This document shows positions 1 through 64,000 of a stretch of 64,000 nucleotides of DNA, one piece after another. The stretch lies in IMG/VR virus record IMGVR_UViG_3300021431_004083, positions 187,550 through 251,549 of that record. One strand, given 5' to 3'. A model generated the notes under the pieces. It had not been told where the DNA came from. It worked only from the letters and a program-made list of their open reading frames with translations, and ran no database searches. Origin of the DNA: a virus (Duplodnaviria; Caudoviricetes). Both the position numbers and the translations under genes were made by a program. Position 1 is the first letter of the stretch, and every line of letters begins with the position of its first letter.

Positions 1-119
1 AGCACAAATGGTAAACAAAACGAAAACTAACAATAAACTAACAAACCTTCGCATAAAAAACACACTCCTAAAATATTAATACACATATTATATGTCTATT
101 GCGAAATATTGTCAACAAA

Positions 120-332
120 TTATACCAAATGTTTTACAACCCAGTCATATGTAACAGACGGAACGGGCAAAACCGTATAAGAAAAAAGCTGAACGTAAGG
201 ATATCCATCGGATTTTAACTGATTTGCAAAGGCAACGGCCTCTTGTTTTTCGTTAAAATCTGTATTAATCCAAGGCTCACTCTCTGAAAAGCCTTTACCG
301 TTTTTATCTCTGTACGCTACACCATAAAGCAT
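120..332 (-). CDS. small hypothetical protein
   Basis: 70-aa ORF with GGAGG RBS upstream. Confidence 0.6.
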   Translation of the reverse strand: MLYGVAYRDKNGKGFSESEPWINTDFNEKQEAVAFANQLKSDGYPYVQLFSYTVLPVPSVTYDWVVKHLV

Positions 333-387
333 TGTTAAAACACCTCCGCATTTCGCTCACATGCGTCACTCTAAATCCGAAAAACTT

Positions 388-1209
388 TTAAAAGCCATCG
401 TGCTCAACAACTTTATCATTAACAGGATTTGAACGCTCACGAGATGCCTGAAATGTATCCTGCACTTCAGGAAACGCTTTATCAAAAACAGCATCACCAT
501 TCGCCAAACACATCGTTTGATGACCAACGCCCATAAACTCAAATGACTTAAGCTCAGCAAGCTCAATATCCGCTCTTACAACCTTACGGTCATATTCAGG
601 TAGCTCGTCGATAAACTCATTGTCCATAGCACGATTCTCCTCTTGAACGCACCGAACGAAACTCTGATATGACGGTGCTGAAAACCGACGGTTCAACTCA
701 TCCTGCACATTGTCTCTGGCTTTTTCTACAGCGCCTATTTTCATATCACGAACAGCCGTCTCAGGTAAGTCTTGGAACCTGAGGGGATGTTGTAAAAACT
801 GAGTGACAGCGTCATCAAACGAAACAACAGGACGCTGCGGGTTTGACCTGACGTCACGAATAGCGGCACGCCACACACGCCTCTCAAATTCACTGTTATA
901 CAATAAAATATTATCGTCATAAACATAGACGTCGTCGTTTTGAGCATCATAAGCCGACTGATTGCCGACCGGACACAAAAAAGACTCCTCGTGCATAGAT
1001 GACGTACCCTTGACAGGAGAATTAGGCTCCTCCCATGGGTGTTTCTTCAAAAAAGCATTTACTTTTGATATTGCCTGCGAAGCATGATTTGCGACAGCGC
1101 AATAAACGCTGCCAAAAGCAGTGCAAACATCATTGTCAACATCACCAAAATTATAGCCCTTAACGATATACCAAAGTCTATTCTTTTCCATACAAACACA
1201 ACCCCTCAA
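388..1209 (-). CDS. hypothetical protein
   Basis: 273-aa ORF; sigma-A-like promoter upstream; ends in aromatic residue (DGF). Confidence 0.75.
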   Translation of the reverse strand: MRGCVCMEKNRLWYIVKGYNFGDVDNDVCTAFGSVYCAVANHASQAISKVNAFLKKHPWEEPNSPVKGTSSMHEESFLCPVGNQSAYDAQNDDVYVYDDNILLYNSEFERRVWRAAIRDVRSNPQRPVVSFDDAVTQFLQHPLRFQDLPETAVRDMKIGAVEKARDNVQDELNRRFSAPSYQSFVRCVQEENRAMDNEFIDELPEYDRKVVRADIELAELKSFEFMGVGHQTMCLANGDAVFDKAFPEVQDTFQASRERSNPVNDKVVEHDGF

Positions 1210-1505
1210 TTCTATCTAAATACAATATATAACAAAACAAAAAATCCGTCAATAAAAAAATAGAGCGCCGTTCTAAACGACGCTCCAATAAATCAAACAA
1301 CAAAGGAAACATTTATATATTTATACGATAACCGATAAACGAAGATAACCACTTATAATTTTTATCCAACGCTCTTGCCGCTAACACATAACTGCCGTCT
1401 TGGGTAAAAATTTTACGATAAGACACGTTCACTTCAACCATATTTCTATTAACTGATATCACAGGTACATCTTCATACTTCGTCCAACCGCCCTTTTCGT
1501 TCTTA

Positions 1506-2660
1506 TCACAGAATAATAAAACCGAAATCAAAAGGTGTATACATTCCTATAAGATGACGTTGAATCAACGCCGCGTCAACAATGGTCACATCACCGTCTC
1601 TATCAACATCCGCCGCAATTTTATTGAACGACGGAACAGACAAACCGACAATATGACGTTGCAAGACAGTCACGTCGACCACAGTTAAACTACCATCGCC
1701 ATCAACATCACCGATAGTGATATATTCAGGTATAGTGACCTTATAGCCTTGCACATCATAAAAACTCAAGAAAGTAGACTCATCATCGCTGACGCATCTG
1801 ATTGAAAACTTATACGAACCTACGGTATCAGGATGATAGTCAAACTGCGTATCTGCGGTACAACCGATACGCTCCCAACCGTTTTCTGTTTTCTCATAAA
1901 TGGCATACTTAGGGGAACCCTTAACAGCCTTCCATGAAAAATGAATATCATTACTGCCAAGCGTAAGCTCGACAGAATCAAACACAGGATTCGGCAAATA
2001 CGTCAACTCACGACCTCGGATAAAGTCCGTATAAAAAAGAGTACCTTCAGAGTTCATACCTCGAACCGTCACATTGTGCGTACCATACGGAATATCGGAA
2101 GTGACAAACGACGTACCTGACGTAGCACCGATTTTCTGCCACACACCGTTATCATCCTTGTAATAAATACGATATTTTGACACGTCCGCCAAAGGCTTCC
2201 AGACGAATTTGACACCATCGGCTGTAATCGACGTCACAAACTCAGGAGGCGTTTGCCAAACCATTATCGCAGCGTCGCTCAATCCTGTAACAGCTGTCTT
2301 ATAGGCCGCATCCGTAACCTGAACAGCGAACTTATATGTGCCGGGATACGTCGGCTTATAAACATAAGACAACTTGTCAGTAAAAGCAATACGTGACCAC
2401 TCTTCAATATCGTCCCTATACACAAAAAGCGCATAGCGAACAGGCGCGCTTGACGGTAAACCGTACGCGGCGACAGCACTCCATTTCACATGGATACCGG
2501 ATGCGTCACTGCTGCTAAACGATACCTTGACAGGGTTCGAAACAACAGAAGAAGAAGACAGCTTTATCGGATGAATATCAGACTCAGCTGAAACAGAAAC
2601 AGCCCCGATTGAACTCACGATCAGACATAAAACAAAAATAAACGATAAAAAACGTTTCAC
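1506..2660 (-). CDS. secreted protein with fibronectin III-like repeats and C-terminal type I dockerin
   Basis: N-terminal signal peptide; repeated W..V....Y.IY.....W beta-sandwich pattern; duplicated Ca-binding motif GDVDGDGSLTVVDVTVLQRH and AADVDRDGDVTIVDAALIQRH. Confidence 0.85.
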   Translation of the reverse strand: MKRFLSFIFVLCLIVSSIGAVSVSAESDIHPIKLSSSSVVSNPVKVSFSSSDASGIHVKWSAVAAYGLPSSAPVRYALFVYRDDIEEWSRIAFTDKLSYVYKPTYPGTYKFAVQVTDAAYKTAVTGLSDAAIMVWQTPPEFVTSITADGVKFVWKPLADVSKYRIYYKDDNGVWQKIGATSGTSFVTSDIPYGTHNVTVRGMNSEGTLFYTDFIRGRELTYLPNPVFDSVELTLGSNDIHFSWKAVKGSPKYAIYEKTENGWERIGCTADTQFDYHPDTVGSYKFSIRCVSDDESTFLSFYDVQGYKVTIPEYITIGDVDGDGSLTVVDVTVLQRHIVGLSVPSFNKIAADVDRDGDVTIVDAALIQRHLIGMYTPFDFGFIIL

Positions 2661-2866
2661 AACAAAACACCCCTTTAAATTATCTCATACTTGCGTACAA
2701 ATACCAAGAACGGCTAATCCTATATCAACAAACAACATACTATATGTTTCATGACACGGAGATTCCCCCTTCACGAAACATATTTCTCTCAATAACATAA
2801 TAACAAGAAAAATACCGACTGTCAACAAGAAAAGCAAAAAGTCCGAGGAAAACCCCGGACCTACTA

Positions 2867-4786
2867 TTAATAATTAAGTTGATTATGAGACTGATTATTA
2901 CCCGCATCAGGTACATCAGGAACCCTACGAGAATCTATATCAGCGGCAGGTTCGTCGAATTGATTCGGCTTCAAACCGAAAGCGTCAAGAAACCGCTGAA
3001 CCTCTTTACTCTCACCGTAAAAATCCCGTTTCAAACCGTGACGAGACATCGTTTTCTTATAATCCTCTCTGAGACCTTTGGACATATGCTCACCGCCATG
3101 ACAAGCCGCCTCGAAATACTTATCGATTTCCGATTTCGGCGTACCCGTAAGACGGAACGCGACGCCCATCGCCACGCTGTTCTTCGCAGGGAAATTAGAG
3201 AAATACGAATACTTAATTGTCTGATTATACTTATCATCCAAGAAAGGTTTATATAAATCTCTTTTACCCTCAGGCATATATTCTAATGCCTTCTCAAGAT
3301 TCAAACAATCCATAACGGATTGGATATGATACGGAATATCCCCGTCGCTGAGATAATCCCGCGCGTCTTGCGAACCAGTATGCGTCTGACTTATCATCTC
3401 AGTATGATAATCACGCAACTTCGGTAAAGGATAATGCTCGAACCCAACAAAAGGCGTCTTGACAACAGCCGACGCATCGACTTCTGTATCCTTAATGTTT
3501 CTGTAATTCCTTATCAAATGCCCCTGATAAGTTAATTGCGTAGACGCCACTAAATTACCATCCGTACCCTTTACATAATTCCGCTGATAATCGTCCGCCA
3601 AATGACGAGACGGCGCCTCACCTGAAGGCATACGGGTAAATACAGTCATATCGCAACCGGAATAACAAAACTTGTCTTCGTCACCGTTCTGATATGCGCC
3701 TGCTTTGAGCATAGCGTTCGTCTTCGGGTCATGCATGATGACACAACGAACAGCCTTATCCTTTGTCCACGGCGCGTCACACTTAACGTCAATAGGACGG
3801 TCAAGTACTTTTTCGAAACCATTCGCTTCAAGAATCTTCATAGCATCGTCATAAGACGTACCGCTATGTATCTCGCGTACAGCATAATCGACCTTTAAAG
3901 GCTTGATGTTCTTTATAATAAGCAACGACGCCTGTTCATAAGGCAAAAGAGCAGAATTCCCGTCAAAACTGGCGCCGGACGTCACTGCGAGGGGAGCACC
4001 GACCAAACCCTCTACAGGATTTAATGCTGTTTGTTGATTAACATAATCAACCATTCTCACATCTCTTTGTTTGATACAAGAAAGGAGCGTCGCCATATCG
4101 TTATCACAATATTCATAGGCTGATACAAGTTGATCTCCGCGAATGTTCATGTCATCGAGTCCGAGAAGGCTCATACGACCGACCATCAAATGAGAACCGA
4201 GACCACCTGTTCTTCGCCACTCAGCCGCCGCTTCTGTATCAATCTCATACGCATGATACAAAATAGAGTCGTAAATCTTCGCGGCGTCCTCGTTACCCTC
4301 CGTCATCTGAGCACGAAACAAAACAGCATTATCAGGATACATAAGCTTTGCGCGCTGTATCGATTGTCTTGTATACGAGTCGGATTCGTATTTCATATCA
4401 GGAGAAGAAAGGAAATCCAACGTCTTGCACAATATCGTATCGATATTATCATCAGGATATCGTGCAGCGGCAGACGTCGCCTTGTCAATCAATTCAGGAC
4501 AATCGCTGTTCAACGCATAAAAAGCCTCACGTGTATCCCAACCGCCGAACTTATCAGGATACTCTTTATCGGCACCACGCGTACCCATAGCGTTGACGAA
4601 ACGATAAAACTTCTGATAAGGAATATCCCCGTGCACGTCGGGACGGTCAAAAATGGAACCAATCGTTTCCATGAAAAACGGAAACCAAGAAGGGTTGCCT
4701 TCGCAAAACGCTTTCGCGGTTCCCGATTGTATTCTGTCTATCACTTCTTGTTGCTTTTTATCTAAACCCGGCATAACACACAACAC
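2867..4786 (-). CDS. hypothetical protein with C-terminal RRVP...Y tail
   Basis: 639-aa ORF. Confidence 0.8.
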   Translation of the reverse strand: MLCVMPGLDKKQQEVIDRIQSGTAKAFCEGNPSWFPFFMETIGSIFDRPDVHGDIPYQKFYRFVNAMGTRGADKEYPDKFGGWDTREAFYALNSDCPELIDKATSAAARYPDDNIDTILCKTLDFLSSPDMKYESDSYTRQSIQRAKLMYPDNAVLFRAQMTEGNEDAAKIYDSILYHAYEIDTEAAAEWRRTGGLGSHLMVGRMSLLGLDDMNIRGDQLVSAYEYCDNDMATLLSCIKQRDVRMVDYVNQQTALNPVEGLVGAPLAVTSGASFDGNSALLPYEQASLLIIKNIKPLKVDYAVREIHSGTSYDDAMKILEANGFEKVLDRPIDVKCDAPWTKDKAVRCVIMHDPKTNAMLKAGAYQNGDEDKFCYSGCDMTVFTRMPSGEAPSRHLADDYQRNYVKGTDGNLVASTQLTYQGHLIRNYRNIKDTEVDASAVVKTPFVGFEHYPLPKLRDYHTEMISQTHTGSQDARDYLSDGDIPYHIQSVMDCLNLEKALEYMPEGKRDLYKPFLDDKYNQTIKYSYFSNFPAKNSVAMGVAFRLTGTPKSEIDKYFEAACHGGEHMSKGLREDYKKTMSRHGLKRDFYGESKEVQRFLDAFGLKPNQFDEPAADIDSRRVPDVPDAGNNQSHNQLNY

Positions 4787-4795
4787 CTTTCTTGA

Positions 4796-5413
4796 TTATA
4801 TCAACGAAAACAAATCGACATCGTCACGGGACAATCCTTCACCTGCATTATCATCTGGCACCTCGATTTTACGGCGAGCAGGACGAGATGATTCAACATA
4901 CCCATGAGACGCCGCAAATTGAGAATACGAATCCTCGTAAGCTTTCAACTCTTCCGCAGATACGTACTCCGCCAAAACATCCTTATCGAACTCATAAAGA
5001 GGGTATGCAACAAAGCCTGATAAACGCATGTCCTCAGTTGACTTCACAATACCTGCCCCCTTCAGTATATCCTCCGCTTCAGGCATATTGTTGACGTCGA
5101 CATACGCATGATATTTCGGCAAAAGCTCATTGTCATCCGCAAGATTGACTGTCAAAGTGCCATAAGGCTCGTCGGGATAATCTCCGCCCTCAGCCATTAA
5201 CAATGATATTGCCATACAAGAAGGATTTGTCATATACGTATCCAATGTCAACTTCATTTTAGCATCCGTATATGTATCGTTCCAATCTAACAGTTTCAAA
5301 AGAAACACCACCCTTTCAACTTGATAAAACAAGTATATCATACATACACAAATTTTACAACAAAAAAAAATTCTCGTTACCGCACAAACGATAACGAGAA
5401 CCAAAATATACAC
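4796..5413 (-). CDS. DUF4313-like protein (true start probably near 5300)
   Basis: EPYGTLTVNL, AYVDVNN and SGFVAYPLYEF motifs. Confidence 0.65.
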   Translation of the reverse strand: MYILVLVIVCAVTRIFFCCKICVCMIYLFYQVERVVFLLKLLDWNDTYTDAKMKLTLDTYMTNPSCMAISLLMAEGGDYPDEPYGTLTVNLADDNELLPKYHAYVDVNNMPEAEDILKGAGIVKSTEDMRLSGFVAYPLYEFDKDVLAEYVSAEELKAYEDSYSQFAASHGYVESSRPARRKIEVPDDNAGEGLSRDDVDLFSLI

Positions 5414-5426
5414 AAATGTAAATATA

Positions 5427-6008
5427 TTATATCACCTTTGACTGCAACTCAGGAGAAAGTTCCCAATCAGAACAAGGATATATATTAGACAGACCTTCAA
5501 AACCTTTAACAAAAAATCCATAATAAGCCTTGCCTATTTCTTCATTAGACCAACCATGACGGAACCATTTAGAGCCGTCATCAAAAATAATCTTAGTCTG
5601 ATGCTCACTTGAATCATGGTGCCTATGCACATAAACATGTTCAAATGACGCAACCCTCACAATTTTGATATGGAAACGATTCTCCTGAATAGCTGTTCTC
5701 ATAGTTTTGGTTTTCTTTATCAAACGCCGGATGCCATAACAAAACACGCCGATAAATAACAAGAAAAACACACCGATAAATAAAAAACTCGAAATTCGTT
5801 CTTTAGAACCGATATCAGCAGATGTTGGACCGAAGAACATACCGAAGAACATAAATAAAAAAATACCAAAAAATATTAAAAAGGAAACGATGAACACACC
5901 CGACACACACCCAATAAAAGGAACTGTGCCTTTCATCAAATTCTCTTGCGTCAACACACGTTTCTCTTTCACAGCAAAAACCCCTTTCGACAAATTATAA
6001 CATACCAA
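5427..6008 (-). CDS. membrane protein
   Basis: two hydrophobic segments. Confidence 0.65.
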   Translation of the reverse strand: MVCYNLSKGVFAVKEKRVLTQENLMKGTVPFIGCVSGVFIVSFLIFFGIFLFMFFGMFFGPTSADIGSKERISSFLFIGVFFLLFIGVFCYGIRRLIKKTKTMRTAIQENRFHIKIVRVASFEHVYVHRHHDSSEHQTKIIFDDGSKWFRHGWSNEEIGKAYYGFFVKGFEGLSNIYPCSDWELSPELQSKVI

Positions 6009-6069
6009 TCAACAGAACGCGAACCCTTATCGGAGAAACAAAAACGGCTGTAAAAACAGCCGTTTCCAA

Positions 6070-6663
6070 TTAAGCATATATCGAACCGACGCCATACAGC
6101 GCAACGGCCATGAAAATAACGCAAAGCAGAATACAGGAGCCAAACAAAACAAGACCTGCGATACCGAAATGACGCGCTTTCTGTCGTTTTGCCTGTGTCT
6201 CTTTTCCGGACATCACTAAACCGATAATGCCGAAAACCAAACACGGCAACGGGCACAAAGCCAAAAGGAAAGTTGAGATAAAGCCAAAAATAACAGTAAA
6301 CGGCGACATAGATGTCAACGAGCCTGACGCCGACAAAGCGACCACGATCAGCCAAAACAGCATAGAAAACGCTGATAAAATACCGCAAACCAAAGATACA
6401 ATGGAAAATGCGTACGCTGTCTGTTTCAAAGGCTGCGGTGCGAACTGACCTTGATAATAAGACGTCGGCTGTGAATATTGAGGCGCATACTGTTGTTGGT
6501 ACTGCGGCTGCTGATAATCCACAGGCTGATAAGGCGCCGTCGCCGAATCAGGCGGACGATAACCGTTATTACTCGCAAAATCCTGCGGCATATTATATTC
6601 AGGCAAATCCTGCTGCGGAACAGTCCCCTCGACTGTATCATGCTTTTGATTGAAATCATCCAT
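6070..6663 (-). CDS. DUF4190-like membrane protein with Q/P/Y-rich N-terminus
   Basis: low-complexity QQPQY region followed by SLVCGI and LVFGIIGL transmembrane segments. Confidence 0.7.
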   Translation of the reverse strand: MDDFNQKHDTVEGTVPQQDLPEYNMPQDFASNNGYRPPDSATAPYQPVDYQQPQYQQQYAPQYSQPTSYYQGQFAPQPLKQTAYAFSIVSLVCGILSAFSMLFWLIVVALSASGSLTSMSPFTVIFGFISTFLLALCPLPCLVFGIIGLVMSGKETQAKRQKARHFGIAGLVLFGSCILLCVIFMAVALYGVGSIYA

Positions 6664-6678
6664 AATAAAAAACCTCCG

Positions 6679-7044
6679 TTATATGATATACCAGTTACCG
6701 TTTTCAACAATAATACTGGGCTCATTAAGACGCTCGACTGACGTAACATAAACAAACACATAACCATTATCGAAAACAGCAACAACAATATCAATACCTT
6801 TTTCTAAAAAAACATCGGTATAAGTAGAAACAATATCATACTTACCCGAAGACGTATCAACGTCGCAAACCAAAGGATAAAGCTGCATATCGTCATCATT
6901 ATCAATAAGAGGACGTGAATCATCATACAAAAGGCCATCAAAATCGTTAAACGACGCGCCCGAAAACGGAACGATACCTTTCCCGCTGCGCTCGGCCAAT
7001 TCATTTAACGTCGCAATAAACGCGACAGTTTCCATATCAATCAT
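6679..7044 (-). CDS. hypothetical protein
   Basis: ORF with GGAGG RBS. Confidence 0.65.
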   Translation of the reverse strand: MIDMETVAFIATLNELAERSGKGIVPFSGASFNDFDGLLYDDSRPLIDNDDDMQLYPLVCDVDTSSGKYDIVSTYTDVFLEKGIDIVVAVFDNGYVFVYVTSVERLNEPSIIVENGNWYII

Positions 7045-7067
7045 ACAAACCTCCGTGACTCCTTAGA

Positions 7068-7415
7068 CTAAACAGGAGAAAACGCGCCGTCGGGAACACC
7101 CGTATCAACATGGTTCTCCATAATAGAAATCGTAACTATCTGCCGCAAAACATCGTAACGAACTTTTGTCATCGTTTCATCCTCAAGATAAGAAAGAGGA
7201 AAACGACTAACACGTGATATCAAAGAATCCATGTGCGGAATCACATAACACGATTTCGTATAGAAACAGTAATCCGCCGTACCGATGCGCAAGTAAATAA
7301 ACGACACAGGAAACCCGTTTATGGAAACAGCCTGATTACTGAAAGCCAAACGGCGAGTATTGTTCAAAAAATCGAGCACATCAATATGCTTTAATCGCAT
7401 AATTCTCAACTCCAT
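7068..7415 (-). CDS. hypothetical protein
   Basis: ORF in the same gene run. Confidence 0.55.
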   Translation of the reverse strand: MELRIMRLKHIDVLDFLNNTRRLAFSNQAVSINGFPVSFIYLRIGTADYCFYTKSCYVIPHMDSLISRVSRFPLSYLEDETMTKVRYDVLRQIVTISIMENHVDTGVPDGAFSPV

Positions 7416-7479
7416 GTACTATTTTATCCCGTAAAGCCTTACGCGACTAAAGTCACGGACGTCCGAATAATCGACAGAA

Positions 7480-8031
7480 TCAATCCTCTACATCCGCAGC
7501 GGCGAAAACATGCTCATATAAAACATTACCGTCAGCATCCATGTACTTATACCCAACCTTCGGGTCGGAAATGCTTGTCTCTGCGGCAATCGAACGAATC
7601 GCGGTCTTTGCGCCGTATTTCAACGAACTCTCCTGACCGGCAAGAGCTTCTTTGACACGCTCCGCTGTATCACCCGAATAAGATTGAGGGAAAACATACT
7701 CAAACATAACTGTACTCTCATCCAGAGCATAGAACCTCATATCCTTATATGTCGATTCAAAACCGGATGAAGCGTCTTCGAACTGCTTTTTGACATCAGC
7801 ATCCGCCAGATAGTCAAACATATTAGCATAGCCTTTACTCTTACCAGAAACAACCGACTGTGTTTCAGAAACAGAAGGCGTCACAGGTAATGTCTCAGCG
7901 GAAACGGTCTCAGCCGCATACGCTTCTGTAGGAGCGGGCTCAGTCGCCTGATTTTGATTCTTAGCGCAACCTGTCAACATCGCAACAGCGGCAAGACAAA
8001 CAGCGCAAACACAAATAACACGTTTAAACAA
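7480..8031 (-). CDS. lipoprotein
   Basis: lipobox LTGC after a signal peptide; T/E/P-rich linker. Confidence 0.75.
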   Translation of the reverse strand: MFKRVICVCAVCLAAVAMLTGCAKNQNQATEPAPTEAYAAETVSAETLPVTPSVSETQSVVSGKSKGYANMFDYLADADVKKQFEDASSGFESTYKDMRFYALDESTVMFEYVFPQSYSGDTAERVKEALAGQESSLKYGAKTAIRSIAAETSISDPKVGYKYMDADGNVLYEHVFAAADVED

Positions 8032-8104
8032 AATAATCAGAACCTTTCTACTATTTATTTATTATTTATTACAAAAGATATTATCACATATTACAGCACA
8101 AAAG

Positions 8105-8641
8105 TCAATCGATTTCCGTAACTTTTTTCAAAAAACTGCATGGCAGCTTATATTTATATTCCTCTCGACCGTGATTAAAACCACGGTCGCACAAAATCAT
8201 TCCCAATTTCTCACAAAAACGACGAGACGGAACGTCTCTGACGTCACAGCGAGCATAGAAACAAGACGCCTCATATGTATTATACAGCCATAACATAACG
8301 GCATCAACAGCTTCAGCGGCAACATGCTGCCGTCTGTATTCAGACCTCACAAGCCAACCGAGTTCAATCGACAAATCGCTCATGAACGAATCAAAATAAG
8401 CCGTTACGATTCCGATACACTTACCGCCCTTCACTACCGCGAAATCGAGATACAACGGAATGACCATTTTCCACATACTCATCGACTTCGACACATAGGA
8501 TATCACATTACTCTTTCTTTCCATAGGATAGTGGACCATATAACTTATGGAAGAATCCATGGCAAAAGCCGCGAAATCATCAAGATGGTCAAAACAAAGC
8601 TTCTCAATACTCAAATGTTCTGTTTTTATCAATTCAGCCAT
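8105..8641 (-). CDS. GNAT N-acetyltransferase, RimJ/RimL-like
   Basis: IKTEHL start, IELGWLVRSEYRRQHVAAEA and SRRFCEKLGM motifs. Confidence 0.8.
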   Translation of the reverse strand: MAELIKTEHLSIEKLCFDHLDDFAAFAMDSSISYMVHYPMERKSNVISYVSKSMSMWKMVIPLYLDFAVVKGGKCIGIVTAYFDSFMSDLSIELGWLVRSEYRRQHVAAEAVDAVMLWLYNTYEASCFYARCDVRDVPSRRFCEKLGMILCDRGFNHGREEYKYKLPCSFLKKVTEID

Positions 8642-9408
8642 TACACTTCAAACCTCATTTTCATTGACGAATTCAAATCCTTTCTGTAAGAAAACTCTAC
8701 GATACTCGGATTTTCCGTTCTGACGATATCGAATCCGACAGGCTTACCGTTTTCTTCTACAATATGAACCTCGACAGTAAAAAAGTCGTTATAAACCGAC
8801 TCAACGTCAACAACAAAACGGCCATCAACCAAACGTATAACGCTTTTCTCAACAACAAAACCCTGCGGATAAAACCTAAAATAGGCATTTGCCTCATCAA
8901 CATAAACAAAAAAGTCAGGTAAAGCTTCAACATCAGTCTTATACTCACACGCCGCAAGCATATCATTATAACCGGACAAAGAACATATCATATCGTTCTC
9001 AAAAGCGGAGATAAGCTTGTCCTTGAAATCAAGAAGTCTTATCAACGCCGTACCGGAACAGGAAACATTTCCAAACCTCACAGAAGACACGTCTCTTTTG
9101 CCCGTAAATGCGTCTCTGTTGCGTTCAATCTCTGAAGTATATCTCATATCCCCTTCCTTCGTCAGCATCAAAACGGAGTGACCTGCGGACGCACTATGAT
9201 AAATCAAATCAAAAGCGCCGTCACGCAACGCAAATAACGCACCGTCTGTAATAGACAAATTCGCCCTGTTCATCGCGGCATAGAGCCTTAATGCGTCCAA
9301 CACCGTTTCGCTCGCGGACTTATTATGCTTTTTGCCGCAAGCGACAGCATAATTATATACAGCTTTCATTTCATCAGGGATATAAATCGTCGTTCTCTCT
9401 GCAGACAT
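8641..9408 (-). CDS. hypothetical protein, possible N-terminal ribbon-helix-helix
   Basis: RTTIYIPDEM...SASETVLDALR pattern. Confidence 0.6.
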   Translation of the reverse strand: MSAERTTIYIPDEMKAVYNYAVACGKKHNKSASETVLDALRLYAAMNRANLSITDGALFALRDGAFDLIYHSASAGHSVLMLTKEGDMRYTSEIERNRDAFTGKRDVSSVRFGNVSCSGTALIRLLDFKDKLISAFENDMICSLSGYNDMLAACEYKTDVEALPDFFVYVDEANAYFRFYPQGFVVEKSVIRLVDGRFVVDVESVYNDFFTVEVHIVEENGKPVGFDIVRTENPSIVEFSYRKDLNSSMKMRFEV

Positions 9409-9776
9409 TACTGTTCACCCCCGTCAAAAATAATTTGCGTGTTATTGCCATCATCATTGTCAGCGAAATCGTTACTCTGCGCAATCCCATCACGCAACAT
9501 CAAAAGCTGCATAACAGCCAACTCAAAACCCTCATCACGCAGCTCCTTTGTAGGCGCAATGCGCGTAATAGCGTCAGCGATAAACGACAACGATAACCCG
9601 AGAACATCCTCAGGAGAAGCACAGCTGAAAAATTCAGCGGACGAAGAACCGGTCGGTGCCAACAATACAATAAACGGCGATTTACTACCGGAATCAACTT
9701 CCTGCTGCAAACGAGCTATACTCTGCTTGACCGTTTCTTCATATGTGAGAAAATCTTCCTTCATTTCAACAATCAT
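9408..9776 (-). CDS. hypothetical protein
   Basis: stop overlaps the start of the next gene. Confidence 0.65.
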   Translation of the reverse strand: MIVEMKEDFLTYEETVKQSIARLQQEVDSGSKSPFIVLLAPTGSSSAEFFSCASPEDVLGLSLSFIADAITRIAPTKELRDEGFELAVMQLLMLRDGIAQSNDFADNDDGNNTQIIFDGGEQ

Positions 9777-9857
9777 TCCCTTTCAATTATGTCGTATTAC
9801 GAAGGTGATACTTTGTTAATACGATAATAACACACGAAAGGAAAAAAGTCAAGAAAA

Positions 9858-9886
9858 AAGAACCGTGCAAAACAGCACGGTTCCTT
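9858..9886 (-). terminator. intrinsic terminator
   Basis: GAACCGTGC/GCACGGTTC inverted repeat next to an A-run (U-tract on minus strand). Confidence 0.65.
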
Positions 9887-9898
9887 CCTGTCATTTCA

Positions 9899-10243
9899 TC
9901 AGAAATCAAGACCATCCATATCAAGCTCCTGAGCGCCTGCGGTAAAAGCGTCATTATCAAACGCGCTTTTCCCTGCCATACTGAAACGTGCGACATTCGT
10001 CTCGGTTTGCATATCCGCCCGGTTACGCTGCGACGCCACATCCTGCATCTGCTTACCGCGCTCCCCTTTTGCTTTAGCGGACGCCTCTTTTTCATTCGCG
10101 ATCTGACTCTCATAAGACTCACGCTGGCGACCTTCTCCTAAATTACCGGAAAAGATATCATCAAAAGCGCTTGTGATTGTTGCTCCGACTTCCTCTGATA
10201 ACTTACGTTCACTTTGCCCGTAGGCTTTTCCGTATAAACTCAT
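9899..10243 (-). CDS. hypothetical protein
   Basis: AGGAG RBS; acidic tail ending LDF. Confidence 0.7.
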   Translation of the reverse strand: MSLYGKAYGQSERKLSEEVGATITSAFDDIFSGNLGEGRQRESYESQIANEKEASAKAKGERGKQMQDVASQRNRADMQTETNVARFSMAGKSAFDNDAFTAGAQELDMDGLDF

Positions 10244-10273
10244 AATAAATTACTCCTTTTCTGTATAAATGAA

Positions 10274-10855
10274 TCAAGGCTCAGGTTGATAATCAGGCGT
10301 ATCAACATCAGGCGACGGTAAATCAGGAACCATACGAGCAAATGTTTTGTTCAAACCGTCCTCGACCGACTCATAACCCGGCTTCTCCCGATACTTGCCG
10401 ACATCACCATCCTTTGTAATTTCACCCGCAAACCGTTCAACAGCGGCATCGTCAGCCTGATTCTCAGACTGATTGGCCAACTTACGACCATCGCTTACGA
10501 TTTCCTTCTTGAGCGCCTCAAAACAAGCGTCTTTGATACGATTACGACCGGCTCGCGTATCGTGTTTCATAGCATCAAGCTTACCTTCGTTATATGCCTC
10601 AACAGCACGGGAATCAGACGAAAGCTCCTCTTCATAAGCAACACGCCTTTCGTCTCGGACGCCCTCGAACTCACCGACGCCCGCTTCTTGTCGCTTTCGC
10701 TCGTCGCGCAATTCATCGTAGTCCAAATGACTCGCGTCATACTGATGCTGTTCCTCCAATGAATGCTGACCTTTCGTATCGTTACCTGCAGCGCCGGTAA
10801 CACGATTCGCTGTCACCCTTCGCAATACACGCTTCGCTTTACTCATAAACAACAC
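10274..10855 (-). CDS. hypothetical charged protein with RMVP...Y tail
   Basis: ORF with RBS. Confidence 0.7.
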   Translation of the reverse strand: MLFMSKAKRVLRRVTANRVTGAAGNDTKGQHSLEEQHQYDASHLDYDELRDERKRQEAGVGEFEGVRDERRVAYEEELSSDSRAVEAYNEGKLDAMKHDTRAGRNRIKDACFEALKKEIVSDGRKLANQSENQADDAAVERFAGEITKDGDVGKYREKPGYESVEDGLNKTFARMVPDLPSPDVDTPDYQPEP

Positions 10856-10867
10856 TCCTTCAAGATA

Positions 10868-12547
10868 TTACATTTGATAATCATCATCAAAATCATCAAC
10901 ATCTCTCACATCATCAAAGTCTATTGTGACATACCGACCATGAGGACTATCCGTATGGCTGTCTTCAACATCTATCGACTGATAAGCAGGCTCATTGACC
11001 TCACGAATTGGACGACTCGCTTCATAATCGATTTTGATATCAGGCTTTGCCTGAGACGAATCAAAACAATCATGGTCCTTCGCAAAATCAACAAGCGTCG
11101 CGTAATCGGCAACGAAATTAGGCACATAATTCTCAGGATAGGTGACAAACCCACGCACCTCGCCGACATGAAGCGGTCTCTCCCTGTACTTACAGGAATC
11201 GACATCAACGCCGAATTGCTCTTTGATAGCGTCGCGATTATTTTCCATATAATCATTGAAAAACGCTTTATAATACCGCATCATTTGCGGATTATCAACA
11301 AACATATCGCAAACCCTTGATGACGGCTGTTCATTCGTCAACACGGCCTTTGTCTGTTGGACAGCATCGTATTCGCACAACGACTCAAGCGCGGCATACT
11401 TCGCAACAACGTTGATGTCCTCAGACAAGTAACCATCTTCCGACATTGACCATCCGATATTCTGCGTACGCTTAACAAAAGCGTCATCAATACGAAGGTT
11501 CTTAAACTCCTCAACAAACTGAGAGGGGTCGTCCCACTCTCTCATATTGGCTCGCAAATAAGCCTTCATAACATCAAAATGTGTCGACAAGCCTTGCGGC
11601 GGTCTCGGATGGAATGTTCCCGTAAAATCCTCACCCGTCTCAGGGTCGAAAAACTCGCCATCCCAATGAAGCGTTGTCGAACCGTCAGGATTCGTCACAC
11701 GACGATACTCGCTTTGCTGTGCCTCTCCTGTCGAAACCTCAGTAAACCAAGACATCGTTTCCGGGTCGGCTTCAAACATTTGACCTGCAATAATACGAAC
11801 CGAACGGTCAATATCCTCACGGGAAACGCCGTCGGCAGCTGCGGCTTCATACAAAGCTTCATGCGCTTTCTCCCATGCCTCCTGTAAACCTTCGATATCA
11901 GCACCTTTCTTGCGCATCGCATGATATGTCGTTGTGGAAAACGCAATCGACTGCATAGCCGCGCGTTCAGCGTCAAGAGGTCGCTGAAACTGAGAATAAC
12001 GACGACGTCCACTAAACGAATCAAACGATGACTTATCATCGTTTTGTCTTGCTGCGCGTTGCTTCTTTCTCAAATCAGACACACCATCATGTTTAGCAAA
12101 CAGCTTCGACACAGCGGTATACGACAAAAACCGACCGAGCGACTCGCCAAAGCCGCCTTGACGGCAACCGCGCATCATTAACGGAGCAAAGCACGCTAAA
12201 CGCATTGACCTATCGATATAGTCATGCATAATTAATCGCTGCACATCATAGAAGCTCAAATGCAAATCGGCATCCTTCAGCGTCTTGTCTTTCTCGTATG
12301 ACTTAACAAAATCACTGCAATAAGACTCCCAACGATGAGAATCCCAACCAAATGTATCTGTCGCAAAATGCAAACTATCTATCAACTGATTGTTATTGAT
12401 AGCACGGTCAATATTTCTGCGATGCTGCCAATAAACAGCGGAACGTTCGTCTTCCGTATTCATCGAAACACGACCGCTATTCGCGCTCCGTGAATTATTA
12501 TTACCTGACGGTCCGTCTCTTCTTAATCGTCGCGCCATACAAATCAC
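10868..12547 (-). CDS. hypothetical protein with acidic C-terminus
   Basis: 559-aa ORF with AGGAG RBS. Confidence 0.8.
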   Translation of the reverse strand: MICMARRLRRDGPSGNNNSRSANSGRVSMNTEDERSAVYWQHRRNIDRAINNNQLIDSLHFATDTFGWDSHRWESYCSDFVKSYEKDKTLKDADLHLSFYDVQRLIMHDYIDRSMRLACFAPLMMRGCRQGGFGESLGRFLSYTAVSKLFAKHDGVSDLRKKQRAARQNDDKSSFDSFSGRRRYSQFQRPLDAERAAMQSIAFSTTTYHAMRKKGADIEGLQEAWEKAHEALYEAAAADGVSREDIDRSVRIIAGQMFEADPETMSWFTEVSTGEAQQSEYRRVTNPDGSTTLHWDGEFFDPETGEDFTGTFHPRPPQGLSTHFDVMKAYLRANMREWDDPSQFVEEFKNLRIDDAFVKRTQNIGWSMSEDGYLSEDINVVAKYAALESLCEYDAVQQTKAVLTNEQPSSRVCDMFVDNPQMMRYYKAFFNDYMENNRDAIKEQFGVDVDSCKYRERPLHVGEVRGFVTYPENYVPNFVADYATLVDFAKDHDCFDSSQAKPDIKIDYEASRPIREVNEPAYQSIDVEDSHTDSPHGRYVTIDFDDVRDVDDFDDDYQM

Positions 12548-12822
12548 TCTCCTTTATAGCTTCATTATAACATAAAACCATGATTAATCAAGAGAATTTT
12601 GACAAACAAAAAGTCCGATATTTATTCAACAATACTACCCTCAATCAATTCACAGCGAACGAACCGTCGGCTATCATCTGAATAACCGTCATAAACACGC
12701 AAAGAATAAACCCCGCGTGCAAAAATACACGTGGGGTTCATCCTTAGGAGAAATAAAAATGAAAAAAGCTACGTATAGTAGGTATACTCAATTTGATTTC
12801 TTATTAAAAGAAGCACAACACC

Positions 12823-13311
12823 TTATTCATAACGAACATTGCGTTCGTTTACATGAGACAGCAAAGCTTTATCGAGAACCTTACGCTTCAAAGCAGACTC
12901 GACACGAAACTCATATAAATAACGATATTTCTTACAGTCTATCATTGCGATAATACTCTCATCCGCAATATTTAAACCCAGAAGTCGCTTAAAGAAAAAC
13001 TCCGAATAAATCTTACCGTCTCTGCGAATCCGAACACCCTTATCGCACAACACAGCAACGACCTCACCCTCAACGGGTGTATAGTCGTCGCCCTCTTTTG
13101 CCGCGTCGAGTTCACATGGGATTCGATTCAATTCTTCACCGAGGTTCAAACCCATCGGAGAAGATAACAATATGACAATCGCCAATATCACAACAGCGAA
13201 ACCTAACGCTAAAGCGCCGAAGGCGTCCAAATGACGCATGAAACAAATCGTGCCATAGCCACAAATAACGCCGATAACAATACCCGCGAAAACATAAATC
13301 CACTTTTTCAA
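12823..13311 (-). CDS. membrane protein
   Basis: two N-terminal transmembrane segments. Confidence 0.65.
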   Translation of the reverse strand: MKKWIYVFAGIVIGVICGYGTICFMRHLDAFGALALGFAVVILAIVILLSSPMGLNLGEELNRIPCELDAAKEGDDYTPVEGEVVAVLCDKGVRIRRDGKIYSEFFFKRLLGLNIADESIIAMIDCKKYRYLYEFRVESALKRKVLDKALLSHVNERNVRYE

Positions 13312-13332
13312 AGAACCGCTCTCCTTCTCTTA

Positions 13333-13617
13333 TTATTCGTTCAGCAACGTTTTCATCGCAACACTTGTCGTAAAAGCAATAGCCCTGTGCTCAGGTATCA
13401 AAATACGCTCCTGCGTCCTCGGGTCGGTGCCGTAACGGGGTTTACGGACAACGATATCTAACTTGCCGATTTTCGGCAAAGTCAAATGCTCACGCTCAAC
13501 AAGTGTGCTCGCCAATGTCTTGATGACAGCGTCATACGCCTTCTCAGCATAAACTCGCGAAAAGAACACATCAGGGTGCTCCTTCATCAAACGACTCACC
13601 ATTTCCTGTTTCGACAA
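13333..13617 (-). CDS. hup: HU/IHF-family DNA-binding protein
   Basis: LTLPKIGKL...RKPRYGTDPRTQERILIP...IAF matches the HU arm motif. Confidence 0.85.
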   Translation of the reverse strand: MSKQEMVSRLMKEHPDVFFSRVYAEKAYDAVIKTLASTLVEREHLTLPKIGKLDIVVRKPRYGTDPRTQERILIPEHRAIAFTTSVAMKTLLNE

Positions 13618-13960
13618 TACCGTTACCCCCTTCCGTCAACTTTTTACGAATCTCCTCTTGGGGCTTCGCCGACGCAGCAAACTTCACAACATAATAATCC
13701 TTGATTTTACCCTGTTTACCGGACTGAAAATCCATCACGGCGTGTCCTTTTCGTTTATTCAAATAAAAACGACCGAAATCACGAAGCGATATCTCGTTGC
13801 CTTCTGACAACTCAAGGAAAATACGGTTAACGATCGCGTCATAAATACATGTCACAAGACGACTCAAACCCAAACGCTTCATAAAAGAAGACGGATAAAA
13901 CGCCTCGACATCCTTTGTTACACGGCGGAGAAACTCCGACCGATTAATCCTCTGTCTCAT
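13571..13960 (-). CDS. second HU/IHF-like protein
   Basis: ISLRDFGRF...RKG...DFQSGK...VKF motif. Confidence 0.75.
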   Translation of the reverse strand: MRQRINRSEFLRRVTKDVEAFYPSSFMKRLGLSRLVTCIYDAIVNRIFLELSEGNEISLRDFGRFYLNKRKGHAVMDFQSGKQGKIKDYYVVKFAASAKPQEEIRKKLTEGGNGIVETGNGESFDEGAP

Positions 13961-14069
13961 AACAAAAATCCTTTCATGACATTAATATAACATATTTCTT
14001 CTCGAAAATCAAGGGTTTTTTGAACCAAATTAGAAAAAAATTCCCGAAAGAAGAACTTTCGGGAATTTT

Positions 14070-14831
14070 TCACACAATACCGAACTCAACCTCGGAAAAA
14101 CGCTTAGTTACATCAAAGAACGAACGCGGCAGAGGTCGCAAGCGAGCAAGCCCCGCCGCCTCACGCGCTAATCGATCAGCAACAGCCATCCCGGAGTTCT
14201 TTGAACGGGGAACGCCCGCTTTCTCGGCTTGCTTGTTTGTCTTATGACTTGGGATATGCGTAAACCGAACAATAATATCATTCGCATCAAGCATATTAAT
14301 ACCGTCAAGATAACACTTGCGCAATGAATCGCTCGCTTTTCCGTTCCCCCGTGCCCAATCCTGACAAGCCATACAATCATGATGGATAGTGATGTCATGA
14401 ATGTCAAGCTCCTTTACCCTATCAAATAGGGCAAGCATACCGTTCACCTCGGCTTCCAAAGAACCGCGCCTTTTATTATCAGCAAGCTGAGAGCCCGACA
14501 ACACATAACGAGAACCGTTATAATCAATAAAACCGCCGTAACCCGATACACCTGTTCTCTCATTGAAAGAACCGTCAATAAACGCGTAAGCGCGAGAGCT
14601 GTCGTCAATAAAAACATGACGACGTTCCGCGTCAATGATTTCTTCTATTGACAGGCCGAAATAATCAGGCTTGCGTAAACAAAGAGCCGCCAACGAACGA
14701 GACGGACAGCCCTTGACACGAGAAACAGGCGCGTCTTTTATCTTATCATCGAACTCGTCATGAGACATAAAAACACCATGAAAAGTAGGCGTCAAAACCG
14801 CAAAATAAACAGGCGCCTTTGCTTTTGCCAT
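14070..14831 (-). CDS. rnhA: ribonuclease HI with N-terminal hybrid-binding-like domain
   Basis: FIDGSF, EAEVNG, IHHDC, HIPSH and ADRLA catalytic pattern; start refined to MAKAK after GGAGG. Confidence 0.85.
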   Translation of the reverse strand: MAKAKAPVYFAVLTPTFHGVFMSHDEFDDKIKDAPVSRVKGCPSRSLAALCLRKPDYFGLSIEEIIDAERRHVFIDDSSRAYAFIDGSFNERTGVSGYGGFIDYNGSRYVLSGSQLADNKRRGSLEAEVNGMLALFDRVKELDIHDITIHHDCMACQDWARGNGKASDSLRKCYLDGINMLDANDIIVRFTHIPSHKTNKQAEKAGVPRSKNSGMAVADRLAREAAGLARLRPLPRSFFDVTKRFSEVEFGIV

Positions 14832-14850
14832 CAAAAGGCAACCTCCTTTC

Positions 14851-15750
14851 TCAATCGTATTGCCTGTCCTGTTCAACAGGCGACGAGAAATCAAAAGAAG
14901 GCAAAGGTCTATCGGCACGGTCAAAGCCTGACACGCTGTCCTCCGTTTCAACAGAAGGTTCATTGTCGATTTGAACAGACACTTCCGCCGACCGATACGA
15001 TTGCAAAAACGTTTGATAATCCTCACCGAGAGACAAAATCAAATCATCCGACACAGGCAAACCCACCGCCTTATCGGCATGAACGCGAGAAAATAAGGAA
15101 TATTTCTCCAAGAACAATTGAGATTGCCAGTTCATATAATCAAAAAATAATGAACGAGACGAACGCACCGTACCATCTACACGAGCGACATTATCAGGAG
15201 ATGCTTTCGCCCGAAGAAAACCATCGAAAGAAATGCGCATCTCAGCCTCAGTTGAACGATAATGACGAACATCACGATTCACACAGCGGGTGAAAACATC
15301 AATAAAGGCCTGTCGGTTTTGTTCTGACGCAAACGAACCGTTCGTCACGAACTGCGTCTCAAGCGCGTATAATCGATTTTTATCTTCTATCTCCTGTTCG
15401 GACACGACAGGTGCTTTCGGCTTGTGCAGCATATCCCCCAATTCACTGAGATACTCACCAAACCCCGCGAATTTAGCAAACGAAGAAACATCTTCGATAT
15501 CACGGTGCGTTATTGCGGAAACACGGGAACAAAGCGACATAAAAATATCCTCGGAAGAAAAGGAAACAGCCGACATGTCGCAATACTTATCAAAGTCGGT
15601 ATGAATATTGACGCCTTCGATATCACTCAAATCGTCATAAAGCAAAGAAGCATCCGTACGATTATTTCGGTTAAAATATAACGAACGATACAGCTCTCTA
15701 ACGGCGTCGCCGTAATACCTGTCATAATCATCAACAGCCATCAAAATCAC
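14851..15750 (-). CDS. hypothetical protein with RPLP...Y tail
   Basis: 299-aa ORF. Confidence 0.75.
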   Translation of the reverse strand: MILMAVDDYDRYYGDAVRELYRSLYFNRNNRTDASLLYDDLSDIEGVNIHTDFDKYCDMSAVSFSSEDIFMSLCSRVSAITHRDIEDVSSFAKFAGFGEYLSELGDMLHKPKAPVVSEQEIEDKNRLYALETQFVTNGSFASEQNRQAFIDVFTRCVNRDVRHYRSTEAEMRISFDGFLRAKASPDNVARVDGTVRSSRSLFFDYMNWQSQLFLEKYSLFSRVHADKAVGLPVSDDLILSLGEDYQTFLQSYRSAEVSVQIDNEPSVETEDSVSGFDRADRPLPSFDFSSPVEQDRQYD

Positions 15751-15761
15751 CCCCGAATCGA

Positions 15762-16631
15762 CTAAAAATCAGGACCGTCATCGGACAAACCGTCGCCGCC
15801 GTCGACATATTGCTCATGCTCCTCATAATCAAAACCATTGTCGCCCTTCTCAGGACTCCAATTCTCTAACGCGTGTCCGCGGCGCTTATCAAAAGGAACG
15901 CGCTTCGCATCGACAGTCTTCGTCTCGACAGCGGCACGATACGCATCTTCCTTCTCAGCCATTTGGTCACGCAAAGCGGAAAGAGAAGCAGGCAGCGAAA
16001 TCTCATCATATGTAATAAAACGCATAAAAGCATACGATTCCTTCGGATGCTGTTGACGGAAAAGAGCAAAATGACCTAACGCGTCATCGAGAAACTCTTC
16101 CGCCGAAAACTCGGAATCCGACGAATAACCGTCGATAAAAGGATTCGGGTTCTCGGGATTGACGAAATAAGAAAACGCGCCTGCGTAACGAACCATATCT
16201 TCATCTGCTTTCGACATATCGAAACAGACATCCGACAAATATTGACCAAAGCTCTTAGCGACAGGCGCACGTTCCGAAATCGCGCTGTTACGATATAAAG
16301 AAGCATCGCCGAAAACAGCATCCTTATGATAATCATAGTCAGAGAACAAATAATCGCGATGCAACGAAACACCACCGTCAGCGACAGATACACCCTTATC
16401 AGAGCACTCCGCTAAAGACCGAGCCGCAGCGTCAACAAGGTCATAACGGGAAAACGAATACCCATGCACAGACGACGGGTGTGACAGAACAAAACGAACA
16501 TCATCAGCAAAAAAAGGAACAGCATCCTCTTTGGGACGATAACCACCCAATACTTTGGAATAAAAAGCACTGTAATACTTGCTTTGAACGGACATAGGGG
16601 AAACAGGTTTTGTAAAATTAAAATCAGACAT
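15762..16631 (-). CDS. hypothetical protein with acidic tail
   Basis: start refined to ATG at 16631 behind GAGGTG RBS. Confidence 0.75.
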   Translation of the reverse strand: MSDFNFTKPVSPMSVQSKYYSAFYSKVLGGYRPKEDAVPFFADDVRFVLSHPSSVHGYSFSRYDLVDAAARSLAECSDKGVSVADGGVSLHRDYLFSDYDYHKDAVFGDASLYRNSAISERAPVAKSFGQYLSDVCFDMSKADEDMVRYAGAFSYFVNPENPNPFIDGYSSDSEFSAEEFLDDALGHFALFRQQHPKESYAFMRFITYDEISLPASLSALRDQMAEKEDAYRAAVETKTVDAKRVPFDKRRGHALENWSPEKGDNGFDYEEHEQYVDGGDGLSDDGPDF

Positions 16632-16657
16632 GAAAAACACCTCTTTTTTTTTAAGCG

Positions 16658-16792
16658 CACTCCGATTTTGAGCGGCCGCCGAGGAGGACATGGCCTTGTC
16701 GATGGGACGACCATCGCCTGTCCATGTCCGTAAGACCTCGGCAGACACACTTGTCTTTACACTCAAACAGAAAGCCGCACAAACTCGGAGTG
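16658..16792 (-). ncRNA. candidate rod-shaped structured RNA downstream of the RNAP gene
   Basis: nested complementary stems CACTCCGA/TCGGAGTG, GCGGC/GCCGC, GCCGAGG/CCTCGGC, GGACATGG/CCATGTCC and CGATGG/CCATCG; strand inferred from flanking genes. Confidence 0.5.
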
Positions 16793-16815
16793 ATTATTGT
16801 ACAACACCAAAAGAA

Positions 16816-19800
16816 TCAATAATTAGGAGCATCGCTCGCTTTGGACACACTATGGAATCCCAAATCAAACGGAGTCTGTATCCTCGGTCTCTGACCGACA
16901 CTTGCGGACGTTGCCTTCGCAGCAACAGCCTGTGTTTGATAGTCACCCTCAACAGAACGACTCTGAACACGCTTATCCTTACTGTGGAGCTGATTGAACG
17001 CCTCAGGCGCGGCGTCATGGGCGATGTTCCAAAGAATCAACTCAGGCGCGTAGACATAGGCGACGTTACCGTCGTTCAACGCCTTATCGAACGTCTCCTT
17101 CGCCTTTGACGCATCTTCGATACCGGAAAGCTGTCGCTTTATTGCGTTGACATCGATACCGTAAATATTCAGGCTGCCGCCCGCTTCCGCGATATGAGAA
17201 GCAAAACTCTTCAGATTCGGATGATATGCCTGCTCCAGAATCTCAGAACGATGCGTTGCCACACGCTCGATACTACCGATATACTTATTACCCTTATTAT
17301 CGGTCAAAGTCATCGCGCGAGATATCAAATCCATATACTCAGGATTCACAGCAGCGTCACAACCAAAAGGACTCGTAGCGAAATCAGTAAACTGTTTCTT
17401 CCACTCTTCAGGAGACAAACGGTCCTTTGCTCTTGCTTCATCGGCTATCCAAATAGGGTTGCCGTCAGCATTGACAGACGTTTTGATTGCCTTGCCCGCC
17501 CACAACGCTTTCAACGGAGAATCCGATGTCAACACGTTATGTATCAAACGGCGAGCTTGCTCGACGTTGTGCTTTGCGCTCAAAGCAGACTGTGTCATGC
17601 CCTCAGATATATTGATACCGGCACGACACGCGGACTTACCCTCACAAGCAGACGGTCCGTCAAAGAACGCACCGAGCGTTGCTGTAATGATATGCTGTGT
17701 CTGTTTGCCGTAAGAGCCTGTGAACTGGTTCTTAGCGGATAACGCTGTCTGAGTAGCGACACGGTCTTCCCATGTCGATAACGTATGACCTTCATCCTTG
17801 ATGGTCGAATAATCAACCATCAGCTTACCGTCGGCGTCCTTACAAATATGACCGTCTTCATCACGCTCCGCGTCAAACGTCACGCCGAGATAACGACAAT
17901 ACTTATCGAATGAATCGGGCTTACCCTTGGAACCGTTCTCGATACAAGCGGCAACAGAACGGAGATTATTCTCAAGACTATCGAACTGAATGACGTTGAT
18001 ACCGCAGTCAGCTTCCTGCGCGTCAATGTACCAATCATTGAACTCTTCGAAATGCTTCTCGTTAGTCGCCATCCATTCAATATAATTCTCATCACGCAGA
18101 TGATAATCATCATTGAACTTATCACGGAGAGCGGAAAGCCGCTCACCGAGCTCAGGATGCGCGTCGCACACAGCTTGTATATCAAGACCTGTATCATAAT
18201 ACAAATCGAATTTGCCGTCCTCGGCAACATAATGGGTATCAAGCGCGTTATTAACAACGCCGAAATTGCGAATCAACTCATCAAGCGCCTGCTTACCCTT
18301 GATTTTAGTAATACCGATCGTATCACCGTCGAAATCACCCGCTAATGACTTCATCAAAAGCGGACTGACGCCGACGACATCCTCATAATCGGAATCGATA
18401 TGAATCTTCGGAGCACGGATACCGCCGTCAGACAAAATCGGGTCACGCCAAATCATCGCGTAATCGCCGTCAACAAAGCCCAAACGCTCCGCCATCTTGG
18501 CGCCCATCGTTATCTCTTCGATTTTGCAACTGGGGTTTGCCACCCAAACAACAGTCGCCGAATTCGGCAACGGACGCGCGAGCGTCTGCTTGAACAAACC
18601 GTGCTTACTGTGGAATACTCTCGCTTCTAAATCATTTGTGATGGAGTTCCTGTACTCCTTCTCAATGCTTGCGCGAAGACTGTTCATCTTACCGAAATCA
18701 TCGACAGAGCTCTGGTTCTCCTGCAACGCCTTATATTCCAACGAATTCATCAAAATACGCTGATAGGCATAGGTATAACCGTGATAAATATCAGGGCCGT
18801 CGCCGTTGCTATCGAAGCCTGAACGCAAATACGGAGGCAACAGCGGCAACAAATAGTTACCGTTGGGCTGACCGTCATCACCGTAAGATTCCATCAACGG
18901 CATACCGGACGGAAGCGTCATCTGGAACGGAACCTCGATAAAACCGCCGTAAGAATTCAACTGAGAGAACATCTCATTACGCATCGCTTCTTTATCAACA
19001 ATACGCTCGCCGTTCTCATTAGTTGTATATTGCAGCTCGGGCAAACGAACGACCTTACGTTCCTCGCCCTCGTGCTCGGAATAGCCTAAATGCGCGTTGC
19101 CGTATTCATCTACGTCAAAGCCGAGAGGAATCAAACTCTCACGCAAACGCTCAAATGAAGCGACGTCGGAGCCCTTGAACTCACGAACAATCGATTTCGC
19201 GTTGTTCGCAATCAAGGCTGCAGTCAGCTGCGCCGAAGCAGAACGTCCCTTACCGGAATGAGCGTCATAAACATGAAGCTTGCTGTCAGCTGTCTGCTCA
19301 TTGATAATGACATCCAAACGGCACAAAGCGCCGGGAATGTCCTTGCCGTCAATATGCAAAACACCGCCGTCAGGCACATTACCTTTCGCGTAACCGTCCA
19401 TCGCCTCACGTGTCGTATAACCGTCAAAACGACCGGGGAAGGTCTGCGGAGACATAACAAAATCAAGCGACGGATTATCCTTGAAAAGCTTCCACGGCAT
19501 ATAATGACCGGAATACATAGCATTACGTTCAGGCACATCGGTATCGACGATTCGAGCGGCAGTCGCCTTATTACCGCCGCCGACAGACGCCTTGTCACCG
19601 GACATAAGAGAACGCATCTCAATCGCGTCATCGAGAGAATCGAGCAGCTTATCATCATCAAAGCCGAGCTGTGTCAACACAGCATTGACGCCCTCGACGC
19701 CGTTTTCCTCAGCAAAACGCTTCGAAAAAAGCACGGAGTCATTCATCGTATAACAACCGATAGTCGCAAACGCGCCGACAGCAGGAGCGACACGACGACA

Positions 19801-22800
19801 CGAGAGCAAATTGCTTGCGCGCATCATATCACGGTCCGTCGGAGAATACTGAGCGTAAGGCATATGATTACGCACCAAGCGTGTTTCCTTCAATTCCTCG
19901 TCATCCGTCGGAATAATCAAATGACCGCTGTTTTGTCCGCGCTTCTGAAGAACGGCGCCGTCAGAAAGACAGCGATTCAAACCCATAGACGAATTGACGC
20001 TCGTAACGGTCTTTGAGGTATAACCGTTATCGGTCAGAATAGAAATATCTTCAAAACCGGAACGTACAAACGGGTCTGTGATATTCAAATCATTCGCAAG
20101 CCCCTTACGGTCGGATAACGCGTACAAGGAAGCCGCGCGAATAGTAGAATTGCCATATATGCTCGGCAAATGAAAACGACGAGACAATGTATAAATCTTA
20201 TCGTCGAAAAGCTCAGGAGACATACCGGTACGCTTATTCTTCTCAAGAATATTGAGCGGAAAACGCTCGCTGCGCAACATACGATATGTACGATTGAGAG
20301 CGGTATTGCTCTCGAAATCAGGCACACCCTTTACGATATCCGAACGAACACGAGCTGTAATGAAATCATGAAGAACATCGGCATAACCGCGCAGACATAA
20401 ACGCTCCTCGTATGTCTTATTCTCGCCGGGCTTTTGCGGAAGAATATCCGCCTCATAGTCAGGTACAAACAAATAATTATCGTCGTGATTGAATTTCGTC
20501 TCAATCAAACCCATACCATCAGGCAAAAAGACTTGCCCGATAGTACCTTCGACAGGCTCATAAGAGATATTCGTGCCTGTCATCGACTTATTCAAATCAT
20601 CAACAACGATACGACGTGCTTTATATTTGATGATACCATTATCATCAATAAAGGCATCCTTTGATAAATCAAAATCACAACCTGTCGCCGTGATAGCGTT
20701 CGTAAGCGAATCACAAACAGATTGAATGATTTCCTTCTGCGGACCATCCTGATAAGAATCAAGCAGGTTCTTCAGCGAAGTCTGTGAAGCTTCATCAAAC
20801 TGAACAAGACCTTCGCAAAAAGCATTGAACGAAGAACCCTCGCCTTTGAACTTATCACGAGACACATTCGCGGCGAGAAAAGCAGCGGATAACGCTCTAT
20901 GCGAAATATCGCCTGTCGTATTGGTGGTCGTCATATAGCGAGACACCAATAACGGATTGATAAGACAATCATCCGGCGAATTATAATAACCGATGCGCTC
21001 CGGCATAAACTGATTGGAAAGCTGACTCATCAAGCGTTCCTTGGTCAGCTCACGGTCATAAGAGGAACCATCATCCTCTTGTGCCTGACGAATCAATGCC
21101 CAGAACGACTGCTGCACAGAAGAGATGACGCTGTCTTCATCGAAAACAGGCGTATAATCCATACCATGCGTATCAGCCTCATCCAACAACCTGTCAATAT
21201 CGACAGAAGAAGCGAACATCAGCTTCGCGGAATCAACAGCTTCCATAATGAACTGATTTGCTTCCTCAGCTGAACTGAAGGAAATATTGCGATATCGACG
21301 CTTATTGTCGACAATCATGTGTACCTTATTCGTCGTAGACATCTGCGCGGGCTTATTGCTCGTCGCATAAGAAATCGGCAAACCGTCAATGCCAAGCGCT
21401 TGGTTACGGTTATTACGACGAACAAAACAACGATTCGGCAACGGCTTCACATCGGCTCTGAACATCCGATGCCCCTGCTTTGTCGTATGATAAAAACTGT
21501 TCTGACGGACAGACGGAATATTCATCCTCGCCTGACGGCTGTACATCGTTGTGTTATAAGAACCAAACTCACCGAGATTCGCGACATCGGGAGTCACACC
21601 GACGGCATAATCAACAACAGCTAACCTGTCCTCAATCGGAATCATATATTCCGCGCGAACCTCACCCTGCCATTGACGACCGTCTTTACCTGTGCGAACC
21701 TTCGGTATTTTCTTACCATCCTCCAAACGGTAACGACCGTCTTGACCCAATTCATAATCAGGAACCGTTTGATCGGTACTTGCGTAATAAACAAGACCGC
21801 CATTATAACAACGACCGATATTATTCTCATAATTCGAAGGACTCGTGATACGAATGTGTGTCTTATTGGCTGTAACAGCGTTAACATGTCCCGCGGCATA
21901 ACTCGTATCAGGCTCAATCGTATAAGAAACACCCTTATCATTCAAATGATGCAAAATAGCCACACTCGAACGAATCGCTGTTTCAGACATAGGAAACCCG
22001 GAGCTTTTTACCCATCTGTCAATATTCTCAATCGACTCGGGATTCTTCTGCGGAACATACCGGTGCAGATACGAAAGACCATAAAGGTCATTCTCACTGC
22101 GAAGAACCATAGGCGCCGTATCACTGTTCGGGGTAACAACGCGACCGTCTTCTCCCAACATCGAATCAGCGTCGGGCGACGCATAAAGAGGAATTCTCTC
22201 ATAAAAAGCGTTCATATCGGTATCCATATAAGGGATGCCGGAAGCATTACACAACGACATACCGCCGTTTCCGTTATCCTTATCACCGACAGGCGCATAA
22301 ACAGCAGAACCATTGGATGACAAAGCCCATTCACACATGAAAAAGCGTGAATCATAAGGAGACAACGGAGCAAAACCACGAGCGAACGACTGACGAACAT
22401 CACCGGCTATCTTAGACAGACCGTCATTAGACAAACAGTCAAGGTCATCACGACCTGTCTTGGCTTTGATAAACGCACGAAGAGCGTTAGCGAAATTACT
22501 TGCCGTGATATTATCCATATCAATCGGCATAGTCTTTCGCATATTAAACGCTGTCAGCGTATCGTCAGAGAAATAAGACATACCTGTTGTAATAAACTCT
22601 TCATGCAGCTGACGAGCGTAAGACAAAGGAATACCTCGCTCTCCTTCGGCCTGTAATGTCTCGTTTAATGAAAACATCGCCTCACGAAAAACGGATTCGT
22701 TCAACAGACGACGTACGAAAGGTGAATAGGTAGACTGACCGCTGTAAACAGCGTTCCTACCGGAAACAACACCTCTGTCGGTACGGAGCTGATTACGATA

Positions 22801-22857
22801 GCAACGCTCGCTCGCTTCGTTACGTCTTTGTATCGGGTCGGCTAACAACACACTCAT
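16816..22857 (-). CDS. single-chain two-barrel DNA-dependent RNA polymerase (beta-like and beta-prime-like regions fused)
   Basis: beta-like motifs PTDRDMMRAS, YTMNDSVLFS, GDKASVGGGNK and DFVMSPQTFPGR, then beta-prime-like LPLLPPYLR, KHGLFKQTL, WRDPIL and catalytic AGDFDGD; start refined to ATG at 22857 behind GGAGG. Confidence 0.9.
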   Translation of the reverse strand: MSVLLADPIQRRNEASERCYRNQLRTDRGVVSGRNAVYSGQSTYSPFVRRLLNESVFREAMFSLNETLQAEGERGIPLSYARQLHEEFITTGMSYFSDDTLTAFNMRKTMPIDMDNITASNFANALRAFIKAKTGRDDLDCLSNDGLSKIAGDVRQSFARGFAPLSPYDSRFFMCEWALSSNGSAVYAPVGDKDNGNGGMSLCNASGIPYMDTDMNAFYERIPLYASPDADSMLGEDGRVVTPNSDTAPMVLRSENDLYGLSYLHRYVPQKNPESIENIDRWVKSSGFPMSETAIRSSVAILHHLNDKGVSYTIEPDTSYAAGHVNAVTANKTHIRITSPSNYENNIGRCYNGGLVYYASTDQTVPDYELGQDGRYRLEDGKKIPKVRTGKDGRQWQGEVRAEYMIPIEDRLAVVDYAVGVTPDVANLGEFGSYNTTMYSRQARMNIPSVRQNSFYHTTKQGHRMFRADVKPLPNRCFVRRNNRNQALGIDGLPISYATSNKPAQMSTTNKVHMIVDNKRRYRNISFSSAEEANQFIMEAVDSAKLMFASSVDIDRLLDEADTHGMDYTPVFDEDSVISSVQQSFWALIRQAQEDDGSSYDRELTKERLMSQLSNQFMPERIGYYNSPDDCLINPLLVSRYMTTTNTTGDISHRALSAAFLAANVSRDKFKGEGSSFNAFCEGLVQFDEASQTSLKNLLDSYQDGPQKEIIQSVCDSLTNAITATGCDFDLSKDAFIDDNGIIKYKARRIVVDDLNKSMTGTNISYEPVEGTIGQVFLPDGMGLIETKFNHDDNYLFVPDYEADILPQKPGENKTYEERLCLRGYADVLHDFITARVRSDIVKGVPDFESNTALNRTYRMLRSERFPLNILEKNKRTGMSPELFDDKIYTLSRRFHLPSIYGNSTIRAASLYALSDRKGLANDLNITDPFVRSGFEDISILTDNGYTSKTVTSVNSSMGLNRCLSDGAVLQKRGQNSGHLIIPTDDEELKETRLVRNHMPYAQYSPTDRDMMRASNLLSCRRVAPAVGAFATIGCYTMNDSVLFSKRFAEENGVEGVNAVLTQLGFDDDKLLDSLDDAIEMRSLMSGDKASVGGGNKATAARIVDTDVPERNAMYSGHYMPWKLFKDNPSLDFVMSPQTFPGRFDGYTTREAMDGYAKGNVPDGGVLHIDGKDIPGALCRLDVIINEQTADSKLHVYDAHSGKGRSASAQLTAALIANNAKSIVREFKGSDVASFERLRESLIPLGFDVDEYGNAHLGYSEHEGEERKVVRLPELQYTTNENGERIVDKEAMRNEMFSQLNSYGGFIEVPFQMTLPSGMPLMESYGDDGQPNGNYLLPLLPPYLRSGFDSNGDGPDIYHGYTYAYQRILMNSLEYKALQENQSSVDDFGKMNSLRASIEKEYRNSITNDLEARVFHSKHGLFKQTLARPLPNSATVVWVANPSCKIEEITMGAKMAERLGFVDGDYAMIWRDPILSDGGIRAPKIHIDSDYEDVVGVSPLLMKSLAGDFDGDTIGITKIKGKQALDELIRNFGVVNNALDTHYVAEDGKFDLYYDTGLDIQAVCDAHPELGERLSALRDKFNDDYHLRDENYIEWMATNEKHFEEFNDWYIDAQEADCGINVIQFDSLENNLRSVAACIENGSKGKPDSFDKYCRYLGVTFDAERDEDGHICKDADGKLMVDYSTIKDEGHTLSTWEDRVATQTALSAKNQFTGSYGKQTQHIITATLGAFFDGPSACEGKSACRAGINISEGMTQSALSAKHNVEQARRLIHNVLTSDSPLKALWAGKAIKTSVNADGNPIWIADEARAKDRLSPEEWKKQFTDFATSPFGCDAAVNPEYMDLISRAMTLTDNKGNKYIGSIERVATHRSEILEQAYHPNLKSFASHIAEAGGSLNIYGIDVNAIKRQLSGIEDASKAKETFDKALNDGNVAYVYAPELILWNIAHDAAPEAFNQLHSKDKRVQSRSVEGDYQTQAVAAKATSASVGQRPRIQTPFDLGFHSVSKASDAPNY

Positions 22858-22964
22858 AATAAAAAGCCTCCAATCTAAAATAAAAAAGCAGAAACGACAG
22901 TGCATTTCTGCTTCGAAACCCGTATTCAATCACAAAGCAAAAATCCGTCTCTGTCTCTGCTTGT

Positions 22965-22993
22965 ATTATAAACCCGAAATATAAATTTGTCAA
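22965..22993 (-). promoter_or_regulatory. consensus sigma-A promoter of the RNAP gene
   Basis: TTGACA-17 bp-TATAAT on the minus strand. Confidence 0.8.
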
Positions 22994-23168
22994 AGAATTT
23001 TTATACAAAAATACAATTCCGCCGGTTGCACCAAAACCGACGGAATTGCAATATATCAAAATAAGGAGGATTCTGTGCGCGGAGCCCACACGCGCACCAT
23101 GAAATGAGTAATCACATATAGAGTATAAACTATATGTAAAAAATTGTCAATACCTTTTTACAAATTTA

Positions 23169-24098
23169 TTAATCAAAACTGATTTGTTCATACTCTCGCG
23201 AAACAGAAGAGTCAGCGGTCGGCGCAACATGCTCCAAAACCGCAGGCATCTGTCGCTCATTCTTATAGATATTTGCACGACGAAAAGTAGAATCCTCTGC
23301 GGAATTCAACGTACTGAACCGAATGTTTGACTGGTCAAAAGAGCCCCGAACAACATGAGAACCGTGAAACTGCGAAGAACAAGCGTTCATCCGCTCCAAA
23401 GAAGACTGAGAAACTGACGTATGTCCCTGAACTTCCGCGCTGTATAACTTACTGTTATAAACTGAAGAATTGCCCCTGACAGAAGATTCATGCACAACAC
23501 TATCCACCTTTATATCAGAAGCATCGACAGTACTGCCGTCAACATTGCTTTTAAAAACAGAAGAAGAAGAAATCTTCGAGCCTGACACATGCGCGTTGTC
23601 AAGAACGCTCAACATGATATTGGAATTAGCAGAAGGCGAAAATCCCAAATCAACCGTAGAAGAATCTACAATAGAACCCGAAATGTACGAACCAAATCCA
23701 ACATTACTCTTCGTAACATAAGAACCGGAAACATCACCGCGCACAAAGCTGTCGCCGACATAAGAACGACCGGATATGCGTGAGGTTCCCAAAACAACAG
23801 TATTGGGGGAGCCATAAGACATATCCTCATAAGAAGAATCAAACGACATAAAACCGATACAGTCACCCTTCTTTACGGCAGGGGAAAACAAGCCCCTCTT
23901 ACGCATGAGCTCATTCGCCCAAGGCTGTATATTCACCAAAGCGTACGCGGGAAAAACAGTATAAGAACAACCGTCCCCATCTGTTATATTACGAGGGTCG
24001 TTATAGTCTTTATAATAGTGAGCATGCTCACTCTTGGCAAAATCCTTTGCTGTTTGTCTTTTAGACTTTATTGCTTTGTTTCTTTTTAAAAAACGCAT
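23169..24098 (-). CDS. Ser/Val-rich protein, probable beta-helix
   Basis: VKKGDCIG motif followed by short periodic S/V/G repeats; RQMP...F tail. Confidence 0.65.
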   Translation of the reverse strand: MRFLKRNKAIKSKRQTAKDFAKSEHAHYYKDYNDPRNITDGDGCSYTVFPAYALVNIQPWANELMRKRGLFSPAVKKGDCIGFMSFDSSYEDMSYGSPNTVVLGTSRISGRSYVGDSFVRGDVSGSYVTKSNVGFGSYISGSIVDSSTVDLGFSPSANSNIMLSVLDNAHVSGSKISSSSVFKSNVDGSTVDASDIKVDSVVHESSVRGNSSVYNSKLYSAEVQGHTSVSQSSLERMNACSSQFHGSHVVRGSFDQSNIRFSTLNSAEDSTFRRANIYKNERQMPAVLEHVAPTADSSVSREYEQISFD

Positions 24099-24121
24099 AA
24101 CACATCATCCTTCCCAAAAAA

Positions 24122-24337
24122 TTAACCACCGAACTGATAATCATCCGAAAACTCATATTCCTCCGGCAGGTTGCGCGGTAAACGACGAGCCCGCTGACGA
24201 GGATTCGCTTCGACATCATGACGAATACGAGCGTTTCCGTCATCAAGCGATTTTCTCGAATCAAAACCACGAGATAACGCTTCATCCTCGCTGATATAAC
24301 GACCGACAGACGCGTCATAAAAACGGTTATTCGACAT
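24122..24337 (-). CDS. small protein with RRLP...F tail
   Basis: 71-aa ORF with AGGTGG RBS. Confidence 0.65.
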   Translation of the reverse strand: MSNNRFYDASVGRYISEDEALSRGFDSRKSLDDGNARIRHDVEANPRQRARRLPRNLPEEYEFSDDYQFGG

Positions 24338-24439
24338 GCGAAAACACCACCTTTATATCCTACAAAAAAAGTATAACACACAAATCGATATTTTACAAGA
24401 AAAAAATCCCCTCCCGTCAAAACGAAAAGGGGATTTTTA

Positions 24440-27400
24440 TCAAAGAATACGCTTTCGTATAAAAATAACAAAAGGCAAACAACACAAAAGCAAAACAAAC
24501 GCAATAATATAATACAATGCAGAACCCATACCGCCTGTATCAGGCATTATCAATTCTACAATATTAGATACACTGACATTTACCTCTGTACGATTACCCG
24601 CTTCATCGAAAAGAACAACTGTCTCCTGTCCGTTTTCGTGAAAACGTTTTGTCAAACGCGTTCCGTCATTCGACAAAACCCAACCGTCAACAGGCTGTAC
24701 GGTTTCATCCGCATCTATAGTGACGTCAACAGGCTCCGTCGTATAAACATCTGAACTGTAAGAAACAACAGCGCTCGGTGCGGTGGTATCTGTGCCTGTC
24801 TTATTCAGACGCAAGCTCGGACGAAGAACCGTAAAAACGTCCTTGCCGAACAACACCTTCAGCTCGTTTGCCGAATTGATTTTCGGTGACAAATCACCAA
24901 ACAAACGATAGATAGACTTAACAGATTCGCCGTCTTTTTTCTCTTCCTTTATACCGATAAATCCAAATAACTCTTCGCCGTTCACCGTGATTTTATCATC
25001 CTCTTCCACATACATGAAATAATAAAACCCGCTTTCAGACGGATAAGCCTTTTTGGCGGTCTGCTCATTGCGATAAACCAAAATGTCACCCGTCTGGAAG
25101 TTATCACTGCGAATATTAGGCGCTCTATCGGTCCTCTCACCCAAACGAGACGGCTGCTCGTATGTTTTCAGCCGTTGAAACAAACTACCGTCTGCCCTCT
25201 CTTTAATGAACAAACCACCATAATAACCGGGAAGAAGCATATCAAAATAACTATTATCCTCATTCAGATAAATAGATGACTTCTTCTTGTCCGCATACCA
25301 AAAATGATGCCGCATACGCTGTTTCACAAGGTCATCGATATCATAATCAGCCAATCCGGGAGAAAAACTAAGACCTTTGTTATAGATATCCTCGACAAAA
25401 TCAGCACCGGACAAACCACCAAACTGTGAATCATGCAGCAACGTTGTCATTCTCGACAAAAGACTCTGTTTCTGTTCATCATTCAAATTATAACCAATAG
25501 TGGTCTCAACAGTAGACGTCGCGATATTATCAACATATCCTTCAGATATGACCTTCTTACCGCAATACTCAACACGATCTGACACTCGAACTGTAAAAGT
25601 CAACGTCAATCGCTCACCGGGAGATAATTCATCATTGACGTCCCAAACCACCTCATTGTCCGAAACAGAAGCGTTTGGCGCTGATTCAAGCGAACTCCAC
25701 GACGGTATCTTTTCCCGTACAACAAAAGGTCGATAAGTAGACTTACCCCGATTTTCAATCAAAAGAGAATATGTCAACGAATCTCCGGGCTGCACCACAC
25801 CTCTGTTATAATTATATCCATCGGCAGCCTTATTAACTGTTTTCTCGATATAAATATCTTCATATCTCAATCTCGACATTGTGGGCGCGGGTATTGTGAT
25901 GTCTGTTAACGTACGATCAGTACATACACAACCGTAAATGCTGTTATCGTCGTCCTCATATTTCGTAGCATAATACTGATACGTGGGATTGCCTGATTCA
26001 TCTCGAAGAACAGGACGCAAAATAGCAAAGCTATTCATATCCCTGCAACTGTGCAAAGCAGGCGGACGTCTTTCCGAGCCGTAACGATAATAGATAAGAT
26101 TGCGTTCCGTAATTGTTCCTTCAACGATACCCGTAACACTGTTATTACGTTCCGCATAACTCAAACCGACAAAAGCGGCTTCACCGTCACGTATCTTTGT
26201 CGTGTTTTTGTCATAATTGCTGCCTGACTCTCGTATAAGCGCGTCGACAACATTGTTGTTTTCATCACGAACCAAATCATAAACCATACAAGTATGCCCG
26301 CGACCCGAGGCTTCCTCACCATGGGACCAACATATAACATCACCGGGACGCAGACCAACATCATTTAACAAATAATTACCATACGCAACAATATCATCCG
26401 AGATATTCCCGTTCTCATGATAAGGCGAGACAGTTTTTTCGTTGCCCTCATTATCGTAAAAAACAAAGGGCTTACTATCCTGTCGTTCCCAATATTCTAC
26501 AACGCCATTAGCGTCAACGGCACTTGGGTCATAATAAGCCTTAGCATACGCAAGCATATTCTGCACGGCAAACGGTATTGATATACCAAGCCCGTTATAA
26601 TATTCCAAGAAAGTAAAGCCCGAACACACGGTATGCATCATATATTGCGAAGTCGCTTGCTCAGGCGCCATATAATTGGTCTTTCGAGCAGTACAATACT
26701 GCAAATCAATTCCCCTGTTATAGTAGGCATCCATTGTTGCCTTTACAGCAGCCTCAAGCAGAACATCGGCACTGATGGTGCTGATATCAACAACAGTCTT
26801 TTCGATATCACCTGCATGAGCTGATATCTTTAAACGGAAATCATGAACACGGTCCAAAAAATCAGTTATTTTATCTTTTGTCGAAGCCTCTGCATTAAAA
26901 CAAAGCGAATAAATACCGACAAAACCGCTTTCCAAGCTTCCTTTACTGTGTTCAGGGTACTCAGTTATTGTTTCCGTTTTACCTGTAGCGCAATCAACCA
27001 ACTCATACTTGATTTCGCTCAAAGGATAGTTAGAATAAACTGTACCCTTAAGACCGTCATGAATATCGTCAATTGTATTAGGCTGCAAAACCTCGATAAA
27101 CGGCAAGTCACGCTCCTTGTTAACAAAGACATTCAATCGAGCAGGAACAAAATCAGTATTCAACAGCTTTTGAAAAGATACCTTCCGATTTACATTAAAA
27201 CATTTCGTCACACCTGAAAGGTCATCAAGTGACGAGATATCTGTATAATCGGGATTAGGTGTAAACGGAACAATGACATCTGTCGAAGAAAGCCTATATT
27301 CGTCGGAAACAGAAGCCTCGGGACCCGCCGTCGAAATAGCGATGTCCGTGCAAATCACATAACTCGCTTCCCCGTCGATATTACCCGACTCATCTCTGAC

Positions 27401-28834
27401 AACATGCGGATAGCCTGAAGCCATCCTCACATGCGAATAATTAGACGTATGTGACGAAATCGTATCAGCAGGCTTTAACTCGGCATACGCCTCAAATAAA
27501 TCTTGAGCGGTATAATACTCATTAGTGCCCGGTTTATAATCAAACGAATCGAAAACAACATCAGATGAACCGCCATTAAGAAACGCTGATGGCGGAACTA
27601 TCTTAGTCGAACGCTTCGTACCGGACAAAATTAGATTGCCAAGCGGAGTAACAAGATGGCTGTCGAACGCTCTCGACACACAATCAGTACCGACCATATC
27701 ACCACAATATCTACCCTGCGCAAAACTCACGGAATAAGAACAATCCTGCCCCGGCAGCCTATTCATATCATCAGGTACATGTAACACATGCGTCAAAGGT
27801 GAATCAGACGTCGTTTCGCAAAGACCGTCAAAAACCCCCAAGGTAACACGGTTTCGTTGCGTATACGGAAGACCGTAATAAGAAACACCCGGTATATATC
27901 GAGCGACAACTCTCTCCGTATCGCCCAACGTACGCACGTCTCGTGCCTCTTTATCAGGTGTCCACTTATAAGTCGCTTCGTTATACATCTCCTGAACGAT
28001 TTCAGTGCGTAATTCTTCCTCCTCAGTCTCGTCGATTGTATCGGTTTCTACATACGACGGTTTCTCATAAACAGAATCTTTATAACCAACGAGCTTGACG
28101 CCGGAAAAATTAAAGTCACCCGTCGTACGCCAATCGCCCGTAAAAGTTACATCTGTATTAATGTACTGAGGATAATTTCCGTAGGGCAAAATATCAATCT
28201 GACTGATAGCGGCGCCATCGTCAATTGAAATCGTATCACTTATCAGATTAAAATTACGCTCATAATATTTGTAATCAGACTGAGATAAAGATGAACGCTC
28301 ATATAGTCCCGTAAATTCCCAATAATACAAACCAAAAGGACCGTGGCGATGTCCGTTAGAATCAGTAACAAAAATCTGCAAGCCATCAGTCTTCATCAAA
28401 GATGTATGAGAGAAACACGAAAAATAATCAATGACAAGCCTCACATCATTGTAACGATTCAAAGGCGTTGAACTGATACCTGATGAGATTGTGATTGTCA
28501 AAGGCTCGTCATCTGTATTAGACATATTACTTTTAAAGTTCTTACGAAAAACAAAAGAACGCTTTAGATTACCGTGATCGTCTGTTTGATTTTTTGCTAC
28601 GAAACAACCACTGCGATCAGCATTGGACGGCCATTTCCTTCGACAAGCAGAAACCTCATCCGTATCATCGACACGTGCTTCATAAAGCACGTCGGTAGAA
28701 TCATCTTCCGCAGCATCGTTGTCAGACGTCGCGGATACCGTCGCAAACGGAAATGATAAAAATATCAAAAGAACAACCAGAACCAAGGATGAAACCGAAA
28801 TAAAAAAATTCTTTGATAATGTACTAAACATCAA
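24440..28834 (-). CDS. large sortase-anchored surface protein with two putative papain-like (NlpC/P60-type) domains and a DUF11-like domain
   Basis: signal peptide; GQDCS...SHVRM and TVCSGF...PGDVI...GHTCMV Cys/His motifs; VQPGDSLTYSL; C-terminal MPDTGG, TM segment and RKR. Confidence 0.8.
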   Translation of the reverse strand: MMFSTLSKNFFISVSSLVLVVLLIFLSFPFATVSATSDNDAAEDDSTDVLYEARVDDTDEVSACRRKWPSNADRSGCFVAKNQTDDHGNLKRSFVFRKNFKSNMSNTDDEPLTITISSGISSTPLNRYNDVRLVIDYFSCFSHTSLMKTDGLQIFVTDSNGHRHGPFGLYYWEFTGLYERSSLSQSDYKYYERNFNLISDTISIDDGAAISQIDILPYGNYPQYINTDVTFTGDWRTTGDFNFSGVKLVGYKDSVYEKPSYVETDTIDETEEEELRTEIVQEMYNEATYKWTPDKEARDVRTLGDTERVVARYIPGVSYYGLPYTQRNRVTLGVFDGLCETTSDSPLTHVLHVPDDMNRLPGQDCSYSVSFAQGRYCGDMVGTDCVSRAFDSHLVTPLGNLILSGTKRSTKIVPPSAFLNGGSSDVVFDSFDYKPGTNEYYTAQDLFEAYAELKPADTISSHTSNYSHVRMASGYPHVVRDESGNIDGEASYVICTDIAISTAGPEASVSDEYRLSSTDVIVPFTPNPDYTDISSLDDLSGVTKCFNVNRKVSFQKLLNTDFVPARLNVFVNKERDLPFIEVLQPNTIDDIHDGLKGTVYSNYPLSEIKYELVDCATGKTETITEYPEHSKGSLESGFVGIYSLCFNAEASTKDKITDFLDRVHDFRLKISAHAGDIEKTVVDISTISADVLLEAAVKATMDAYYNRGIDLQYCTARKTNYMAPEQATSQYMMHTVCSGFTFLEYYNGLGISIPFAVQNMLAYAKAYYDPSAVDANGVVEYWERQDSKPFVFYDNEGNEKTVSPYHENGNISDDIVAYGNYLLNDVGLRPGDVICWSHGEEASGRGHTCMVYDLVRDENNNVVDALIRESGSNYDKNTTKIRDGEAAFVGLSYAERNNSVTGIVEGTITERNLIYYRYGSERRPPALHSCRDMNSFAILRPVLRDESGNPTYQYYATKYEDDDNSIYGCVCTDRTLTDITIPAPTMSRLRYEDIYIEKTVNKAADGYNYNRGVVQPGDSLTYSLLIENRGKSTYRPFVVREKIPSWSSLESAPNASVSDNEVVWDVNDELSPGERLTLTFTVRVSDRVEYCGKKVISEGYVDNIATSTVETTIGYNLNDEQKQSLLSRMTTLLHDSQFGGLSGADFVEDIYNKGLSFSPGLADYDIDDLVKQRMRHHFWYADKKKSSIYLNEDNSYFDMLLPGYYGGLFIKERADGSLFQRLKTYEQPSRLGERTDRAPNIRSDNFQTGDILVYRNEQTAKKAYPSESGFYYFMYVEEDDKITVNGEELFGFIGIKEEKKDGESVKSIYRLFGDLSPKINSANELKVLFGKDVFTVLRPSLRLNKTGTDTTAPSAVVSYSSDVYTTEPVDVTIDADETVQPVDGWVLSNDGTRLTKRFHENGQETVVLFDEAGNRTEVNVSVSNIVELIMPDTGGMGSALYYIIAFVLLLCCLPFVIFIRKRIL

Positions 28835-28861
28835 TATGACCTCAATCCCGTATACAAAAAA

Positions 28862-29404
28862 TCAAAAAGAAAACGAAACAAACAAAAGGATAGAACCGAT
28901 AAACAGACATCCGATAAAAGCAGCGAGCATTGCCCATTTAATAACAGCGGGCGCAGAAAAACCTTCCAGATAAAACTCATCGGGGTTATTAGGATTACAC
29001 CAAACCCACACGTTTTTAGGAAAAGCCTTTGTCTGCCCATAGTTCCATATACGCTCATAAACGACGCCGTTAACGACATATCGAACAAGCGGATATTGAT
29101 TCAAATCCCCTTCGCCTGCCGAACGGTGAACGATATTTCTGCGACCTGTCGACAAAATCTCACCGGGAACACGATGAATACAAGCCTTTGTTTTCTTGTT
29201 TTGAGAAACGCATAAAAGAATAAACACAAACAGAAAGATAAAACCGATAATCAAAATACCGAAAGAAAAAAATCTCAAAACAGAAAAACCCGAAAAAGAG
29301 TAAGAACGTGACACAAAAACACCTCGATTATCAACAAAAATTACTGAGATGATTATATCACGATGGCAAAACAAATGCAACAAAAATCTCAGAAAAATCA
29401 GCAA
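28862..29404 (-). CDS. DUF3592-like membrane protein
   Basis: TM segment, YPLVRYVVNG, VWCNPNNPDEF, TM segment. Confidence 0.65.
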   Translation of the reverse strand: MLIFLRFLLHLFCHRDIIISVIFVDNRGVFVSRSYSFSGFSVLRFFSFGILIIGFIFLFVFILLCVSQNKKTKACIHRVPGEILSTGRRNIVHRSAGEGDLNQYPLVRYVVNGVVYERIWNYGQTKAFPKNVWVWCNPNNPDEFYLEGFSAPAVIKWAMLAAFIGCLFIGSILLFVSFSF

Positions 29405-29442
29405 AAAAAAAACCCCTTGCTAAAACAAGGGGATAAATCTTT

Positions 29443-30117
29443 TTACTTATTTTGCGAAACACAAGACAACAAAACATACGCGGTCTTCTGTATAGGCATC
29501 GTCTGCAGATAAATATTACCAGGACCGGTGACGACCGTATTAAAAAGACCTTCGCCGCCGAGAAACTTATTCTTCAGACCTTTGACTGACTCAACGGTTA
29601 GCTTACAGGTAGCGTCCATCATCACGAGATGACCTGTATCAAGAATAAAACGTTCACCCGCTTCAAGCTCATATTCCTGAAGCGCGCCGTCGACTTCCAA
29701 GAAAACGATACCGTTACCCGTGAATTGCTGCATCAAGAAACCCTCACCGCCGAAAAAACCTGCGCCGAGCTTCTTTTGGAAAAACACAGACATATCGACG
29801 CCGGGCGTACAGGCTAAAAACGCGCTTTTCTGCGCAATAACGGACCTGCCGTTCGAGATTTCAATCGCGAGAATCTCACCCGGAAAAGACGAAGCAAAAG
29901 CGATATCGCCATCACGATTCGCGTGATAAATATTACGGAACACAGACTCGTTCGTAAAAGCTCGACCGAGCATTTTGCCGAGACCTCCGCCCTTCGTCTT
30001 CATTGAAAAAACATCGTCCATCCACGACATACCGCCGTTTTCACAAACAATCTCTTCACCCGCTTTAAGAGAACAAATAACAGCGGGCAGGTTACCGCCT
30101 ATGATTTCATATTGCAT
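29443..30117 (-). CDS. AIM24/TIGR00266 family protein
   Basis: MQYEIIG, ENGGMSWM, FFGGEGF, LDTGHLV and GPGNIYLQTMP motifs. Confidence 0.85.
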   Translation of the reverse strand: MQYEIIGGNLPAVICSLKAGEEIVCENGGMSWMDDVFSMKTKGGGLGKMLGRAFTNESVFRNIYHANRDGDIAFASSFPGEILAIEISNGRSVIAQKSAFLACTPGVDMSVFFQKKLGAGFFGGEGFLMQQFTGNGIVFLEVDGALQEYELEAGERFILDTGHLVMMDATCKLTVESVKGLKNKFLGGEGLFNTVVTGPGNIYLQTMPIQKTAYVLLSCVSQNK

Positions 30118-30188
30118 AAACCAAAATCCTTTCTCAAAACTCAATTTTAATTATATACAAAATACAAACGATGTCAAGCTCTAACAAA

Positions 30189-30381
30189 CAAACATATTCG
30201 CAAGCTCAATGTTTGAGTATCTTTTTTTTTTACAAAAACCTTTATAAACCTTGACGCTTATACAATAAATGTAACGCGTGAATCCTTAGTCACGATTTAA
30301 TAAACAAACACATATCCAAACATATTCGCAAGCTCAATGTTTGGATATCTTTTTTTTACAAAAACCTTTATAAACCTTGAC
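30189..30381. repeat. two ~66-bp direct repeats (30189-30255 and 30317-30381)
   Basis: CAAACATATTCGCAAGCTCAATGTTTG...TACAAAAACCTTTATAAACCTTGAC present twice. Confidence 0.85.
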
Positions 30382-30405
30382 AAACCTTATAAAACCTTAT
30401 ATAAT
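30361..30405 (+). promoter_or_regulatory. consensus sigma-A promoter overlapped by four AAACCTT repeats at 10-bp period
   Basis: TTGACA (30377)-17 bp-TATAAT (30400). Confidence 0.8.
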
Positions 30406-30439
30406 GGAAATCACCACGAAAACAAAGGAGAGAGCATTT

Positions 30440-30628
30440 TTGAAAGAACAATATTACACTGTCAAAAAATTCGCCGAAAAAATCGGCGTTCATCCGCAAA
30501 CCCTGCGGAATTGGGACAAAAAAGGAATCCTCAAGCCGTCGGTCACATCACCGACAGGCTATCGTTTATATACGGAAGAACAGTATATAAAATACATAAA
30601 CGGCGAATATAACACCTCCGGCAACTGA
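30440..30628 (+). CDS. MerR-type HTH, excisionase-like small DNA-binding protein
   Basis: YTVKKFAEKIGVHPQTLRNWDKKGIL...GYRLY; TTG start after GGAG. Confidence 0.85.
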   Translation: MKEQYYTVKKFAEKIGVHPQTLRNWDKKGILKPSVTSPTGYRLYTEEQYIKYINGEYNTSGN

Positions 30629-30657
30629 GCACGGCGAGCGAATCAGAAAAAAGAGAG

Positions 30658-32268
30658 GTGACATATATGTCCGGTATTACCAAAGACGAAGCCATGCGCA
30701 TCGTCACGGAAAAATACTTAGACGGAATTGACTGCCAAAACCCGCCGTCACCCCAAAAGTTGCAATCAGAGCTGCTCGCATGTGTCCAAAACGAATTCAA
30801 AGTACAAAACACAACGAAAGACAAAGGCGACAAATGGCGCATGCCCGATAAATTGTCGACATCGCAGCTTACCGAAGTGTTATTAAAACTATATCACATA
30901 AGAAATATCGCTTGCGCGGGCGAAAACGCCGATACAAGCTATGATCTGCTCGCGTTATACCAAACAGATGGATATAACAAAGGTATTTATGTCACAGACG
31001 AAAAAATCCTGCAGGATATCATGTCATTGTACAGCTATAATATCTCAAAAAAAGAGATGGAAGAGGTGCTGTACAAACTCAAAATCAAAGCTCCGCGCGT
31101 CAAACGCTGCGAGGAGCGTGATTTGATAGCCGTCAACAACGGCATATTTGATTACAGCACAAAAAAACTCACACCGTTCACACCTGATAAAGTATTCATA
31201 TCAAAATCTCATGTTGACTATGTCGACAACCCAAAGAACCCGTCAATTCTCGACGCGTCGGACGGAACGATATGGGACGTCGAATCATGGATGGAATCCT
31301 TATCAGATGACAAAGATATCACCAATCTGTTATGGGAAATCTTAGGTGCTATCATTAGACCTCACGTCAGATGGAACAAAAGCGCGTGGTTCTACTCTAC
31401 CGTCGGCAACAACGGCAAAGGTACGTTATGCGAATTAATGCGAAATATCTGTGGAGAAGGTGCTTACGCTTCGATTCCCATCTCCGATTTCAGCAAGGAC
31501 TTCATGCTTGAACCGTTAACGCGCGCGACGGCGATCATCGTCGATGAAAACAACGTCGGTTCATTTATTGACAAAGCAGCAAATCTCAAAGCGGTCATCA
31601 CGAACGACGTTATCGCGCTGAACCGAAAGTTCAAAGCGCCTATCGCATATCAATTCTTCGGCTTTATGGTACAGTGCCTGAACGAAATGCCACGCATCAA
31701 AGATAAGTCCGATTCATTCTATCGCCGACAAATCTTTGTGCCGTTCGAAAAAAGCTTTACGGGACGAGAGAAAAAGTATATCAAAAACGACTATCTCCAT
31801 CGCCCCGAAGTGCTCGAATACGTATTGTGGAAAGTGCTGAATATGAATTATTACACACTTTCCGAGCCTGCGGCATGTAAGCAAGCGCTCGAAGCATATA
31901 AAGAATACAACGACCCCGTCAGACAATTCGTATCCGAAATACTGCCGGAATGCAAATGGTCGCTGTTACCGTTCGATTTCCTGTATGACTTATACAAAGC
32001 ATGGTTTAAAAACTACGCGCCGTCAGGTACGCTGCAAGGACGCAATACGTTCGTAAACGACATCGTATCGGTCCTCGCCAATATGCCCGGTTATGTTGTC
32101 GACAGAACAAAACAACATACAACGGGACATCGTATGGACGCGGCGGAACCGTTGATAATCAAATACCAACTCAAAGACTGGTACAATCCACATTATCACG
32201 GCAACGACCCCGATAAAATCGCATTAGCGCCGCTCAAACGATGCTACAGAGGAATCGTTGTACAATAA
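30658..32268 (+). CDS. D5/P4-family SF3 replicative helicase (primase-associated type)
   Basis: IAVNNGIFD, Walker A GNNGKGT, Walker B IIVDE, motif C CLNEMP, FYRR. Confidence 0.85.
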   Translation: MTYMSGITKDEAMRIVTEKYLDGIDCQNPPSPQKLQSELLACVQNEFKVQNTTKDKGDKWRMPDKLSTSQLTEVLLKLYHIRNIACAGENADTSYDLLALYQTDGYNKGIYVTDEKILQDIMSLYSYNISKKEMEEVLYKLKIKAPRVKRCEERDLIAVNNGIFDYSTKKLTPFTPDKVFISKSHVDYVDNPKNPSILDASDGTIWDVESWMESLSDDKDITNLLWEILGAIIRPHVRWNKSAWFYSTVGNNGKGTLCELMRNICGEGAYASIPISDFSKDFMLEPLTRATAIIVDENNVGSFIDKAANLKAVITNDVIALNRKFKAPIAYQFFGFMVQCLNEMPRIKDKSDSFYRRQIFVPFEKSFTGREKKYIKNDYLHRPEVLEYVLWKVLNMNYYTLSEPAACKQALEAYKEYNDPVRQFVSEILPECKWSLLPFDFLYDLYKAWFKNYAPSGTLQGRNTFVNDIVSVLANMPGYVVDRTKQHTTGHRMDAAEPLIIKYQLKDWYNPHYHGNDPDKIALAPLKRCYRGIVVQ

Positions 32269-32270
32269 CA

Positions 32271-32303
32271 AAGAAACCGAGGGAAATCCCTCGGTTTTCT
32301 TTT
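32271..32303 (+). terminator. intrinsic terminator, probably bidirectional
   Basis: AAACCGAGGG-AAAT-CCCTCGGTTT plus T-tract between convergent genes. Confidence 0.75.
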
Positions 32304-32358
32304 GTGATAAAAATTAAGCGCCGCCTCCCCTACAGGAGAAGCGGTGCTTCTGCTTATA

Positions 32359-33021
32359 TCAATACGATGGACTTTGCTTTGACTTAGAAGCATCCTGTCC
32401 CTGCAGCTCAGGGGGCGACGGCAAAGGACGCAGCTTCGTTGATACGCTGAAAAAAGAATCAGGAGAAAAACCGCAAGCGTCACGCAACTCGCAAAGAATC
32501 GCGACGGTATCCTTTCGCTGCTCTGCCGTATACGCCGGATTGTTAATAAAGTCCTTATCGAGAAACGAAAAGGGAACGTCATCCTGTGTCGCGCCGTCAT
32601 AAACAATGTCATCGGACAATGCCGATTCTAAGATACGACGAACATTCTCCTCAGGGGAAATACTCGTACTGTAAGCGGGACAACCTTTTACAAAACCAAA
32701 GTAACGATTGTAAATAAAACCACGCATAGCGTCAGGCGACAAAGAACCGTCGGGATGCTCATTGCGTATCTCTGAAGAAATCGAACGGAACAATACATCG
32801 TTTGTAATCGATAACAAATGCAGCTCACGCTGTTCCGCAACAGACAACTCTCCGTCGAAAAATTCTTTATCCTTCAAATCGTTGATTCGATGGTTCAATG
32901 TGTACTTAACATTGTCATCGTCTTTATCATTTGTCGAAAAAACAGAATTAACAATATCACGCATAACAAAATCAATCCTTTCTTTCATACTCAAGCTCTT
33001 TACAATATCATCATAACACAA
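32359..33021 (-). CDS. hypothetical protein with RPLP...Y tail
   Basis: 220-aa ORF. Confidence 0.7.
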   Translation of the reverse strand: MCYDDIVKSLSMKERIDFVMRDIVNSVFSTNDKDDDNVKYTLNHRINDLKDKEFFDGELSVAEQRELHLLSITNDVLFRSISSEIRNEHPDGSLSPDAMRGFIYNRYFGFVKGCPAYSTSISPEENVRRILESALSDDIVYDGATQDDVPFSFLDKDFINNPAYTAEQRKDTVAILCELRDACGFSPDSFFSVSTKLRPLPSPPELQGQDASKSKQSPSY

Positions 33022-33049
33022 ATTGAAAATTTATCAAGAATTTTTTGAA

Positions 33050-34190
33050 GCCACTCAGAACACAAACGCATAATCATGCAGGAAAATAAAAAGAAAAAAG
33101 TAACAAAAACACGGCGCAAAGATAACAAAAGGATTGCAGTGGTGTAAGCATTTCGTTACAAATACAATGAAAAAAGTGACTTTAGTCAAAAACTGCAAAA
33201 AACGAAGAAAAAAATCACAGTTTTTAAAATAAAAAGTGTGACGTTAAAATTTAAGTAATAATCGAAGAAATCACAAAATAGGGTGGGGAACATACGTTCC
33301 AAAATCACAGTTTTTTATTTCTTTAAAAGAAAACAGTGAACCATTTTTTCTCGATTATTGCTGAAAAAACGAAAAAAGAACTCACGAAATCACACTTTTT
33401 TCGAAATTCTTATATAAGAACAGTTTTTTTGAGCTAATTGTAACCATTTTTCATGCATATTTTTTGCATACAAAAAAGTGATAATAATTCGAACATACAT
33501 ACGATTTGTGTAACGAAATACATCGAAAAAATAGGGTTGAAAAAGTTACAAATTCGTTACCGAAAAAAATCCCATGGCGGAAGTTGAAAAAAAGTGTGAA
33601 ACTGTGACTGTATAACCCTTTTTTATAGTAATAATCTATAATTTATATATCACAATTTATTTTTACCATACATTACCATTTTTCTATTTTGTATTTTCAA
33701 AAGTCTCATCAGCCCTCTTATCTTCTGTATTTCTTAACACTCTTTGACCTTAACTGACCACTCACACTTTTTTGAAAAAACTGTGAAAAAACTGTGATTA
33801 CCCATACAAGTTTTTACCCAAAGTTCTTTAGGAGAATAAAACGGTAACAAAAGTAACAGAGAAATTACAAAAAGAGTAACAAAACGAGCCGAGTTTTGAC
33901 CAAAGATTATTCTGTAAAAGAAAATAAAAAAGAGACAAAAACAAACGAAAAAATCCATTTTTAATTCCTAAAGAGAAAAAAGACGGAAACAAATCATCAG
34001 AATAAATATGCACACTAAAATAAAAAAAGAAAACATCGTTCCGAAAGAAAGGACATTTGTTGGGTTGTAAACTTGGTTATTATCGGCGCAAACCGCGACT
34101 CGCGTATTTGCGTGAGGATTTCGTCCGACGCAATGCGACGCCGGTAAACCGCAAAACAGGAAAAACAAACAAAATCCTTATAATGAGACA
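33050..34190. other. AT-rich non-coding region at the transcription divergence point; candidate oriV or oriT
   Basis: no credible ORF; recurring TCACA/TGTGA and GTAAC/GTTAC motifs among A/T tracts; near the helicase gene. Confidence 0.5.
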
Positions 34191-34207
34191 AAAGGAGAAA
34201 ACATCAT

Positions 34208-34657
34208 ATGTTTAGAGATGAAAAAGCGTTTCTGAGCAACTTCACCTACGTACCGACAGGTATCTATCACCATGGTATTCGATTCAACACGGTTGAAAAC
34301 GCATATCAGGCGGCAAAATGCGCTGATACCAAGGATATGTATCAGTTTGCCAACATCTCACCGGCACAGGCAAAAAAGCTCGGAAGAACGGTTACGCTTC
34401 GACCTGATTGGGACGCCGTAAAACTCGACGTCATGAAAGACCTGCTTTCTCAGAAGTTCGAATATCGGAAGTTCGCCAACAAATTAAAAACGACAGGCGA
34501 TGAACCCCTTATCGAAGAAAACTACTGGCACGACAACTACTGGGGTGTTTGTAAATGCCACAAATGCATGGCAAGTGCAACACACGGGCAAAACCATCTC
34601 GGTCGACTCCTGACAGAAATCAGAAATCGACTGAAAAACGAAGTCTCAATCGCATAA
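34208..34657 (+). CDS. NADAR (YbiA-like) protein
   Basis: FLSNF, TVENAYQAAK, AKKLGR, RPDWD, KF, L..TG..LIE, DNYWG and GQNHLGRLL motifs. Confidence 0.9.
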   Translation: MFRDEKAFLSNFTYVPTGIYHHGIRFNTVENAYQAAKCADTKDMYQFANISPAQAKKLGRTVTLRPDWDAVKLDVMKDLLSQKFEYRKFANKLKTTGDEPLIEENYWHDNYWGVCKCHKCMASATHGQNHLGRLLTEIRNRLKNEVSIA

Positions 34658-34672
34658 TATCTTGTATTTATA

Positions 34673-34701
34673 TTGACAAACTATAACAAATATAGTACAA
34701 T
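34673..34701 (+). promoter_or_regulatory. sigma-A promoter
   Basis: TTGACA-17 bp-TACAAT. Confidence 0.65.
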
Positions 34702-34741
34702 AAAACATACAGATACCCATTCGAAATCGAGAGGAAAACAA

Positions 34742-35335
34742 ATGAACAAAACGCTAAAAGGTATCGAACAGAGTATATCGGCATACGTCAAAAGCCTGAG
34801 AGAAACGACAACCGACGCAACTATCATTTGTATCAACGAGTTCATGAAAAAACGTTTAGATGATATCGTCAGTGTTTGCAGAATCCGCGAAAGCGTCAGT
34901 CATGCGTGCGCACTATGGGATACACCAATCGTCAATCTTGCAATAGCTAACCTATCGCTCGACGAACATCCTCAATACCACTTCGGATTTGACGAAAACG
35001 TCGTCAGCTTTTGCCTACTCAGCGATGACTACGAAATAACAGTCAACGCCGACTTCAAACACGAAAACGACTCTGTCATCGTAACAATTACATGGGTTGA
35101 AGATAACGACAATGCGCTTGTTGTGCAATACGATACCAAGAACCGCACACACAAAATCGTCAACAATCCGAACATGTATCATATCAATCAACATAGAACA
35201 GCAAACATGTATACCGCCAAAACGCTTACTGAGCTTACCAAAAAGACGCTAAACGACCTTGACCTGTATTTTGATGAATACATTGAAAAGCTCGCAGCCG
35301 AAACAAAAAGCTTCATGAACGACGATGAGCCTTAA
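34742..35335 (+). CDS. hypothetical protein
   Basis: start refined to ATG behind GAGG. Confidence 0.7.
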   Translation: MNKTLKGIEQSISAYVKSLRETTTDATIICINEFMKKRLDDIVSVCRIRESVSHACALWDTPIVNLAIANLSLDEHPQYHFGFDENVVSFCLLSDDYEITVNADFKHENDSVIVTITWVEDNDNALVVQYDTKNRTHKIVNNPNMYHINQHRTANMYTAKTLTELTKKTLNDLDLYFDEYIEKLAAETKSFMNDDEP

Positions 35336-35409
35336 CCGCTGTAAAGGAGAATATCAACATATGACCAACAGTTCCCACATTATAAAAGAAATCATGAGGA
35401 GGATACGAC

Positions 35410-35997
35410 ATGACAGAGAACACCATACTCAATGAACAAATCAAAGACCTCAGAAGGTCTGTCCAAAACAACATCAACCATTTCATCAACGTCAAACCCC
35501 TCAAAGACAGATGGAAACAGTTCTTTGAGGACCGACTCCAGCTCATACATGATATCATGACCATTTCTGACATTCTCAGAATGAACAGAAAACTGCCGTT
35601 TGTCATCCCTACGGAAAACGGACAGATTGCCATCTGGCTGGAGAACAACACGATCACTATCGAACATAGTGACAAGTGCTACAACCGTCAGACCGGGTAC
35701 ACCGTAGCAATGAACACACATTGCACCGACGTTGTATTCTATAAGCCCGTCACAGAAAACGGCTATAAAACCAACAGCGAGTTTTTCTCACTAAGCTTCC
35801 ATTCATGGGAAGGGTTATACAGAAGCTCTGACTATGAGAACTACTACTCCGCATGGGACCGTAAAAGTGTAGCCGAAAAGCTCGACCTGTTCGAAGAAGC
35901 CGATAAGACGTTTGACTTATTTTCCCGTTATTTTGACATGTTCGTTGAACAGTTCAAGGAATACGTCGAAGAAAAACTCAAGGCTATCAACTCTTGA
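35410..35997 (+). CDS. hypothetical protein
   Basis: GGAGG RBS. Confidence 0.7.
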   Translation: MTENTILNEQIKDLRRSVQNNINHFINVKPLKDRWKQFFEDRLQLIHDIMTISDILRMNRKLPFVIPTENGQIAIWLENNTITIEHSDKCYNRQTGYTVAMNTHCTDVVFYKPVTENGYKTNSEFFSLSFHSWEGLYRSSDYENYYSAWDRKSVAEKLDLFEEADKTFDLFSRYFDMFVEQFKEYVEEKLKAINS

Positions 35998-36041
35998 TAG
36001 CCTTGACCTTGATACCCTAACATAGGAAAGGATATACCAAA

Positions 36042-36338
36042 ATGGAAGACACAAAAAAGAACATTGCGGAATGCCCGTTTTGTCATAAAACAAAGACAAA
36101 AACCGTCAGCAAAGAAGACGGCACGCCGCACTATAACGGCAAAATGTGGGTAAAACGCTACAAAGTATACGTGACATGCAACGCGTGCCGCGCACGCGGA
36201 CCGATTGTATCCGCCCCGTTACCGTATATACACGGAAACCAACAGAATATCGACTGGGACGTTGTCAACGCAGAAAAAGACCGCGTCGAAAACGAAGCCA
36301 TCACAAAATGGAACGCCGCATCCGCACAAAAGGGGTGA
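36042..36338 (+). CDS. Lar-like (restriction alleviation) zinc-finger protein
   Basis: CPFC...V.C..C.ARGP...AI.KWN pattern. Confidence 0.7.
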   Translation: MEDTKKNIAECPFCHKTKTKTVSKEDGTPHYNGKMWVKRYKVYVTCNACRARGPIVSAPLPYIHGNQQNIDWDVVNAEKDRVENEAITKWNAASAQKG

Positions 36339-36343
36339 AATAA

Positions 36344-36799
36344 ATGACACACCAAAACAATCATAATATCTACGATATTGCTTTTTATTGCGTATATGTG
36401 GCAAACAAAAATGAAAAGTATATCACCAACGTTGATTTACAAATCATCCTATATATGCTGCAGGAACGCTATATCGAAAAGCATCATGAACCGCTGTTCT
36501 TTGCCCCTATTGAGCCCGATACCGATATGCCGAGAATAAAAAACATCTACTATCGTTTCGCAGGCTACGGCGCCATGGAAATCAAACCGTGTGATGAACA
36601 GCTCGAAAACTTCAACACAGCGCATTCGCTCGGAACAGACATCGCGTTATTCATCGAAGCAACGCTCACGGAATACGTAAACACCCCAAAATGGGATGTA
36701 TCAAAATTCTTCAACTACGAAGGTTCGGCTTATCGTATCTGCAAAGAAACAGGCCGTAACGATATCACATCATTCTTGCAAAAAGAATTCAACACATAG
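36344..36799 (+). CDS. Panacea/SocA (DUF4065)-like antitoxin
   Basis: IA.Y, ITNVDLQIILY, PLF..IE and P.I..IY motifs. Confidence 0.7.
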   Translation: MTHQNNHNIYDIAFYCVYVANKNEKYITNVDLQIILYMLQERYIEKHHEPLFFAPIEPDTDMPRIKNIYYRFAGYGAMEIKPCDEQLENFNTAHSLGTDIALFIEATLTEYVNTPKWDVSKFFNYEGSAYRICKETGRNDITSFLQKEFNT

Positions 36800-36847
36800 C
36801 ACACAGCAAAACAATCTCCGCTAAAAAAGGAAGAAAGGAGAATAACG

Positions 36848-37966
36848 ATGTTCACCTTAACAGGCAAACACACAAATGCCACCATCCACACAGACAATAT
36901 CGATAACGAGACCATCGGACAAATCATGTACATGATTAACCATCTGGACTTCCTTGAAGGCTCCAAAATCGCTATCATGCCTGACTGTCATGCAGGCAAA
37001 GGCTGCGTTGTCGGTACCACCATGACCATCAAGGACAAAATCGTACCTCGCTTTGTTGGTTCCGACCTTGGCTGCGGTGTCCTTGCCGTCAAGCTGAAAC
37101 AAGAAAATCTGGACCTCGCCGAACTGGACAATGTTATACGAACACACGTTCCGCACGGCTATACGCTCCATGCGGAGGACATCAAGCCTTTATACGACCC
37201 CGAATACAACAAGCTTCATGCCGACATCAGCCTCAACCGAGCTCCGAGAAGCCTCGGAACCCTCGGCGGGGGAAATCACTTCATCGAAATCGACAAAGAC
37301 AATGACGGCTTCTTATGGCTTGTTATTCACACAGGCAGCCGCCATCTCGGCAACGAGATTGCCAAATACTACAATCAAGTAGCAGCCAACCGTTACCTGT
37401 CTGTATCAAATAAAAACTACCATCCTGACTTCATGTACCTCGAAGGACAGGACTTCGAAAACTATTTCGAAGACGTTCTGATTGCCCAGTCTTTCGCAAG
37501 ACAGAACCGTATGCTCATCGCGAAAACCATCATGGACAACATGCGCCTTGATTGCTATTCCTTCATCGAAACCGCGCACAACTACATTGACGCAACGGTT
37601 GACAACGGAATCATCCTTCGCAAAGGGGCTGTTGCCGCGAAGCTGAACGAAGAACTCGTTATTCCTCTCAACATGAAAGACGGAACTCTCATTTGCACGG
37701 GACTCGGCAACAACGAATGGAACCAGTCTGCTCCTCACGGCGCGGGCAGAGCCATGAAACGCAGCGTCGCAAAAGACGCTATTTCCCTTGACGAGTACAA
37801 AGACGCTATGAAAGGTATTTATACCACGAGCGTCAATCAATCCACCATCGACGAAAGTCCGATGGCTTACAAACCGGCTCAGGAAATCATTGATTGTATC
37901 AAACCTACGGTAACAATCAAATCCATTATGAAGCCCATCTATAACTTTAAGTCATCTATTGACTGA
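36848..37966 (+). CDS. rtcB: RtcB-family RNA ligase
   Basis: MPDCHAGKG, DLGCG, GTLGGGNHFIE, HTGSR, HNY, RKGA, HGAGR and DESPMAYK motifs. Confidence 0.95.
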   Translation: MFTLTGKHTNATIHTDNIDNETIGQIMYMINHLDFLEGSKIAIMPDCHAGKGCVVGTTMTIKDKIVPRFVGSDLGCGVLAVKLKQENLDLAELDNVIRTHVPHGYTLHAEDIKPLYDPEYNKLHADISLNRAPRSLGTLGGGNHFIEIDKDNDGFLWLVIHTGSRHLGNEIAKYYNQVAANRYLSVSNKNYHPDFMYLEGQDFENYFEDVLIAQSFARQNRMLIAKTIMDNMRLDCYSFIETAHNYIDATVDNGIILRKGAVAAKLNEELVIPLNMKDGTLICTGLGNNEWNQSAPHGAGRAMKRSVAKDAISLDEYKDAMKGIYTTSVNQSTIDESPMAYKPAQEIIDCIKPTVTIKSIMKPIYNFKSSID

Positions 37967-37983
37967 AAAGGAGATTTAAAAAC

Positions 37984-38238
37984 ATGTCGAACAACAAATT
38001 GACTGTCAAGGACATCCTTGACATCTCGCCAAAAACCAAAATCAAGTTATACAAAGTCGTCAATAAAAAAGACGAACCCGATGACATCAAAAACTATACG
38101 TTTATGTTCGAAGGCAAAGCCGCAGAAGTGCCGACTGCGCTGCACGATTTGCCTGTGAGTGAACTCGATTCCGGCTGCGACTACGAAATCGACGAACACT
38201 ACATTGCAATTTTCTTCAAAGAGAAGGATACGCCGTGA
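37984..38238 (+). CDS. hypothetical protein
   Basis: AGGAG RBS. Confidence 0.65.
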   Translation: MSNNKLTVKDILDISPKTKIKLYKVVNKKDEPDDIKNYTFMFEGKAAEVPTALHDLPVSELDSGCDYEIDEHYIAIFFKEKDTP

Positions 38239-39080
38239 AAATTGAACAATTCATTACAACACTCAAAGACAATCCCGTCAAAATATATGACGACGACAAA
38301 GACAACAATCCTCTGATATACAAAGGACCGGGAAAAGACATTCCGCCCAAATACCATACGAAAAGCATTCTTGCCATGAATCTCGGACTTGATAACAACG
38401 AACCCGTGATTCTACTGCATTGTGTAAACAATCTCGCCCGTAAGGCGCACATCGGCAAGAAAAAAGTATCGTACACAGGACGACACATGACGATTATCGA
38501 TTACGAGAGCAACGCCAACATAACCGTCCAATTCGACGACGGCGTCGTCCTCAAAAAGCAAAGATTAGATGCTTTTCGCGCAGGACACATTCAACACCCT
38601 GATGACGATGAGTCGTACCAACAGCAAGCATCAAACAAAAAGAATGAACGTATCGGATTGTCATTTGAACAAACCAATGGTACGTTCACTATCATCGATT
38701 ATATAACATCAGATGATATAACAGTACGTTTTGATGACGGTACCGTAGTATACGGCGTGTCATGGAATCAAATCAAAAACAAAACCGTTCAGAAGCTTGA
38801 CCTGAACTCCTTTGAATGGACAATCACAGACCAATATGATGTTTCCAAAAACATCACATGGGAAGAAGCATTGCATTATTGCGAACAAGATGATATTCCT
38901 TCCGGTGACAGATGGCGAAAAAGAAGAATCAGCTTTCTGTTCAGACCGTCGCATTCGTGGAGAATATTTCTGCGCATCATGTATAAAGGCAACATGTTTG
39001 TCATAACCAGAAAAAAACCTCTTTCTGTTTTAACGGAAGAAAGGAGACAAAAACAAAATGTCAACAACAGTAACACGTGA
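38235..39080 (+). CDS. protein with duplicated I..Y....ITV.FDDG module; paralog of 57396-58208
   Basis: internal repeat visible in the translation. Confidence 0.7.
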   Translation: MKIEQFITTLKDNPVKIYDDDKDNNPLIYKGPGKDIPPKYHTKSILAMNLGLDNNEPVILLHCVNNLARKAHIGKKKVSYTGRHMTIIDYESNANITVQFDDGVVLKKQRLDAFRAGHIQHPDDDESYQQQASNKKNERIGLSFEQTNGTFTIIDYITSDDITVRFDDGTVVYGVSWNQIKNKTVQKLDLNSFEWTITDQYDVSKNITWEEALHYCEQDDIPSGDRWRKRRISFLFRPSHSWRIFLRIMYKGNMFVITRKKPLSVLTEERRQKQNVNNSNT

Positions 39081-39462
39081 CGGTTATCCTGTTATAAAAG
39101 ACAAACATTATTGGCTGATAGTTACAGGCCAAGCTTTTCCGTTAGAGGTTGTATGCACCAAACCAACGCCAACCGATCATGCCATGGTCAAAGAGTACGA
39201 CGAAGACGCGCCTGCGTGGTTTCCGCAGGAAGCGCTTGAAGCTCGTGGAAGCGACCTGTTCTACGACTATAAAAAAGCCAAAGAAGCAAGCGGGCAAATA
39301 TACAAATACGCCGTAGAGTATTACAAAAACCGCATTACGGATATTACCAGCTTCATCAAATTCCCCTTAAACATCGACCTATGTCGTATCGAAGCCGCGA
39401 AAGACGCTTACCTTCAGGCGGCAAGAAACCTATTCGGCGACCACATCGACGTCAAACTATAA
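39058..39462 (+). CDS. hypothetical protein; paralog of 44279-44683
   Basis: shared TRD...Y.L.. N-terminus. Confidence 0.65.
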   Translation: MSTTVTRDGYPVIKDKHYWLIVTGQAFPLEVVCTKPTPTDHAMVKEYDEDAPAWFPQEALEARGSDLFYDYKKAKEASGQIYKYAVEYYKNRITDITSFIKFPLNIDLCRIEAAKDAYLQAARNLFGDHIDVKL

Positions 39463-39475
39463 AAGGAGGCAAAAT

Positions 39476-39790
39476 ATGTTCGATTCCGACAATATGCAAA
39501 CTCTTGCGGACAAATCAGTCAAAACCTTCAATCCTGATACACAGGATTTAATACTCATCGAAGAGATGTCAGAGCTCACGAAAGCGTTGTTAAAACGAAG
39601 GCGTATCATATCAACACGCAGTTCAATGGATGAAACGTCTGTAACCGACAACATCATTGAGGAATTGACGCACGTACTCGTATCATGCGAAGTCCTTCGA
39701 CAAACGCTCGGCATAGACGCCGATGATATCGGCGAAAAAGTAGCCGAAAAGCTCCACAAATACAGAAATATCTTCGCTGTAACAGACTAA
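39476..39790 (+). CDS. MazG-like nucleotide pyrophosphohydrolase
   Basis: EEMSEL...EELTHV acidic helical motifs; His where Asp is usual. Confidence 0.65.
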   Translation: MFDSDNMQTLADKSVKTFNPDTQDLILIEEMSELTKALLKRRRIISTRSSMDETSVTDNIIEELTHVLVSCEVLRQTLGIDADDIGEKVAEKLHKYRNIFAVTD

Positions 39791-39808
39791 AAAGGAGAAC
39801 CAATACAC

Positions 39809-40495
39809 ATGGCAAATAATAATCTGACGCCCGATAAAAACAAAGTGCTCATCGACAAAGCTCGATTAATCGAAATATTTGTTGACGCAGAGCGCTTGTC
39901 TATGAACCCTGCTGAGAAAGAAAAACTCGCAAGCGACTATTTCAATGACGTCGTTTCCGAAAACGAGTTCATCAAACGAACAGCCATTTCAAACACGGCA
40001 CAAACTATCATCCACTGCATCTCACACTTATGCGACATCAAATCCATCATCGACGATGCGAAGAAGAATCCCGATTGGGACGTTGACCTCTCCGTCTCTT
40101 TAAGATTTAACGACGAAATCGTCGACCCCAATGAGATTTTCGTTATCAGATGTGACCTGTCACTTTCTGATAAAAGCATACTTGAAACATCATTCAAACA
40201 GTCCGACGCCAAACTGCGTGAAGACGACCGCACCGTTGTTGACATCGAAGCTACGCATCTCGATACGAATCTGTATCCCTTCAGTCTTGTGCTTCCGGAC
40301 AAGCTTCTTTCGGGAAAGGTAGAAGGCGTTTCCCATCTCACTGTATTCATTCCTGAACACATCTGTCCTGACAACGACATCGAAGTAAACATTGATGAAC
40401 TCGCTTTCATCATTACGAATAGAAACACAGGCGATGCTACCACAATCGCCGTCGAAATCGAAAACGCGGATATCGAAATTCGCAACAAACCCTAA
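39809..40495 (+). CDS. hypothetical protein; paralog of 41556-42302
   Basis: shared LRFN, VLP.KLL and AF..T...TG segments. Confidence 0.7.
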   Translation: MANNNLTPDKNKVLIDKARLIEIFVDAERLSMNPAEKEKLASDYFNDVVSENEFIKRTAISNTAQTIIHCISHLCDIKSIIDDAKKNPDWDVDLSVSLRFNDEIVDPNEIFVIRCDLSLSDKSILETSFKQSDAKLREDDRTVVDIEATHLDTNLYPFSLVLPDKLLSGKVEGVSHLTVFIPEHICPDNDIEVNIDELAFIITNRNTGDATTIAVEIENADIEIRNKP

Positions 40496-40509
40496 AAGGA
40501 GAAATCACA

Positions 40510-41559
40510 ATGTCACACAAAGAAACAACCACAGAAAACCTGCGTAAGCTTTACGATTCTGTTATTCTGTGCGAAAGAAACAAGCACGCTTTTGTCCAAA
40601 AGCAGATGAAGCCCGTTGTTGATGTACTCAAACAGCTACACGCAGCGCACAGCAATGACTTCAAATATATCAAAAGCATCCTCTATCAAATCCCCTACGG
40701 GATAACGCAATCGTGTATCAGCTTCACACCCGATAACAACGAACGTACCATCTTTATCAGAAGACCTCGCGGAAACGACAATGACGTACCGACTTTTGTC
40801 GTTAATCTCACACCGGGATTATACATCTCGGACGATGCTGAAGAAGATGTAATCAACTTCAAACATATGGCGGAACACAGGCACATATCCAACCTGAGCT
40901 TATTACAGCTGCGCATCACAATGGAGTCAAACGGATTTGACTGTCTCAATGTGACCGTATATAATCTCCCGCCGTCTCACCTGCGCAGCGACTTGGAGCC
41001 GACGAAAATAATGAGGTTCTCGACATTAGAGGAACCTGTAGAACTCACGCCTGAATACAACACAGACGTAGTTAAACACGGCTTTTCTATAACACGGCAT
41101 ATGCTGTTGTCTTTTGTAAACATTTTCGCCGATAACTTCGAAACGTTCGTTGAAAACTTTATCGACCAAGCACACGTCCATTACACTCGTCCGACTTTAC
41201 AGTTTGTTAAGTATGACGACGTTACGGACGACAACAAAACGGACGACAACAAAACAGATGTCGTGACCACAGAATCCGAAGAGCTGCTCAAAAAGCTCAA
41301 TTTCGACAAATTGAGCTATGAAGAAAAAGACGCCATCTACAGAGCAGTCTGGCTGAACCATGTGAAAAACGACATCAAAGCCTTCATCAAAGACGAAGAT
41401 GTCACCCTCACCGAAGACCAGATTGACTATATTGCACGTCTCTACGTATATGACGGTGAATATGACTGCAATCTCAGCTACTGGGATAACCTCAGTAACC
41501 TCATAAACGAAGAAAAACGAAGCACTTCAGTCTTAACAAAAGGAGGATTCCTGCCGTGA
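40510..41559 (+). CDS. hypothetical protein
   Basis: 349-aa ORF with RBS. Confidence 0.75.
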   Translation: MSHKETTTENLRKLYDSVILCERNKHAFVQKQMKPVVDVLKQLHAAHSNDFKYIKSILYQIPYGITQSCISFTPDNNERTIFIRRPRGNDNDVPTFVVNLTPGLYISDDAEEDVINFKHMAEHRHISNLSLLQLRITMESNGFDCLNVTVYNLPPSHLRSDLEPTKIMRFSTLEEPVELTPEYNTDVVKHGFSITRHMLLSFVNIFADNFETFVENFIDQAHVHYTRPTLQFVKYDDVTDDNKTDDNKTDVVTTESEELLKKLNFDKLSYEEKDAIYRAVWLNHVKNDIKAFIKDEDVTLTEDQIDYIARLYVYDGEYDCNLSYWDNLSNLINEEKRSTSVLTKGGFLP

Positions 41560-42302
41560 CCGAAAACACCAATAGAATCATTCCCGAGAACGTCCCCAAT
41601 GAGGACGTTCTCATCGTTCCCGAGGACAAAATCCTCGTTGACAAACACACAGTCACCTGCGCATACCTCGAAGCAAAGCTCAACGTCAAACGTGCATGTC
41701 TCAACGAAAAAATCAACATGGCAAACAACGCGAAGCTGAGCGAAACCCTCGACAACCATATCGTACGCATCGTAAACCAAGCAGTCATGGACGCCATTGA
41801 TAAACTGCATAACACATATAAGCTCATCGCGGAAGAAAAAGACCATCCCCGATATAACATCAAGATGTATATCGCGCTGCGCTTCAACAAACCTGTCCCC
41901 GACGTCAAGAACCTGATGCCGAATGAAAGCGCTGTGGGCGTCTCACCCGGCGCATACGAAATCGTCTTTACAGACGATACGGCAGTTCGATTTGACTTCC
42001 TCGATTCCTACGGAAACGTAGATAAAAACGATAACCATGTTATCGACTTCGAGCTTTGCAACTTCGACTGGGAAACCTTTTCTGATGAGGCTATTGTTCT
42101 CCCCGCAAAGCTGCTTGATAGAGAAATCAAGAAACTCTCAGAAGTCTTTGTATATATCAGCGGCGGCGATGTAGAGCTCGACGTTACTGCCGTAGACGCT
42201 ATGGCCTTTGTTGTCACTGACAACAAAACAGGCAAGGAAATTACTATCGATGTTCCCGATGACGTATGCGAAAACGCAGTCATCGAAACCGACGGTGACT
42301 GA
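41556..42302 (+). CDS. hypothetical protein; paralog of 39809-40495
   Basis: GTG start behind GGAGG. Confidence 0.7.
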   Translation: MTENTNRIIPENVPNEDVLIVPEDKILVDKHTVTCAYLEAKLNVKRACLNEKINMANNAKLSETLDNHIVRIVNQAVMDAIDKLHNTYKLIAEEKDHPRYNIKMYIALRFNKPVPDVKNLMPNESAVGVSPGAYEIVFTDDTAVRFDFLDSYGNVDKNDNHVIDFELCNFDWETFSDEAIVLPAKLLDREIKKLSEVFVYISGGDVELDVTAVDAMAFVVTDNKTGKEITIDVPDDVCENAVIETDGD

Positions 42303-42316
42303 AAAGGAGAAACACC

Positions 42317-42928
42317 ATGGATATCAAACGTCTTAACGAAATGCTCAGCGCTGTAAAAAGCGCTGAGCATACCGAAAAAGAAAAATATGAAAAGCAAAGT
42401 CAGCTCTTAGCTGATTTCGTCAGCGAAAATTTCGTCAAAACAGGAAAAGATAACGCTTGCATGGCAATCGAGCTTATCACCGATATCAAAAAGAAATTCA
42501 GAAAGTTTCTGAAAGAGACCGAATTTTCCGCATACACCACATACGGCGCCAAATGCTGCGTTCTGACACATTCTCTACCCGACCATGCCGCGCAGGAAAT
42601 CAACTACGCGCTCGCGACAGTCAACACCTCATACGGAAACAGAGAATACAACCATTCCGTAGCAATTTCCGAAAAAAGCTTTACTCTCTACGAGAACGAC
42701 ATCTTTTCCGTTTATCCGCATGTGCCTATAATGACATATGTATTCAAAACAAAGCAAATCCAGTTTGTTGAAAAATACAGACAGTCGACACATGATGAGA
42801 GAACGCTGCAATTGCAAATCGCATTAAGGCTTCTGGGACAGACTGTGACTTATATGGACGATATAATTAACCGTTTTTGCAATGATGCCGAAAAAGCTAT
42901 GTATCTGGCCAGCCGTAAACGTATTTAA
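42317..42928 (+). CDS. hypothetical protein
   Basis: AGGAG RBS. Confidence 0.7.
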   Translation: MDIKRLNEMLSAVKSAEHTEKEKYEKQSQLLADFVSENFVKTGKDNACMAIELITDIKKKFRKFLKETEFSAYTTYGAKCCVLTHSLPDHAAQEINYALATVNTSYGNREYNHSVAISEKSFTLYENDIFSVYPHVPIMTYVFKTKQIQFVEKYRQSTHDERTLQLQIALRLLGQTVTYMDDIINRFCNDAEKAMYLASRKRI

Positions 42929-42952
42929 GACTGCCGCGAAGGAGAAATTCCC

Positions 42953-43141
42953 GTGAAAAACAAGAAAACGAACAAACAATTCAAGGTAACAATACAGGAA
43001 GTAATAACAACTTGTATGTATATCGACGCCGAAGACACGGCTTCCGCAAGAACGGAAGCCGAGCGGCTTATCGAAAAAGGAGAGCGTGGGTACGAAATCG
43101 ATAATACGGCATACATTCAATCATGCTTGCTTGCTGAATAA
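42953..43141 (+). CDS. small hypothetical protein
   Basis: GGAG RBS; FKVTIQE...IDAED..SA pattern, similar to 50422-50631. Confidence 0.6.
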   Translation: MKNKKTNKQFKVTIQEVITTCMYIDAEDTASARTEAERLIEKGERGYEIDNTAYIQSCLLAE

Positions 43142-43221
43142 CCACAAAAAACATTTGCGGAGTTGAAGTGACAGAAAAAAAATCTCTGCTATGGCGGAAG
43201 AGAAGAAAGAGGGAGTCTGTC

Positions 43222-44034
43222 ATGAGGAACACAAACGCTAAGAAAATAGGAATCACAGAAAGAGGCGACGCAGGTCGCGATTTGTCATGGTATGACAAAA
43301 TGCTCATCGATGATACCATCGAAGGCGCTGTCATCATCACGAAGAACATAGACAGCGCCGATTTCCGTTCAAAGCTGCTTGATATGCACAAGAACGGTAA
43401 GCCCTGCATTCTGCATGCCACCGTCACAGGTTGGGGTTTCTCTCCGATGGAGCCTCGCGTCGCTACAATGGAAACCGCAATTGACCATATCAGAAAGGTC
43501 ATTGACGATGGCTTCCCTGCAGACCGCGTCGTTCTGCGTGTCGACCCGATTATTCCGACGCCTGAAGGCATTCAAAGAGCATACAGCGTCATAACACGGG
43601 CGAACGTCATCATCCCTGACGTCAAGCGTATCCGTATCAGCGTATACGATGACTATCATGGAGCTCGCGACGAAATGATAGCGAGAGGCTATGCTCCTAT
43701 CGACACCTTCGGCAAATGGAAAAACGAACAGGAGCGCCGTCCGTCCCGGACCGCGATTCAGAGCATCATCAAGATGCTCATCCAAACAAACAATGTCGGC
43801 ACACGTATCTTCGAATGCTGTGCCGAGCCTGAACTCGCGAAAGCTCATCCGAGCATCTTCGTCGAACAGGGATGCGTGTCCGAACAGGACTACCTCCTGA
43901 TGGGGCTTGTCCCTCCGCTCTCGCTCCCGAACAAGTACGCCCGTTTCGGCTGCAAATGTCTTTCTACAAAGAAAGAATTGCTGACCGAAAGAAAGCCCTG
44001 TCCGAACAACTGTGCCTACTGCTACTGGCGGTAG
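43222..44034 (+). CDS. DUF1848-like Fe-S protein
   Basis: ITKN, TVTGWG..MEP, LRVDPII, CAE, GCKC and C-terminal CPNNCAYCY. Confidence 0.7.
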   Translation: MRNTNAKKIGITERGDAGRDLSWYDKMLIDDTIEGAVIITKNIDSADFRSKLLDMHKNGKPCILHATVTGWGFSPMEPRVATMETAIDHIRKVIDDGFPADRVVLRVDPIIPTPEGIQRAYSVITRANVIIPDVKRIRISVYDDYHGARDEMIARGYAPIDTFGKWKNEQERRPSRTAIQSIIKMLIQTNNVGTRIFECCAEPELAKAHPSIFVEQGCVSEQDYLLMGLVPPLSLPNKYARFGCKCLSTKKELLTERKPCPNNCAYCYWR

Positions 44035-44070
44035 GCACGACGCCACCCCATAACAAAAAAGAAAGGACAT

Positions 44071-44277
44071 ATGCCTATGTCTAAACGCACCATCCCTTTG
44101 AAAATCACAATCCACGTTGATATCAACGAAACGGATGTCGAGGAACTCGAAAAGACGATTACCCATCATATCGAAAATTTCGTCGACCTCGATGCTTGGC
44201 CCGAAATCGAACGTGTCTATGACTGCTCCATTGAACGTCAAACAGAGCCTGACACTGCAAAAAGAAAGGGTGATTGA
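44071..44277 (+). CDS. small hypothetical protein
   Basis: RBS and coupling to the next gene. Confidence 0.6.
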   Translation: MPMSKRTIPLKITIHVDINETDVEELEKTITHHIENFVDLDAWPEIERVYDCSIERQTEPDTAKRKGD

Positions 44278-44278
44278 T

Positions 44279-44683
44279 ATGCTCCTCACGAGAGACCGCT
44301 GCGATATCAAACCGAACGAGACCTACTATCTCGTTATCATCGGCAACAAGTATCCTATCCGTGTTACGACACGCAATGACGTTCCTGACAATCTTGAACA
44401 TCCGTGGAACTATCTTGTCGTCTATGATTTGCAAAACAACTTCCAGAAAGACACGTACGATGTCAAACCGGCACAACTGTTCAAAAGCCTCAAAGACGCC
44501 GAAACCTTTGCCGTACAAATGTACGAAGAACTCGCGTCAGTCTACAGAAGCCAATGCGAAGACCTTCCGTCTCTCCTTACGTTTTCTGTAAACCACGACC
44601 TTGTTAACAACATTTGTGCTCGCAATATATATATTGAACAAACCAAAAAGCTTCTGGGCCTGACAATCAAACCCAGACGCTGA
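44279..44683 (+). CDS. hypothetical protein; paralog of 39058-39462
   Basis: start refined to MLLTRD. Confidence 0.65.
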   Translation: MLLTRDRCDIKPNETYYLVIIGNKYPIRVTTRNDVPDNLEHPWNYLVVYDLQNNFQKDTYDVKPAQLFKSLKDAETFAVQMYEELASVYRSQCEDLPSLLTFSVNHDLVNNICARNIYIEQTKKLLGLTIKPRR

Positions 44684-44708
44684 CTCACAGAAAAAGAAAG
44701 GAGGAAAC

Positions 44709-45275
44709 ATGCCGAACAAAACAATCTTCGCTGAAATGTTCCGCAAAACAGCAATACACACAGAGAAGAAAAAACATAAGACATATACCGTCCTTGACGT
44801 TGCGGGATATATCATCAATACAAATCTCGACAACGGGATTTCCATGACTTACAGACGTCTGAACCTGTTCCTGTATTTCGCCCAGATACAAAGCTTCATT
44901 TCAACGAACCATCCCATTTTTAATGGAAGCATGTACCTCAAAAACAGCATGCCATGCACTCCGTACGGCGAAAATCACTGGAAAAGTTTCCTCAACTTTC
45001 CTTTGTCGCGCATCACAACCTATTGGGACACATCAAAAGGCATCCTGCAAATCAACAAAAAGCCGTTCTGTCCGCACATCACAATGTATGACAGAGAGCT
45101 GCTTGACGATGTCATCAAAACGCTGAATAGTTATTCAACAAAAGCTTTGACGGGCATCTTCAAATCCCACGACATCTACAGAAAGGCTCTCGTATACTAT
45201 GACCACGAGATAACGTGGAAAATGATGTGTGACTACATTAAACAGTTACCGAAAATCTCTACTGACGTAGGGTAG
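44709..45275 (+). CDS. second Panacea/SocA (DUF4065)-like protein
   Basis: YTVLDVAGYII, RRLNLFLYFAQ, PIF and YSTKAL...H motifs. Confidence 0.65.
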   Translation: MPNKTIFAEMFRKTAIHTEKKKHKTYTVLDVAGYIINTNLDNGISMTYRRLNLFLYFAQIQSFISTNHPIFNGSMYLKNSMPCTPYGENHWKSFLNFPLSRITTYWDTSKGILQINKKPFCPHITMYDRELLDDVIKTLNSYSTKALTGIFKSHDIYRKALVYYDHEITWKMMCDYIKQLPKISTDVG

Positions 45276-45387
45276 AGATCAGGCAATCTAATATAAAAAT
45301 ACAATCTCTGCTAAAGCAGAGAAACGGAAGCAAAGAAGTGCTACGCTGCACAAGAAACGCAAGCAGAGAAAGAAAGGAAATACGGTA

Positions 45388-45984
45388 ATGGCAAAAAGTA
45401 CAACGCCTACGTACACATCAACAACAGATATAGCAGCACCGCGCCCTCGAAAACTCCAAGGTTGTGTCGGAATCTTAAACGGGGAATATGTGGCTGATAT
45501 CACCTTTGAAAAAGGAATCATATCAGCAACAGACCCCTGCTTCAACAGCGATGCGTGGTGTCGCAAAGACAACATCAAAATCGTCCCCGGAGACTATCAA
45601 GTCAACACCTATACCGATGATAACGGAAGGGTAACGATTCTCCAAATCATCTTAAAGGACCAATCTGTCATTGACAGATTCAATAGTAAGTCCGAGAACA
45701 TCAACAAATCATGGCGAACAATAACAGAAAACATTGGCGTCGACGCAGGTCTTTGCGGTTTCTTTCAGGACAAGCCTGACTTCACCGATGAGGAATGGAC
45801 AGACTTCCGTCAAAACATCAGCTATGACGGTGACGGCAACCTATGGAAAGGCAAAAGACCGAACGAAAAAGGATTCTTCACAGAATCCGGTTACGGTGAC
45901 GGCATATATTCCTGCCACGCTATTCGTATGGCGGTCGGTAACAGAAAAACGCCGAGAATTGTAGCGTTAGAACTCAGATTCTAA
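45388..45984 (+). CDS. DUF4241-like protein
   Basis: TDPC, PGDY, IGVDAGLCGF and SGYGDGIY motifs. Confidence 0.6.
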   Translation: MAKSTTPTYTSTTDIAAPRPRKLQGCVGILNGEYVADITFEKGIISATDPCFNSDAWCRKDNIKIVPGDYQVNTYTDDNGRVTILQIILKDQSVIDRFNSKSENINKSWRTITENIGVDAGLCGFFQDKPDFTDEEWTDFRQNISYDGDGNLWKGKRPNEKGFFTESGYGDGIYSCHAIRMAVGNRKTPRIVALELRF

Positions 45985-45997
45985 ACAAAAATTCATA

Positions 45998-46028
45998 ATT
46001 CCGCAGAGGCAAAACAGTCTCTGCGGAA
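45998..46028 (+). repeat. TTCCGCAGAG/CTCTGCGGAA hairpin, module H (also at 61626-61657 and 63188-63219; half copy at 59916-59933)
   Basis: conserved inverted repeat lying just after a stop codon or just before the TCAGTCAATC box. Confidence 0.8.
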
Positions 46029-46046
46029 CACTTTTCAATCAAATTT

Positions 46047-46448
46047 TCAGTCAATCATATAATTAAAATGCGATATGAAACAATCTCTGCTAAACAGTAC
46101 CGTTGAATGTCAGTGCTCGCAGAGCGTACATTAAACAAAGATGTGCTAAACAGTATCGCAAAATATCGGTGCTTGCAAAGTATAAGGTTCAAAATTGACA
46201 AATTATGACCTTTCGGTCTATACTGAGTCTATTTAAACACAATTTCAGTCAATCATATAATTAAAACACGGTGTAAAATAATCTCTGCTAAATAGTACCG
46301 TCAAATATTGGTACTTGCAAAGAGCTATGTGTTTTTCGGCATGACTGCTAAATAATACCGTCAAACGTCAATACTCGCAAGGTGCAGAGGATTGTGAATA
46401 GTTGGTTCGACAGCTAAACAATACCGTTAAATGTCGATACTTGCAAAG
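46047..46448 (+). repeat. two mini-arrays of a 37-nt hairpin repeat (copies at 46088, 46144, 46286, 46346, 46412), each array led by TCAGTCAATC-N25-AATCTC
   Basis: consensus TGCTAAAYAGTACCGTCAAATRTCGGTRCTTGCARAG; spacers of 19, 23 and 29 nt. Confidence 0.85.
46195..46224 (+). promoter_or_regulatory. sigma-A-like promoter between the two arrays
   Basis: TTGACA-18 bp-TATACT. Confidence 0.55.
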
Positions 46449-46465
46449 GAAAGGGAATCAACATC

Positions 46466-47065
46466 ATGAACGAAAAAATCACAGAAATGCTCGATACTAC
46501 CATCGAGACCTTACGCCATATCAACGCAGACGCAACAAGCATCTTCAACGTCATTCTGAACATCTGGGTGACGGCAATCCATAACAACAACGACATTTTG
46601 GTCAGGCTTTTCACCTTACGTAAGGAGCTTATGAGACTTCCATACGCCGACAGTCTTGTACCGTTGAAGCTCAGCTTCAACGATAACGGCACGACATACG
46701 TAATACTCCTTCATTTCGCAACTGAAATGATTGAACTCAGAGCACATGACGCCGCGACCAATGCCGAAGAGTTCAGTGTCCTTATCACCAATGAGCCCAC
46801 AGGGTACAGACTGAACCTTACTTGGTTCGGTAAATACGAAAACGCCATCACGGCGATATTGACACCGAATACTACGGTGACAGAGCCTTTGCCTGCAGAA
46901 CTGCGTGATATAAAAGGCATCGCATCTTTGTCCAACATGTATAAGCTCCAGAACAAGCTGTACAGAACAATCCACGTTTACAAAAAGACCATTACAGAAA
47001 AGCTGATTTCTCAGCTGAAATGGTACACGGACGCCGAGACATTAATCGAATCGGAATCACGCTAA
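46466..47065 (+). CDS. hypothetical protein
   Basis: RBS directly follows the last repeat. Confidence 0.7.
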   Translation: MNEKITEMLDTTIETLRHINADATSIFNVILNIWVTAIHNNNDILVRLFTLRKELMRLPYADSLVPLKLSFNDNGTTYVILLHFATEMIELRAHDAATNAEEFSVLITNEPTGYRLNLTWFGKYENAITAILTPNTTVTEPLPAELRDIKGIASLSNMYKLQNKLYRTIHVYKKTITEKLISQLKWYTDAETLIESESR

Positions 47066-47097
47066 AAAAGAGAAACTCTCCTGTAGCAAACACAATT

Positions 47098-47164
47098 TCA
47101 GTCAATCATATGATAAAAAACAATCTCTGCTGAATAGTACCGTCAGATGTCGGTGCTCGCAGAG
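47098..47164 (+). repeat. leader box plus single 37-nt repeat
   Basis: TCAGTCAATC-N14-AATCTC, repeat at 47128-47164. Confidence 0.85.
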
Positions 47165-47211
47165 GCGCACGAAATGATTCACCAATTAAAAAAAAGAAGA
47201 AAAGGAAAAGA

Positions 47212-47700
47212 ATGATGTTATCCAAAGACACTATCAAAAAAGCAATCAATGACGGAATCATCACTTTCGTCGCTGACCCTACAGCTGAGAGCGGCACCGT
47301 CTGTAAAATCGGTAACAACTGGTTCTACTTCGGCGGACAGACGGCTGAACAATACAATCCTAATGACTACCTGAGGTATGCCGATATTGATGATATCGTC
47401 AACAATATCTACGAAGTGCTTGATGAGTTTTCAAGACTGGACATGTTCCATGACGAATATCTCTATTATGAAGCCTATATCACGCATAACCTAAAGGTCA
47501 AGAATGACACCATCACAGTTGAAGCTGACAATATCGACAAGGCTGAATACGATATTCTGCTCCTCAACGTCGATATGAAGCTTCCGTGGTCTGACTTACT
47601 CCAAAGAGTCAAAACACCCAATCTGTCATTGACAGACGCTGCCGTACTCTACGGGCGTATTATATCAAGACCGATAAACAGGGAGGCTACAAATGTCTAA
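47212..47700 (+). CDS. hypothetical protein
   Basis: ORF with RBS. Confidence 0.7.
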   Translation: MMLSKDTIKKAINDGIITFVADPTAESGTVCKIGNNWFYFGGQTAEQYNPNDYLRYADIDDIVNNIYEVLDEFSRLDMFHDEYLYYEAYITHNLKVKNDTITVEADNIDKAEYDILLLNVDMKLPWSDLLQRVKTPNLSLTDAAVLYGRIISRPINREATNV

Positions 47701-48313
47701 AATCTATAATACCCGTCCCAAGCTTATCACGCCGGGTTCATTCTTTTTCGAGCCGAACAAAGACTATAATCTTGAAAACATAGAGAACAGTCTGCTCGTT
47801 CCGGCAAACGTCACATTCGCAACACTAATAGGATATAACGGTATCGTAACACTCGAAACACGCGGTTCAATTTACATTGAATACGTATCACCTAACGAAC
47901 CGTACTCCGTAAAAGAGTTCACTGACCCGTCAGAATATCCTGAAGAGCTGAAAGAGATATTCAAAACCAATGACGTTGATAAATTTGTCAAATATGTTAA
48001 CGTCATCAACAGCAACTGGTTCGAGATATTTTATCAGCCGTTCGACGCAGACGGAAATCTGACGCCCAGTATCAGTTCATTTGATATCGACGCGGAAGGT
48101 CTCAACGAAAGAGACATCTTTGAAGAAATGCGTAAGTATTACATTGAACAGCAGTCAGAAAACGAGACAGAAAACAACCGAAAAGAAGTTTTCTATTGTA
48201 ACTGTTGCGGCGAAGAATTCACATCAAATAACGACACCGTTATCTGTCCGAACTGCGGTTGCGAATATGACGAAGATAACAACTTCATCGAAAAATATTA
48301 CACTAAAAATTAA
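47693..48313 (+). CDS. hypothetical protein with C-terminal zinc ribbon
   Basis: CNCC...CPNC motif. Confidence 0.7.
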   Translation: MSKIYNTRPKLITPGSFFFEPNKDYNLENIENSLLVPANVTFATLIGYNGIVTLETRGSIYIEYVSPNEPYSVKEFTDPSEYPEELKEIFKTNDVDKFVKYVNVINSNWFEIFYQPFDADGNLTPSISSFDIDAEGLNERDIFEEMRKYYIEQQSENETENNRKEVFYCNCCGEEFTSNNDTVICPNCGCEYDEDNNFIEKYYTKN

Positions 48314-48345
48314 CAATCTCTACTATAATAAAGGAGTAAGTAGAT

Positions 48346-48840
48346 ATGCTCGTAAATAACGACATTCAGTCAATTCTCATCGAAAAGTTCGACAAAACAG
48401 ACCCCTGCACAAAAGAAGAAACCATTATTGCGTCCGGTGCGCCTGACGACATCAATCTGTCGGAAATCCTTGACAGACTGATTTTCAGTGCGGGACGTTT
48501 CTGCCAAAGATACGCATCCGATATGTTTATCTCATGGCAGTACGTACTCAACGCAATCAAAAACGGAACCGAGCCTCGTCAGGTGCTTATGCTCGCGACA
48601 AGACGCTTCGGCGTCGATGGGGATGACTTCATCATGTGCAATCTCGATAACATGCACCGTTATGCCGAAGTCTTCTTGATTGATATCAACAGGAAAAGCA
48701 GTCCGATTGAAGGCTTTGTTGACGTGACGCTGAAAACCGCTGTCGGGACATCATGGTTTCCCGCTGAAAAGTTAAGAGCCGCCAAAGACGCTCAGTTAAA
48801 AGCTGCCAAAGAGGCACAAAAGGAGAGCAAAAAATCATGA
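48346..48840 (+). CDS. hypothetical protein
   Basis: AGGAG RBS. Confidence 0.7.
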   Translation: MLVNNDIQSILIEKFDKTDPCTKEETIIASGAPDDINLSEILDRLIFSAGRFCQRYASDMFISWQYVLNAIKNGTEPRQVLMLATRRFGVDGDDFIMCNLDNMHRYAEVFLIDINRKSSPIEGFVDVTLKTAVGTSWFPAEKLRAAKDAQLKAAKEAQKESKKS

Positions 48841-48992
48841 ACGAAACCAAACTCAAAATCTATCCTGAAATAGGCGACGCCTATACGGTCACTGTCAACA
48901 TCCCTGAAAGCACAACCGACATCGAGGAATGGATTGACAGTTGGATAGATGACAATTTGAAACTCGTACAAAACTACGAGATTCTCGGCTAA
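48837..48992 (+). CDS. 51-aa acidic protein absent from the ORF track
   Basis: ATGA overlap with the upstream gene, AGGAG RBS, MNETKLKIYPEIG...YEILG. Confidence 0.6.
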   Translation: MNETKLKIYPEIGDAYTVTVNIPESTTDIEEWIDSWIDDNLKLVQNYEILG

Positions 48993-49007
48993 GAAAGAGA
49001 AGAGTCC

Positions 49008-49514
49008 ATGAAAGTCAACGTAGCACAATTCATGCTCAGTTGGACAGCCGCAAGCAATTATGAGCTTGAGCTGCCCGAGCACATTGATATTAACAACAGT
49101 GATGATATTGAAAAATATATTAATAGCATCATCAATTTTATCCCTGCGCCAAAAGACTCGATTGAAATCAGTCATACGAGAAAAATCATGGATAACATTC
49201 CCGTCAAAATTATTCAAAAAGAAGCCGGTATCAAAAACATCGGCACGGGAATCGTTTCGAACTGCCTATCCGTACCGCGCATGGAATTCGAAGAAACAGT
49301 CGAAACCATCTTCGGTCATAATTATATGCTGAAAACAGACGATACCGGCGTCAATCTCAAACAAACAAACCCCAAAAAGAAAAGCTTCGGGCAGACAATT
49401 CTGGACAAAGATTTTAAAGCCAGACTCTCAGCTTTTTACGGCAGCGAAATTGTCAGCATTACCCGTGTCAATACCAAAAAAGGCACAATGTATCAAATCA
49501 CATTCGAACCATGA
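49008..49514 (+). CDS. hypothetical protein
   Basis: ORF in the gene run. Confidence 0.65.
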   Translation: MKVNVAQFMLSWTAASNYELELPEHIDINNSDDIEKYINSIINFIPAPKDSIEISHTRKIMDNIPVKIIQKEAGIKNIGTGIVSNCLSVPRMEFEETVETIFGHNYMLKTDDTGVNLKQTNPKKKSFGQTILDKDFKARLSAFYGSEIVSITRVNTKKGTMYQITFEP

Positions 49515-49708
49515 CCGACTTTAATTATGACATCTTGATAATAAGCGGAGCTATTATTGAATTTGCGGCAATAATGGTCGGACTGATATTGCTATATAAA
49601 ATAGGCGAAGTCAGAGACAAGACCAAATTGACAATCTTTGCAATTGTCTGTTTCTTCTTTTACTATATGGTGTTCATCAATCCATTTGTACTTCAATTAT
49701 TCAGTTGA
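49511..49708 (+). CDS. small two-TM membrane protein
   Basis: hydrophobic; ATGA coupling. Confidence 0.55.
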   Translation: MTDFNYDILIISGAIIEFAAIMVGLILLYKIGEVRDKTKLTIFAIVCFFFYYMVFINPFVLQLFS

Positions 49709-49746
49709 AGCACAAATATTACAAAAAATCAACAGGAGACATTCAA

Positions 49747-50379
49747 ATGTACAATATCCATCTCAAGCTCAAAGGTCTTGATAGGAATAACGTAGCGTTT
49801 ATCCTTTCAATGCTGAACACAGACAAAATCAAAAAGGAATACACGCCTGAGCACGATTCGACGTTATGGAAAGACTATGTCTTCCACTATGAGTCGCATG
49901 ACGGGCTTATCCGAAAGAACGGCTACTACGAAATATTGACAAAAATCATTACCATTGTCATCGAACAGCTGCTTAACGGCACCGTCTCCGGCGTAGCTCC
50001 GTGTGACAAAGAATGGGAGTTGTATATCAATTTCAAAAGCATCCCACCGATAGACACCTTATGTGTGCTCCTGAGAGCCCTTGCTTTCTTTATCATCGAT
50101 TATGATATTCCCATAATCCCCGCAAGGACACAGCATGAAGACATCACAGGAGTCATGCGATTTTCATATACACTCACAGCAACAGTATCGCAGCTTGTGG
50201 TGGAAAACATACTCCCGTACGCAAGACTCATACAAATCCTGAAAACATATATCGACAACGACGCCGAATACTGCGAAACGTCTGTCGTATACGACAAACT
50301 TGCGCATATTTGCGGCTGTTCACTCGACGAAATCAAGGCTCTCGGGTATGAGTACACCATCCCTGAAACCAAAAATTAA
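49747..50379 (+). CDS. hypothetical protein
   Basis: start refined behind AGGAG. Confidence 0.65.
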   Translation: MYNIHLKLKGLDRNNVAFILSMLNTDKIKKEYTPEHDSTLWKDYVFHYESHDGLIRKNGYYEILTKIITIVIEQLLNGTVSGVAPCDKEWELYINFKSIPPIDTLCVLLRALAFFIIDYDIPIIPARTQHEDITGVMRFSYTLTATVSQLVVENILPYARLIQILKTYIDNDAEYCETSVVYDKLAHICGCSLDEIKALGYEYTIPETKN

Positions 50380-50421
50380 CATCAAACAACTATGATAAAC
50401 ACAAAGGAGAATTAAACAACG

Positions 50422-50631
50422 ATGCCAAACTTTTTCGTAACATACAATGTAGACGGGCAGATCACAATTCCTGTGGCTGCCGAGAACTTCGAAGACGCAA
50501 TCAAAGCTGCCGACAAAAAACTGAGAACCGTTGACGTCGGCAACCTTGAAGGCGCTGACTATGAATATGCGTATACCGATGACGACAACGGCACAACTGT
50601 TGACGTCAATTCTGATTCATTTCCGGATTGA
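50422..50631 (+). CDS. small acidic hypothetical protein
   Basis: AGGAG RBS. Confidence 0.65.
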   Translation: MPNFFVTYNVDGQITIPVAAENFEDAIKAADKKLRTVDVGNLEGADYEYAYTDDDNGTTVDVNSDSFPD

Positions 50632-50685
50632 TATTTCGGGGGAGTTGGTGCTGTGACAACTAAATTTTAATAGGAGGTCGCAGAA

Positions 50686-51072
50686 ATGGTTACTGTCACA
50701 AATATCCGAAAGGCTAAACCCGAAGATTTTGACGAAATTTGGGCTATCGTGCGCTCACTGAAATCCAAGTCATCATATCTCATACAAGTCCCGGAACTCA
50801 GTCCGTCATGGGATTTGTTCAAAACATATTTAAAACTGAGAGATGACGGCAACTGGAATAAACAAACGTTCGAGACAATCTATAAACCCAGATTTCTTTC
50901 ACAAATCGCAAATGACGCAACAGCGTCAAAAAAGCTGACAGAACTCATGCAAAAAGACAAGGAAGGCAAGAAAATCGCACTCGTGTGTTTCTGTACAAAC
51001 CCGTCCCTCTGTCATCGTAGTCTTATCGCACAAATATTAGCGAACTACGGCATTCAGACAACATTGTCTTGA
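50686..51072 (+). CDS. DUF488-family protein
   Basis: ELSPSWDLF...IALVCFC....CHRSLIA motif. Confidence 0.75.
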   Translation: MVTVTNIRKAKPEDFDEIWAIVRSLKSKSSYLIQVPELSPSWDLFKTYLKLRDDGNWNKQTFETIYKPRFLSQIANDATASKKLTELMQKDKEGKKIALVCFCTNPSLCHRSLIAQILANYGIQTTLS

Positions 51073-51116
51073 CAACTCTACAGCCATCAATACAAAAAAG
51101 AAAGGACTGTTCCTAT

Positions 51117-51725
51117 ATGGACGCGAACCCCAATCAGTACAAACTGGATTTCATTGAACGTATGTGCGAACACGGCAGAAAGAGTTTCGAAAATTTCGAA
51201 CCTCATATTATCGAAAACAATGACACGGTACAAATCATTGAATGGTCAAACAAGAACGGAAGCTTTGAATATCGTATCCGTTTTGTTTTTGATATCAACA
51301 CAGGTCATATGTTCGTGTCGGGAGACCTCGGCTCAGCTGTGTTTTGCTTCACAGAAAAAGCACAGTTCGAAAAAATCTCCAGATATTCTGATTTTAACTA
51401 TTTCCGTGAAAAGATGCAGTGTTCGACTAATATCACGGAATACGATTCAAAATACGCTCGCTTACAGCTTGAAGAAAACCTCAGTGTCGAAAACGACATA
51501 AACGAGCCTGATATCCAAACGCTCATTCGTGAAATTTTACAGGAAGCTGACCAATACGACGGAAACCCTGTATACTCCGATTATGTCATTGACAAACTCA
51601 AGGACTACGACGAAGATTATTGGGAGTGGCTCTATGGTATTGGAATGCTTCCTCACAAAAGAATCATCCTTTGGTGGGAAGCCCTTCACGAAATCAGAGC
51701 TCATCTTGAAAAAGGAGAACAATAA
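51117..51725 (+). CDS. hypothetical phage-type protein
   Basis: VSGDLG...YF.EK pattern; start refined. Confidence 0.65.
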   Translation: MDANPNQYKLDFIERMCEHGRKSFENFEPHIIENNDTVQIIEWSNKNGSFEYRIRFVFDINTGHMFVSGDLGSAVFCFTEKAQFEKISRYSDFNYFREKMQCSTNITEYDSKYARLQLEENLSVENDINEPDIQTLIREILQEADQYDGNPVYSDYVIDKLKDYDEDYWEWLYGIGMLPHKRIILWWEALHEIRAHLEKGEQ

Positions 51726-52354
51726 TGATATTCACAAAAGAAAAACTGTCGTCGGAATATATCTATGTATGCGACGACGGCACAAAGCTCATGTATCGTG
51801 ACGGATATTTCATGGAATACAAACCTGTAAGTCATGATACTATTCAGGATTTACTCGGAAAAACAGATGAGACAAGCACAAAACCGATGCCTGTATTTTC
51901 TGACTACCGTAACGACCTGACACATAAGTACGACAGGGACAAAACCATTATGTACGTTTACGGTCTGAAAGTTATGGCAAAGCATTTTCCCGGTAACATT
52001 CCCGACTACAATGACTGCGTTATGCTGTACAAAAGACAGACAACCGACAGCAGTCTCACCGAAAGCGCTGCAAAAACACAGTGCTTCCGCTACACCTACG
52101 GGTCATCATCGGTGTTCCCGTTTTACGGTGGTTGGACCGAAATCGTAGCCCCTACGAGAGAACTCGCCGACGCGCTATTCATCGCTCTGCATCCGAGCAA
52201 AGACGGTACGTTGTTAAACTGTTCGTCTATTTACGATGAAAAACAATGGACCGGCACAGAAATGTGTAAACATAACGATAATATGGGCGCCCATTGTCAC
52301 GAAAAATACGTCATCACACAGGAGTTCGGACCGATGCTGCTCGGAAACCGATAA
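51725..52354 (+). CDS. hypothetical protein
   Basis: coupled ORF. Confidence 0.7.
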   Translation: MIFTKEKLSSEYIYVCDDGTKLMYRDGYFMEYKPVSHDTIQDLLGKTDETSTKPMPVFSDYRNDLTHKYDRDKTIMYVYGLKVMAKHFPGNIPDYNDCVMLYKRQTTDSSLTESAAKTQCFRYTYGSSSVFPFYGGWTEIVAPTRELADALFIALHPSKDGTLLNCSSIYDEKQWTGTEMCKHNDNMGAHCHEKYVITQEFGPMLLGNR

Positions 52355-52357
52355 CTA

Positions 52358-52410
52358 TCAGTCAATCATATCAACAAAAAAAACACTACAATCTCTGCTA
52401 AAAAGCAAAG
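52358..52410 (+). repeat. leader box plus truncated hairpin
   Basis: TCAGTCAATC-N22-AATCTCTGC-TAAAAA-GCAAAG. Confidence 0.7.
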
Positions 52411-52438
52411 CTAAAAAGCATAGGAAAGGAAAGTAACA

Positions 52439-53182
52439 GTGATTATTAACAATACAAACGAAAACACCCCGGCACTACCGTTTACCGTATTCTATGACGT
52501 CGAAACGGATAAGTCTGACGGTTACATTGACCTCAATGATAACTTATTTGCCACTGTCGACAACGACATGGCAAAATATGTCACATCCGGCACAATCAAT
52601 CTCTACATGGCACACAAAGAACAGGGCAACGCCGAAAACACACGTGACATCATGAGCAAAAAGGCTCGCTGTCACAGTCCTATCGGTCAAATCAGTTTCG
52701 TTGCCTTCAACGAGAATGCCATCAAAGAAGACTCGAAAAGTCTCGAAAGCCTTGCGTATGAGCACACAACAGGCAGCGAAAACCGTCCGTTGGAATGCAT
52801 TGACGGGCAGTCTCTTATGTCCTTGAGACGGGCAAACAAAGACGCGGACAAAACAATGTTCATCATTGAACTGTCAAGCTTCCATTGCAGCAAAGGTGTC
52901 ACCGAAGATGTATTCGAACACATCTTTGCCCATCTCCCCGACATTTTCAGACTCGCTCTCAATATGAACCCGCATCTGTTCGTCACCACCATTCCGCTTG
53001 AACAAAAAGACTTCCAATTTGACGAAGGTTACACAGTTGCATACGATATGCAAAAAAGTTTCTTATTACGTATGAACTTCCTTCCCACAGAAAAGAAAGA
53101 CGTCTACGTCATGAATGTATCGATGCACGAACCGTTTAAGGATGTCTTCGGTCCGACAAGCATTCGCTTCTATCTCAACTAA
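52439..53182 (+). CDS. hypothetical protein
   Basis: 247-aa ORF. Confidence 0.7.
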   Translation: MIINNTNENTPALPFTVFYDVETDKSDGYIDLNDNLFATVDNDMAKYVTSGTINLYMAHKEQGNAENTRDIMSKKARCHSPIGQISFVAFNENAIKEDSKSLESLAYEHTTGSENRPLECIDGQSLMSLRRANKDADKTMFIIELSSFHCSKGVTEDVFEHIFAHLPDIFRLALNMNPHLFVTTIPLEQKDFQFDEGYTVAYDMQKSFLLRMNFLPTEKKDVYVMNVSMHEPFKDVFGPTSIRFYLN

Positions 53183-53203
53183 AAATACAGGAGGACAAAT
53201 ACC

Positions 53204-53449
53204 ATGTCAGATAAAAACTACTACGAGGTCATGGTTGACCATTCAACCTTTTCGACAGCAAAATGGGCGGTTGTCAGCTACCCGAAGGACAAATGTGTTG
53301 AGAACGGTAAGCCTATCAGCAATGAAAAGCTTGCACAAAGACTGCTCGCCATCATTTCAAGAAAAACAGGTTTGTCAAATCTTGTCAGCCATTCGGTCAC
53401 ACTTCTCGGCGACGATGTCATCATAATTGATGACGAACCCGTTGAGTGA
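53204..53449 (+). CDS. hypothetical protein
   Basis: GGAGG RBS. Confidence 0.65.
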   Translation: MSDKNYYEVMVDHSTFSTAKWAVVSYPKDKCVENGKPISNEKLAQRLLAIISRKTGLSNLVSHSVTLLGDDVIIIDDEPVE

Positions 53450-53504
53450 ACCGCTCGGCAACAAGTAACCGAGAATTCTCATCGGAAATTCTTAACAAAA
53501 AAAA

Positions 53505-53699
53505 ATGAACAATAACAATACACAAAATGACCAACCAACAAAGAAACAACTCGATTTCATAGCTGATATACAAGAATTTACAGGAACACTGTTTACAGGC
53601 TCAACAAAAGCTGAAGCCTCGAAATATATTTCTGACAATATCGAACGATATCGGCTTGAAATCGCGAGTTCTTGGGTCTTATCAGGCGGTTATTTCTAA
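53505..53699 (+). CDS. small hypothetical protein
   Basis: PTKKQLDFI...TKAEASKYI helical motif. Confidence 0.6.
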   Translation: MNNNNTQNDQPTKKQLDFIADIQEFTGTLFTGSTKAEASKYISDNIERYRLEIASSWVLSGGYF

Positions 53700-53721
53700 A
53701 ACGAAAAAAGGAGAATATAAA

Positions 53722-53982
53722 ATGGTTTATACCATATCATATCCCTACGCGGGAACAATCAAACAGAAAACATTTGAAGCCGAGCCCTTCACCGACGAAA
53801 TGAGAAAAATGTGTGAGTTCGTCGACAAAGAACTCCGCAAATGCGGTGACGACGAGGTCGGATACGATATCTACGAAGGCTTCGACTCCATCGTTCGCCA
53901 TATGGGCAAGGGCGCAACGCTGAGCATTGACATTCCCGACAAGAAAATCAAGCTTACCGTATCGACCGGCTACAAAGACTGA
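53722..53982 (+). CDS. hypothetical protein
   Basis: start refined behind AGGAG. Confidence 0.65.
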   Translation: MVYTISYPYAGTIKQKTFEAEPFTDEMRKMCEFVDKELRKCGDDEVGYDIYEGFDSIVRHMGKGATLSIDIPDKKIKLTVSTGYKD

Positions 53983-54012
53983 CGTTTGCATCTATGTCAA
54001 ACAACCAAAAAA

Positions 54013-54077
54013 TCAGTCAATCAATATCACAAAAAATCTCTGCTAAATAGTACCATCAAACGTCGGTGCTTGCAGAT
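54013..54077 (+). repeat. leader box plus single 37-nt repeat
   Basis: TCAGTCAATC-N12-AATCTC, repeat at 54041-54077. Confidence 0.85.
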
Positions 54078-54187
54078 TACTTGTACGGACGAAGCCTACA
54101 GTAACGAAGATGATGACAAGAAAAAAAATCATCATTGACACAATCAACAAAGGAATTTGAAAAACAAAACAAAAAGGAGAAGAGAAA

Positions 54188-54775
54188 ATGTCTCATAGAT
54201 TTTACCTCGTGTCCATGCCCCGAGAAGTATATCTCAAAATCATGCCTGCCAAGAACTTAACGGAGCTTGATACCATCCTCAAAAGTCTCGGCTATCCCAA
54301 AGGTCATCCTCACGACGAAGATGATGTCCTCGACTACGACGAATTTGCCATAACAGAATACGAGTTCGGTTCTGATTTCTGGGACGAAGCCGAGAAAATC
54401 ATTGCCGACAGCGAAGCAACGTGGTGCCTATCACCCCTCTTCCACGAAGACAAAGCTTCCGCTCCGCATGTCGTAAAAGAACACACACTCAAAACCATCA
54501 TCAACGTCATTAAAGAAGATATCATCAATTACTACAAAGGTCTTCTCAAAGGTGACGACGCAACTCGCTACGCCATGATGCGCACGCATGTTGAAGATAC
54601 CATCAAGGAATGGGAACCTGAATTCCGTCCTGATGTCATGAGTCCTATCAATTTCAACCAAAAAGATGAAAAGCTCACAAACTCATGGAGATACGAGTAT
54701 TCCATTTGGGAGCTCGTGAAACTCTACAAAAGTTTTGATTTTGAAAGAAACGTATTACTTTTCGTAGGATGGTAA
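54188..54775 (+). CDS. hypothetical protein
   Basis: AGGAG RBS. Confidence 0.7.
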   Translation: MSHRFYLVSMPREVYLKIMPAKNLTELDTILKSLGYPKGHPHDEDDVLDYDEFAITEYEFGSDFWDEAEKIIADSEATWCLSPLFHEDKASAPHVVKEHTLKTIINVIKEDIINYYKGLLKGDDATRYAMMRTHVEDTIKEWEPEFRPDVMSPINFNQKDEKLTNSWRYEYSIWELVKLYKSFDFERNVLLFVGW

Positions 54776-54814
54776 CGTCCGACGAAATGGAAAACACGTT
54801 TTCCAACCGAAATA

Positions 54815-54855
54815 TCAGTCAATCAATATCACAAAAAATCTCTACTACAGTAGAG
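54815..54855 (+). repeat. leader box plus minimal hairpin with compensatory change
   Basis: TCAGTCAATC-N12-AAT-CTCTAC-TACA-GTAGAG. Confidence 0.7.
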
Positions 54856-54901
54856 GATGGGTTGGTAGTATGCAAAACCAGTAAAAGAAAGGAAAATCCA
54901 A

Positions 54902-55444
54902 ATGTTTGACAAGAACGTATTGCTCGTCATTGACCTGCAGCAACAGTTCAAAGACAAAGACAGCAATTACAAAAAATGTCTTGAATATCTTGAGCGAAAT
55001 TGCGTCGCCTACGACGAAATCGTATTCACGCTTTTCTCCCAGTTCATCAATAACGAGAACGGCGGCATAGACTATTCTGATAGATACTTCCGTCACTTGA
55101 ACTGGAGAGGCTGCGAACACACCAACGTTTCAGATATCCTGTTGCCCGATATTTTCTCACAACAGGACAAAAACGGTCGTAATATCCTACACACGCCGAT
55201 TCGTATCATTCCGAAGAACACTTACGCCGCAAAACTCCCTGAAGAATACGACCCCATCACAACACATATTGACGTCATCGGATGCGACGCCGACAGCTGC
55301 GTCCTTGCGACTGCGTTCAAGCTCTGGGACGAGAATTACTCGTTCCGCATTCTGAAAGACTACATCTTCACAACAGGTCCGAAAATCGACATGGAACAGC
55401 TTATGCTGCTCATGAAACGTCAGTTCGGAAACTGTATCGTCTAA
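54902..55444 (+). CDS. isochorismatase/nicotinamidase-family cysteine hydrolase
   Basis: LLVIDLQ, K.TY and GCDADSCV.ATA motifs. Confidence 0.8.
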   Translation: MFDKNVLLVIDLQQQFKDKDSNYKKCLEYLERNCVAYDEIVFTLFSQFINNENGGIDYSDRYFRHLNWRGCEHTNVSDILLPDIFSQQDKNGRNILHTPIRIIPKNTYAAKLPEEYDPITTHIDVIGCDADSCVLATAFKLWDENYSFRILKDYIFTTGPKIDMEQLMLLMKRQFGNCIV

Positions 55445-55456
55445 GGAGGAAACACA

Positions 55457-55768
55457 TTGGGAAAATTTCTGACTACATTCCTCAAAGACTTCTTCGGACA
55501 AAGAAGCTATTTTACGGAAAAAACCGTAAAAGCTCTTGAAGATAAATACTTCAACAAAGAAAAATTAGAAAAAGACCCGCCTAAGCTTCCCGCGGACGTG
55601 TCTATTTTCTTCTCTCCGTACACAGACGCGTTTGTGATATGGACGAACAGGACTGATATCATCATGCCCTATGAAGGTCTTCCCGAGAATGAGCGGTGGG
55701 AGCCCGCCCTTCTGGAATTGCTTAATTCCGGACCAAACATTATCATTTTGAAAAACCAAAAAGGTTGA
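55457..55768 (+). CDS. hypothetical protein
   Basis: TTG start behind AGGAGG. Confidence 0.6.
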   Translation: MGKFLTTFLKDFFGQRSYFTEKTVKALEDKYFNKEKLEKDPPKLPADVSIFFSPYTDAFVIWTNRTDIIMPYEGLPENERWEPALLELLNSGPNIIILKNQKG

Positions 55769-55845
55769 CCTGCTGATAAAAGTATAGTACAATCATATTA
55801 TACGATTACGGCAAACATTTTCAAAAGTTCCCACGGAGAAAAAAA

Positions 55846-56496
55846 ATGAAATTCAACAAAACATTCACCCTTGCACGAAGTGTACAGTACAAAGAAAAAA
55901 ACGGGTCTTACCGAATCGCTGCATATGGCTGCTCTATCGATGGCAACATCTTAAAACAACAACACGGCTCTTATATTCGACCGAACATGGCGGGACCGTT
56001 CTATTACGCATTAGGATTTAGTGCAACCGATGATTACTGCGCTCTGTTCGTTGTGGACCCGAGAAACGGCAGCACCATAGACGCGGTGCTTGTGAAAGAC
56101 CTCGGCTTGCGACACGCAAAACTCGAAAATCCCATACGCAACACAGACTTTTACGTTCCCGGTTTTATCGAAGAGTGCATCCAATGCTACGAAGACTCTA
56201 ACAATTTCGAAAGAGCCGTTATTACGGCACAAGAAATCGAATGCGACTACAAATCAGCTCTGTTTGCTTACAAACAACTGATTAAATACTACTGTCGCTT
56301 AAGTGACGAATCCGTTGAAGCCTATTTGAAATTCAAAGGCATTCACGACTTATCAAGCGACAACATGTCTCTGAAGCTCAAAAACGCCTTAGAGCTTGCA
56401 GCGGAAAATATAACCGACTATGATGCTATCGAAAAAGCCGTACCGTCAACAAAAGAATACATCGAAAAGTACAAACTGAAACGTCGCCGTAAATAA
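55846..56496 (+). CDS. hypothetical protein
   Basis: preceded by TTGACC-17 bp-TACAAT at 55765-55793. Confidence 0.7.
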   Translation: MKFNKTFTLARSVQYKEKNGSYRIAAYGCSIDGNILKQQHGSYIRPNMAGPFYYALGFSATDDYCALFVVDPRNGSTIDAVLVKDLGLRHAKLENPIRNTDFYVPGFIEECIQCYEDSNNFERAVITAQEIECDYKSALFAYKQLIKYYCRLSDESVEAYLKFKGIHDLSSDNMSLKLKNALELAAENITDYDAIEKAVPSTKEYIEKYKLKRRRK

Positions 56497-56518
56497 CGGC
56501 ACGAAGGAACAAAAACGT

Positions 56519-57001
56519 ATGCTGTACACACAACTAACGAAAAAGGCTATCAACATAGCTTACAACAAACATAACGGACAAATAGGGAAAGACGGTATTC
56601 CCTATTTCTGCCACCCGTACCATGTGGCAGAGCGCGTAGATGAGCTTTGTGAAAGAACAAATATGTCCAAAAAAGAGCACGAAGCCCTCATTTGCATAGC
56701 ATTTTTGCACGATATCCTCGAAGATACAGACACAACCGTCAACGAATTATATGGGGAAGGGTTTTCTGACAACATAGTCCACGCCGTTATAGCATTGACA
56801 CGGCGAAAAAGAGAAACCTATCAGGACTACATAGAACGCTGCAGGGAAAATACCTATGCAACTGTCATCAAAACATTTGATTTGATTCATAATATGAACC
56901 TAAATCGACTGGACGCTCCGACTGACGTCGACAAAAAACGCTATGAAAAATATAAAAAGGCACTCGACCTTCTCAACACATCAAAGGAGGACGAATCGTG
57001 A
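56519..57001 (+). CDS. stand-alone HD-domain hydrolase, SpoT/Mesh1-like
   Basis: AYNKHNGQ..KDGIPYFCHP, FLHDILEDT, VIALT and IK..DLIHN motifs. Confidence 0.85.
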   Translation: MLYTQLTKKAINIAYNKHNGQIGKDGIPYFCHPYHVAERVDELCERTNMSKKEHEALICIAFLHDILEDTDTTVNELYGEGFSDNIVHAVIALTRRKRETYQDYIERCRENTYATVIKTFDLIHNMNLNRLDAPTDVDKKRYEKYKKALDLLNTSKEDES

Positions 57002-57378
57002 AACGAATTCTTACACTCTTGATTGCGATATGTATATCAGTAAGCATATTCACAGCTTGCTCCTTAAACAAAAAAGAAGTAAGCCGTGAGTTGGTCAACG
57101 CGAGATATACACCCGCTCACTCGTCCACAAAGACAGACTACGAATACAAATACAACTGGAACAAAGACGAATACAAATATGTTCCCGGCATAAAATATGT
57201 CGACGAACCCGAGAAATACGAGTTCGAATATATCGTCACATATGATGACGACACAACACGACATGTATTCGAAACCGTTACAAAAGAAGCATATAATGAA
57301 TATATGAAATCCAAATGGTTCAAAGATTTCAGTAAACCTATTGTGATTGAAACCCAACCACCAACCGAAACGCCATAA
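56998..57378 (+). CDS. lipoprotein
   Basis: signal peptide with FTAC lipobox. Confidence 0.7.
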   Translation: MKRILTLLIAICISVSIFTACSLNKKEVSRELVNARYTPAHSSTKTDYEYKYNWNKDEYKYVPGIKYVDEPEKYEFEYIVTYDDDTTRHVFETVTKEAYNEYMKSKWFKDFSKPIVIETQPPTETP

Positions 57379-57395
57379 AAGGACTGTGATGCTCT

Positions 57396-58208
57396 GTGAG
57401 ATTATATTTGCTGTTGCCGCTGTTAACAGAAAACGCAGCTATCATAAAAATAGTCAGCGGAAAAAATAACCGCAAACTATATGAAGGCTTGTTCCAAAGC
57501 ATGCCGACGGAACTGCGTTTACTTGACATAGAAGAAATACTTCCTTACAAAGTCATCAGACGTAAAAATATAAACACGACCAAAGCACAATACGGCATCT
57601 GTTTTGTCACAAACAAAAAAGACAAAACAACAAGGGCTCACATAGAACATATCGGCGAAAAACAGACCATGAAAAATGGTCATAAAGCACAAGTAACATC
57701 CTATAATTCCGCAACAGACATCACAATTACGTTTGACGACGGCACTGTCAGAGAACATCAAAGATATCACGATTTCACTCATGGAGAAATCAAACATGAG
57801 TCTGAATTACCCGGTCGTGTAAAACCAGAAAACCATACGGGAGAAACGTCGGTATCCAACAAAGGTGAAAACATCACCATTGTGAAATATCTCAACAATC
57901 AATATATGAATGTTCAGTTTGATGACGGAACGATTGCGTACGGCGTCAACTATTACGCATTCGTGCACCGCAAAATAGTCAAACCGGACTATAAGCATTA
58001 CAAATGGTTCATCGCGCAAGAAAACACCGAGCCCGAGCCAATACAACTGCAGGATGTAATTGACATCATAACGAACGACCGTACATTAACGCCCAAAGAA
58101 CAATGCGCAAAGCTCGGAGTTATCACTCACGGTAAAAAGTCCAAAGACGTACAGATTTTTGTTCTACATAAAAACGTCAAATGCCAAATCATTTGCGTCA
58201 AAGACTGA
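57396..58208 (+). CDS. protein with duplicated FDDGT module; paralog of 38235-39080
   Basis: HIGEK...ITITFDDGT and HTGET...VQFDDGT repeats. Confidence 0.7.
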   Translation: MRLYLLLPLLTENAAIIKIVSGKNNRKLYEGLFQSMPTELRLLDIEEILPYKVIRRKNINTTKAQYGICFVTNKKDKTTRAHIEHIGEKQTMKNGHKAQVTSYNSATDITITFDDGTVREHQRYHDFTHGEIKHESELPGRVKPENHTGETSVSNKGENITIVKYLNNQYMNVQFDDGTIAYGVNYYAFVHRKIVKPDYKHYKWFIAQENTEPEPIQLQDVIDIITNDRTLTPKEQCAKLGVITHGKKSKDVQIFVLHKNVKCQIICVKD

Positions 58209-58507
58209 AAAGGAGACAATATATGTCACAAACGGCAAACGAAGAAAAAATAACATATTTTCTTCTTATCAAAACTGATACAAGTATAAAAAGCATCGCA
58301 GCACACACAACAAATGAAGTGATGGAGCTCGTAAAAAAGCTCACTGAAAAAGCAAAACCTGATACAAGAAAAAGAATTTGTACAGCAGTCGAAACAATTC
58401 TCCCCTGTATGGAGCATATCAGCACCATACAAATGACATTCCCCGATTCGAGAATTGACATCTCAATTATTTCGACTGTAACGACAACAGAAAAAAAGGA
58501 GGACTGA
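58181..58507 (+). CDS. hypothetical protein (likely start at 58223)
   Basis: AGGAG RBS before MSQT. Confidence 0.6.
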   Translation: MPNHLRQRLKRRQYMSQTANEEKITYFLLIKTDTSIKSIAAHTTNEVMELVKKLTEKAKPDTRKRICTAVETILPCMEHISTIQMTFPDSRIDISIISTVTTTEKKED

Positions 58508-58508
58508 C

Positions 58509-58985
58509 ATGAATTCGGAAATCGTATATGGCTTCGGATTTTCCGTCCCTGCCCATAACCCCGACCTTTTCAAAAAGTTCATTCTCAATCACCAAAAGGC
58601 AATTGAAGAACAGGGAACACCGGAGGAAAAAAAGCTGTTGAGTATAGCAAAGTTCGACAAGAACTACTCATTTGACTACGATGACATCGACGAGAACTTT
58701 TGGCTCGAAAGTACAGTCAACCAACAGGAAGGACCTCATGCCATCATCGGAAACATCATTCAGTACGAAACATGCATTCGTATGCAATACGAACCCGGTG
58801 ACGGTGACACCGACAGCGACCCCGCAATCATCTTTGCTCGCGGATACCCTTGGGAGTTAAACGCAACAGAGAAAAACTTGCGAGAAGAATCCTTCAGAAA
58901 TCTCTTGTACAAATATCTCAGAGAGCTCGACAGCGCGGCGTCTATCACTGACGTCGATACAATTCGTATTGAATACTACTGCTAA
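58509..58985 (+). CDS. hypothetical protein
   Basis: GGAGG RBS. Confidence 0.7.
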   Translation: MNSEIVYGFGFSVPAHNPDLFKKFILNHQKAIEEQGTPEEKKLLSIAKFDKNYSFDYDDIDENFWLESTVNQQEGPHAIIGNIIQYETCIRMQYEPGDGDTDSDPAIIFARGYPWELNATEKNLREESFRNLLYKYLRELDSAASITDVDTIRIEYYC

Positions 58986-59000
58986 AAAGGAGGTTTTGAT

Positions 59001-59447
59001 ATGGAGACAACAAAAATCAACGCCTTCGGTGTCGTACTCGACTCTGATAGACTAAAAGAAAATTTCGTCCCATTCCTCTGCACACACTTGATGACAAGCG
59101 AACGCTATGAAGAGTATATCAACTACTGCAAGGACGAAAACTTAGAGCCCGGCGACGACAAAAGCTTCTACCTGTATGCCAGATATGATTGCGGCGACTA
59201 TGCGTGGGAAATCATGACCTGCCTTGTTCATATCCTCAACGAAAAGAACAACCTCACTCTGGATATCAACAAGCTCCAATATTATAACTATTGCGTTTAC
59301 TACGAGAATCTCGTGCCTGCAAACGAAGAAGAACGCAAGCTCATACTGACAAAGGAACAGGTCCAAAAGCTCATCGCGGACTTCTTCAAGCCCATCGTCA
59401 AAGAAAACACACCTTTATGGTGTGAAAGTCTTGACATTGACTATTAA
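59001..59447 (+). CDS. hypothetical protein; tandem paralog of 59457-59903
   Basis: shared YI.YCK.., KSF..YA and ILT..QVQ...A.FF segments. Confidence 0.75.
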   Translation: METTKINAFGVVLDSDRLKENFVPFLCTHLMTSERYEEYINYCKDENLEPGDDKSFYLYARYDCGDYAWEIMTCLVHILNEKNNLTLDINKLQYYNYCVYYENLVPANEEERKLILTKEQVQKLIADFFKPIVKENTPLWCESLDIDY

Positions 59448-59456
59448 AAGGAGGAC

Positions 59457-59903
59457 ATGAACATGTACGAAGCCGTCACAAGGTTCGGAATCGAAATCAC
59501 CCCATGTGATTTGAGACCGGACTTTCTGTTGCTAATGTTTGCCTACTTTATGGACACTGACGACCGTCAAAGCTATATTGATTACTGCAAAGAAAACAAA
59601 ATCAGCTGTGATGACCGAAAGTCGTTCATTGATTATGCGAACTCAAAACATACGACACTCGCTTTTCACAACAGCATGATGCAGGAAATCGTTAACATTT
59701 TCAACAAACAGTATGACCTGTATGACGAACTGAAATTTCAGTATCATGACGAACATGTCTTTTACGAATGCGGCATACCTGAAGACGATTCCCAAAAAGA
59801 ACGCATTCTGACACAAAAGCAGGTGCAAAACATGCTTGCGCAGTTCTTCGGAAAGCTCGTCAAAGACGATATCTCGCTGACCTGTCAATCTATTAGCATT
59901 TAA
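59457..59903 (+). CDS. hypothetical protein; tandem paralog of 59001-59447
   Basis: same length (148 aa) and shared motifs. Confidence 0.75.
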   Translation: MNMYEAVTRFGIEITPCDLRPDFLLLMFAYFMDTDDRQSYIDYCKENKISCDDRKSFIDYANSKHTTLAFHNSMMQEIVNIFNKQYDLYDELKFQYHDEHVFYECGIPEDDSQKERILTQKQVQNMLAQFFGKLVKDDISLTCQSISI

Positions 59904-60142
59904 ACAAAAATCCACAATTCCGCAGAGGCAAAAGCACATATAAAACCTTCCAAACCCAGTATGCCTATACTGCTCCCAACGGCAGCATTTACTTCTATTG
60001 TGAATGCCAGAAATGCGGTCTAAAGAAGAACCTTGCCACTCAGAAATTGATTCCACAAAAACAATCAAAAACATAACTGCCGGAGACGGCAGACTTGAAA
60101 AGTGCATCCGAATCGAATTGTGAAATATGAAAGGATGAAATA

Positions 60143-61300
60143 ATGAGTAAGGAAACATTTTATAAGAATAATAGAAGAAGCATAAAGGATATCCCTCTGG
60201 ACGTTATCGAGCATGCGTTGAAAGATAACAGTTCTAAAATAAGACAGGTGGCTATGAACGCTTGTCAGGGTAGAAACGTACCTCTGGACGTTATCGAGCG
60301 TTGGCTGGACGATAACAATTGCTACGCAAGACAGGCCGCTATGAACGCTTGTCAGGGTAGGGATATACCTCTGAACATTATCGAGTGTGGATTAGAGGAT
60401 GCCGATTGGAGAGTTAGACGAGCGGCTATGAACGCTTGTCAGGGTAGAAACGTACCTCTGGACGTTATCGAGCGTTGGCTAAACGATAAAGATTGGAAAG
60501 TAAGACAGGCTGCTATGAACACTTGTCAGGGCAAAGACGTACCTTTGGAAGTTATTGAGCGTGGATTAAAAGATGACGATTGTAACGTAAGATGTGCTGC
60601 TATGAAGGCTTGTCGAAGCATGGATATCCCTCTGGAAGTTATCGAGCGTTGGCTAAGAGATAACAATCCCAACGTTAGACAGGCGGCTATAAACACTTGT
60701 CAGAACAAAGACATACCTTTGGACGTTATCGAGCGTTGGCTGAACGATAACGATTGCAACGTAAGATGGGTGGCTATGTGCGCTTGTCAGACCAGAGACA
60801 TACCTATGGACGTTATCGAGCATTGGTTGAGAGATAACAATTGTAAAGTAAGAGAGGCTGCCATAAACGCTTGTCAGACAAGAGATATCCCTCTGGACGT
60901 TATCGAGCGTTGGCTGAACGATAACAATTGCGACGTTAGACAGACTGCTGTTTACTATTGCGAACAGAAAGGGATTGAGATTCCTACTATTCGTACTATT
61001 GAACCGCCCGAAAAGGTTTATAAAAAATGTTTGAACGATGTAATCGTAGTAGCTACAATTCCTTATGATGCTGAAGTTAGAGGAAATTATAATGGAAAAT
61101 GTCGTGCTAATAAGGCGAAAATTATTGATATTATCGGAGACTTTTATGGGAAAAAAATCGGAATTTCAACTAATGATTACACTACTGCTTATTTCATTGG
61201 CGATAAAATAGTTATTAACAATTTCGATAAGAGTTTCAAAAAATGTTCAACAGGTTTCCACTTCTTCTGCACACGCGAACAAGCTGAAAATCATGATTAA
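60143..61300 (+). CDS. HEAT-like repeat protein (nine 29-aa units) with DUF5758-like C-terminal domain
   Basis: repeat DIPLDVIERWLND....VRQAAMNACQ; C-terminal KCRANKAKII...CSTGFHFF. Confidence 0.8.
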   Translation: MSKETFYKNNRRSIKDIPLDVIEHALKDNSSKIRQVAMNACQGRNVPLDVIERWLDDNNCYARQAAMNACQGRDIPLNIIECGLEDADWRVRRAAMNACQGRNVPLDVIERWLNDKDWKVRQAAMNTCQGKDVPLEVIERGLKDDDCNVRCAAMKACRSMDIPLEVIERWLRDNNPNVRQAAINTCQNKDIPLDVIERWLNDNDCNVRWVAMCACQTRDIPMDVIEHWLRDNNCKVREAAINACQTRDIPLDVIERWLNDNNCDVRQTAVYYCEQKGIEIPTIRTIEPPEKVYKKCLNDVIVVATIPYDAEVRGNYNGKCRANKAKIIDIIGDFYGKKIGISTNDYTTAYFIGDKIVINNFDKSFKKCSTGFHFFCTREQAENHD

Positions 61301-61389
61301 TTGGAATTGTAAATGTCAAAAACGCAGTCTGAAGAAAAATCTCACAGCTTTGGAGCTTATTAATCTAAATCACGTATGCTAAAACAAAA

Positions 61390-61417
61390 TAACCCCCGTC
61401 ATATGAGACGGGGGTTA
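61390..61417 (+). terminator. probable terminator hairpin
   Basis: TAACCCCCGTC/GACGGGGGTTA inverted repeat. Confidence 0.6.
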
Positions 61418-61625
61418 ATATTATGACCGTACAAATATAAATTGCTATCAAATGAATGCGCAAAATTTGAAACAATAAGAAAGGAGCTTGTACGTATCAT
61501 GCAAAATAATAAAACTTAACTGTTTGTTAAAATATGTTGTGCATCATATACTTGTGCATTCTCAGGCAACACAATACGAGGCAACAATGATTTAACATCA
61601 TATTAGTATCTGAACAAAAATCCAC

Positions 61626-61819
61626 AATTCCGCAGAGGCAAAACCGTCTCTGCGGAAAATTTCTCAAACATAACTTTCAGTCAATCATACAATCAAAACG
61701 CAGTAAAACAATCTCTGCTGAACAGTACCATCAGACATAGGTGCTTGCAGAGTCTATCAATTCCAACATATTATCTTGGAATACTGAATAGTACCGTCAA
61801 ATGACGGTCAAGTGCAAAG
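61626..61819 (+). repeat. hairpin H, leader box and two repeats (61716, 61782) with a 29-nt spacer
   Basis: same modules as 45998-46180. Confidence 0.85.
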
Positions 61820-61829
61820 GAAGAGAACA

Positions 61830-62318
61830 ATGCAAGAATTTTCCACAAAAACAGAAAAAACCATAAAGACAGGATTAACAATCTCACCTTATCATCTCAA
61901 AGAAGAAACGCGAAAAACCTATATTTACCCTGTCATAGCTGAAGCAGGCACAGTCGAAGCGCCACCAAACCGACTACCCAAAGGGTTCAATCTTTTCGCA
62001 TCCGCTGAAGACCTGTCTCAGGTAATAATCACTGTGCCGTCAGGCGAAATCGGATATGAAGAAGACAAGTTAACAGCCTTCTATTGTCCGAAAGACCTTT
62101 ACCGCTTGCTGCAATATGCTCACAGCAGACAAATAGACTTCATTGTCATCCCGCACGAAGACCATGTCTTGCGCAGCTTCTTCAGCAACAAAGCAAACAA
62201 TAACATCGACATCATCACAGAGGCAACGGTACAGAATGCCATATCAGATGACATTGCAAGCTTGCCTTACTATGACACGCCATCTGTCGAAAAACTCATT
62301 CAAAAGCTCAGTCAATGA
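61830..62318 (+). CDS. hypothetical protein
   Basis: start refined; stop codon overlaps the leader box (TCAGTCAATGA). Confidence 0.7.
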   Translation: MQEFSTKTEKTIKTGLTISPYHLKEETRKTYIYPVIAEAGTVEAPPNRLPKGFNLFASAEDLSQVIITVPSGEIGYEEDKLTAFYCPKDLYRLLQYAHSRQIDFIVIPHEDHVLRSFFSNKANNNIDIITEATVQNAISDDIASLPYYDTPSVEKLIQKLSQ

Positions 62319-62467
62319 TATAATAAAATTGTGGTATAAAACAATCTCTGCTATATAATACCGTCAAATGTCGGTACTTGCAGAGTACCGATTCCCACGT
62401 GGATATGCTAAACAGTACCATCAAATATCGGTGCTTGCAAAGAAATCATTGAACAGCACCGTCAAAT
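62308..62467 (+). repeat. leader box, two repeats (62349, 62406) with a 20-nt spacer, and a partial third copy
   Basis: matches the 37-nt consensus. Confidence 0.85.
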
Positions 62468-62481
62468 AAAGGAGATAAAAG

Positions 62482-63180
62482 ATGCTCATAAAAATATATA
62501 TGAAAGATGGTGAAGAATTCACCGTCAATGCCTGCACGTCCTCTGCAAGATTATGGGTGCACCAACACCTAAAGCTGGAAAACGTAGAAAGTTTTACGGA
62601 AATACCGCCTGAAAAGATTTATTACTATGTAGAAATCACAGAACGTGAAATTATCGAATTCATTCCGTTCGACAGCAAAGAAGTTGCCGTAGCGCATCTT
62701 CATCAAAAGTTCCTCAACCGTATCAAAACAAAGGTTAACGATTTCAACTTCAGTCTGGACTTTCCAATTCAAAAAGACGACTACGGTTTATCCGAAGACC
62801 ATGCGTGGATTAACGACCTCCCTCTCATGCATAACGACTGGGACGCTTATATCATCGTAAACGACAGAAAAAACGATACCGAAGAAAGCCGTAGATTTAT
62901 TGAACAGGCTATAAAGGAACCCTATCTGTTCCTCAACAATGCGTTATATGAAAACTTACTGAAAGCAGCTTTTCATAAAAACGCCATCAAAAACACGCAC
63001 CCCAACATGGGCATCACAACAGACATCATGGATGACGACGGTGCCACAATTGATATCCGCACAACAACAGAGACATGTTCCAGACTGTCCTCATACCTCG
63101 GTATGAAGATTATCGGATTAAAACCGACTGTATATAACAACGTCAACGGTGTGGCTCTGCTGTGTGAAAATAAAAACTAA
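62482..63180 (+). CDS. hypothetical protein
   Basis: AGGAG RBS. Confidence 0.7.
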   Translation: MLIKIYMKDGEEFTVNACTSSARLWVHQHLKLENVESFTEIPPEKIYYYVEITEREIIEFIPFDSKEVAVAHLHQKFLNRIKTKVNDFNFSLDFPIQKDDYGLSEDHAWINDLPLMHNDWDAYIIVNDRKNDTEESRRFIEQAIKEPYLFLNNALYENLLKAAFHKNAIKNTHPNMGITTDIMDDDGATIDIRTTTETCSRLSSYLGMKIIGLKPTVYNNVNGVALLCENKN

Positions 63181-63187
63181 AAAACAC

Positions 63188-63315
63188 AATTCCGCAGAGA
63201 CAATCTTGCCTCTGCGGAACATTTTTTAAACACAACTTCAGTCAATCATATAAGCAAAACGCAATATAAAATAATCTCTGCTATATAATACCGTCAAATA
63301 TAAGTACTCGCAAAA
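63188..63315 (+). repeat. hairpin H, leader box and single repeat (63279)
   Basis: same modules as above. Confidence 0.8.
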
Positions 63316-63353
63316 AATCTACCCACAAAATAAAAAAAAGAAAGGACACGGCT

Positions 63354-63650
63354 ATGCCCGACAATAATAAAATCATTGTTGATATCAATGACCGTTTTCA
63401 ACTGGTTGCTGCACTAAATGATTGGGACCCTAACGCCAAAGAATTGGCTGAAATCTCAGTTTTCTTACAAGAAAAAGCAACAGGGATAATCCATCAGGAC
63501 CTTGCCATCATCGGACGCAACTACAGAATGACAGACAACGGACCTGAATTATATGACGACCTGTCGGTAAAAGTCTATGCCGATGCAAACAACGAAGACT
63601 TTACAGATGACTTCACTATTCCTATTTACGAAGAGCCCGAAGAAGATTAA
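63354..63650 (+). CDS. hypothetical acidic protein
   Basis: AAGGA RBS. Confidence 0.7.
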   Translation: MPDNNKIIVDINDRFQLVAALNDWDPNAKELAEISVFLQEKATGIIHQDLAIIGRNYRMTDNGPELYDDLSVKVYADANNEDFTDDFTIPIYEEPEED

Positions 63651-63686
63651 CATATTCTTCATAAACCCCCCTTTTCAAACATAATT

Positions 63687-64000
63687 TCAGTCAATCGTAA
63701 AATTAAAGTGTAATACAAAACAATCTCTGCTAAATAGTACCGTTAGATAACGGTGCTTGCAAAGAACGACCCGATCTGGCAATTTGCTGAATAGTAACAT
63801 CAGCACTTACAAAAAGAAAAAAAATTATCACACGAATTTCAGTCAATCATATAGTTAAAGTACGGTATAAAATAATCTCTGCTAAATAGTACCGTTAGAT
63901 AACGGTGCTTGCAAAGAACGACCCGATCTGGCAATTTGCTGAATAGTAACATCAGCACTTACAAAAAGAAAAAAAATTATCACACGAATTTCAGTCAATC
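63687..64000 (+). repeat. 152-bp-period tandem of leader, repeat, spacer and degenerate repeat, running off the window
   Basis: 63722-63848 is identical to 63874-64000; full repeats at 63728 and 63880. Confidence 0.9.

Follow-up and report, generated by a model that had tools for sequence, protein, structure and literature searches.

Why do proteins that are otherwise unrelated, encoded on one element, end in the same way? The element is 251,549 bp long and is filed in IMG/VR as a virus with terminal repeats; the window studied is the stretch G000:187550-251549 (64,000 bp). A first-pass annotation of this window had described a shared C-terminal tag on about ten left-arm proteins, among them an RNA polymerase, and had interpreted it as marking cargo for delivery into a recipient cell, by conjugation or in a virion. 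All ten quoted C-termini are present at the respective ORFs, and we have analysed what they have in common, where they recur and what might read them.

A C-terminal tail on unrelated proteins

Unrelated soluble proteins carry, as a C-terminal tail, a short and portable linear motif that is about 20–28 residues long. It begins with [K/R]-R-x-[L/M/V/I]-P (R-x-Phi-P), often followed by x-hydrophobic-[P/S/F], continues with an acidic linker and carries an aromatic residue within the last six positions. Ten strict tails occur in the element, seven in the window (ORFs 2867, 10274, 14070, 14851, 23169, 24122 and 32359) and three outside; looser forms are found in the window at 4796, 10868 and on the 2037-residue polymerase at 16816. 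The relevant genes are listed here, with tail coordinates in brackets.

2867-4786, minus strand: 639-residue orphan without a Pfam, PHROG or NCBIfam match; strict tag (codons about 2870-2929), R 20 residues from the end
4796-5413, minus strand: DUF4313 protein; loose tag, R-R-K-I-E-V-P variant (about 4799-4876)
9899-10243, minus strand: 114-residue protein; acidic, aromatic-ended C-terminus without R-x-Phi-P
10274-10855, minus strand: 193-residue orphan; strict tag (about 10277-10336)
10868-12547, minus strand: 559-residue orphan; loose tag, an Arg and then a very acidic tail with aromatics (about 10871-10936)
14070-14831, minus strand: RNase H with hybrid-binding domain and RNase H fold, 253 residues from the ATG at 14831; strict tag added past the last helix (about 14073-14138)
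14851-15750, minus strand: 299-residue orphan; strict tag (about 14854-14910)
15762-16766, minus strand: 334-residue orphan encoded immediately behind the polymerase; acidic, Phe-terminated tail without R-x-Phi-P
16816-22929, minus strand: single-chain two-barrel RNA polymerase, 2037 residues, D-F-D-G-D at residue 1532; degenerate tag (about 16819-16890)
23169-24098, minus strand: 309-residue orphan; strict tag (about 23172-23255) with the longest spacing among the strict tags, R 28 residues from the end
24122-24337, minus strand: 71-residue protein, little beyond the tag; strict tag (about 24125-24187)
30658-32268, plus strand: D5-type primase-helicase, untagged, a negative control inside the region
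32359-33021, minus strand: 220-residue orphan adjoining the D5-type primase gene; strict tag (about 32362-32430)
Genome positions 50316, 169009 and 170926, outside the window: three further strict carriers
Genome position 168010, outside the window: RNase_T exonuclease, loose tag

Most tagged proteins had no match in Pfam, PHROGs or NCBIfam, and the ESM Atlas offered no usable look-alike for the 639- and 559-residue proteins. The two recognisable nucleases among the carriers are the RNase H and the loosely tagged exonuclease; most others are orphans.

The enrichment over a shuffled background, which the first-pass annotation had suggested as a check, is clear. In the whole element, R-x-[LMVI]-P starts 19–23 residues before the C-terminus in nine of 304 ORF products, against 0.78 predicted by the internal rate and 0.67 when the last 40 residues of each product were shuffled (1000 shuffles, maximum 5). 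This position-locked enrichment is about 12-fold (Poisson p = 1.5e-7), and internal occurrences of the motif stay at the chance rate. An unguided scan of 12,851 three-residue patterns at the C-termini ranked RP.P first (6 versus 0.3 expected, p = 8e-7) and R.LP third; other top-ranked patterns, for example LK.R, were scattered noise with no common context. When 23 tails from the element and its relatives were pooled, their net charge was -3.8 compared with -0.06 for all C-termini, and 20 of them had an aromatic among their final six residues (149 of 304 ORF products).

The carriers are indeed unrelated otherwise: their bodies show no significant similarity to each other (best E = 0.012). Arg and Leu codons vary from tail to tail, which rules out a repeat in the DNA; selection acts on the protein sequence of the tail. 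The shortness and variability of the tail defeat profile searches: a profile HMM trained on 13 tails from other elements gave meaningful E-values in the element for orthologous tails only. A regular expression combined with position was therefore used.

The tag is concentrated in a co-directional minus-strand block (9/54 versus 1/250 elsewhere, Fisher 8e-7), and none of the 155 plus-strand ORFs carries it. Its reported absence from HU, GNAT, AIM24 and proteins with hydrophobic segments was borne out as well. The D5 primase and the element's SSB are untagged, the SSB also lacks an acidic tip, and the strict motif is absent from the C-terminus of the MobL relaxase.

The element and its relatives

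The element is a conjugative megaplasmid of gut Clostridia and not a phage. Besides the relaxase it encodes a wall hydrolase, a topoisomerase, an AAA+ protein, sortases, LPxTG adhesins, and ClpP with two Clp-like AAA+ ATPases. A giant, intron-split coupling protein of the VirD4 family lies at genome 33.6-58.6 kb, is colinear with a protein of Gordonia pGKT2 and is encoded next to a double-AAA+ ATPase. The long coupling proteins of pGKT2 and pAYP1020 detected it as tblastn queries; six-frame searches with the Pfam models T4SS-DNA_transf and TraG-D_C missed it because introns interrupt it, and the VirD4 of locus L018 gave no match either. Homologues of its last exon (387 residues) occur on several hundred long contigs. 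Of the two genes recommended as a check on the transfer hypothesis, VirD4 is thus represented, alongside MobL, while Pfam AAA_10 found no VirB4 in the six frames, where introns may conceal one. With the VirB4-type ATPase undetected, the apparatus does not qualify as a canonical T4SS. The entire transfer region is syntenic, and its large proteins had no Pfam or PDB sequence match.

In orthologues at 34–83% identity the tail is retained, and in the most diverged pairs it is at least as well conserved as the body (56% tail versus 34% body; 53% versus 39%). R-R-M-P is kept in the L027 orthologue of the 193-residue protein, and L027 also has the R-R-K-I-E-V-P variant of the DUF4313 protein and, on its orthologue of the 114-residue protein, an R-R-Q-I-D variant. 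The DUF4313 protein and a non-homologous 222-residue protein of L004 have the tail as their sole common part, in L004 in its strict form. RNase H homologues outside the clade mostly lack the tail and finish with the domain, largely as the annotation had supposed; in 55 of 124 homologues the C-terminus lies within 8 residues of where the domain ends. In a structure model the RNase H tail is predicted to follow the last helix, with confidence dropping to 56 and then 41. The RNase H tail of P0052 resembles that of the genome-170926 protein.

Among 36 metagenomic loci with a polymerase 25–33% identical to that of the element, eight tagged clusters were found after deduplication (0.6 expected). On three polymerases in these distant loci the tag sits exactly 22 residues before the C-terminus; clear polymerase tags occur only in relatives, the element's own copy being degenerate. 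All five consecutive genes between polymerase and HU are tagged in L039. Tagged genes, polymerase and HU form a conserved block in the element and its relatives, and in the latter the tagged genes and the polymerase sit directly behind the coupling-protein gene. The polymerase gene adjoins the coupling-protein gene in L017, L018, pAYP1020, pGKT2 and L056. The R-x-Phi-P motif was not seen in the Staphylococcus and Gordonia plasmids, L017, L018 and L029, which have polymerase and coupling protein in common with the element.

No relative of the polymerase was found in the viral contig collection or among phage records, and the genome collection contributed nothing beyond a near-identical contig from a Eubacteriales MAG. 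A polymerase of this kind is absent from the lactococcal pUC11B cluster. No description of the motif or of a plasmid polymerase linked to a coupling protein was found in the literature; the motif is new and tied to a plasmid RNA polymerase module.

What may read the tail

The tail probably serves as an address label for a single shared partner, possibly the DNA-transfer machine. Added to soluble but mutually unrelated proteins of the polymerase module in a Gram-positive conjugative megaplasmid family, the tail would present one receptor with the proline segment as a first element and the free aromatic C-terminus as a second; reading both together would account for the fixed spacing. Candidate receptors are the giant VirD4-type coupling protein and the adjoining double-AAA+ ATPase. 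Tagged proteins made in the donor would be passed to the mating channel, enter the recipient alongside the single-stranded DNA and there assist in establishing the plasmid. We regard such a co-transfer signal, read by one receptor in the transfer machinery, as plausible and assign it a probability of about 0.35.

The enrichment, the position lock, selection at the protein level and the unrelated bodies speak for co-transfer, as do the conjugation genes and the proximity of polymerase and coupling-protein genes in relatives. Against it, the relaxase, the sole protein certain to cross, lacks the strict motif; this is weak evidence because relaxases elsewhere use internal signals. Further points against are the untagged D5 primase and SSB, the degenerate tail of the element's own polymerase, the undetected VirB4 and the lineages in which polymerase and coupling protein occur but the motif was not seen. 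Clustering with polymerase and HU suits a single intracellular complex equally well.

Conjugative T4SSs transfer many plasmid and host proteins by means of C-terminal or internal signals (PMC8406263, PMC11288057). The Agrobacterium VirB/D4, F, RP4 and pKM101 systems likewise move plasmid proteins, and C-terminal residues of their substrates can be necessary or sufficient (PMC8406263, PMC11288057). Their signals show little conservation and are hydrophobic or carry a positive charge, whereas the tail is acidic, sharply defined and position-locked. Similar in layout is the Legionella Dot/Icm signal, which occupies the last 20–30 residues of many unrelated carriers, is unstructured and acidic, and has hydrophobic or aromatic residues near the C-terminus. 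Its Glu-rich E-block and the hydrophobic residue near the end are read by DotM of the coupling complex. The tail shares this type of feature in its acidic cluster and near-terminal hydrophobic residue, but the Dot/Icm signal has neither a conserved Arg-x-Phi-Pro nor a fixed spacing. Dot/Icm is also a Gram-negative type IVB effector system that targets eukaryotic cells, while here the proposed recipient is bacterial and the cargo consists of plasmid enzymes. We know of no DotM homologue in the megaplasmid family.

The Xanthomonas XVIPCD is also a shared C-terminal module of unrelated proteins and binds VirD4, but it is a folded domain of ~120 residues and not a linear motif of 20–28. The tail of F-plasmid TraD is acidic too, and its terminal aromatic residue and carboxylate are read by the conjugation protein TraM; it sits on the coupling protein instead of on cargo and has no proline motif. 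Comparison with the class I SH3 core (+-x-Phi-P-x-Phi-P) found Pro at +6 in six of the 23 tails and Phe, Ser, Leu, Val or Ile in the others. A sortase/LPxTG-type sorting signal was ruled out; the tails are acidic and the carriers have no hydrophobic segments.

A more elaborate form of co-transfer, which we consider distinctly unlikely, is a plasmid version of the strategy of phage N4, with a ready-made protein kit sent through the mating channel under the address of the tail. The kit would comprise the single-chain two-barrel RNA polymerase, RNase H, the exonuclease and several orphan factors; the AAA+ ATPase beside the coupling protein would unfold the cargo. Before any host enzyme acts, the plasmid's polymerase would transcribe or prime the incoming single strand, perhaps from the 37-nt hairpins in the right arm. 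Among phages, the virion polymerases of the N4-like and crAss-like groups likewise are ready-made enzymes delivered with the DNA of the element, and so are the polyvalent proteins of conjugative elements (PMC5512222). Delivery is by virion in the phages, and polyvalent functions are fused in one giant polypeptide, whereas here separate proteins would have a common address tag.

Alternatively, the tag may recruit accessory factors to one partner within a single cell, without any export; this is possible and only a little less probable than co-transfer. The partner could be a nucleoprotein complex of polymerase and HU, as the conserved block and the five tagged genes of L039 would suggest, and nucleases as the recognisable tagged proteins would fit such a complex. 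It could also be SSB-coated single-stranded DNA, approached by mimicry of the SSB C-terminal region. E. coli SSB has a P-x-x-P linker and an acidic, aromatic tip, and the SSB C-terminal region is likewise a docking handle composed of proline motif, acidic run and aromatic end. There, one tail serves many partners; here, many tails would serve one. However, the tails end in varied residues and not in the [I/L]-P-F, with its terminal P-F, that defines SSB tips, and the element's own SSB has no such tip or tag. The polymerases of relatives are themselves tagged, and therefore the polymerase is unlikely to be the receptor. A docking motif would also need no fixed distance from the C-terminus.

Such a distance is typical of tags engaged by unfoldases, which brings in a bipartite degradation tag. 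An adaptor would bind the proline motif and an AAA+ unfoldase the aromatic end, making the carriers short-lived, in parallel to the reading of the ssrA tag by SspB and ClpX. The element's ClpB/ClpA-like ATPases, together with ClpP, are candidates for this role, and in L018 and L029 the ClpP gene lies between VirD4 and polymerase. We nevertheless think it improbable. Known Clp degrons are short and non-acidic, and the element's tmRNA tag is of the ordinary Ala-rich type, unlike the tails. Its ClpP gene lies on the opposite strand, well away from the tagged genes, and no R-x-Phi-P tags are seen in those lineages where ClpP and the polymerase are neighbours.

That the tail has no function, being a product of compositional chance or a leftover of shared ancestry or 3'-end recombination, is very improbable and already largely refuted. 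The motif is short, was defined after the data had been seen, and in HMM searches was significant only for orthologues; yet the position-locked enrichment, the unguided scan, the recurrence in independent distant loci, conservation above body level in diverged orthologues and the differing codons all contradict this. Packaging into the virion of a jumbo phage or phage-plasmid, the other delivery route proposed at first, has almost no probability left: the virus record with terminal repeats, the injected virion polymerases of N4-like and crAss-like phages and a tape-measure-fused phage polymerase among the closest solved sequences would favour it, but a six-frame search of the element found no HK97 capsid, terminase or portal match, no phage record is similar, and what the element has instead is a relaxase, a coupling protein, sortases and LPxTG adhesins.

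Meaning for the plasmid family

To our knowledge, no protein-translocation or docking signal has been defined for Gram-positive conjugation systems, and those of Gram-negative systems are diffuse. The motif described here is sharp and position-locked. It singles out a set of plasmid proteins and recurs in a large family of uncultured elements, 75–360 kb in size, from gut Clostridia, in which a giant coupling protein is found together with an RNA polymerase encoded by the plasmid. Should it prove to be a transfer signal, it would give a direct and testable handle on the proteins that travel with the DNA, on how a plasmid could import its own transcription machinery and on ways of delivering chosen proteins between Gram-positive cells. 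If it serves docking within the cell, it would define the subunit set of a polymerase-centred complex. On either reading, the tag is the first functional clue to its mostly orphan carriers.

A position-locked C-terminal motif

The first-pass annotation had proposed a shared tag on unrelated proteins, and the C-termini that it quoted are all present. R-x-[LMVI]-P starts 19–23 residues from the C-terminus in nine of the 304 ORF products of the whole element. For that position 0.78 are expected from the internal rate and 0.67 when each last-40 window is shuffled (maximum 5 in 1000), which upholds the proposed enrichment over a shuffled background (Poisson P = 1.5e-7). In one more strict tail the distance from motif to C-terminus is 28 residues. 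Outside the window lie three of the strict carriers and one protein with a loose tag. As the motif was chosen after viewing the data, an unguided ranking of 12 851 three-residue patterns was carried out, comparing the last 30 residues with the remainder of the proteins. RP.P ranked first (6 versus 0.3, P = 8e-7) and R.LP third; the remaining top patterns were scattered and without common context.

Tails are acidic after the motif (mean net charge −3.8 versus −0.06 for C-termini overall), and 20 of 23, pooled from this element and relatives, have an aromatic residue within the last six positions (49% generally). Position +1 is occupied by Pro or Arg; hydrophobic residues, Pro or Ser fill positions +5 to +7, and about half of the tails fit R-x-Phi-P-x-Phi-P. 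With tails removed, the carrier bodies have no significant mutual similarity (best E = 0.012), and the codons for the motif Arg and Leu vary between genes. The tag is neither paralogy nor a DNA repeat.

The strict carriers, all of them without hydrophobic segments, cluster in a minus-strand block at 163–221 kb: nine of the ten are encoded by its 54 ORFs, against one from the 250 ORFs elsewhere and none from the plus strand with its 155 ORFs (Fisher, 8e-7). Recognisable carriers are RNase H and, with loose tags, an RNase_T exonuclease and a DUF4313 protein; the others are orphans. HU, GNAT and AIM24 are untagged, as reported previously, and so are the D5 primase, the relaxase, the SSB of the element and all right-arm proteins. 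Other features of this part are:

Window 24440–28834: 1464-aa adhesin with an LPxTG-like sorting signal.
Window 34208–37966 (+): beginning of the right arm, with NADAR and RtcB homologues (Pfam matches on the orthologues in the close relative L024), candidate counter-defence or repair genes.
Window 45998–64000 (+): 37-nt intergenic hairpin repeats, on the strand and arm opposite the tagged block; they could conceivably act as promoters on single-stranded DNA for the plasmid polymerase.
Genome 89119–89622 (+; locus L065:1414–1917): SSB gene, antisense to a longer spurious ORF; the protein has an Ala/Pro-rich C-terminal stretch instead of the usual acidic Pro-Phe tip.

The adhesin is missing from L024, where the 71-aa tagged gene directly follows the DUF3592 gene; the difference is an insertion or deletion within the tagged block.

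Conservation and mobility of the tail

In a 282-kb relative (homologous protein P0002; loci L003–L006), with a polymerase 61% identical, the tail is kept in orthologues of the exonuclease, the 102-aa, 71-aa, 309-aa and 299-aa proteins and RNase H. The last 28 columns of the most diverged pairs exceed the bodies in identity (56% versus 34%; 53% versus 39%). The relative's polymerase has a clear C-terminal tag; that of this element stops earlier and carries only a degenerate version. Since unrelated bodies share tails, the tail behaves as a movable module: a 222-aa protein of the relative and the DUF4313 protein of the window share the tail alone (27 residues, 52% identity), and the distant RNase H P0052 has the tail subtype of an unrelated protein at genome 170926.

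An exhaustive search found 343 RNase H relatives. The domain end is recognisable in 124, of which 55 end at most eight residues beyond it and only five, all among the best-scoring matches, have an R-x-Phi-P tail; the lack of the tail in RNase H homologues outside the clade, which the first-pass annotation had proposed to check, is thus largely borne out. Three tail-bearing matches were traced to contigs. Two come from elements that share this gene order, including HU and these orphan proteins and, in some cases, the polymerase; the third, P0052 (locus L028), comes from a conjugative-type element, where its neighbours are LPxTG adhesin and topoisomerase genes. In the AlphaFold model of RNase H (mean pLDDT 88.7), the final helix of the fold comprises residues 209–226; in the tail beyond it confidence drops to 56, then 41.

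The 2037-aa protein contains D-F-D-G-D at residue 1532, its PDB sequence matches are weak, to phage beta-prime-like chains, and its homologues carry Rpb1 and Rpb2 Pfam domains. It is a single-chain two-barrel polymerase, in agreement with its initial assignment as an RNAP. The polymerase alignment retrieved 36 metagenomic loci (polymerases 25–33% identical, contigs up to 256 kb), whose 680 ORFs were clustered into 301 groups. Eight cluster representatives have R-x-Phi-P 17–34 residues from the end and a net-acidic tail (shuffling expectation 0.6, maximum 5 in 500). All five genes between polymerase and HU are tagged in locus L039, and in L030, L038 and L056 the motif lies exactly 22 residues from the polymerase C-terminus. 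The order in several distant loci is coupling protein, polymerase, small acidic-tailed proteins, HU. Adjacent polymerase and coupling-protein genes also occur in L017, L018, Staphylococcus pAYP1020 and Gordonia pGKT2, lineages in which R-x-Phi-P tags were not seen. In pGKT2 (L021:9205–16409), the polymerase homologue has a C-terminal ...E-(G)-L-G-A tail resembling that of a 778-aa protein encoded two genes downstream; these two examples may represent a different lineage-specific tag. One lineage (L018:2501–9879; L029:7739–15343) has a ClpP gene between the VirD4 and polymerase genes; ClpP of this element is encoded at genome 137044–137670.

A conjugative element and its transfer region

The 251 549-bp record, of which the window is the final 64 kb, is filed as a virus and has terminal repeats. 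Six-frame searches of the element gave no match to HK97 capsid, terminase or portal, which speaks against the suggested virion packaging, and nothing similar was found among phage records. The element encodes a MobL relaxase, an M23/lysozyme wall hydrolase, a type IA topoisomerase, a ClpB-like double-AAA+ ATPase with a homing-endonuclease insert, sortases and LPxTG adhesins. Its host is a member of the Eubacteriales, and one coupling-protein homologue bears the label Ruminococcus bromii. The transfer genes are:

Genome 33594–58623 (about 25 kb, outside the window; loci L008, L009): giant VirD4-family coupling-protein gene, split into nine or more pieces that are colinear with the 1412-aa pGKT2 coupling protein; genes in between include those for an RNase H paralogue whose tail is degenerate (49482) and a tagged 230-aa protein (50316).
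Genome 58776–81150: transfer region conserved across Firmicutes and Actinobacteria plasmids (pGKT2, L023 and L021; pAYP1020, L020), comprising MobL, double-AAA+ ATPase, large membrane protein, giant coupling protein, wall hydrolase and a 1300-aa protein.
Genome 61020–64553: ClpB-like ATPase with a LAGLIDADG/homing-endonuclease insert; the called ORF shows no Walker A motif, suggesting that an intein or intron interrupts it further.

The entire transfer region is syntenic with pGKT2. Of the flanking genes named in the first-pass annotation, the VirD4-type coupling protein is present, and neither a VirB4-type ATPase nor a capsid gene was detected in the element. Given its relaxase, coupling-protein and wall-hydrolase genes, the lack of phage structural matches and the undetected VirB4, we read the element, from its gene content, as a conjugative megaplasmid whose transfer apparatus is non-canonical. 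VirB4 is likewise undetectable in the conserved regions of pGKT2 and pAYP1020, and PLSDB types these plasmids only as mobilizable or non-mobilizable. The region may encode a conjugation apparatus of a type not yet recognised, in which the polymerase is a frequent component.

Possible roles of the tail

The tail is a portable C-terminal motif, under selection and position-locked, that marks soluble proteins from a single module of a family of conjugative elements. The constant spacing of the proline segment and the free aromatic end suggests that one receptor reads both. We rank first, with a probability of about 0.35, that the tail is a transfer signal. This candidate is favoured by the tie between module and coupling protein across phyla, by the carriage of C-terminally signalled proteins by conjugation machines (PMC8406263, PMC11288057), by the acidic-plus-hydrophobic character that the tail has in common with Dot/Icm signals, and by a conserved AAA+ ATPase, encoded next to the coupling protein, that could unfold cargo. 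It is weakened by the untagged relaxase, primase and SSB, by the undetected VirB4 and by sister lineages without the motif. Docking of the carriers to an intracellular hub is somewhat less probable, and a bipartite degron is improbable. Chance similarity and a virion-packaging signal are nearly excluded. The novelty lies in the motif, in how tightly it is spaced and in its association with a plasmid RNA polymerase module.

Follow-up and report, generated by a model that had tools for sequence, protein, structure and literature searches.

The window analyzed here is a 64,000-nucleotide stretch of a 251-kb IMG/VR record, and the gene of interest lies on its minus strand. The coding sequence (16816..22857, stop codon included) encodes a 2013-amino-acid protein of 224 kDa, identical to protein P0002 in a public protein collection. 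The frame is open without interruption from 16816 to 22929, and the gene likely starts at the ATG at 22857, which follows a GGAGG ribosome-binding site (22867..22871, minus strand) by 9 nt. Upstream is a sigma-A-type promoter, TTGACA-17-TATAAT (22965..22993, minus strand), a predicted start based on its 12/12 match to the consensus; an earlier note on this DNA had correctly described it as a perfect host promoter. The 251-kb element has six such perfect sites, this one included, each with a same-strand gene start 27 to 281 nt downstream, and 23 of 136 upstream regions in the element are within two mismatches of the sigma-A consensus. Thus, part of the element is within reach of host transcription, which counts against a need for a private polymerase, and we predict that the host enzyme transcribes the polymerase gene from this promoter. 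Between the promoter and the start codon, in a leader of ~100 nt, a pattern scan found a 12-bp hairpin followed by a T-run (22885..22914, minus strand), which could be an attenuator.

The earlier note had proposed a single reading frame of ~2010 residues with motifs in the order of bacterial RpoB followed by RpoC. The frame is intact, and we located each of the listed motifs exactly, all on the minus strand and in beta then beta-prime order. Within the beta part, YTMNDSVLFSKRF (19714..19752), with the invariant D1040, aligns with beta NFEDAIVIS in the family and host RpoB alignments. GDKASVGGGNK (residues 1087 to 1097; 19567..19599) carries the invariant beta-barrel lysines K1089 and K1097, based on the family alignment and on profile alignments with beta, and it is followed by DFVMSPQTFPGR (residues 1132 to 1143) and GRSASAQLTAAL (residues 1204 to 1215), both located in the translation. 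Within the beta-prime part, LPLLPPYLR (residues 1337 to 1345; 18823..18849) aligns with LPVLPPDLR of host RpoC, and WRDPIL (residues 1470 to 1475; 18433..18450) aligns with beta-prime NRAPTL and contains the invariant R1471 and P1473. AGDFDGD (residues 1506 to 1512; 18322..18342) aligns as the catalytic Mg-binding triad D1508, D1510, and D1512, all invariant.

Two further motifs follow on the same strand. After NGSKGK (17920-17937) comes TALSAKNQFTGSYGKQTQH (17692..17748), a bridge-helix-like motif, which we take to be the bridge helix by comparison with E. coli beta-prime. Its residues A1705, K1709, T1713, G1714, and G1717 are conserved in the family alignment, and the predicted structure has a helix at model positions 883-914; the GAKGS block aligned with host beta-prime SGARGS at a nonsignificant score (-1.8 bits). 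MTQSALSAKHN (17566..17598) is trigger-loop-like and, in our own reading, probably equivalent to GTQLTMRTFH. Its T1755, Q1756, L1759, K1762, and H1763 are conserved in the family, and the structural alignment passes through the trigger-loop region of Rpb1. Eight residues are universal among two-barrel polymerases: the three Asp of DxDGD, Rpb2 D837, K979, and K987, and Rpb1 R446 and P448 (PMC2919709). Here, D1040 (the counterpart of Tth beta D686 and Rpb2 D837, by the equivalence in PMC2919709), K1089, K1097, R1471, P1473, D1508, D1510, and D1512 are invariant among 58 sequences of ~25 to 60% identity, and in both profile and host RpoB/RpoC alignments they fall on the equivalent beta and beta-prime positions.

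At 50% identity, relatives of the protein fall into 381 clusters, and almost all have 1800 to 2500 aa and the same architecture. A Pfam search with the 2013-aa protein itself gave no match, and Pfam support comes via the family, with RNA_pol_Rpb1_2 matched by 10 of 11 homologues and RNA_pol_Rpb2_6 by 7 of 11. Against the PDB, the family profile matched Rpb1/beta-prime chains (best 9e-12), and a profile of the beta part matched only beta/Rpb2 chains (best 3e-7). Run on whole genomes, the family profile recovered the host's own RpoC at 4e-16. Alignments of host RpoB and RpoC with the profile pair precisely the motifs proposed earlier; the RpoC alignment is contiguous over 210 positions from the lid to DFDGD, and a deletion of ~37 residues was seen within the beta-prime barrel region.

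The AlphaFold model (pLDDT 87.6, pTM 0.88) has the same arrangement. All of the top 50 Foldseek matches were largest-subunit (beta-prime/Rpb1) chains. Compared at the level of single subunits, the model matched bacterial beta (Z 16.9, rmsd 3.3, 333 residues aligned, beta ~360/400 to ~1090) and Rpb1/RPC1 (Z 15 to 16, 440 to 545 residues aligned, ~13 to ~1450), and the beta match precedes the Rpb1/beta-prime match in a collinear stretch of ~1260 residues. These subunit-level matches, at Z 16.9 for beta and ~16 for Rpb1, and the sequence profiles together support the earlier identification of a single-chain beta/beta-prime polymerase on a mobile element.

The protein would have three parts, a ~700-residue N-terminal module, a pruned beta part, and a pruned beta-prime part fused on to it. 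The N-terminal module (residues 1 to ~700; 20758..22857, minus strand; pLDDT 82.5) is family specific and conserved in the alignment of relatives. Foldseek found nothing for it in the PDB at E<=0.001, and it matched no known fold in the VIA wide search (best Z 5.8) or in the Atlas (TM <=0.24). The earlier note had suggested that this N-terminal region may recognize promoters. Residues 703-840 (20338..20751, minus strand) may form a beta1 (protrusion)-like domain, since four independent beta chains (4kbj_A, 8qma_A, 6j9e_C, and 3mlq_A) all align there, although weakly (Z 4.8 to 4.9). Based on structural matches, the beta-like half (residues 814-1230; 19168..20418, minus strand) comprises the fork region, a flapless double-psi barrel, and the C-terminal part, and the beta-prime-like half (residues 1251-1960; 16978..19107, minus strand) comprises the clamp core and lid, the catalytic barrel, the funnel, the bridge helix, and the trigger-loop region. 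The chain ends in the tail QRPRIQTPFDLGFHSVSKASDAPNY (16819..16893, minus strand), identified by tail pattern scans as a degenerate copy of a tail common to the family and to other proteins of the element.

The SBHM flap is absent from the beta barrel, where only 12 profile positions separate the ED and GDK blocks, compared to 135 residues in Taq beta; thus, this is not a canonical cellular-type beta. The flap is the docking site of sigma region 4. When the whole element was searched with Pfam, Sigma70_r2, RNA_pol_L, and a second Rpb1/Rpb2 domain were all absent, in agreement with the earlier note, which had recognized no alpha or sigma gene, and a family profile search found no polymerase paralogue in the element. 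Because the element encodes no alpha, omega, or sigma70-type factor and the flap is missing, the polymerase would be expected to need none of these subunits.

Collinear homology extends beyond the barrels in both the sequence alignments and the predicted model, to the lid, the GAKG funnel block, and the bridge-helix-like and trigger-loop-like motifs, which places the protein in the cellular-type (beta/beta-prime) branch, apart from the YonO/RdRP branch. It shares with cellular RpoB and RpoC the order of elements, the ED/D loop, GDK...GNK, LPxLPPxLR, NRxPxL, NADFDGD, the bridge helix, and the trigger-loop-like TQ...H motif, with structural Z scores of 16 to 17 per subunit. However, this core has ~1260 residues instead of ~2500, identity is only 10 to 17%, the flap, alpha, omega, and sigma are missing, and an N-terminal module of ~700 aa is added. 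Natural RpoB-RpoC fusions occur in Helicobacter and Wolbachia.

The earlier note had named YonO, crAss-like virion polymerases, and the NCgl1702 type as known single-chain two-barrel polymerases. The protein resembles neither of the first two, being collinear with cellular beta/beta-prime over ~1260 residues and retaining bridge-helix-like and trigger-loop-like motifs, and the NCgl1702-type beta::beta-prime fusion, compared by its description, fits best. This type, named for a 2169-aa protein of Corynebacterium glutamicum, occurs on mobile elements (Iyer, Koonin and Aravind 2003; Ruprich-Robert and Thuriaux 2010, PMC2919709; Iyer et al. 2021, PMC7824862). It has the same ~2000-aa chain with beta before beta-prime, no SBHM flap, and a location on Gram-positive mobile DNA; its recognizable conservation is confined to the two barrels and the switch and funnel regions, and it is uncharacterized. 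The 2010 study saw only ~40 conserved residues and no relatives (PMC2919709), whereas in the present family, with its 381 clusters, there are Pfam-level matches, the structural match is collinear and full, and both the N-terminal module and the location beside a coupling protein are conserved. No further homologues were found in 400 sampled Actinomycetes genomes.

YonO of SPbeta is likewise a single-chain two-barrel enzyme of a mobile element that needs no host subunits, and it is a precedent for pruned two-barrel enzymes being active and processive (PMC5467207). However, YonO is a ~100-kDa kin of RNA-dependent polymerases with undetectable trigger-loop homology (PMC5467207), while the protein studied here has a mass of 224 kDa, is collinear with beta/beta-prime, and has relatives that match Pfam Rpb1/Rpb2. 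The genomic settings also differ, with YonO among phage late genes and the present family among conjugation genes. The tape-measure-fused RNAP of P23-45 (PDB 8H2M/8H2N; 10.1101/2022.12.01.518664) and crAss-like gp66 likewise carry a two-barrel core in one large polypeptide, but similarity is limited to ~70 residues around DFDGD, and they are phage structural or ejected proteins, whereas no virion genes were found here. Orf6 of the yeast linear killer plasmid pGKL2 is another plasmid-borne, pruned Rpb2::Rpb1 fusion in the same order (PMC2919709), but it is eukaryotic, cytoplasmic, and ~980 aa long, has no conjugation link, and retains a flap-type insert (PMC7824862). We rejected a phiKZ/AR9-type jumbo-phage RNAP, which has split beta and beta-prime genes in virion and nonvirion sets on a capsid- and terminase-bearing phage genome; here the two parts are fused in one gene, the element has no paralogue of it, and there is no capsid or TerL Pfam match.

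In relatives, the gene order is ClpB-like ATPase, unknown, T4CP (type IV coupling protein), polymerase, unknown, and HU. Of 49 loci, 33 have the T4CP gene at most six genes away from the polymerase gene, and the link recurs in 10 of 23 lineages (<60% polymerase identity) across Actinomycetota and Bacillota. The two genes are ~130 kb apart in this element, so its T4CP synteny is borrowed from the relatives. Conserved neighbors within the window are an HU/IHF-like DNA-binding protein (13571..13960, minus strand; 23 loci) and, downstream, a 559-aa protein with an acidic, aromatic-tipped C terminus (10868..12547, minus strand; 30 loci in 7 of 23 lineages), for which family and fold searches matched nothing. 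Homologues of the polymerase, all annotated "hypothetical," are found on plasmids of Staphylococcus aureus, Lactococcus, and Gordonia (pGKT2), and two complete plasmids from cultured bacteria, pGKT2 and that of S. aureus TUM20888, have the same layout. According to a passage in PMC5640721 that cites Jung et al. 2011, pGKT2 was transferred between genera in the laboratory.

Rather than a phage, the carrier is most likely a circular, 251-kb megaplasmid that is conjugative and belongs to a Eubacteriales host of the gut or rumen. It encodes a MobL relaxase (2e-53), topoisomerase IA, an M23/lysozyme/NlpC-P60 wall hydrolase, a SpaA/Cna_B adhesin, a ClpB-like ATPase, a Gram-positive pilin, and BspA-type LRR surface proteins, as well as an orthologue of the polymerase-linked coupling protein that matches the one of a Lachnospiraceae genome in 10 collinear pieces (46 to 78% identical). 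The hallmarks of Gram-positive conjugative plasmids are therefore present, namely relaxase, coupling protein, wall hydrolase, and surface adhesin/pilin. A VirB4-type ATPase (PF12846) had no match in six frames, and several large ORFs have no family. IMG/VR and CheckV, on the other hand, label the record a complete virus (100%) with direct terminal repeats. Relatives are on 26 IMG/VR contigs of 67 to 230 kb, the element has D5-type primases, single-sequence searches gave weak matches to the P23-45 tape-measure polymerase (8e-4, best in the PDB) and AR9 beta-prime (7e-3), and virion two-barrel polymerases are known (10.1101/2022.12.01.518664). All of this would suit a jumbo-phage polymerase, whether carried in the virion to serve early genes or made after infection to serve late ones. 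We consider this origin unlikely, as six frames of the element had no Pfam match to capsid or TerL (terminase), 10 neighbors of the polymerase gene had no PHROG match, and 50,697 phage records had no matches, while the element carries the transfer genes just listed, with topoisomerase and sortase-type pilin and adhesins, and homologues lie with the same transfer genes on complete plasmids from cultured bacteria. The 89-bp terminal repeat sits within a repeat array with a ~152-bp period, which fits circular closure of the assembly.

The place of the polymerase in the DNA-transfer gene set across the family suggests that it is the plasmid's own RNA synthesizer, dedicated to conjugative transfer or establishment. 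Thus, the gene product is probably a single-chain, two-barrel DNA-dependent RNA polymerase that is active and belongs to a conjugative megaplasmid, with a putative role in one of these steps. Gram-positive conjugative plasmids then seem to bring their own RNA-making enzyme within the transfer machinery. The reading of this IMG/VR "virus" as a conjugative megaplasmid appears to be new, and the linkage of this family to T4CP genes may be. Possible, though we favor it much less, is a private transcriptase of the donor cell that follows T7/YonO logic, is itself made by the host polymerase from the sigma-A promoter, transcribes a set of element genes from its own promoters, and is never exported. 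YonO transcribes the SPbeta late operon (PMC5467207), no protein export is needed, and the missing flap fits sigma-independent initiation. A candidate for such a promoter is the conserved leader TTCAGTCAATCATATAA, whose 14 copies are conserved where the variable spacer of a sigma-A promoter would fall and in several cases come after a terminator-like hairpin. However, the leader is always accompanied by a Cas12a-type repeat hairpin, so a CRISPR-like leader or a site for a regulator is an alternative reading, and a donor transcriptase leaves the tight T4CP synteny and the shared C-terminal tail without obvious explanation. Very improbable, in our estimate, is another two-barrel activity, whether RNA-dependent RNA synthesis, PolD-like DNA synthesis, or an idle scaffold of the transfer apparatus. 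The superfamily does include RNA-dependent polymerases and PolD (PMC2919709, PMC7824862), but in both sequence and structure the protein comes closest to DNA-dependent beta/Rpb2 and beta-prime/Rpb1, collinearly over ~1260 residues, rather than to QDE-1, YonO, or PolD, and an idle scaffold is disfavored because all eight universal catalytic residues are invariant.

For the transfer polymerase that we prefer, a tentative site of action is the newly transferred strand in the recipient. RNA made on this strand would prime complementary-strand synthesis and/or be the first transcripts, and the acidic, aromatic-tipped C-terminal tail shared by the family would be an export or recognition signal. The P23-45 RNAP and crAss-like gp66, which are delivered into the target cell with DNA, are precedents for delivery, but the route here would be the type IV secretion channel. 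A 224-kDa protein must unfold to cross such a channel, which counts against export, and the degenerate tag on this polymerase's own tail counts against a tail signal. Across the family, an R-x-[LMVIT]-P tag was present in 16 of 150 representatives, compared to 0.8% at random internal positions, and 30 of the 50 polymerase ORFs at the loci had acidic, aromatic-tipped ends, compared to ~4% of other ORFs there. The tag pattern occurs in nine ORFs of this element, mostly near the polymerase gene. A family search and pattern scan identified an RNase H-like (RVT_3) protein of 318 aa (14070..15026, minus strand) with R-P-L-P plus the tail tag.

The minus strand of the window holds a single long open frame (16816-22929) that encodes, from its first ATG at 22857, a protein of 2013 aa and 224 kDa; a GGAGG lies at 22871-22867 on the same strand, 9 nt before the ATG. 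An identical sequence is present in the public protein collection (P0002). The earlier note had recognized this product as an RNA polymerase by six motifs, and every one is where the note had placed it, in the order it gave: GDKASVGGGNK (residues 1087-1097), DFVMSPQTFPGR (1132-1143), GRSASAQLTAAL (1204-1215), LPLLPPYLR (1337-1345), WRDPIL (1470-1475), and AGDFDGD (1506-1512; window 18322-18342, minus strand).

The predicted identity of the polymerase is settled by its family relatives, not by the protein alone. Searched singly, the protein had no match in Pfam or NCBIfam, weak RNAP-beta matches alone in PHROGs (1e-3), and no tblastn match among 50,697 phage records; its single-sequence matches, to the P23-45 tape-measure polymerase (8H2N, 8e-4) and AR9 beta-prime (7e-3), were weak. 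A word-indexed search returned 11 relatives of 1823-2003 aa and a more distant match of 3196 aa. Most of these carry a precomputed PF00623 assignment, one with PF00562 in addition, and a Pfam rescan found RNA_pol_Rpb1_2 in 10 of the 11 (best 3e-12) and RNA_pol_Rpb2_6 in 7. A profile built from the 11 matched 116 PDB sequences (best 9e-12), and among the 60 of these that were listed, all were Rpb1/beta-prime chains except the P23-45 polymerase. The profile of the beta part (alignment A4, 30 sequences) matched beta/Rpb2 chains exclusively, down to 3e-7. Run against whole bacterial genomes, the C-terminal family profile (alignment A2, 58 sequences) retrieved the family member and then the host RpoC (4e-16). 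Local alignment of this profile with the host proteins reproduced exactly the block pairings with RpoB and RpoC proposed from the sequence: host W-G-Y-N-x-E-D with the family ND/DD block, GDKxxxRHGNKG with GDK...GNK, GQRFGEMEVWAL with GKGRxxSxQLAWAL, LPVLPPDLR with LPVLSxxLR, and NRAPTLH...NADFDGD with WRDPxL...GDFDGD.

Eight residues are common to all two-barrel polymerases (Ruprich-Robert and Thuriaux, PMC2919709), and in the polymerase these are D1040, K1089, K1097, R1471, P1473, D1508, D1510, and D1512. All eight are invariant in 58 family members that are ~25-60% identical to the polymerase, the pattern expected of a working enzyme. Also conserved in the family are NGSKGK, the GAKG block (residues 1641-1646), and two motifs that, by comparison with E. 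coli beta-prime, we take to be bridge-helix-like (1704-1722) and trigger-loop-like (TQSALSAKH, 1755-1763).

An AlphaFold model of residues 814-2013, based on the 58-sequence alignment (pLDDT 87.6, pTM 0.88), splits cleanly into both subunits, bearing out the proposed single chain of beta followed by beta-prime. The best 50 Foldseek matches in the PDB were all largest-subunit (beta-prime/Rpb1) chains, the top one at 3e-10. By VIA, residues 814-1230 correspond to bacterial beta from ~360-400 to ~1090 (Z 16.9, rmsd 3.3, 333 aligned), and residues 1251-1960 to Rpb1/RPC1 from ~13 to ~1450 (Z 15-16, 440-545 aligned). Thus, homology is collinear across both subunits and extends beyond the barrels alone. 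The interval from ED to GDK spans 135 residues in Taq beta, corresponding to the flap (the SBHM insert), versus 12 positions in the family profile; this loss agrees with the statement that NCgl1702-like enzymes are without the SBHM insert (PMC7824862). In addition, ~37 residues are absent from the beta-prime barrel region of the family, based on alignment with host RpoC.

The N-terminal model (residues 1-840, 56 sequences) reached pLDDT 82.5 and pTM 0.79. A Foldseek search of the PDB with this model returned nothing at E<=0.001, a wide VIA search gave no convincing fold (top Z 5.8), and in the Atlas, the fold search stayed at TM <=0.24 and the feature search produced no convincing fold. Thus, residues 1 to ~700, for which the earlier note had proposed a possible role in promoter recognition, form a conserved, family-specific module without a recognizable fold. 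In the modelled segment 703-840, four independent beta chains align via their beta1 domain at Z 4.8-4.9, a weak match, yet one placed rightly for collinearity.

The cellular enzyme differs from the family in having a flap, alpha, omega, and sigma, none of which the family has. In the holoenzyme, sigma region 4 canonically docks on the flap, and without a flap such docking is impossible. Searched in six frames with Pfam, the entire 251-kb record showed no Rpb1, Rpb2, Sigma70_r2, or RNA_pol_L domain, extending to the full record the earlier observation that no alpha or sigma gene was recognizable, and the family profile detected no paralogue among the 296 ORFs of the element. The polymerase is probably active and sigma-independent.

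Its own gene is preceded by the perfect sigma-A promoter that had been noticed in the sequence (TTGACA-17-TATAAT, 12/12, at 22993-22965, minus), followed by a leader of ~100 nt that contains a hairpin and T-run (22914-22885, minus). The element has six perfect consensus promoters, every one 27-281 nt upstream of a same-strand gene start, and 23 of its 136 upstream regions are within 2 mismatches of the sigma-A consensus. These promoters suggest that the host polymerase probably makes the element's polymerase. Just upstream of the promoter is a strong, terminator-like hairpin (23050-23012, minus), ~70 nt past a near-consensus promoter, TTGACA-17-TATACT (23150-23122, minus); together these two may produce a small RNA of ~90 nt.

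The window covers the final 64 kb of a 251,549-bp record, which IMG/VR labels a virus with direct terminal repeats and CheckV rates 100% complete. Both labels speak for a phage, but the gene content contradicts them, with a relaxase, coupling protein, pilin, and adhesin. We consider the carrier most likely a conjugative plasmid and a phage improbable. The element encodes a MobL relaxase (2e-53), topoisomerase IA, RecJ, UvrD, a second D5-type primase, a 2276-aa SpaA/Cna_B adhesin, a Gram-positive pilin, BspA-type LRR surface proteins, and a 935-aa hydrolase with M23, tail-lysozyme, and NlpC/P60 domains. No capsid or TerL was matched by Pfam in the element, and PHROG searches of ten polymerase neighbours gave no match. 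A jumbo phage, as the IMG/VR label would suggest, was dropped as a candidate on the transfer genes and on the occurrence of the same layout on plasmids of cultured bacteria.

The type IV coupling protein gene lies in 10 collinear pieces at genome 58635-33597 (minus; genome coordinates refer to the whole record), 35-78% identical to an uninterrupted gene of a Lachnospiraceae genome. It was detected using a relative's protein as query and went undetected by PF12696 in six frames. Upstream of it is a ClpB-like double-AAA ATPase (genome 61020-64553, minus) with an intein-like insert (Hom_end/LAGLIDADG_3) at residues 746-841; a second ClpB-like ATPase, at genome 156571-158466, is uninterrupted. The coupling protein is also spread over several ORFs in five loci of relatives (L033, L034, L049, L055, and L056), and interrupted coupling-protein genes may be common in such elements.

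The reason for the "complete virus" call is an 89-bp end repeat (genome 1-89 and 251461-251549; window 63912-64000). It sits within an array of leader-hairpin units with a period of ~152 bp, which fits circular closure of the assembly, and it looks like such closure rather than phage terminal redundancy. As for the host, a contig fragment that is 100% identical over the match belongs to a Eubacteriales MAG bin, the nearest relatives are in rumen Ruminococcus MAGs, and a neighbouring gene carries a dockerin.

An exhaustive HMMER search, clustered at 50% identity, placed 381 clusters in the family at E<=1e-3 and 281 at E<=1e-30. Nearly all members have 1800-2500 aa, including an N-terminal extension of 550-1000 aa. 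They are carried by plasmids of Streptomyces, Rhodococcus fascians, Gordonia KTR9 (pGKT2), Staphylococcus aureus, S. capitis, and S. epidermidis (55-65 kb in these three), and Lactococcus cremoris (megaplasmids), by genomes or MAGs of Microbacteriaceae, Actinomyces, Nocardiopsis, Lachnospiraceae, Ruminococcus, and others, and by 26 IMG/VR contigs. On the plasmids of cultured bacteria, they are annotated "hypothetical protein". The family is rare, and 400 other sampled Actinomycetes genomes contained no member.

We called and clustered ORFs in 49 polymerase loci and found a recurring order: ClpB-like double-AAA ATPase, an unknown protein of ~790 aa, coupling protein of ~1300 aa (T4SS-DNA_transf, TraG-D_C, and TrwB_AAD_bind domains), polymerase, an unknown protein of 420-820 aa, and an HU-like protein. 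The coupling protein is within 6 genes of the polymerase in 33 of the 49 loci, which represent 10 of 23 lineages (<60% polymerase identity); several of the remainder are contigs that end at the polymerase gene. The complete plasmid pGKT2 has the same layout, with an AAA ATPase and a hypothetical protein ahead of the polymerase, and a passage in PMC5640721 citing Jung et al. 2011 describes its laboratory transfer from Gordonia to Rhodococcus and Nocardia. The S. aureus TUM20888 plasmid, also complete, shares this layout: its annotation lists a "TraM recognition domain-containing protein", then a pair of hypothetical proteins, the polymerase, a topoisomerase, and a "phage tail tip lysozyme".

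In the present element, the part with ATPase, unknown protein, and coupling protein is intact at genome 64-33 kb, and the polymerase gene has moved, now lying at genome 204-210 kb. Two other genes moved along with it, the HU-like gene (window 13571-13960) and that of a conserved 559-aa neighbour (10868-12547); for the latter, a profile search of the PDB and an Atlas search returned nothing usable. A 1464-aa protein with a DUF11 repeat (window 24440-28834, minus), which has no PHROG or NCBIfam match, is encoded two genes upstream of the polymerase, at the place taken by the coupling protein in relatives.

Nine ORFs of the element, one of them doubtful, end in R-x-[LMVIT]-P plus 13-21 residues that are mostly acidic or polar and in many cases include an aromatic near the end. 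Most lie no more than 20 kb from the polymerase gene; an RNase H-like protein is among the nine. In the window, the otherwise unrelated proteins with this tail (2867-4786, 10274-10855, 14070-15026, 23169-24098, 24122-24337, and 32359-33021, all minus) have R-x-[LMV]-P followed by 16-19 acidic or polar residues with an aromatic near the end. The tail of the polymerase, QRPRIQTPFDLGFHSVSKASDAPNY, is a degenerate copy. Family-wide, the strict tag is found in 16 of 150 representatives, versus 0.8% at random internal positions, and the last 18 residues have a net acidic charge of 2.9, versus 0.7 in controls. Among the loci, an acidic, aromatic-tipped end is present on 30 of 50 polymerase ORFs and ~4% of other ORFs, on every one of the 35 members of a neighbouring cluster (Actinomyces-type elements), and on 7 of 30 in the 559-aa cluster; it is absent from the coupling proteins, ATPases, and HU proteins of the loci. 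At locus L016, three consecutive proteins downstream of the polymerase have a tail of the same kind.

Some of the proteins whose genes lie beside those of a coupling protein and a Clp-type unfoldase have a C-terminal signal in common, which suggests a common recognition step. Transfer of type IV substrates requires their unfolding (PMC5826034), and there are known cases of plasmid proteins passing into recipients (PMC8406263). We infer that the polymerase serves conjugative transfer or establishment. In one tentative reading, the enzyme leaves the donor along with the DNA and acts on the incoming strand in priming or transcription. The specific version in which it is a cargo of the conjugative type IV system is rather unlikely as judged at present: its acidic, aromatic-tipped tail would be recognized, the 224-kDa chain would be unfolded by the ClpB-like ATPase whose gene lies beside that of the coupling protein, and the unfolded polymerase would be pumped into the recipient along with the single strand. 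In the recipient, together with HU-like and RNase H-like proteins transferred alongside, the enzyme would synthesize the first primers and transcripts independently of the recipient polymerase. If export is true, the enzyme would be to plasmids what virion polymerases are to phages, and it could aid cross-genus transfer.

About equally probable as export is that the polymerase stays in the donor as a private transcriptase. As its promoter, it might use the leader TTCAGTCAATCATATAA, whose conserved block falls at the position of the variable spacer in a sigma-A promoter. The leader, TTCAGTCAATCATATAA(tt)AAAA, has 14 copies, some in window 46000-64000 and others outside it (genome coordinates 79, 229, 136697, 136921, 169372, 233595, 233793, 234646, 239906, 249225, 249856, 250786, 251235, and 251387). 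About 25 nt past it are AATCTCTGCTAAA and a hairpin, and several copies are preceded by a terminator-like hairpin. The leader could be a promoter for the element's own polymerase.

To our knowledge, the only bench-studied single-chain relatives of cellular RNA polymerase are YonO and a few phage virion enzymes. Of the kinds named in the earlier note, the NCgl1702 type fits by its published description, a known but unstudied kind: like the polymerase, these enzymes have ~2000 aa, beta then beta-prime, and no flap, occur on Gram-positive mobile DNA, and are uncharacterized (PMC2919709, PMC7824862). YonO, in contrast, is ~100 kDa, belongs to an RdRP-like branch, and has no trigger-loop homology (PMC5467207), and the virion enzymes of P23-45 and crAss-like phages resemble the polymerase in the DFDGD region alone. 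Compared with YonO, the family stands nearer to the cellular enzyme; it has kept the lid and the bridge-helix-like and trigger-loop-like motifs. Among the papers searched for a plasmid-encoded or conjugation-linked polymerase, none was relevant. The placement beside a coupling protein may be new, although Iyer and Aravind 2012 may already cover it, and the tail common to the polymerase and its neighbours may be new as well.

Single-chain relatives bear on the evolution and minimal size of cellular RNA polymerase, and the family members on plasmids of cultured bacteria are tractable in the laboratory. Should the association with the coupling protein be functional, Gram-positive conjugative plasmids carry their own transcription or priming enzyme in the transfer apparatus. 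The result also raises the possibility that a set of IMG/VR "viruses" of 70-250 kb are conjugative plasmids. Several loci of relatives (L009, L018, and L034-L055; IMG/VR contigs of 67-155 kb) include a set of contigs of ~110-120 kb, labelled viral, which encode a ClpB-like ATPase, coupling protein, polymerase, and HU in that order, together with a MazF toxin and UvrD-like helicase. These too may be conjugative plasmids rather than phages, and one of them is identical in sequence to a contig from the bin of an oral Actinomyces MAG.

Follow-up and report, generated by a model that had tools for sequence, protein, structure and literature searches.

Candidate Cas12a-type crRNA handles in the transcript leaders of a circular rumen element encoding its own divergent Cas12a

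Phages employ RNA-binding proteins to control their early messages, as in the MS2 coat-operator hairpin and the T4 RegA/RegB systems, which represent translational operators or early-mRNA shut-off. Among CRISPR-related RNAs and proteins, CreR and CreA are crRNA-like regulatory RNAs, and Cas12k is a natural nuclease-free, RNA-guided type V relative. It is established that viruses and plasmids carry solitary repeat units mimicking CRISPR repeats (Racr; PMC10651486), and Ruminococcus Cas12a is hijacked by a phage crRNA-like RNA made up of a single pseudo-repeat, a short spacer, and a terminator (bioRxiv 10.1101/2024.10.29.618823). DNase-free type V effectors that bind DNA are also known, namely Cas12c (bioRxiv 10.1101/2021.12.06.471469), Cas12m (PMC11013384), and TldR (PMC10705468). 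In the three bacterial arrays examined, the type V-A crRNA 5' handle has the sequence AAUUUCUACU-AUU-GUAGAU, and the arrays adjoining three bacterial Cas12a homologues all terminate in AATTTCTACTATTGTAGAT.

The window analyzed here covers the last 64 kb of a circular element of 251.5 kb, which originates in rumen samples and includes a dockerin gene. The first-pass annotation correctly reported no cas gene within the window, but cas12a (G000:C1:375-4127) starts about 290 nt past its right end, across the circular junction, and a sister contig confirmed that the two are contiguous. The gene (L017:375-4127) encodes a 1250-aa protein that matches TIGR04330 with 917 bits as a full-length Cas12a. 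Pfam REC1, REC2, RuvC_1, and NUC scored above threshold and the PI domain below its cut-off, and the best solved relatives are Cas12a structures. Neither cas1 nor cas2 was found in the element. In place of the RuvC-I catalytic Asp, Asn is found in 15/15 aligned clade members, whereas 53 of 55 Cas12a proteins outside the clade carry Asp; the RuvC-II Glu, RuvC-III Asp, and Nuc Arg are retained. Because of this Asn, the element's Cas12a is probably DNase-dead and unable to cut DNA, a D-to-N inactivation being presumed; the literature searched yielded no report of a natural RuvC-dead Cas12a. The WED RNase His has no clean alignment, a 6-8-residue deletion being located there, and RNA processing by this protein is therefore uncertain. 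Another gene of the element specifies a 2037-aa protein bearing the beta-prime catalytic motif DFDGD, whose language-model likeness to fused Rpb2/Rpb1 polymerases is a lead only.

A family of 37-nt hairpin repeats had been described from the window, and all 14 claimed copies (46088, 46144, 46286, 46346, 46412, 47128, 54041, 61716, 61782, 62349, 62406, 63279, 63728, and 63880) were recovered in our listing, on the + strand as claimed, with a chance expectation of 0. A degenerate 37-mer search (≤3 mismatches) returned 8 copies, all on the + strand, versus 0.00 expected from shuffles, and a fuzzy scan of the whole record returned 17, none on the - strand, with extra ones at genome positions 121, 271, 136794, and 136963. 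Start-to-start spacings inside runs are 56, 60, 66, 66, and 57 nt, which leaves spacers of 19, 23, 29, ~29-32, and 20 nt. Other elements of the original description also held: the first copy of each run is preceded by a TCAGTCAATC(A/G)TATAAT-like sequence and then AATCTC, the AGTACCG/CGGTRCT inner stem forms a mean of 6.3/7 pairs in first copies and 5.4/7 in later ones, copies 46346 and 63279 are clearly degenerate, and several runs stop 1-13 nt 5' of an RBS.

The proposed layout of leader-repeat-spacer mini-arrays survives in part. The promoter-proximal copy has the full handle, but only that copy does; the others lack the AATCTC 5' strand and are more decayed, with fewer inner pairs (5.4 versus 6.3 of 7; p=0.01) and more mismatches to the consensus (6.9 versus 4.7; p=0.006). 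These later copies are most readily explained as decaying remnants of duplication and recombination among the units. Neither adaptation genes nor protospacers were found.

Inspection of the first copies together with their AATCTC "leader" revealed the form AAUCUCUGCU-(28-nt hairpin)-GCAGAG. The 37-nt repeat accounts for most of a 43-nt RNA element in which AAUCUC is joined to UGCU-(inner hairpin)-GCAGAG. Across the element, the units take the forms AATCTCTAC-TACA-GTAGAG, AATCTCTAC-N16-GTAGAT, AATCTCTGC-TAAA-GCAGAG, and AATCTCTGC-N28-GCAGAG; short-loop versions (4-23 nt) head other genes, and the overall loop range is 4-54 nt. The noted CRISPR resemblance is real and closer than could be seen from the window, as it comprises a Cas12a-type handle with cas12a just outside. 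Shared with the type V-A handle are the unpaired AAU, the 5-bp stem UCU(A/G)C / G(U/C)AGA, U as the first loop base, and a position directly 5' of variable sequence and adjoining a cas12a gene. In contrast, C(-16) and G(-1) replace the U.U of the canonical handle with a Watson-Crick pair, G-C is found at -12/-5 in most units, and the loop spans 4 to 54 nt, with 28 nt and its own hairpin in the family studied. Unlike type V-A arrays, the element has no 36-nt repeat array and no cas1, cas2, or cas4; each unit has a separate promoter, the units sit in the 5'UTRs of protein genes, and the 5' strand is missing from later copies. A canonical AATTTCTAC..GTAGAT array was not found in the element.

An unbiased search for TCYRC..GYRGA hairpins identified 17 preceded by AATC versus ~0.4 expected, all in gene sense; the loop opens with U in 16 of these 17, and in 14 the stem is followed by a G that could pair with C(-16). 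Nine exact handle units occur in the window versus 0.00 expected, and approximately 30 genome-wide, all sense and at transcript 5' ends, often abutting or enclosing an RBS (within 10 nt 3' of the handle or inside its loop in no fewer than 10 units). Compensatory stem changes distinguish the units (UGC/GCA, UAC/GUA, CGC/GCG, and, in strain L056, CUUUGC/GCAAAG). When a covariance model built from bacterial Cas12a handles only was searched against 88 kb on both strands, four 5'UTR units of the element took ranks 1-4, with individually weak E-values of 0.1 to 3.7. Within the long-loop family, covariation was no better than in shuffles; 20 of 33 distinct copies have a C.A mismatch in the outer stem (3' strand GCAAAG), and in these the outer stem is not formed by folding alone. 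The inner hairpin has a conserved YCAAAU loop and is also present without the outer 5' strand.

Long-loop units cluster in the right part of the window, all on the + strand. A terminator-like hairpin, TTCCGCAGAG..CTCTGCGGAA (45999..46028), closes the upstream gene just 5' of unit 1, and similar hairpins lie near 61624-61655 and 63189-63220, the latter scored terminator-like. Unit 1 comprises a promoter-like leader, TCAGTCAATCATATAAT (46047..46063), a complete long-loop handle, AATCTCTGC-(28 nt)-GCAGAG (46082..46124), whose minimum-energy fold shows nested outer and inner stems, a 19-nt "spacer" (46125..46143) with no match elsewhere in the element, and a secondary copy without AATCTC (46144..46180); no ORF follows the handle. 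In unit 2, the same leader block (46245..46261; sigma-70-like score 10/12, TTTAAA-18-TATAAT) precedes a first copy (46280..46322) whose GCAAAG 3' strand creates a C.A mismatch in the outer stem, followed by two secondary copies (46346..46448) at 46346-46382 and 46412-46448 with a 29-nt spacer between them, the second abutting the RBS GAAAGGG of the gene starting at 46466. A single unit (47098..47164) has a perfect handle at 47122-47164, a -10-like TATGAT only 7 nt 5' of AATCTC, and the 5'UTR of the gene at 47212 behind it; it is kept in sister contig L047. At 54013..54077, the variant leader TCAGTCAATCAATATCAC precedes a handle (54035-54077) ending in GCAGAT. In the unit at 61677..61819, a promoter and a first copy (61710-61752) are followed, after 29-32 nt of spacer, by a variant secondary copy (61782-61819); the gene at 61830 has its RBS, GAAGAG, immediately next to this copy. 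Next, a promoter, a perfect first copy (62343-62385), a 20-nt spacer, and a secondary copy (62406-62442) occupy 62308..62442 ahead of the 5'UTR of a 232-aa gene, where sister strains show four repeat-spacer contents. At 63238..63315, a promoter precedes a degenerate first copy (63273-63315) with a broken inner stem; sister strain L019 has an extra repeat and 29-nt spacer inserted between AATCTC and the matching copy. Finally, a stand-alone 152-bp unit without an ORF (63687..63838) contains a promoter, a handle (63722-63764), the 20-nt spacer AACGACCCGATCTGGCAATT, and a degenerate short copy (63786-63817), and is followed in tandem by a second (63839..63990; handle 63874-63916). The next unit starts at 63991 and crosses the circular junction, and two more units and then cas12a follow.

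Short-loop and variant handles, also on the + strand, head further genes. Two that precede the gene at 45388 within its 5'UTR (45254..45321), AATCTCTAC-N9-GTAGAG (45254-45277) and AATCTCTGC-TAAA-GCAGAG (45303-45321), match the bacterial-handle covariance model. The best match to the canonical-handle model (19.8 bits) is AATCTCTAC-(16 nt with the RBS AAGGAG)-GTAGAT (48315..48345), directly after which comes the ATG of a 164-aa gene; this handle is kept in L047. A TCAGTCAATC promoter and the handle AATCTCTGC-TAAAAA-GCAAAG (52390-52410) form a module at 52358..52410, 28 nt 5' of the start codon at 52439. A variant leader with AATCTCTAC-TACA-GTAGAG (54815..54855; handle 54837-54855) matches the canonical Cas12a handle at 15/19 bases, two of the four differences lying in the loop, and is identical in L019. 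An imperfect handle, AATCTCTGC-TATG-GCGGAA (43181..43199), lies 22 nt 5' of a start codon.

From these sequence comparisons we favor, with moderate confidence in the explanation as a whole, the view that AATCTC plus the repeat is a Cas12a-type crRNA 5' handle with a 28-nt hairpin in place of the 4-nt loop, and that the ~30 handle-tagged transcripts of this 251-kb circular mobile element likely have its own divergent Cas12a as partner. Promoter-handle modules would be built into the first bases of these transcripts, and Cas12a would be among the early products, its own mRNA being handle-tagged; the cas12a leader of strains L020-L026 is a handle followed directly by AAAAGGAGAC-ATG. Cas12a could then bind the handle on each tagged transcript, possibly trimming the short leader, and would hide the RBS where it abuts the handle or sits in the loop, which would provide feedback on cas12a itself and timed shut-off or stabilization of early genes. 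Such a scheme would share with MS2 and T4 RegA/RegB an early-made protein that binds many early mRNAs, including its own message, at the RBS or across it; it would differ in having a CRISPR effector as the binding protein and a crRNA handle as the operator. The few ORF-less units (46047-46180, 63687-63990, and those across the junction) may supply guide RNAs with which DNA would be bound but not cleaved. The element may have turned a CRISPR enzyme to a new use, the control or guidance of its own RNAs. Processed small RNAs or CRISPR-repeat-like RNAs, and processing sites, come nearest to this among the four alternatives of the first-pass annotation.

The units could instead be mainly guide-RNA genes, each giving one crRNA that steers the DNase-dead Cas12a to host or competitor DNA as a natural CRISPRi, with the 5'UTR position incidental. 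No ORF lies behind the units at 46047-46180, 63687-63990, and genome 80-230, a terminator follows the unit at genome 169336 (- strand), the 19-30-nt "spacers" differ between strains at one locus (four versions before the 232-aa gene), the extra repeat and spacer of L019 lie at the leader-proximal end, and the Cas12a retains REC, PI, and Nuc domains. Precedent exists in the DNase-free type V effectors: like Cas12c, Cas12m, Cas12k, and TldR, this would be a RuvC-impaired effector under selection that acts by binding, and TldRs likewise reside on prophages with a single guide, whereas the present protein is, by its family model, a genuine Cas12a in which only one catalytic residue is changed, and its handles are multiplied across mRNA leaders. 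Against DNA-targeting guides, no post-handle sequence gave a protospacer in the element's own genome (≤4 mismatches, or 9-12-nt seeds plus TTTV), IMG/VR (exact match), GenBank phages, or JGI metagenomes, and two GTDB matches, in unrelated soil and marine MAGs, are about the chance expectation. In most units, moreover, the "spacer" is the RBS within a 5'UTR, some being duplicated RBS-ATG fragments, and cas1 and cas2 are absent. We regard this explanation as unlikely.

A smaller chance is given to RNA anti-CRISPRs of the Racr/Cracr type, early RNAs carrying the handle in such abundance that they soak up or re-program a host Cas12a, the dead Cas12a being an accessory or decoy. Racr offers a precedent of solitary repeat units, the unit at genome 169336 (-) has exactly the pseudo-repeat/short spacer/terminator layout, the element has a rumen origin and a dockerin gene, and the UCUAC/GUAGA-stem units have only one or two non-loop differences from the canonical handle. 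With CreR/CreA, Cracr, and Racr the units share solitary or few-copy repeat-like sequences on mobile elements with their own promoter and sometimes a terminator, and, as proposed here, a use in regulation rather than cleavage; a rumen Ruminococcus V-A example exists. However, those are copies of the host repeat that work via host Cas proteins at cas or toxin promoters, whereas here the handle is diverged, the dead Cas12a is the element's own, the ~30 units are mostly fused to mRNAs, and no promoter seed match was found in the element's own genome. The element's own full-length Cas12a is conserved in at least 15 variants, so a cognate partner for the handles exists. Most units depart from the canonical handle, and their C(-16), G(-1), and G-C at -12/-5 make them look like divergence from host systems, not mimicry. 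RBS-abutting handles would also let a host Cas12a silence the element's genes.

Equally improbable in our judgment are generic 5' leader structures that stabilize or process early mRNAs, or operators for another RNA-binding protein of the element, with the handle likeness coincidental. In Firmicutes, 5' stem-loops shield mRNAs from 5'-end-dependent decay, and the hairpins here lie at the extreme 5' end of transcripts, the YCAAAU-loop inner hairpin occurs without the outer 5' strand, and the covariation statistics are weak. A stabilizer, however, needs no conserved unpaired AAU, first-loop U, and UCURC/GYAGA stem, which are features of the Cas12a handle, and the co-occurrence with an orphan cas12a having no other candidate repeat would go unexplained. 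Hairpin promoters of the N4 type for the element's own RNA polymerase, as once proposed, are scarcely credible: N4 promoter hairpins are similar in size to a 6-bp outer stem with a 4-nt loop, and the 2037-aa DFDGD protein would be a lead to such a polymerase, but loops of 4-54 nt do not suit a fixed promoter geometry, a conserved sigma-70-like TATAAT lies 7-20 nt 5' of the hairpin, tandem later copies within 60 nt would be senseless as promoters, and, as the RBS directly follows the hairpin or sits inside it in several units, a start site 3' of the hairpin would remove it.

The suggestion of cassette recombination sites gains some support from the repeat-spacer blocks that sister strains have shuffled between loci, but as a by-product only; recombination between units would also shuffle 5'UTR cassettes between strains.

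All 14 copies of the 37-nt hairpin repeat listed in the first-pass annotation were recovered at their positions by a repeat-family search (family D5), and a degenerate form of the 37-mer gave eight matches at three mismatches or fewer against a chance expectation of 0.00; all eight are on the + strand. The short, variable spacers described there were also found, measuring 19, 23, 29, approximately 29–32, and 20 nt from the within-run spacings, as was the shared leader, each run being headed by a TCAGTCAATC(A/G)TATAAT-like sequence and then AATCTC. Runs contain one to three copies, the later ones being incomplete and degenerate. Promoter-distal copies are without the AAUCUC strand, keep fewer inner-stem pairs than first copies (5.4 vs 6.3 of 7; p = 0.01), and carry more mismatches to the consensus (6.9 vs 4.7; p = 0.006).

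Read together with the AATCTC of its "leader", the first copy of a run becomes AATCTCTGC-T..(28 nt)..-GCAGAG, in which CTCTGC pairs with GCAGAG and encloses the inner AGTACCG/CGGTRCT hairpin. Arrays read at three bacterial Cas12a loci served as the source of reference handles, and their repeats all end in AATTTCTACTATTGTAGAT. Short-loop versions of the unit lie at equivalent places in the window, namely AATCTCTGC-TAAA-GCAGAG at 45303, AATCTCTAC-(16 nt)-GTAGAT at 48315, AATCTCTGC-TAAAAA-GCAAAG at 52390, and AATCTCTAC-TACA-GTAGAG at 54837; outside the window there are TTCG, TATA, and GATT loops, plus loops of 16–23 nt. These equivalent placements indicate that the repeats are a long-loop subfamily of the Cas12a-type crRNA handle. 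The units share with the canonical type V-A handle a 5-bp UCUAC/GUAGA stem or its compensatory equivalent, and the pseudoknot partners, an unpaired AAU 5' of the stem and a U at the first loop base. The canonical handle has a loop of 4–5 nt and a single U before the spacer, whereas the loop here ranges from 4 to 54 nt and is 28 nt in the repeats under study.

The pattern AATCTCTRCT-N(2–30)-GYAGAK had nine exact matches in the window, all on the + strand, with 0.00 expected. An unbiased genome search for TCYRC..GYRGA hairpins found 17 preceded by AATC, against approximately 0.4 expected, every one in gene sense. Among these 17 perfect-stem units, U opens the loop in 16, the fourth base of AAUC is C where the canonical handle has U, and the stem is followed in 14 by G, which can pair with C(-16), and in two by U. 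Most units have a UCUGC/GCAGA stem, six have UCUAC/GUAGA, and one has UCCGC/GCGGA; the variants UAC/GUA, UGC/GCA, and CGC/GCG are compensatory, and in sister strain L056 the common GCAAAG has CUUUGC as its partner. Of the 33 distinct long-loop copies, 20 (approximately 60%) have a C.A mismatch at one pair that weakens the outer stem, and folding alone leaves the outer stem unformed in these; covariation within the long-loop family does not rise above that of shuffles. With a covariance model made from the three bacterial handles only, four of the element's 5'UTR units took ranks 1–4 over 88 kb on both strands; the model's length of just 19 nt explains the weak E-values of the single units (0.1 to 3.7). 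Over 44000–64000, a search of Rfam with E-values up to 1 returned nothing relevant. Because their handle core is that of a described CRISPR repeat type, the repeats are not a wholly new RNA class. A separate candidate, the inner hairpin itself as a Cas12a handle (AAAY-stem-loop-stem-U), was rejected, since the equivalent of A(-18) is not conserved and the constant GCAGAG would fill the seed.

Approximately 290 nt beyond the last base of the window, an ORF (375–4127 of the full circular record) encodes a 1250-aa protein that scores 917 bits against TIGR04330 (Cas12a/Cpf1; cut-off 300). Pfam REC1, REC2, RuvC_1, and NUC exceed their cut-offs in this protein and PI falls below its own; its best solved relatives are Cas12a structures, and the nearest protein outside its own 90% cluster shares only approximately 35% identity. 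The RuvC-I catalytic Asp is replaced by Asn (N847, AINRGERN) in 15 of 15 aligned clade members and is present in 53 of 55 other Cas12a proteins. The RuvC-II Glu, RuvC-III Asp, and Nuc Arg are kept, and the D-E-D triad is thus not intact. Ala in place of the RuvC-I Asp abolishes DNA cleavage by Cas12a, and Asn is presumed to do likewise. In the WED RNase region both Lys positions can be recognised, and a 6–8-residue deletion keeps the His from aligning cleanly; judged from this Lys/His alignment, handle binding by the element's Cas12a is plausible and handle cleavage uncertain.

Two further Cas12a homologues without the RuvC-I Asp were seen in L059 (Logan SRR17648377 contig) and L060. The Cas12a protein P0024 (D to N) is encoded on a contig whose small genes match no family, and the 10 kb preceding its gene contain neither a handle-like motif nor a repeat family; P0036 (D to S) is adjoined by cas4-cas1-cas2. 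Directly after the element's cas12a lies a gene for a protein of 688–698 aa (L017:4249–6345), conserved in every strain; the 698-aa version matched neither a Pfam family nor an atlas entry, and the product could be a functional partner of Cas12a.

The whole genome has approximately 30 units, each on the same strand as the gene downstream of it and 0–110 nt ahead of that gene's start codon. A -10-like TATAAT/TATGAT box stands 7–20 nt upstream of the handles, and its position would put the handle start at the predicted RNA 5' end or no more than approximately 12 nt from it. The RBS begins no more than 10 nt past the handle in at least 10 units and is enclosed by the handle loop in two; at 48315 the ATG is the very next base after GTAGAT. 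The cas12a mRNA of sister strains L020–L026 itself opens with promoter-handle-AAAAGGAGAC-ATG. Units without an ORF are found at 46047–46180, as tandem 152-bp units at 63687–63990 and across the junction of the circular record, and, with a terminator, at genome position 169336 on the - strand.

Between the first and second units, a near-consensus sigma-70 promoter (TTGACA-18-TATACT, 11/12) occupies 46195–46224, within what would read as the second "spacer" of the first unit. Terminator-like hairpins (TTCCGCAGAG/CTCTGCGGAA) precede the promoters at 45999–46028, approximately 61624–61655, and 63189–63220, and reuse the handle-stem words CUCUGC and GCAGAG in swapped order; the swap may reflect chance, shared ancestry, or alternative pairing in read-through RNA.

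We consider it probable that these hairpins are Cas12a handles with an expanded loop, marking transcripts of the element at their 5' ends for the DNase-dead Cas12a that it encodes itself. Handles that abut or enclose the RBS, that of cas12a included, would allow translational feedback on early mRNAs, or alternatively 5' processing or stabilisation of these mRNAs, and the ORF-less units may provide guides for DNA binding without cutting. We put forward only tentatively the broader proposal that a CRISPR effector, the DNase-dead Cas12a, has become a global post-transcriptional regulator, reading handle "tags" at the 5' ends of approximately 30 mRNAs of a giant mobile element, its own among them, and controlling their translation or stability, and that a handful of units with no ORF continue to provide genuine guides with which it binds DNA and does not cut it.

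That the units are mainly guide-RNA genes for natural CRISPRi seems unlikely. Sequences following the handles had no match in the element's own genome at four mismatches or fewer; there, 12-nt seeds were also negative, and 9–11-nt seeds with TTTV gave no PAM-flanked match. Exact 20–22-mers were absent from IMG/VR, JGI metagenomes contained no match, and GTDB genomes yielded two (a peat Acidobacteria MAG and a Fidelibacterota MAG) against approximately one expected by chance. The suggested comparison of spacers with phages came back empty, with no blastn match between the array regions and GenBank phages at E up to 10. The likeness to CRISPR noted at first pass holds for the handle and the nearby cas12a and fails for an adaptive array: unlike such an array, the element has no regular identical repeats, later copies being degenerate, no cas1 or cas2, and no protospacers or spacers matching foreign DNA. 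No canonical AATTTCTAC..GTAGAT array is present in it either.

Decoys for a host Cas12a, of the Racr/Cracr kind, have a precedent in rumen Ruminococcus (bioRxiv 10.1101/2024.10.29.618823) and appear quite improbable here. The repeat-like part of such RNAs is identical or nearly identical to the host CRISPR repeat, and Cracr also carries a PAM-flanked seed that matches a cas or toxin promoter over at least 9 nt. Compared with the canonical V-A handle, that of the element has two to four changed stem or flank positions. We likewise give little credence to generic leader hairpins or to an operator for another protein.

The first-pass idea of hairpin promoters for an RNA polymerase of the element is very improbable. 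A 2037-aa ORF (16816–22929, - strand) speaks for it through its DFDGD motif (AGDFDGD at residues 1532–1538) and its resemblance to fused beta/beta-prime polymerases, and hairpin geometry and RBS positions speak against it: an N4-type promoter is a small hairpin of fixed form, set a constant distance upstream of the start site, and here loop length varies, the hairpin encloses the RBS or is directly followed by it, and the -10 box is upstream. The ORF has no Pfam or PHROG match, its best ESM-atlas feature matches are fused Rpb2_6+Rpb1_2 RNA-polymerase-like clusters (score 0.85), and it probably encodes a single-chain polymerase of the multisubunit type.

Across sister strains, obtained from cattle and sheep rumen metagenomes, genes are conserved and leaders are not. 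The 232-aa gene that follows the unit at 62308–62442 is preceded by four different repeat-spacer sets among strains, and in one strain the 63273 unit has an extra repeat and a 29-nt spacer inserted on its leader-proximal side. Comparison of L020/L026 and L056 with window positions 62308–62480 and 63238–63350 showed that the 22-nt "spacer" CAAACTCACCATAGGATTCTTG stands before the 232-aa gene in some strains and before a 98-aa gene in another, so that repeat-spacer blocks move between leaders. Some "spacers" are duplicated RBS-ATG fragments. This leader turnover appears to come from recombination between units scattered over the element, not from Cas1-Cas2 adaptation, and the replacement of repeat-spacer sets before conserved genes offers a natural experiment on leader evolution.

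Peptide-pattern searches of IMG/VR confirmed no relatives of the Cas12a, and the repeat pattern had 0 matches there, where the element's own clade may be hidden. The promoter-handle pattern had 25 matches in metagenome contigs, of which three were real, all from sister strains, and the rest chance; hence these searches turned up no distant relative of the module and place it only in this rumen clade. We found no description in the literature of a natural RuvC-I substitution kept across many strains in a bona fide Cas12a, of handle loops enlarged up to 54 nt, of one promoter per handle, or of handles embedded in approximately 30 mRNA leaders. If our reading is correct, this would be the first natural RuvC-dead Cas12a that we have found described and the first case of crRNA handles serving as operators in many protein-coding mRNA leaders, a new re-use of CRISPR parts by a mobile element beside TldR, Cas12k, Cas12c/m, and Cre/Cracr RNAs. 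One protein and a 19–43-nt RNA tag would then make a testable system for how RNA-guided nucleases become regulators, and would show a natural limit of handle-loop enlargement in Cas12a, of use in crRNA engineering.

The window covers bases 187550–251549 of the 251,549-bp IMG/VR record, which is a circular assembly since its ends share 89 identical bases; a sister contig continuous across the region confirmed the junction, and the repeats extend past it, to genome positions 121 and 271. On jumbo phage, as in IMG/VR, versus megaplasmid, Terminase_6N, HK97 capsid, and AAA_10 were absent, and VirD4 and relaxase appeared below threshold only. GenBank phages included neither near nor distant DNA relatives. 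The window also encodes a dockerin-bearing surface protein (1506–2660, - strand), a primase-family (D5-like) protein (30658–32268), and an RtcB-type RNA ligase (36848–37966); the dockerin, like the sample names, points to a Clostridia/Ruminococcus-like host in the rumen. An ORF at 60143–61300 has HEAT-repeat and DUF5758 matches and at least seven tandem 87-nt (29-aa) repeats (60187–61008). Near a switch in gene orientation, a 48-nt element occurs twice (30189–30236 and 30317–30364, 128 nt apart), each with a short inverted repeat, CAAACAT..ATGTTTG, followed by 8–10 T. In one sister strain, an IS605 OrfB/TnpB-family gene (L026:268–1386, - strand) is inserted in the early-gene region.
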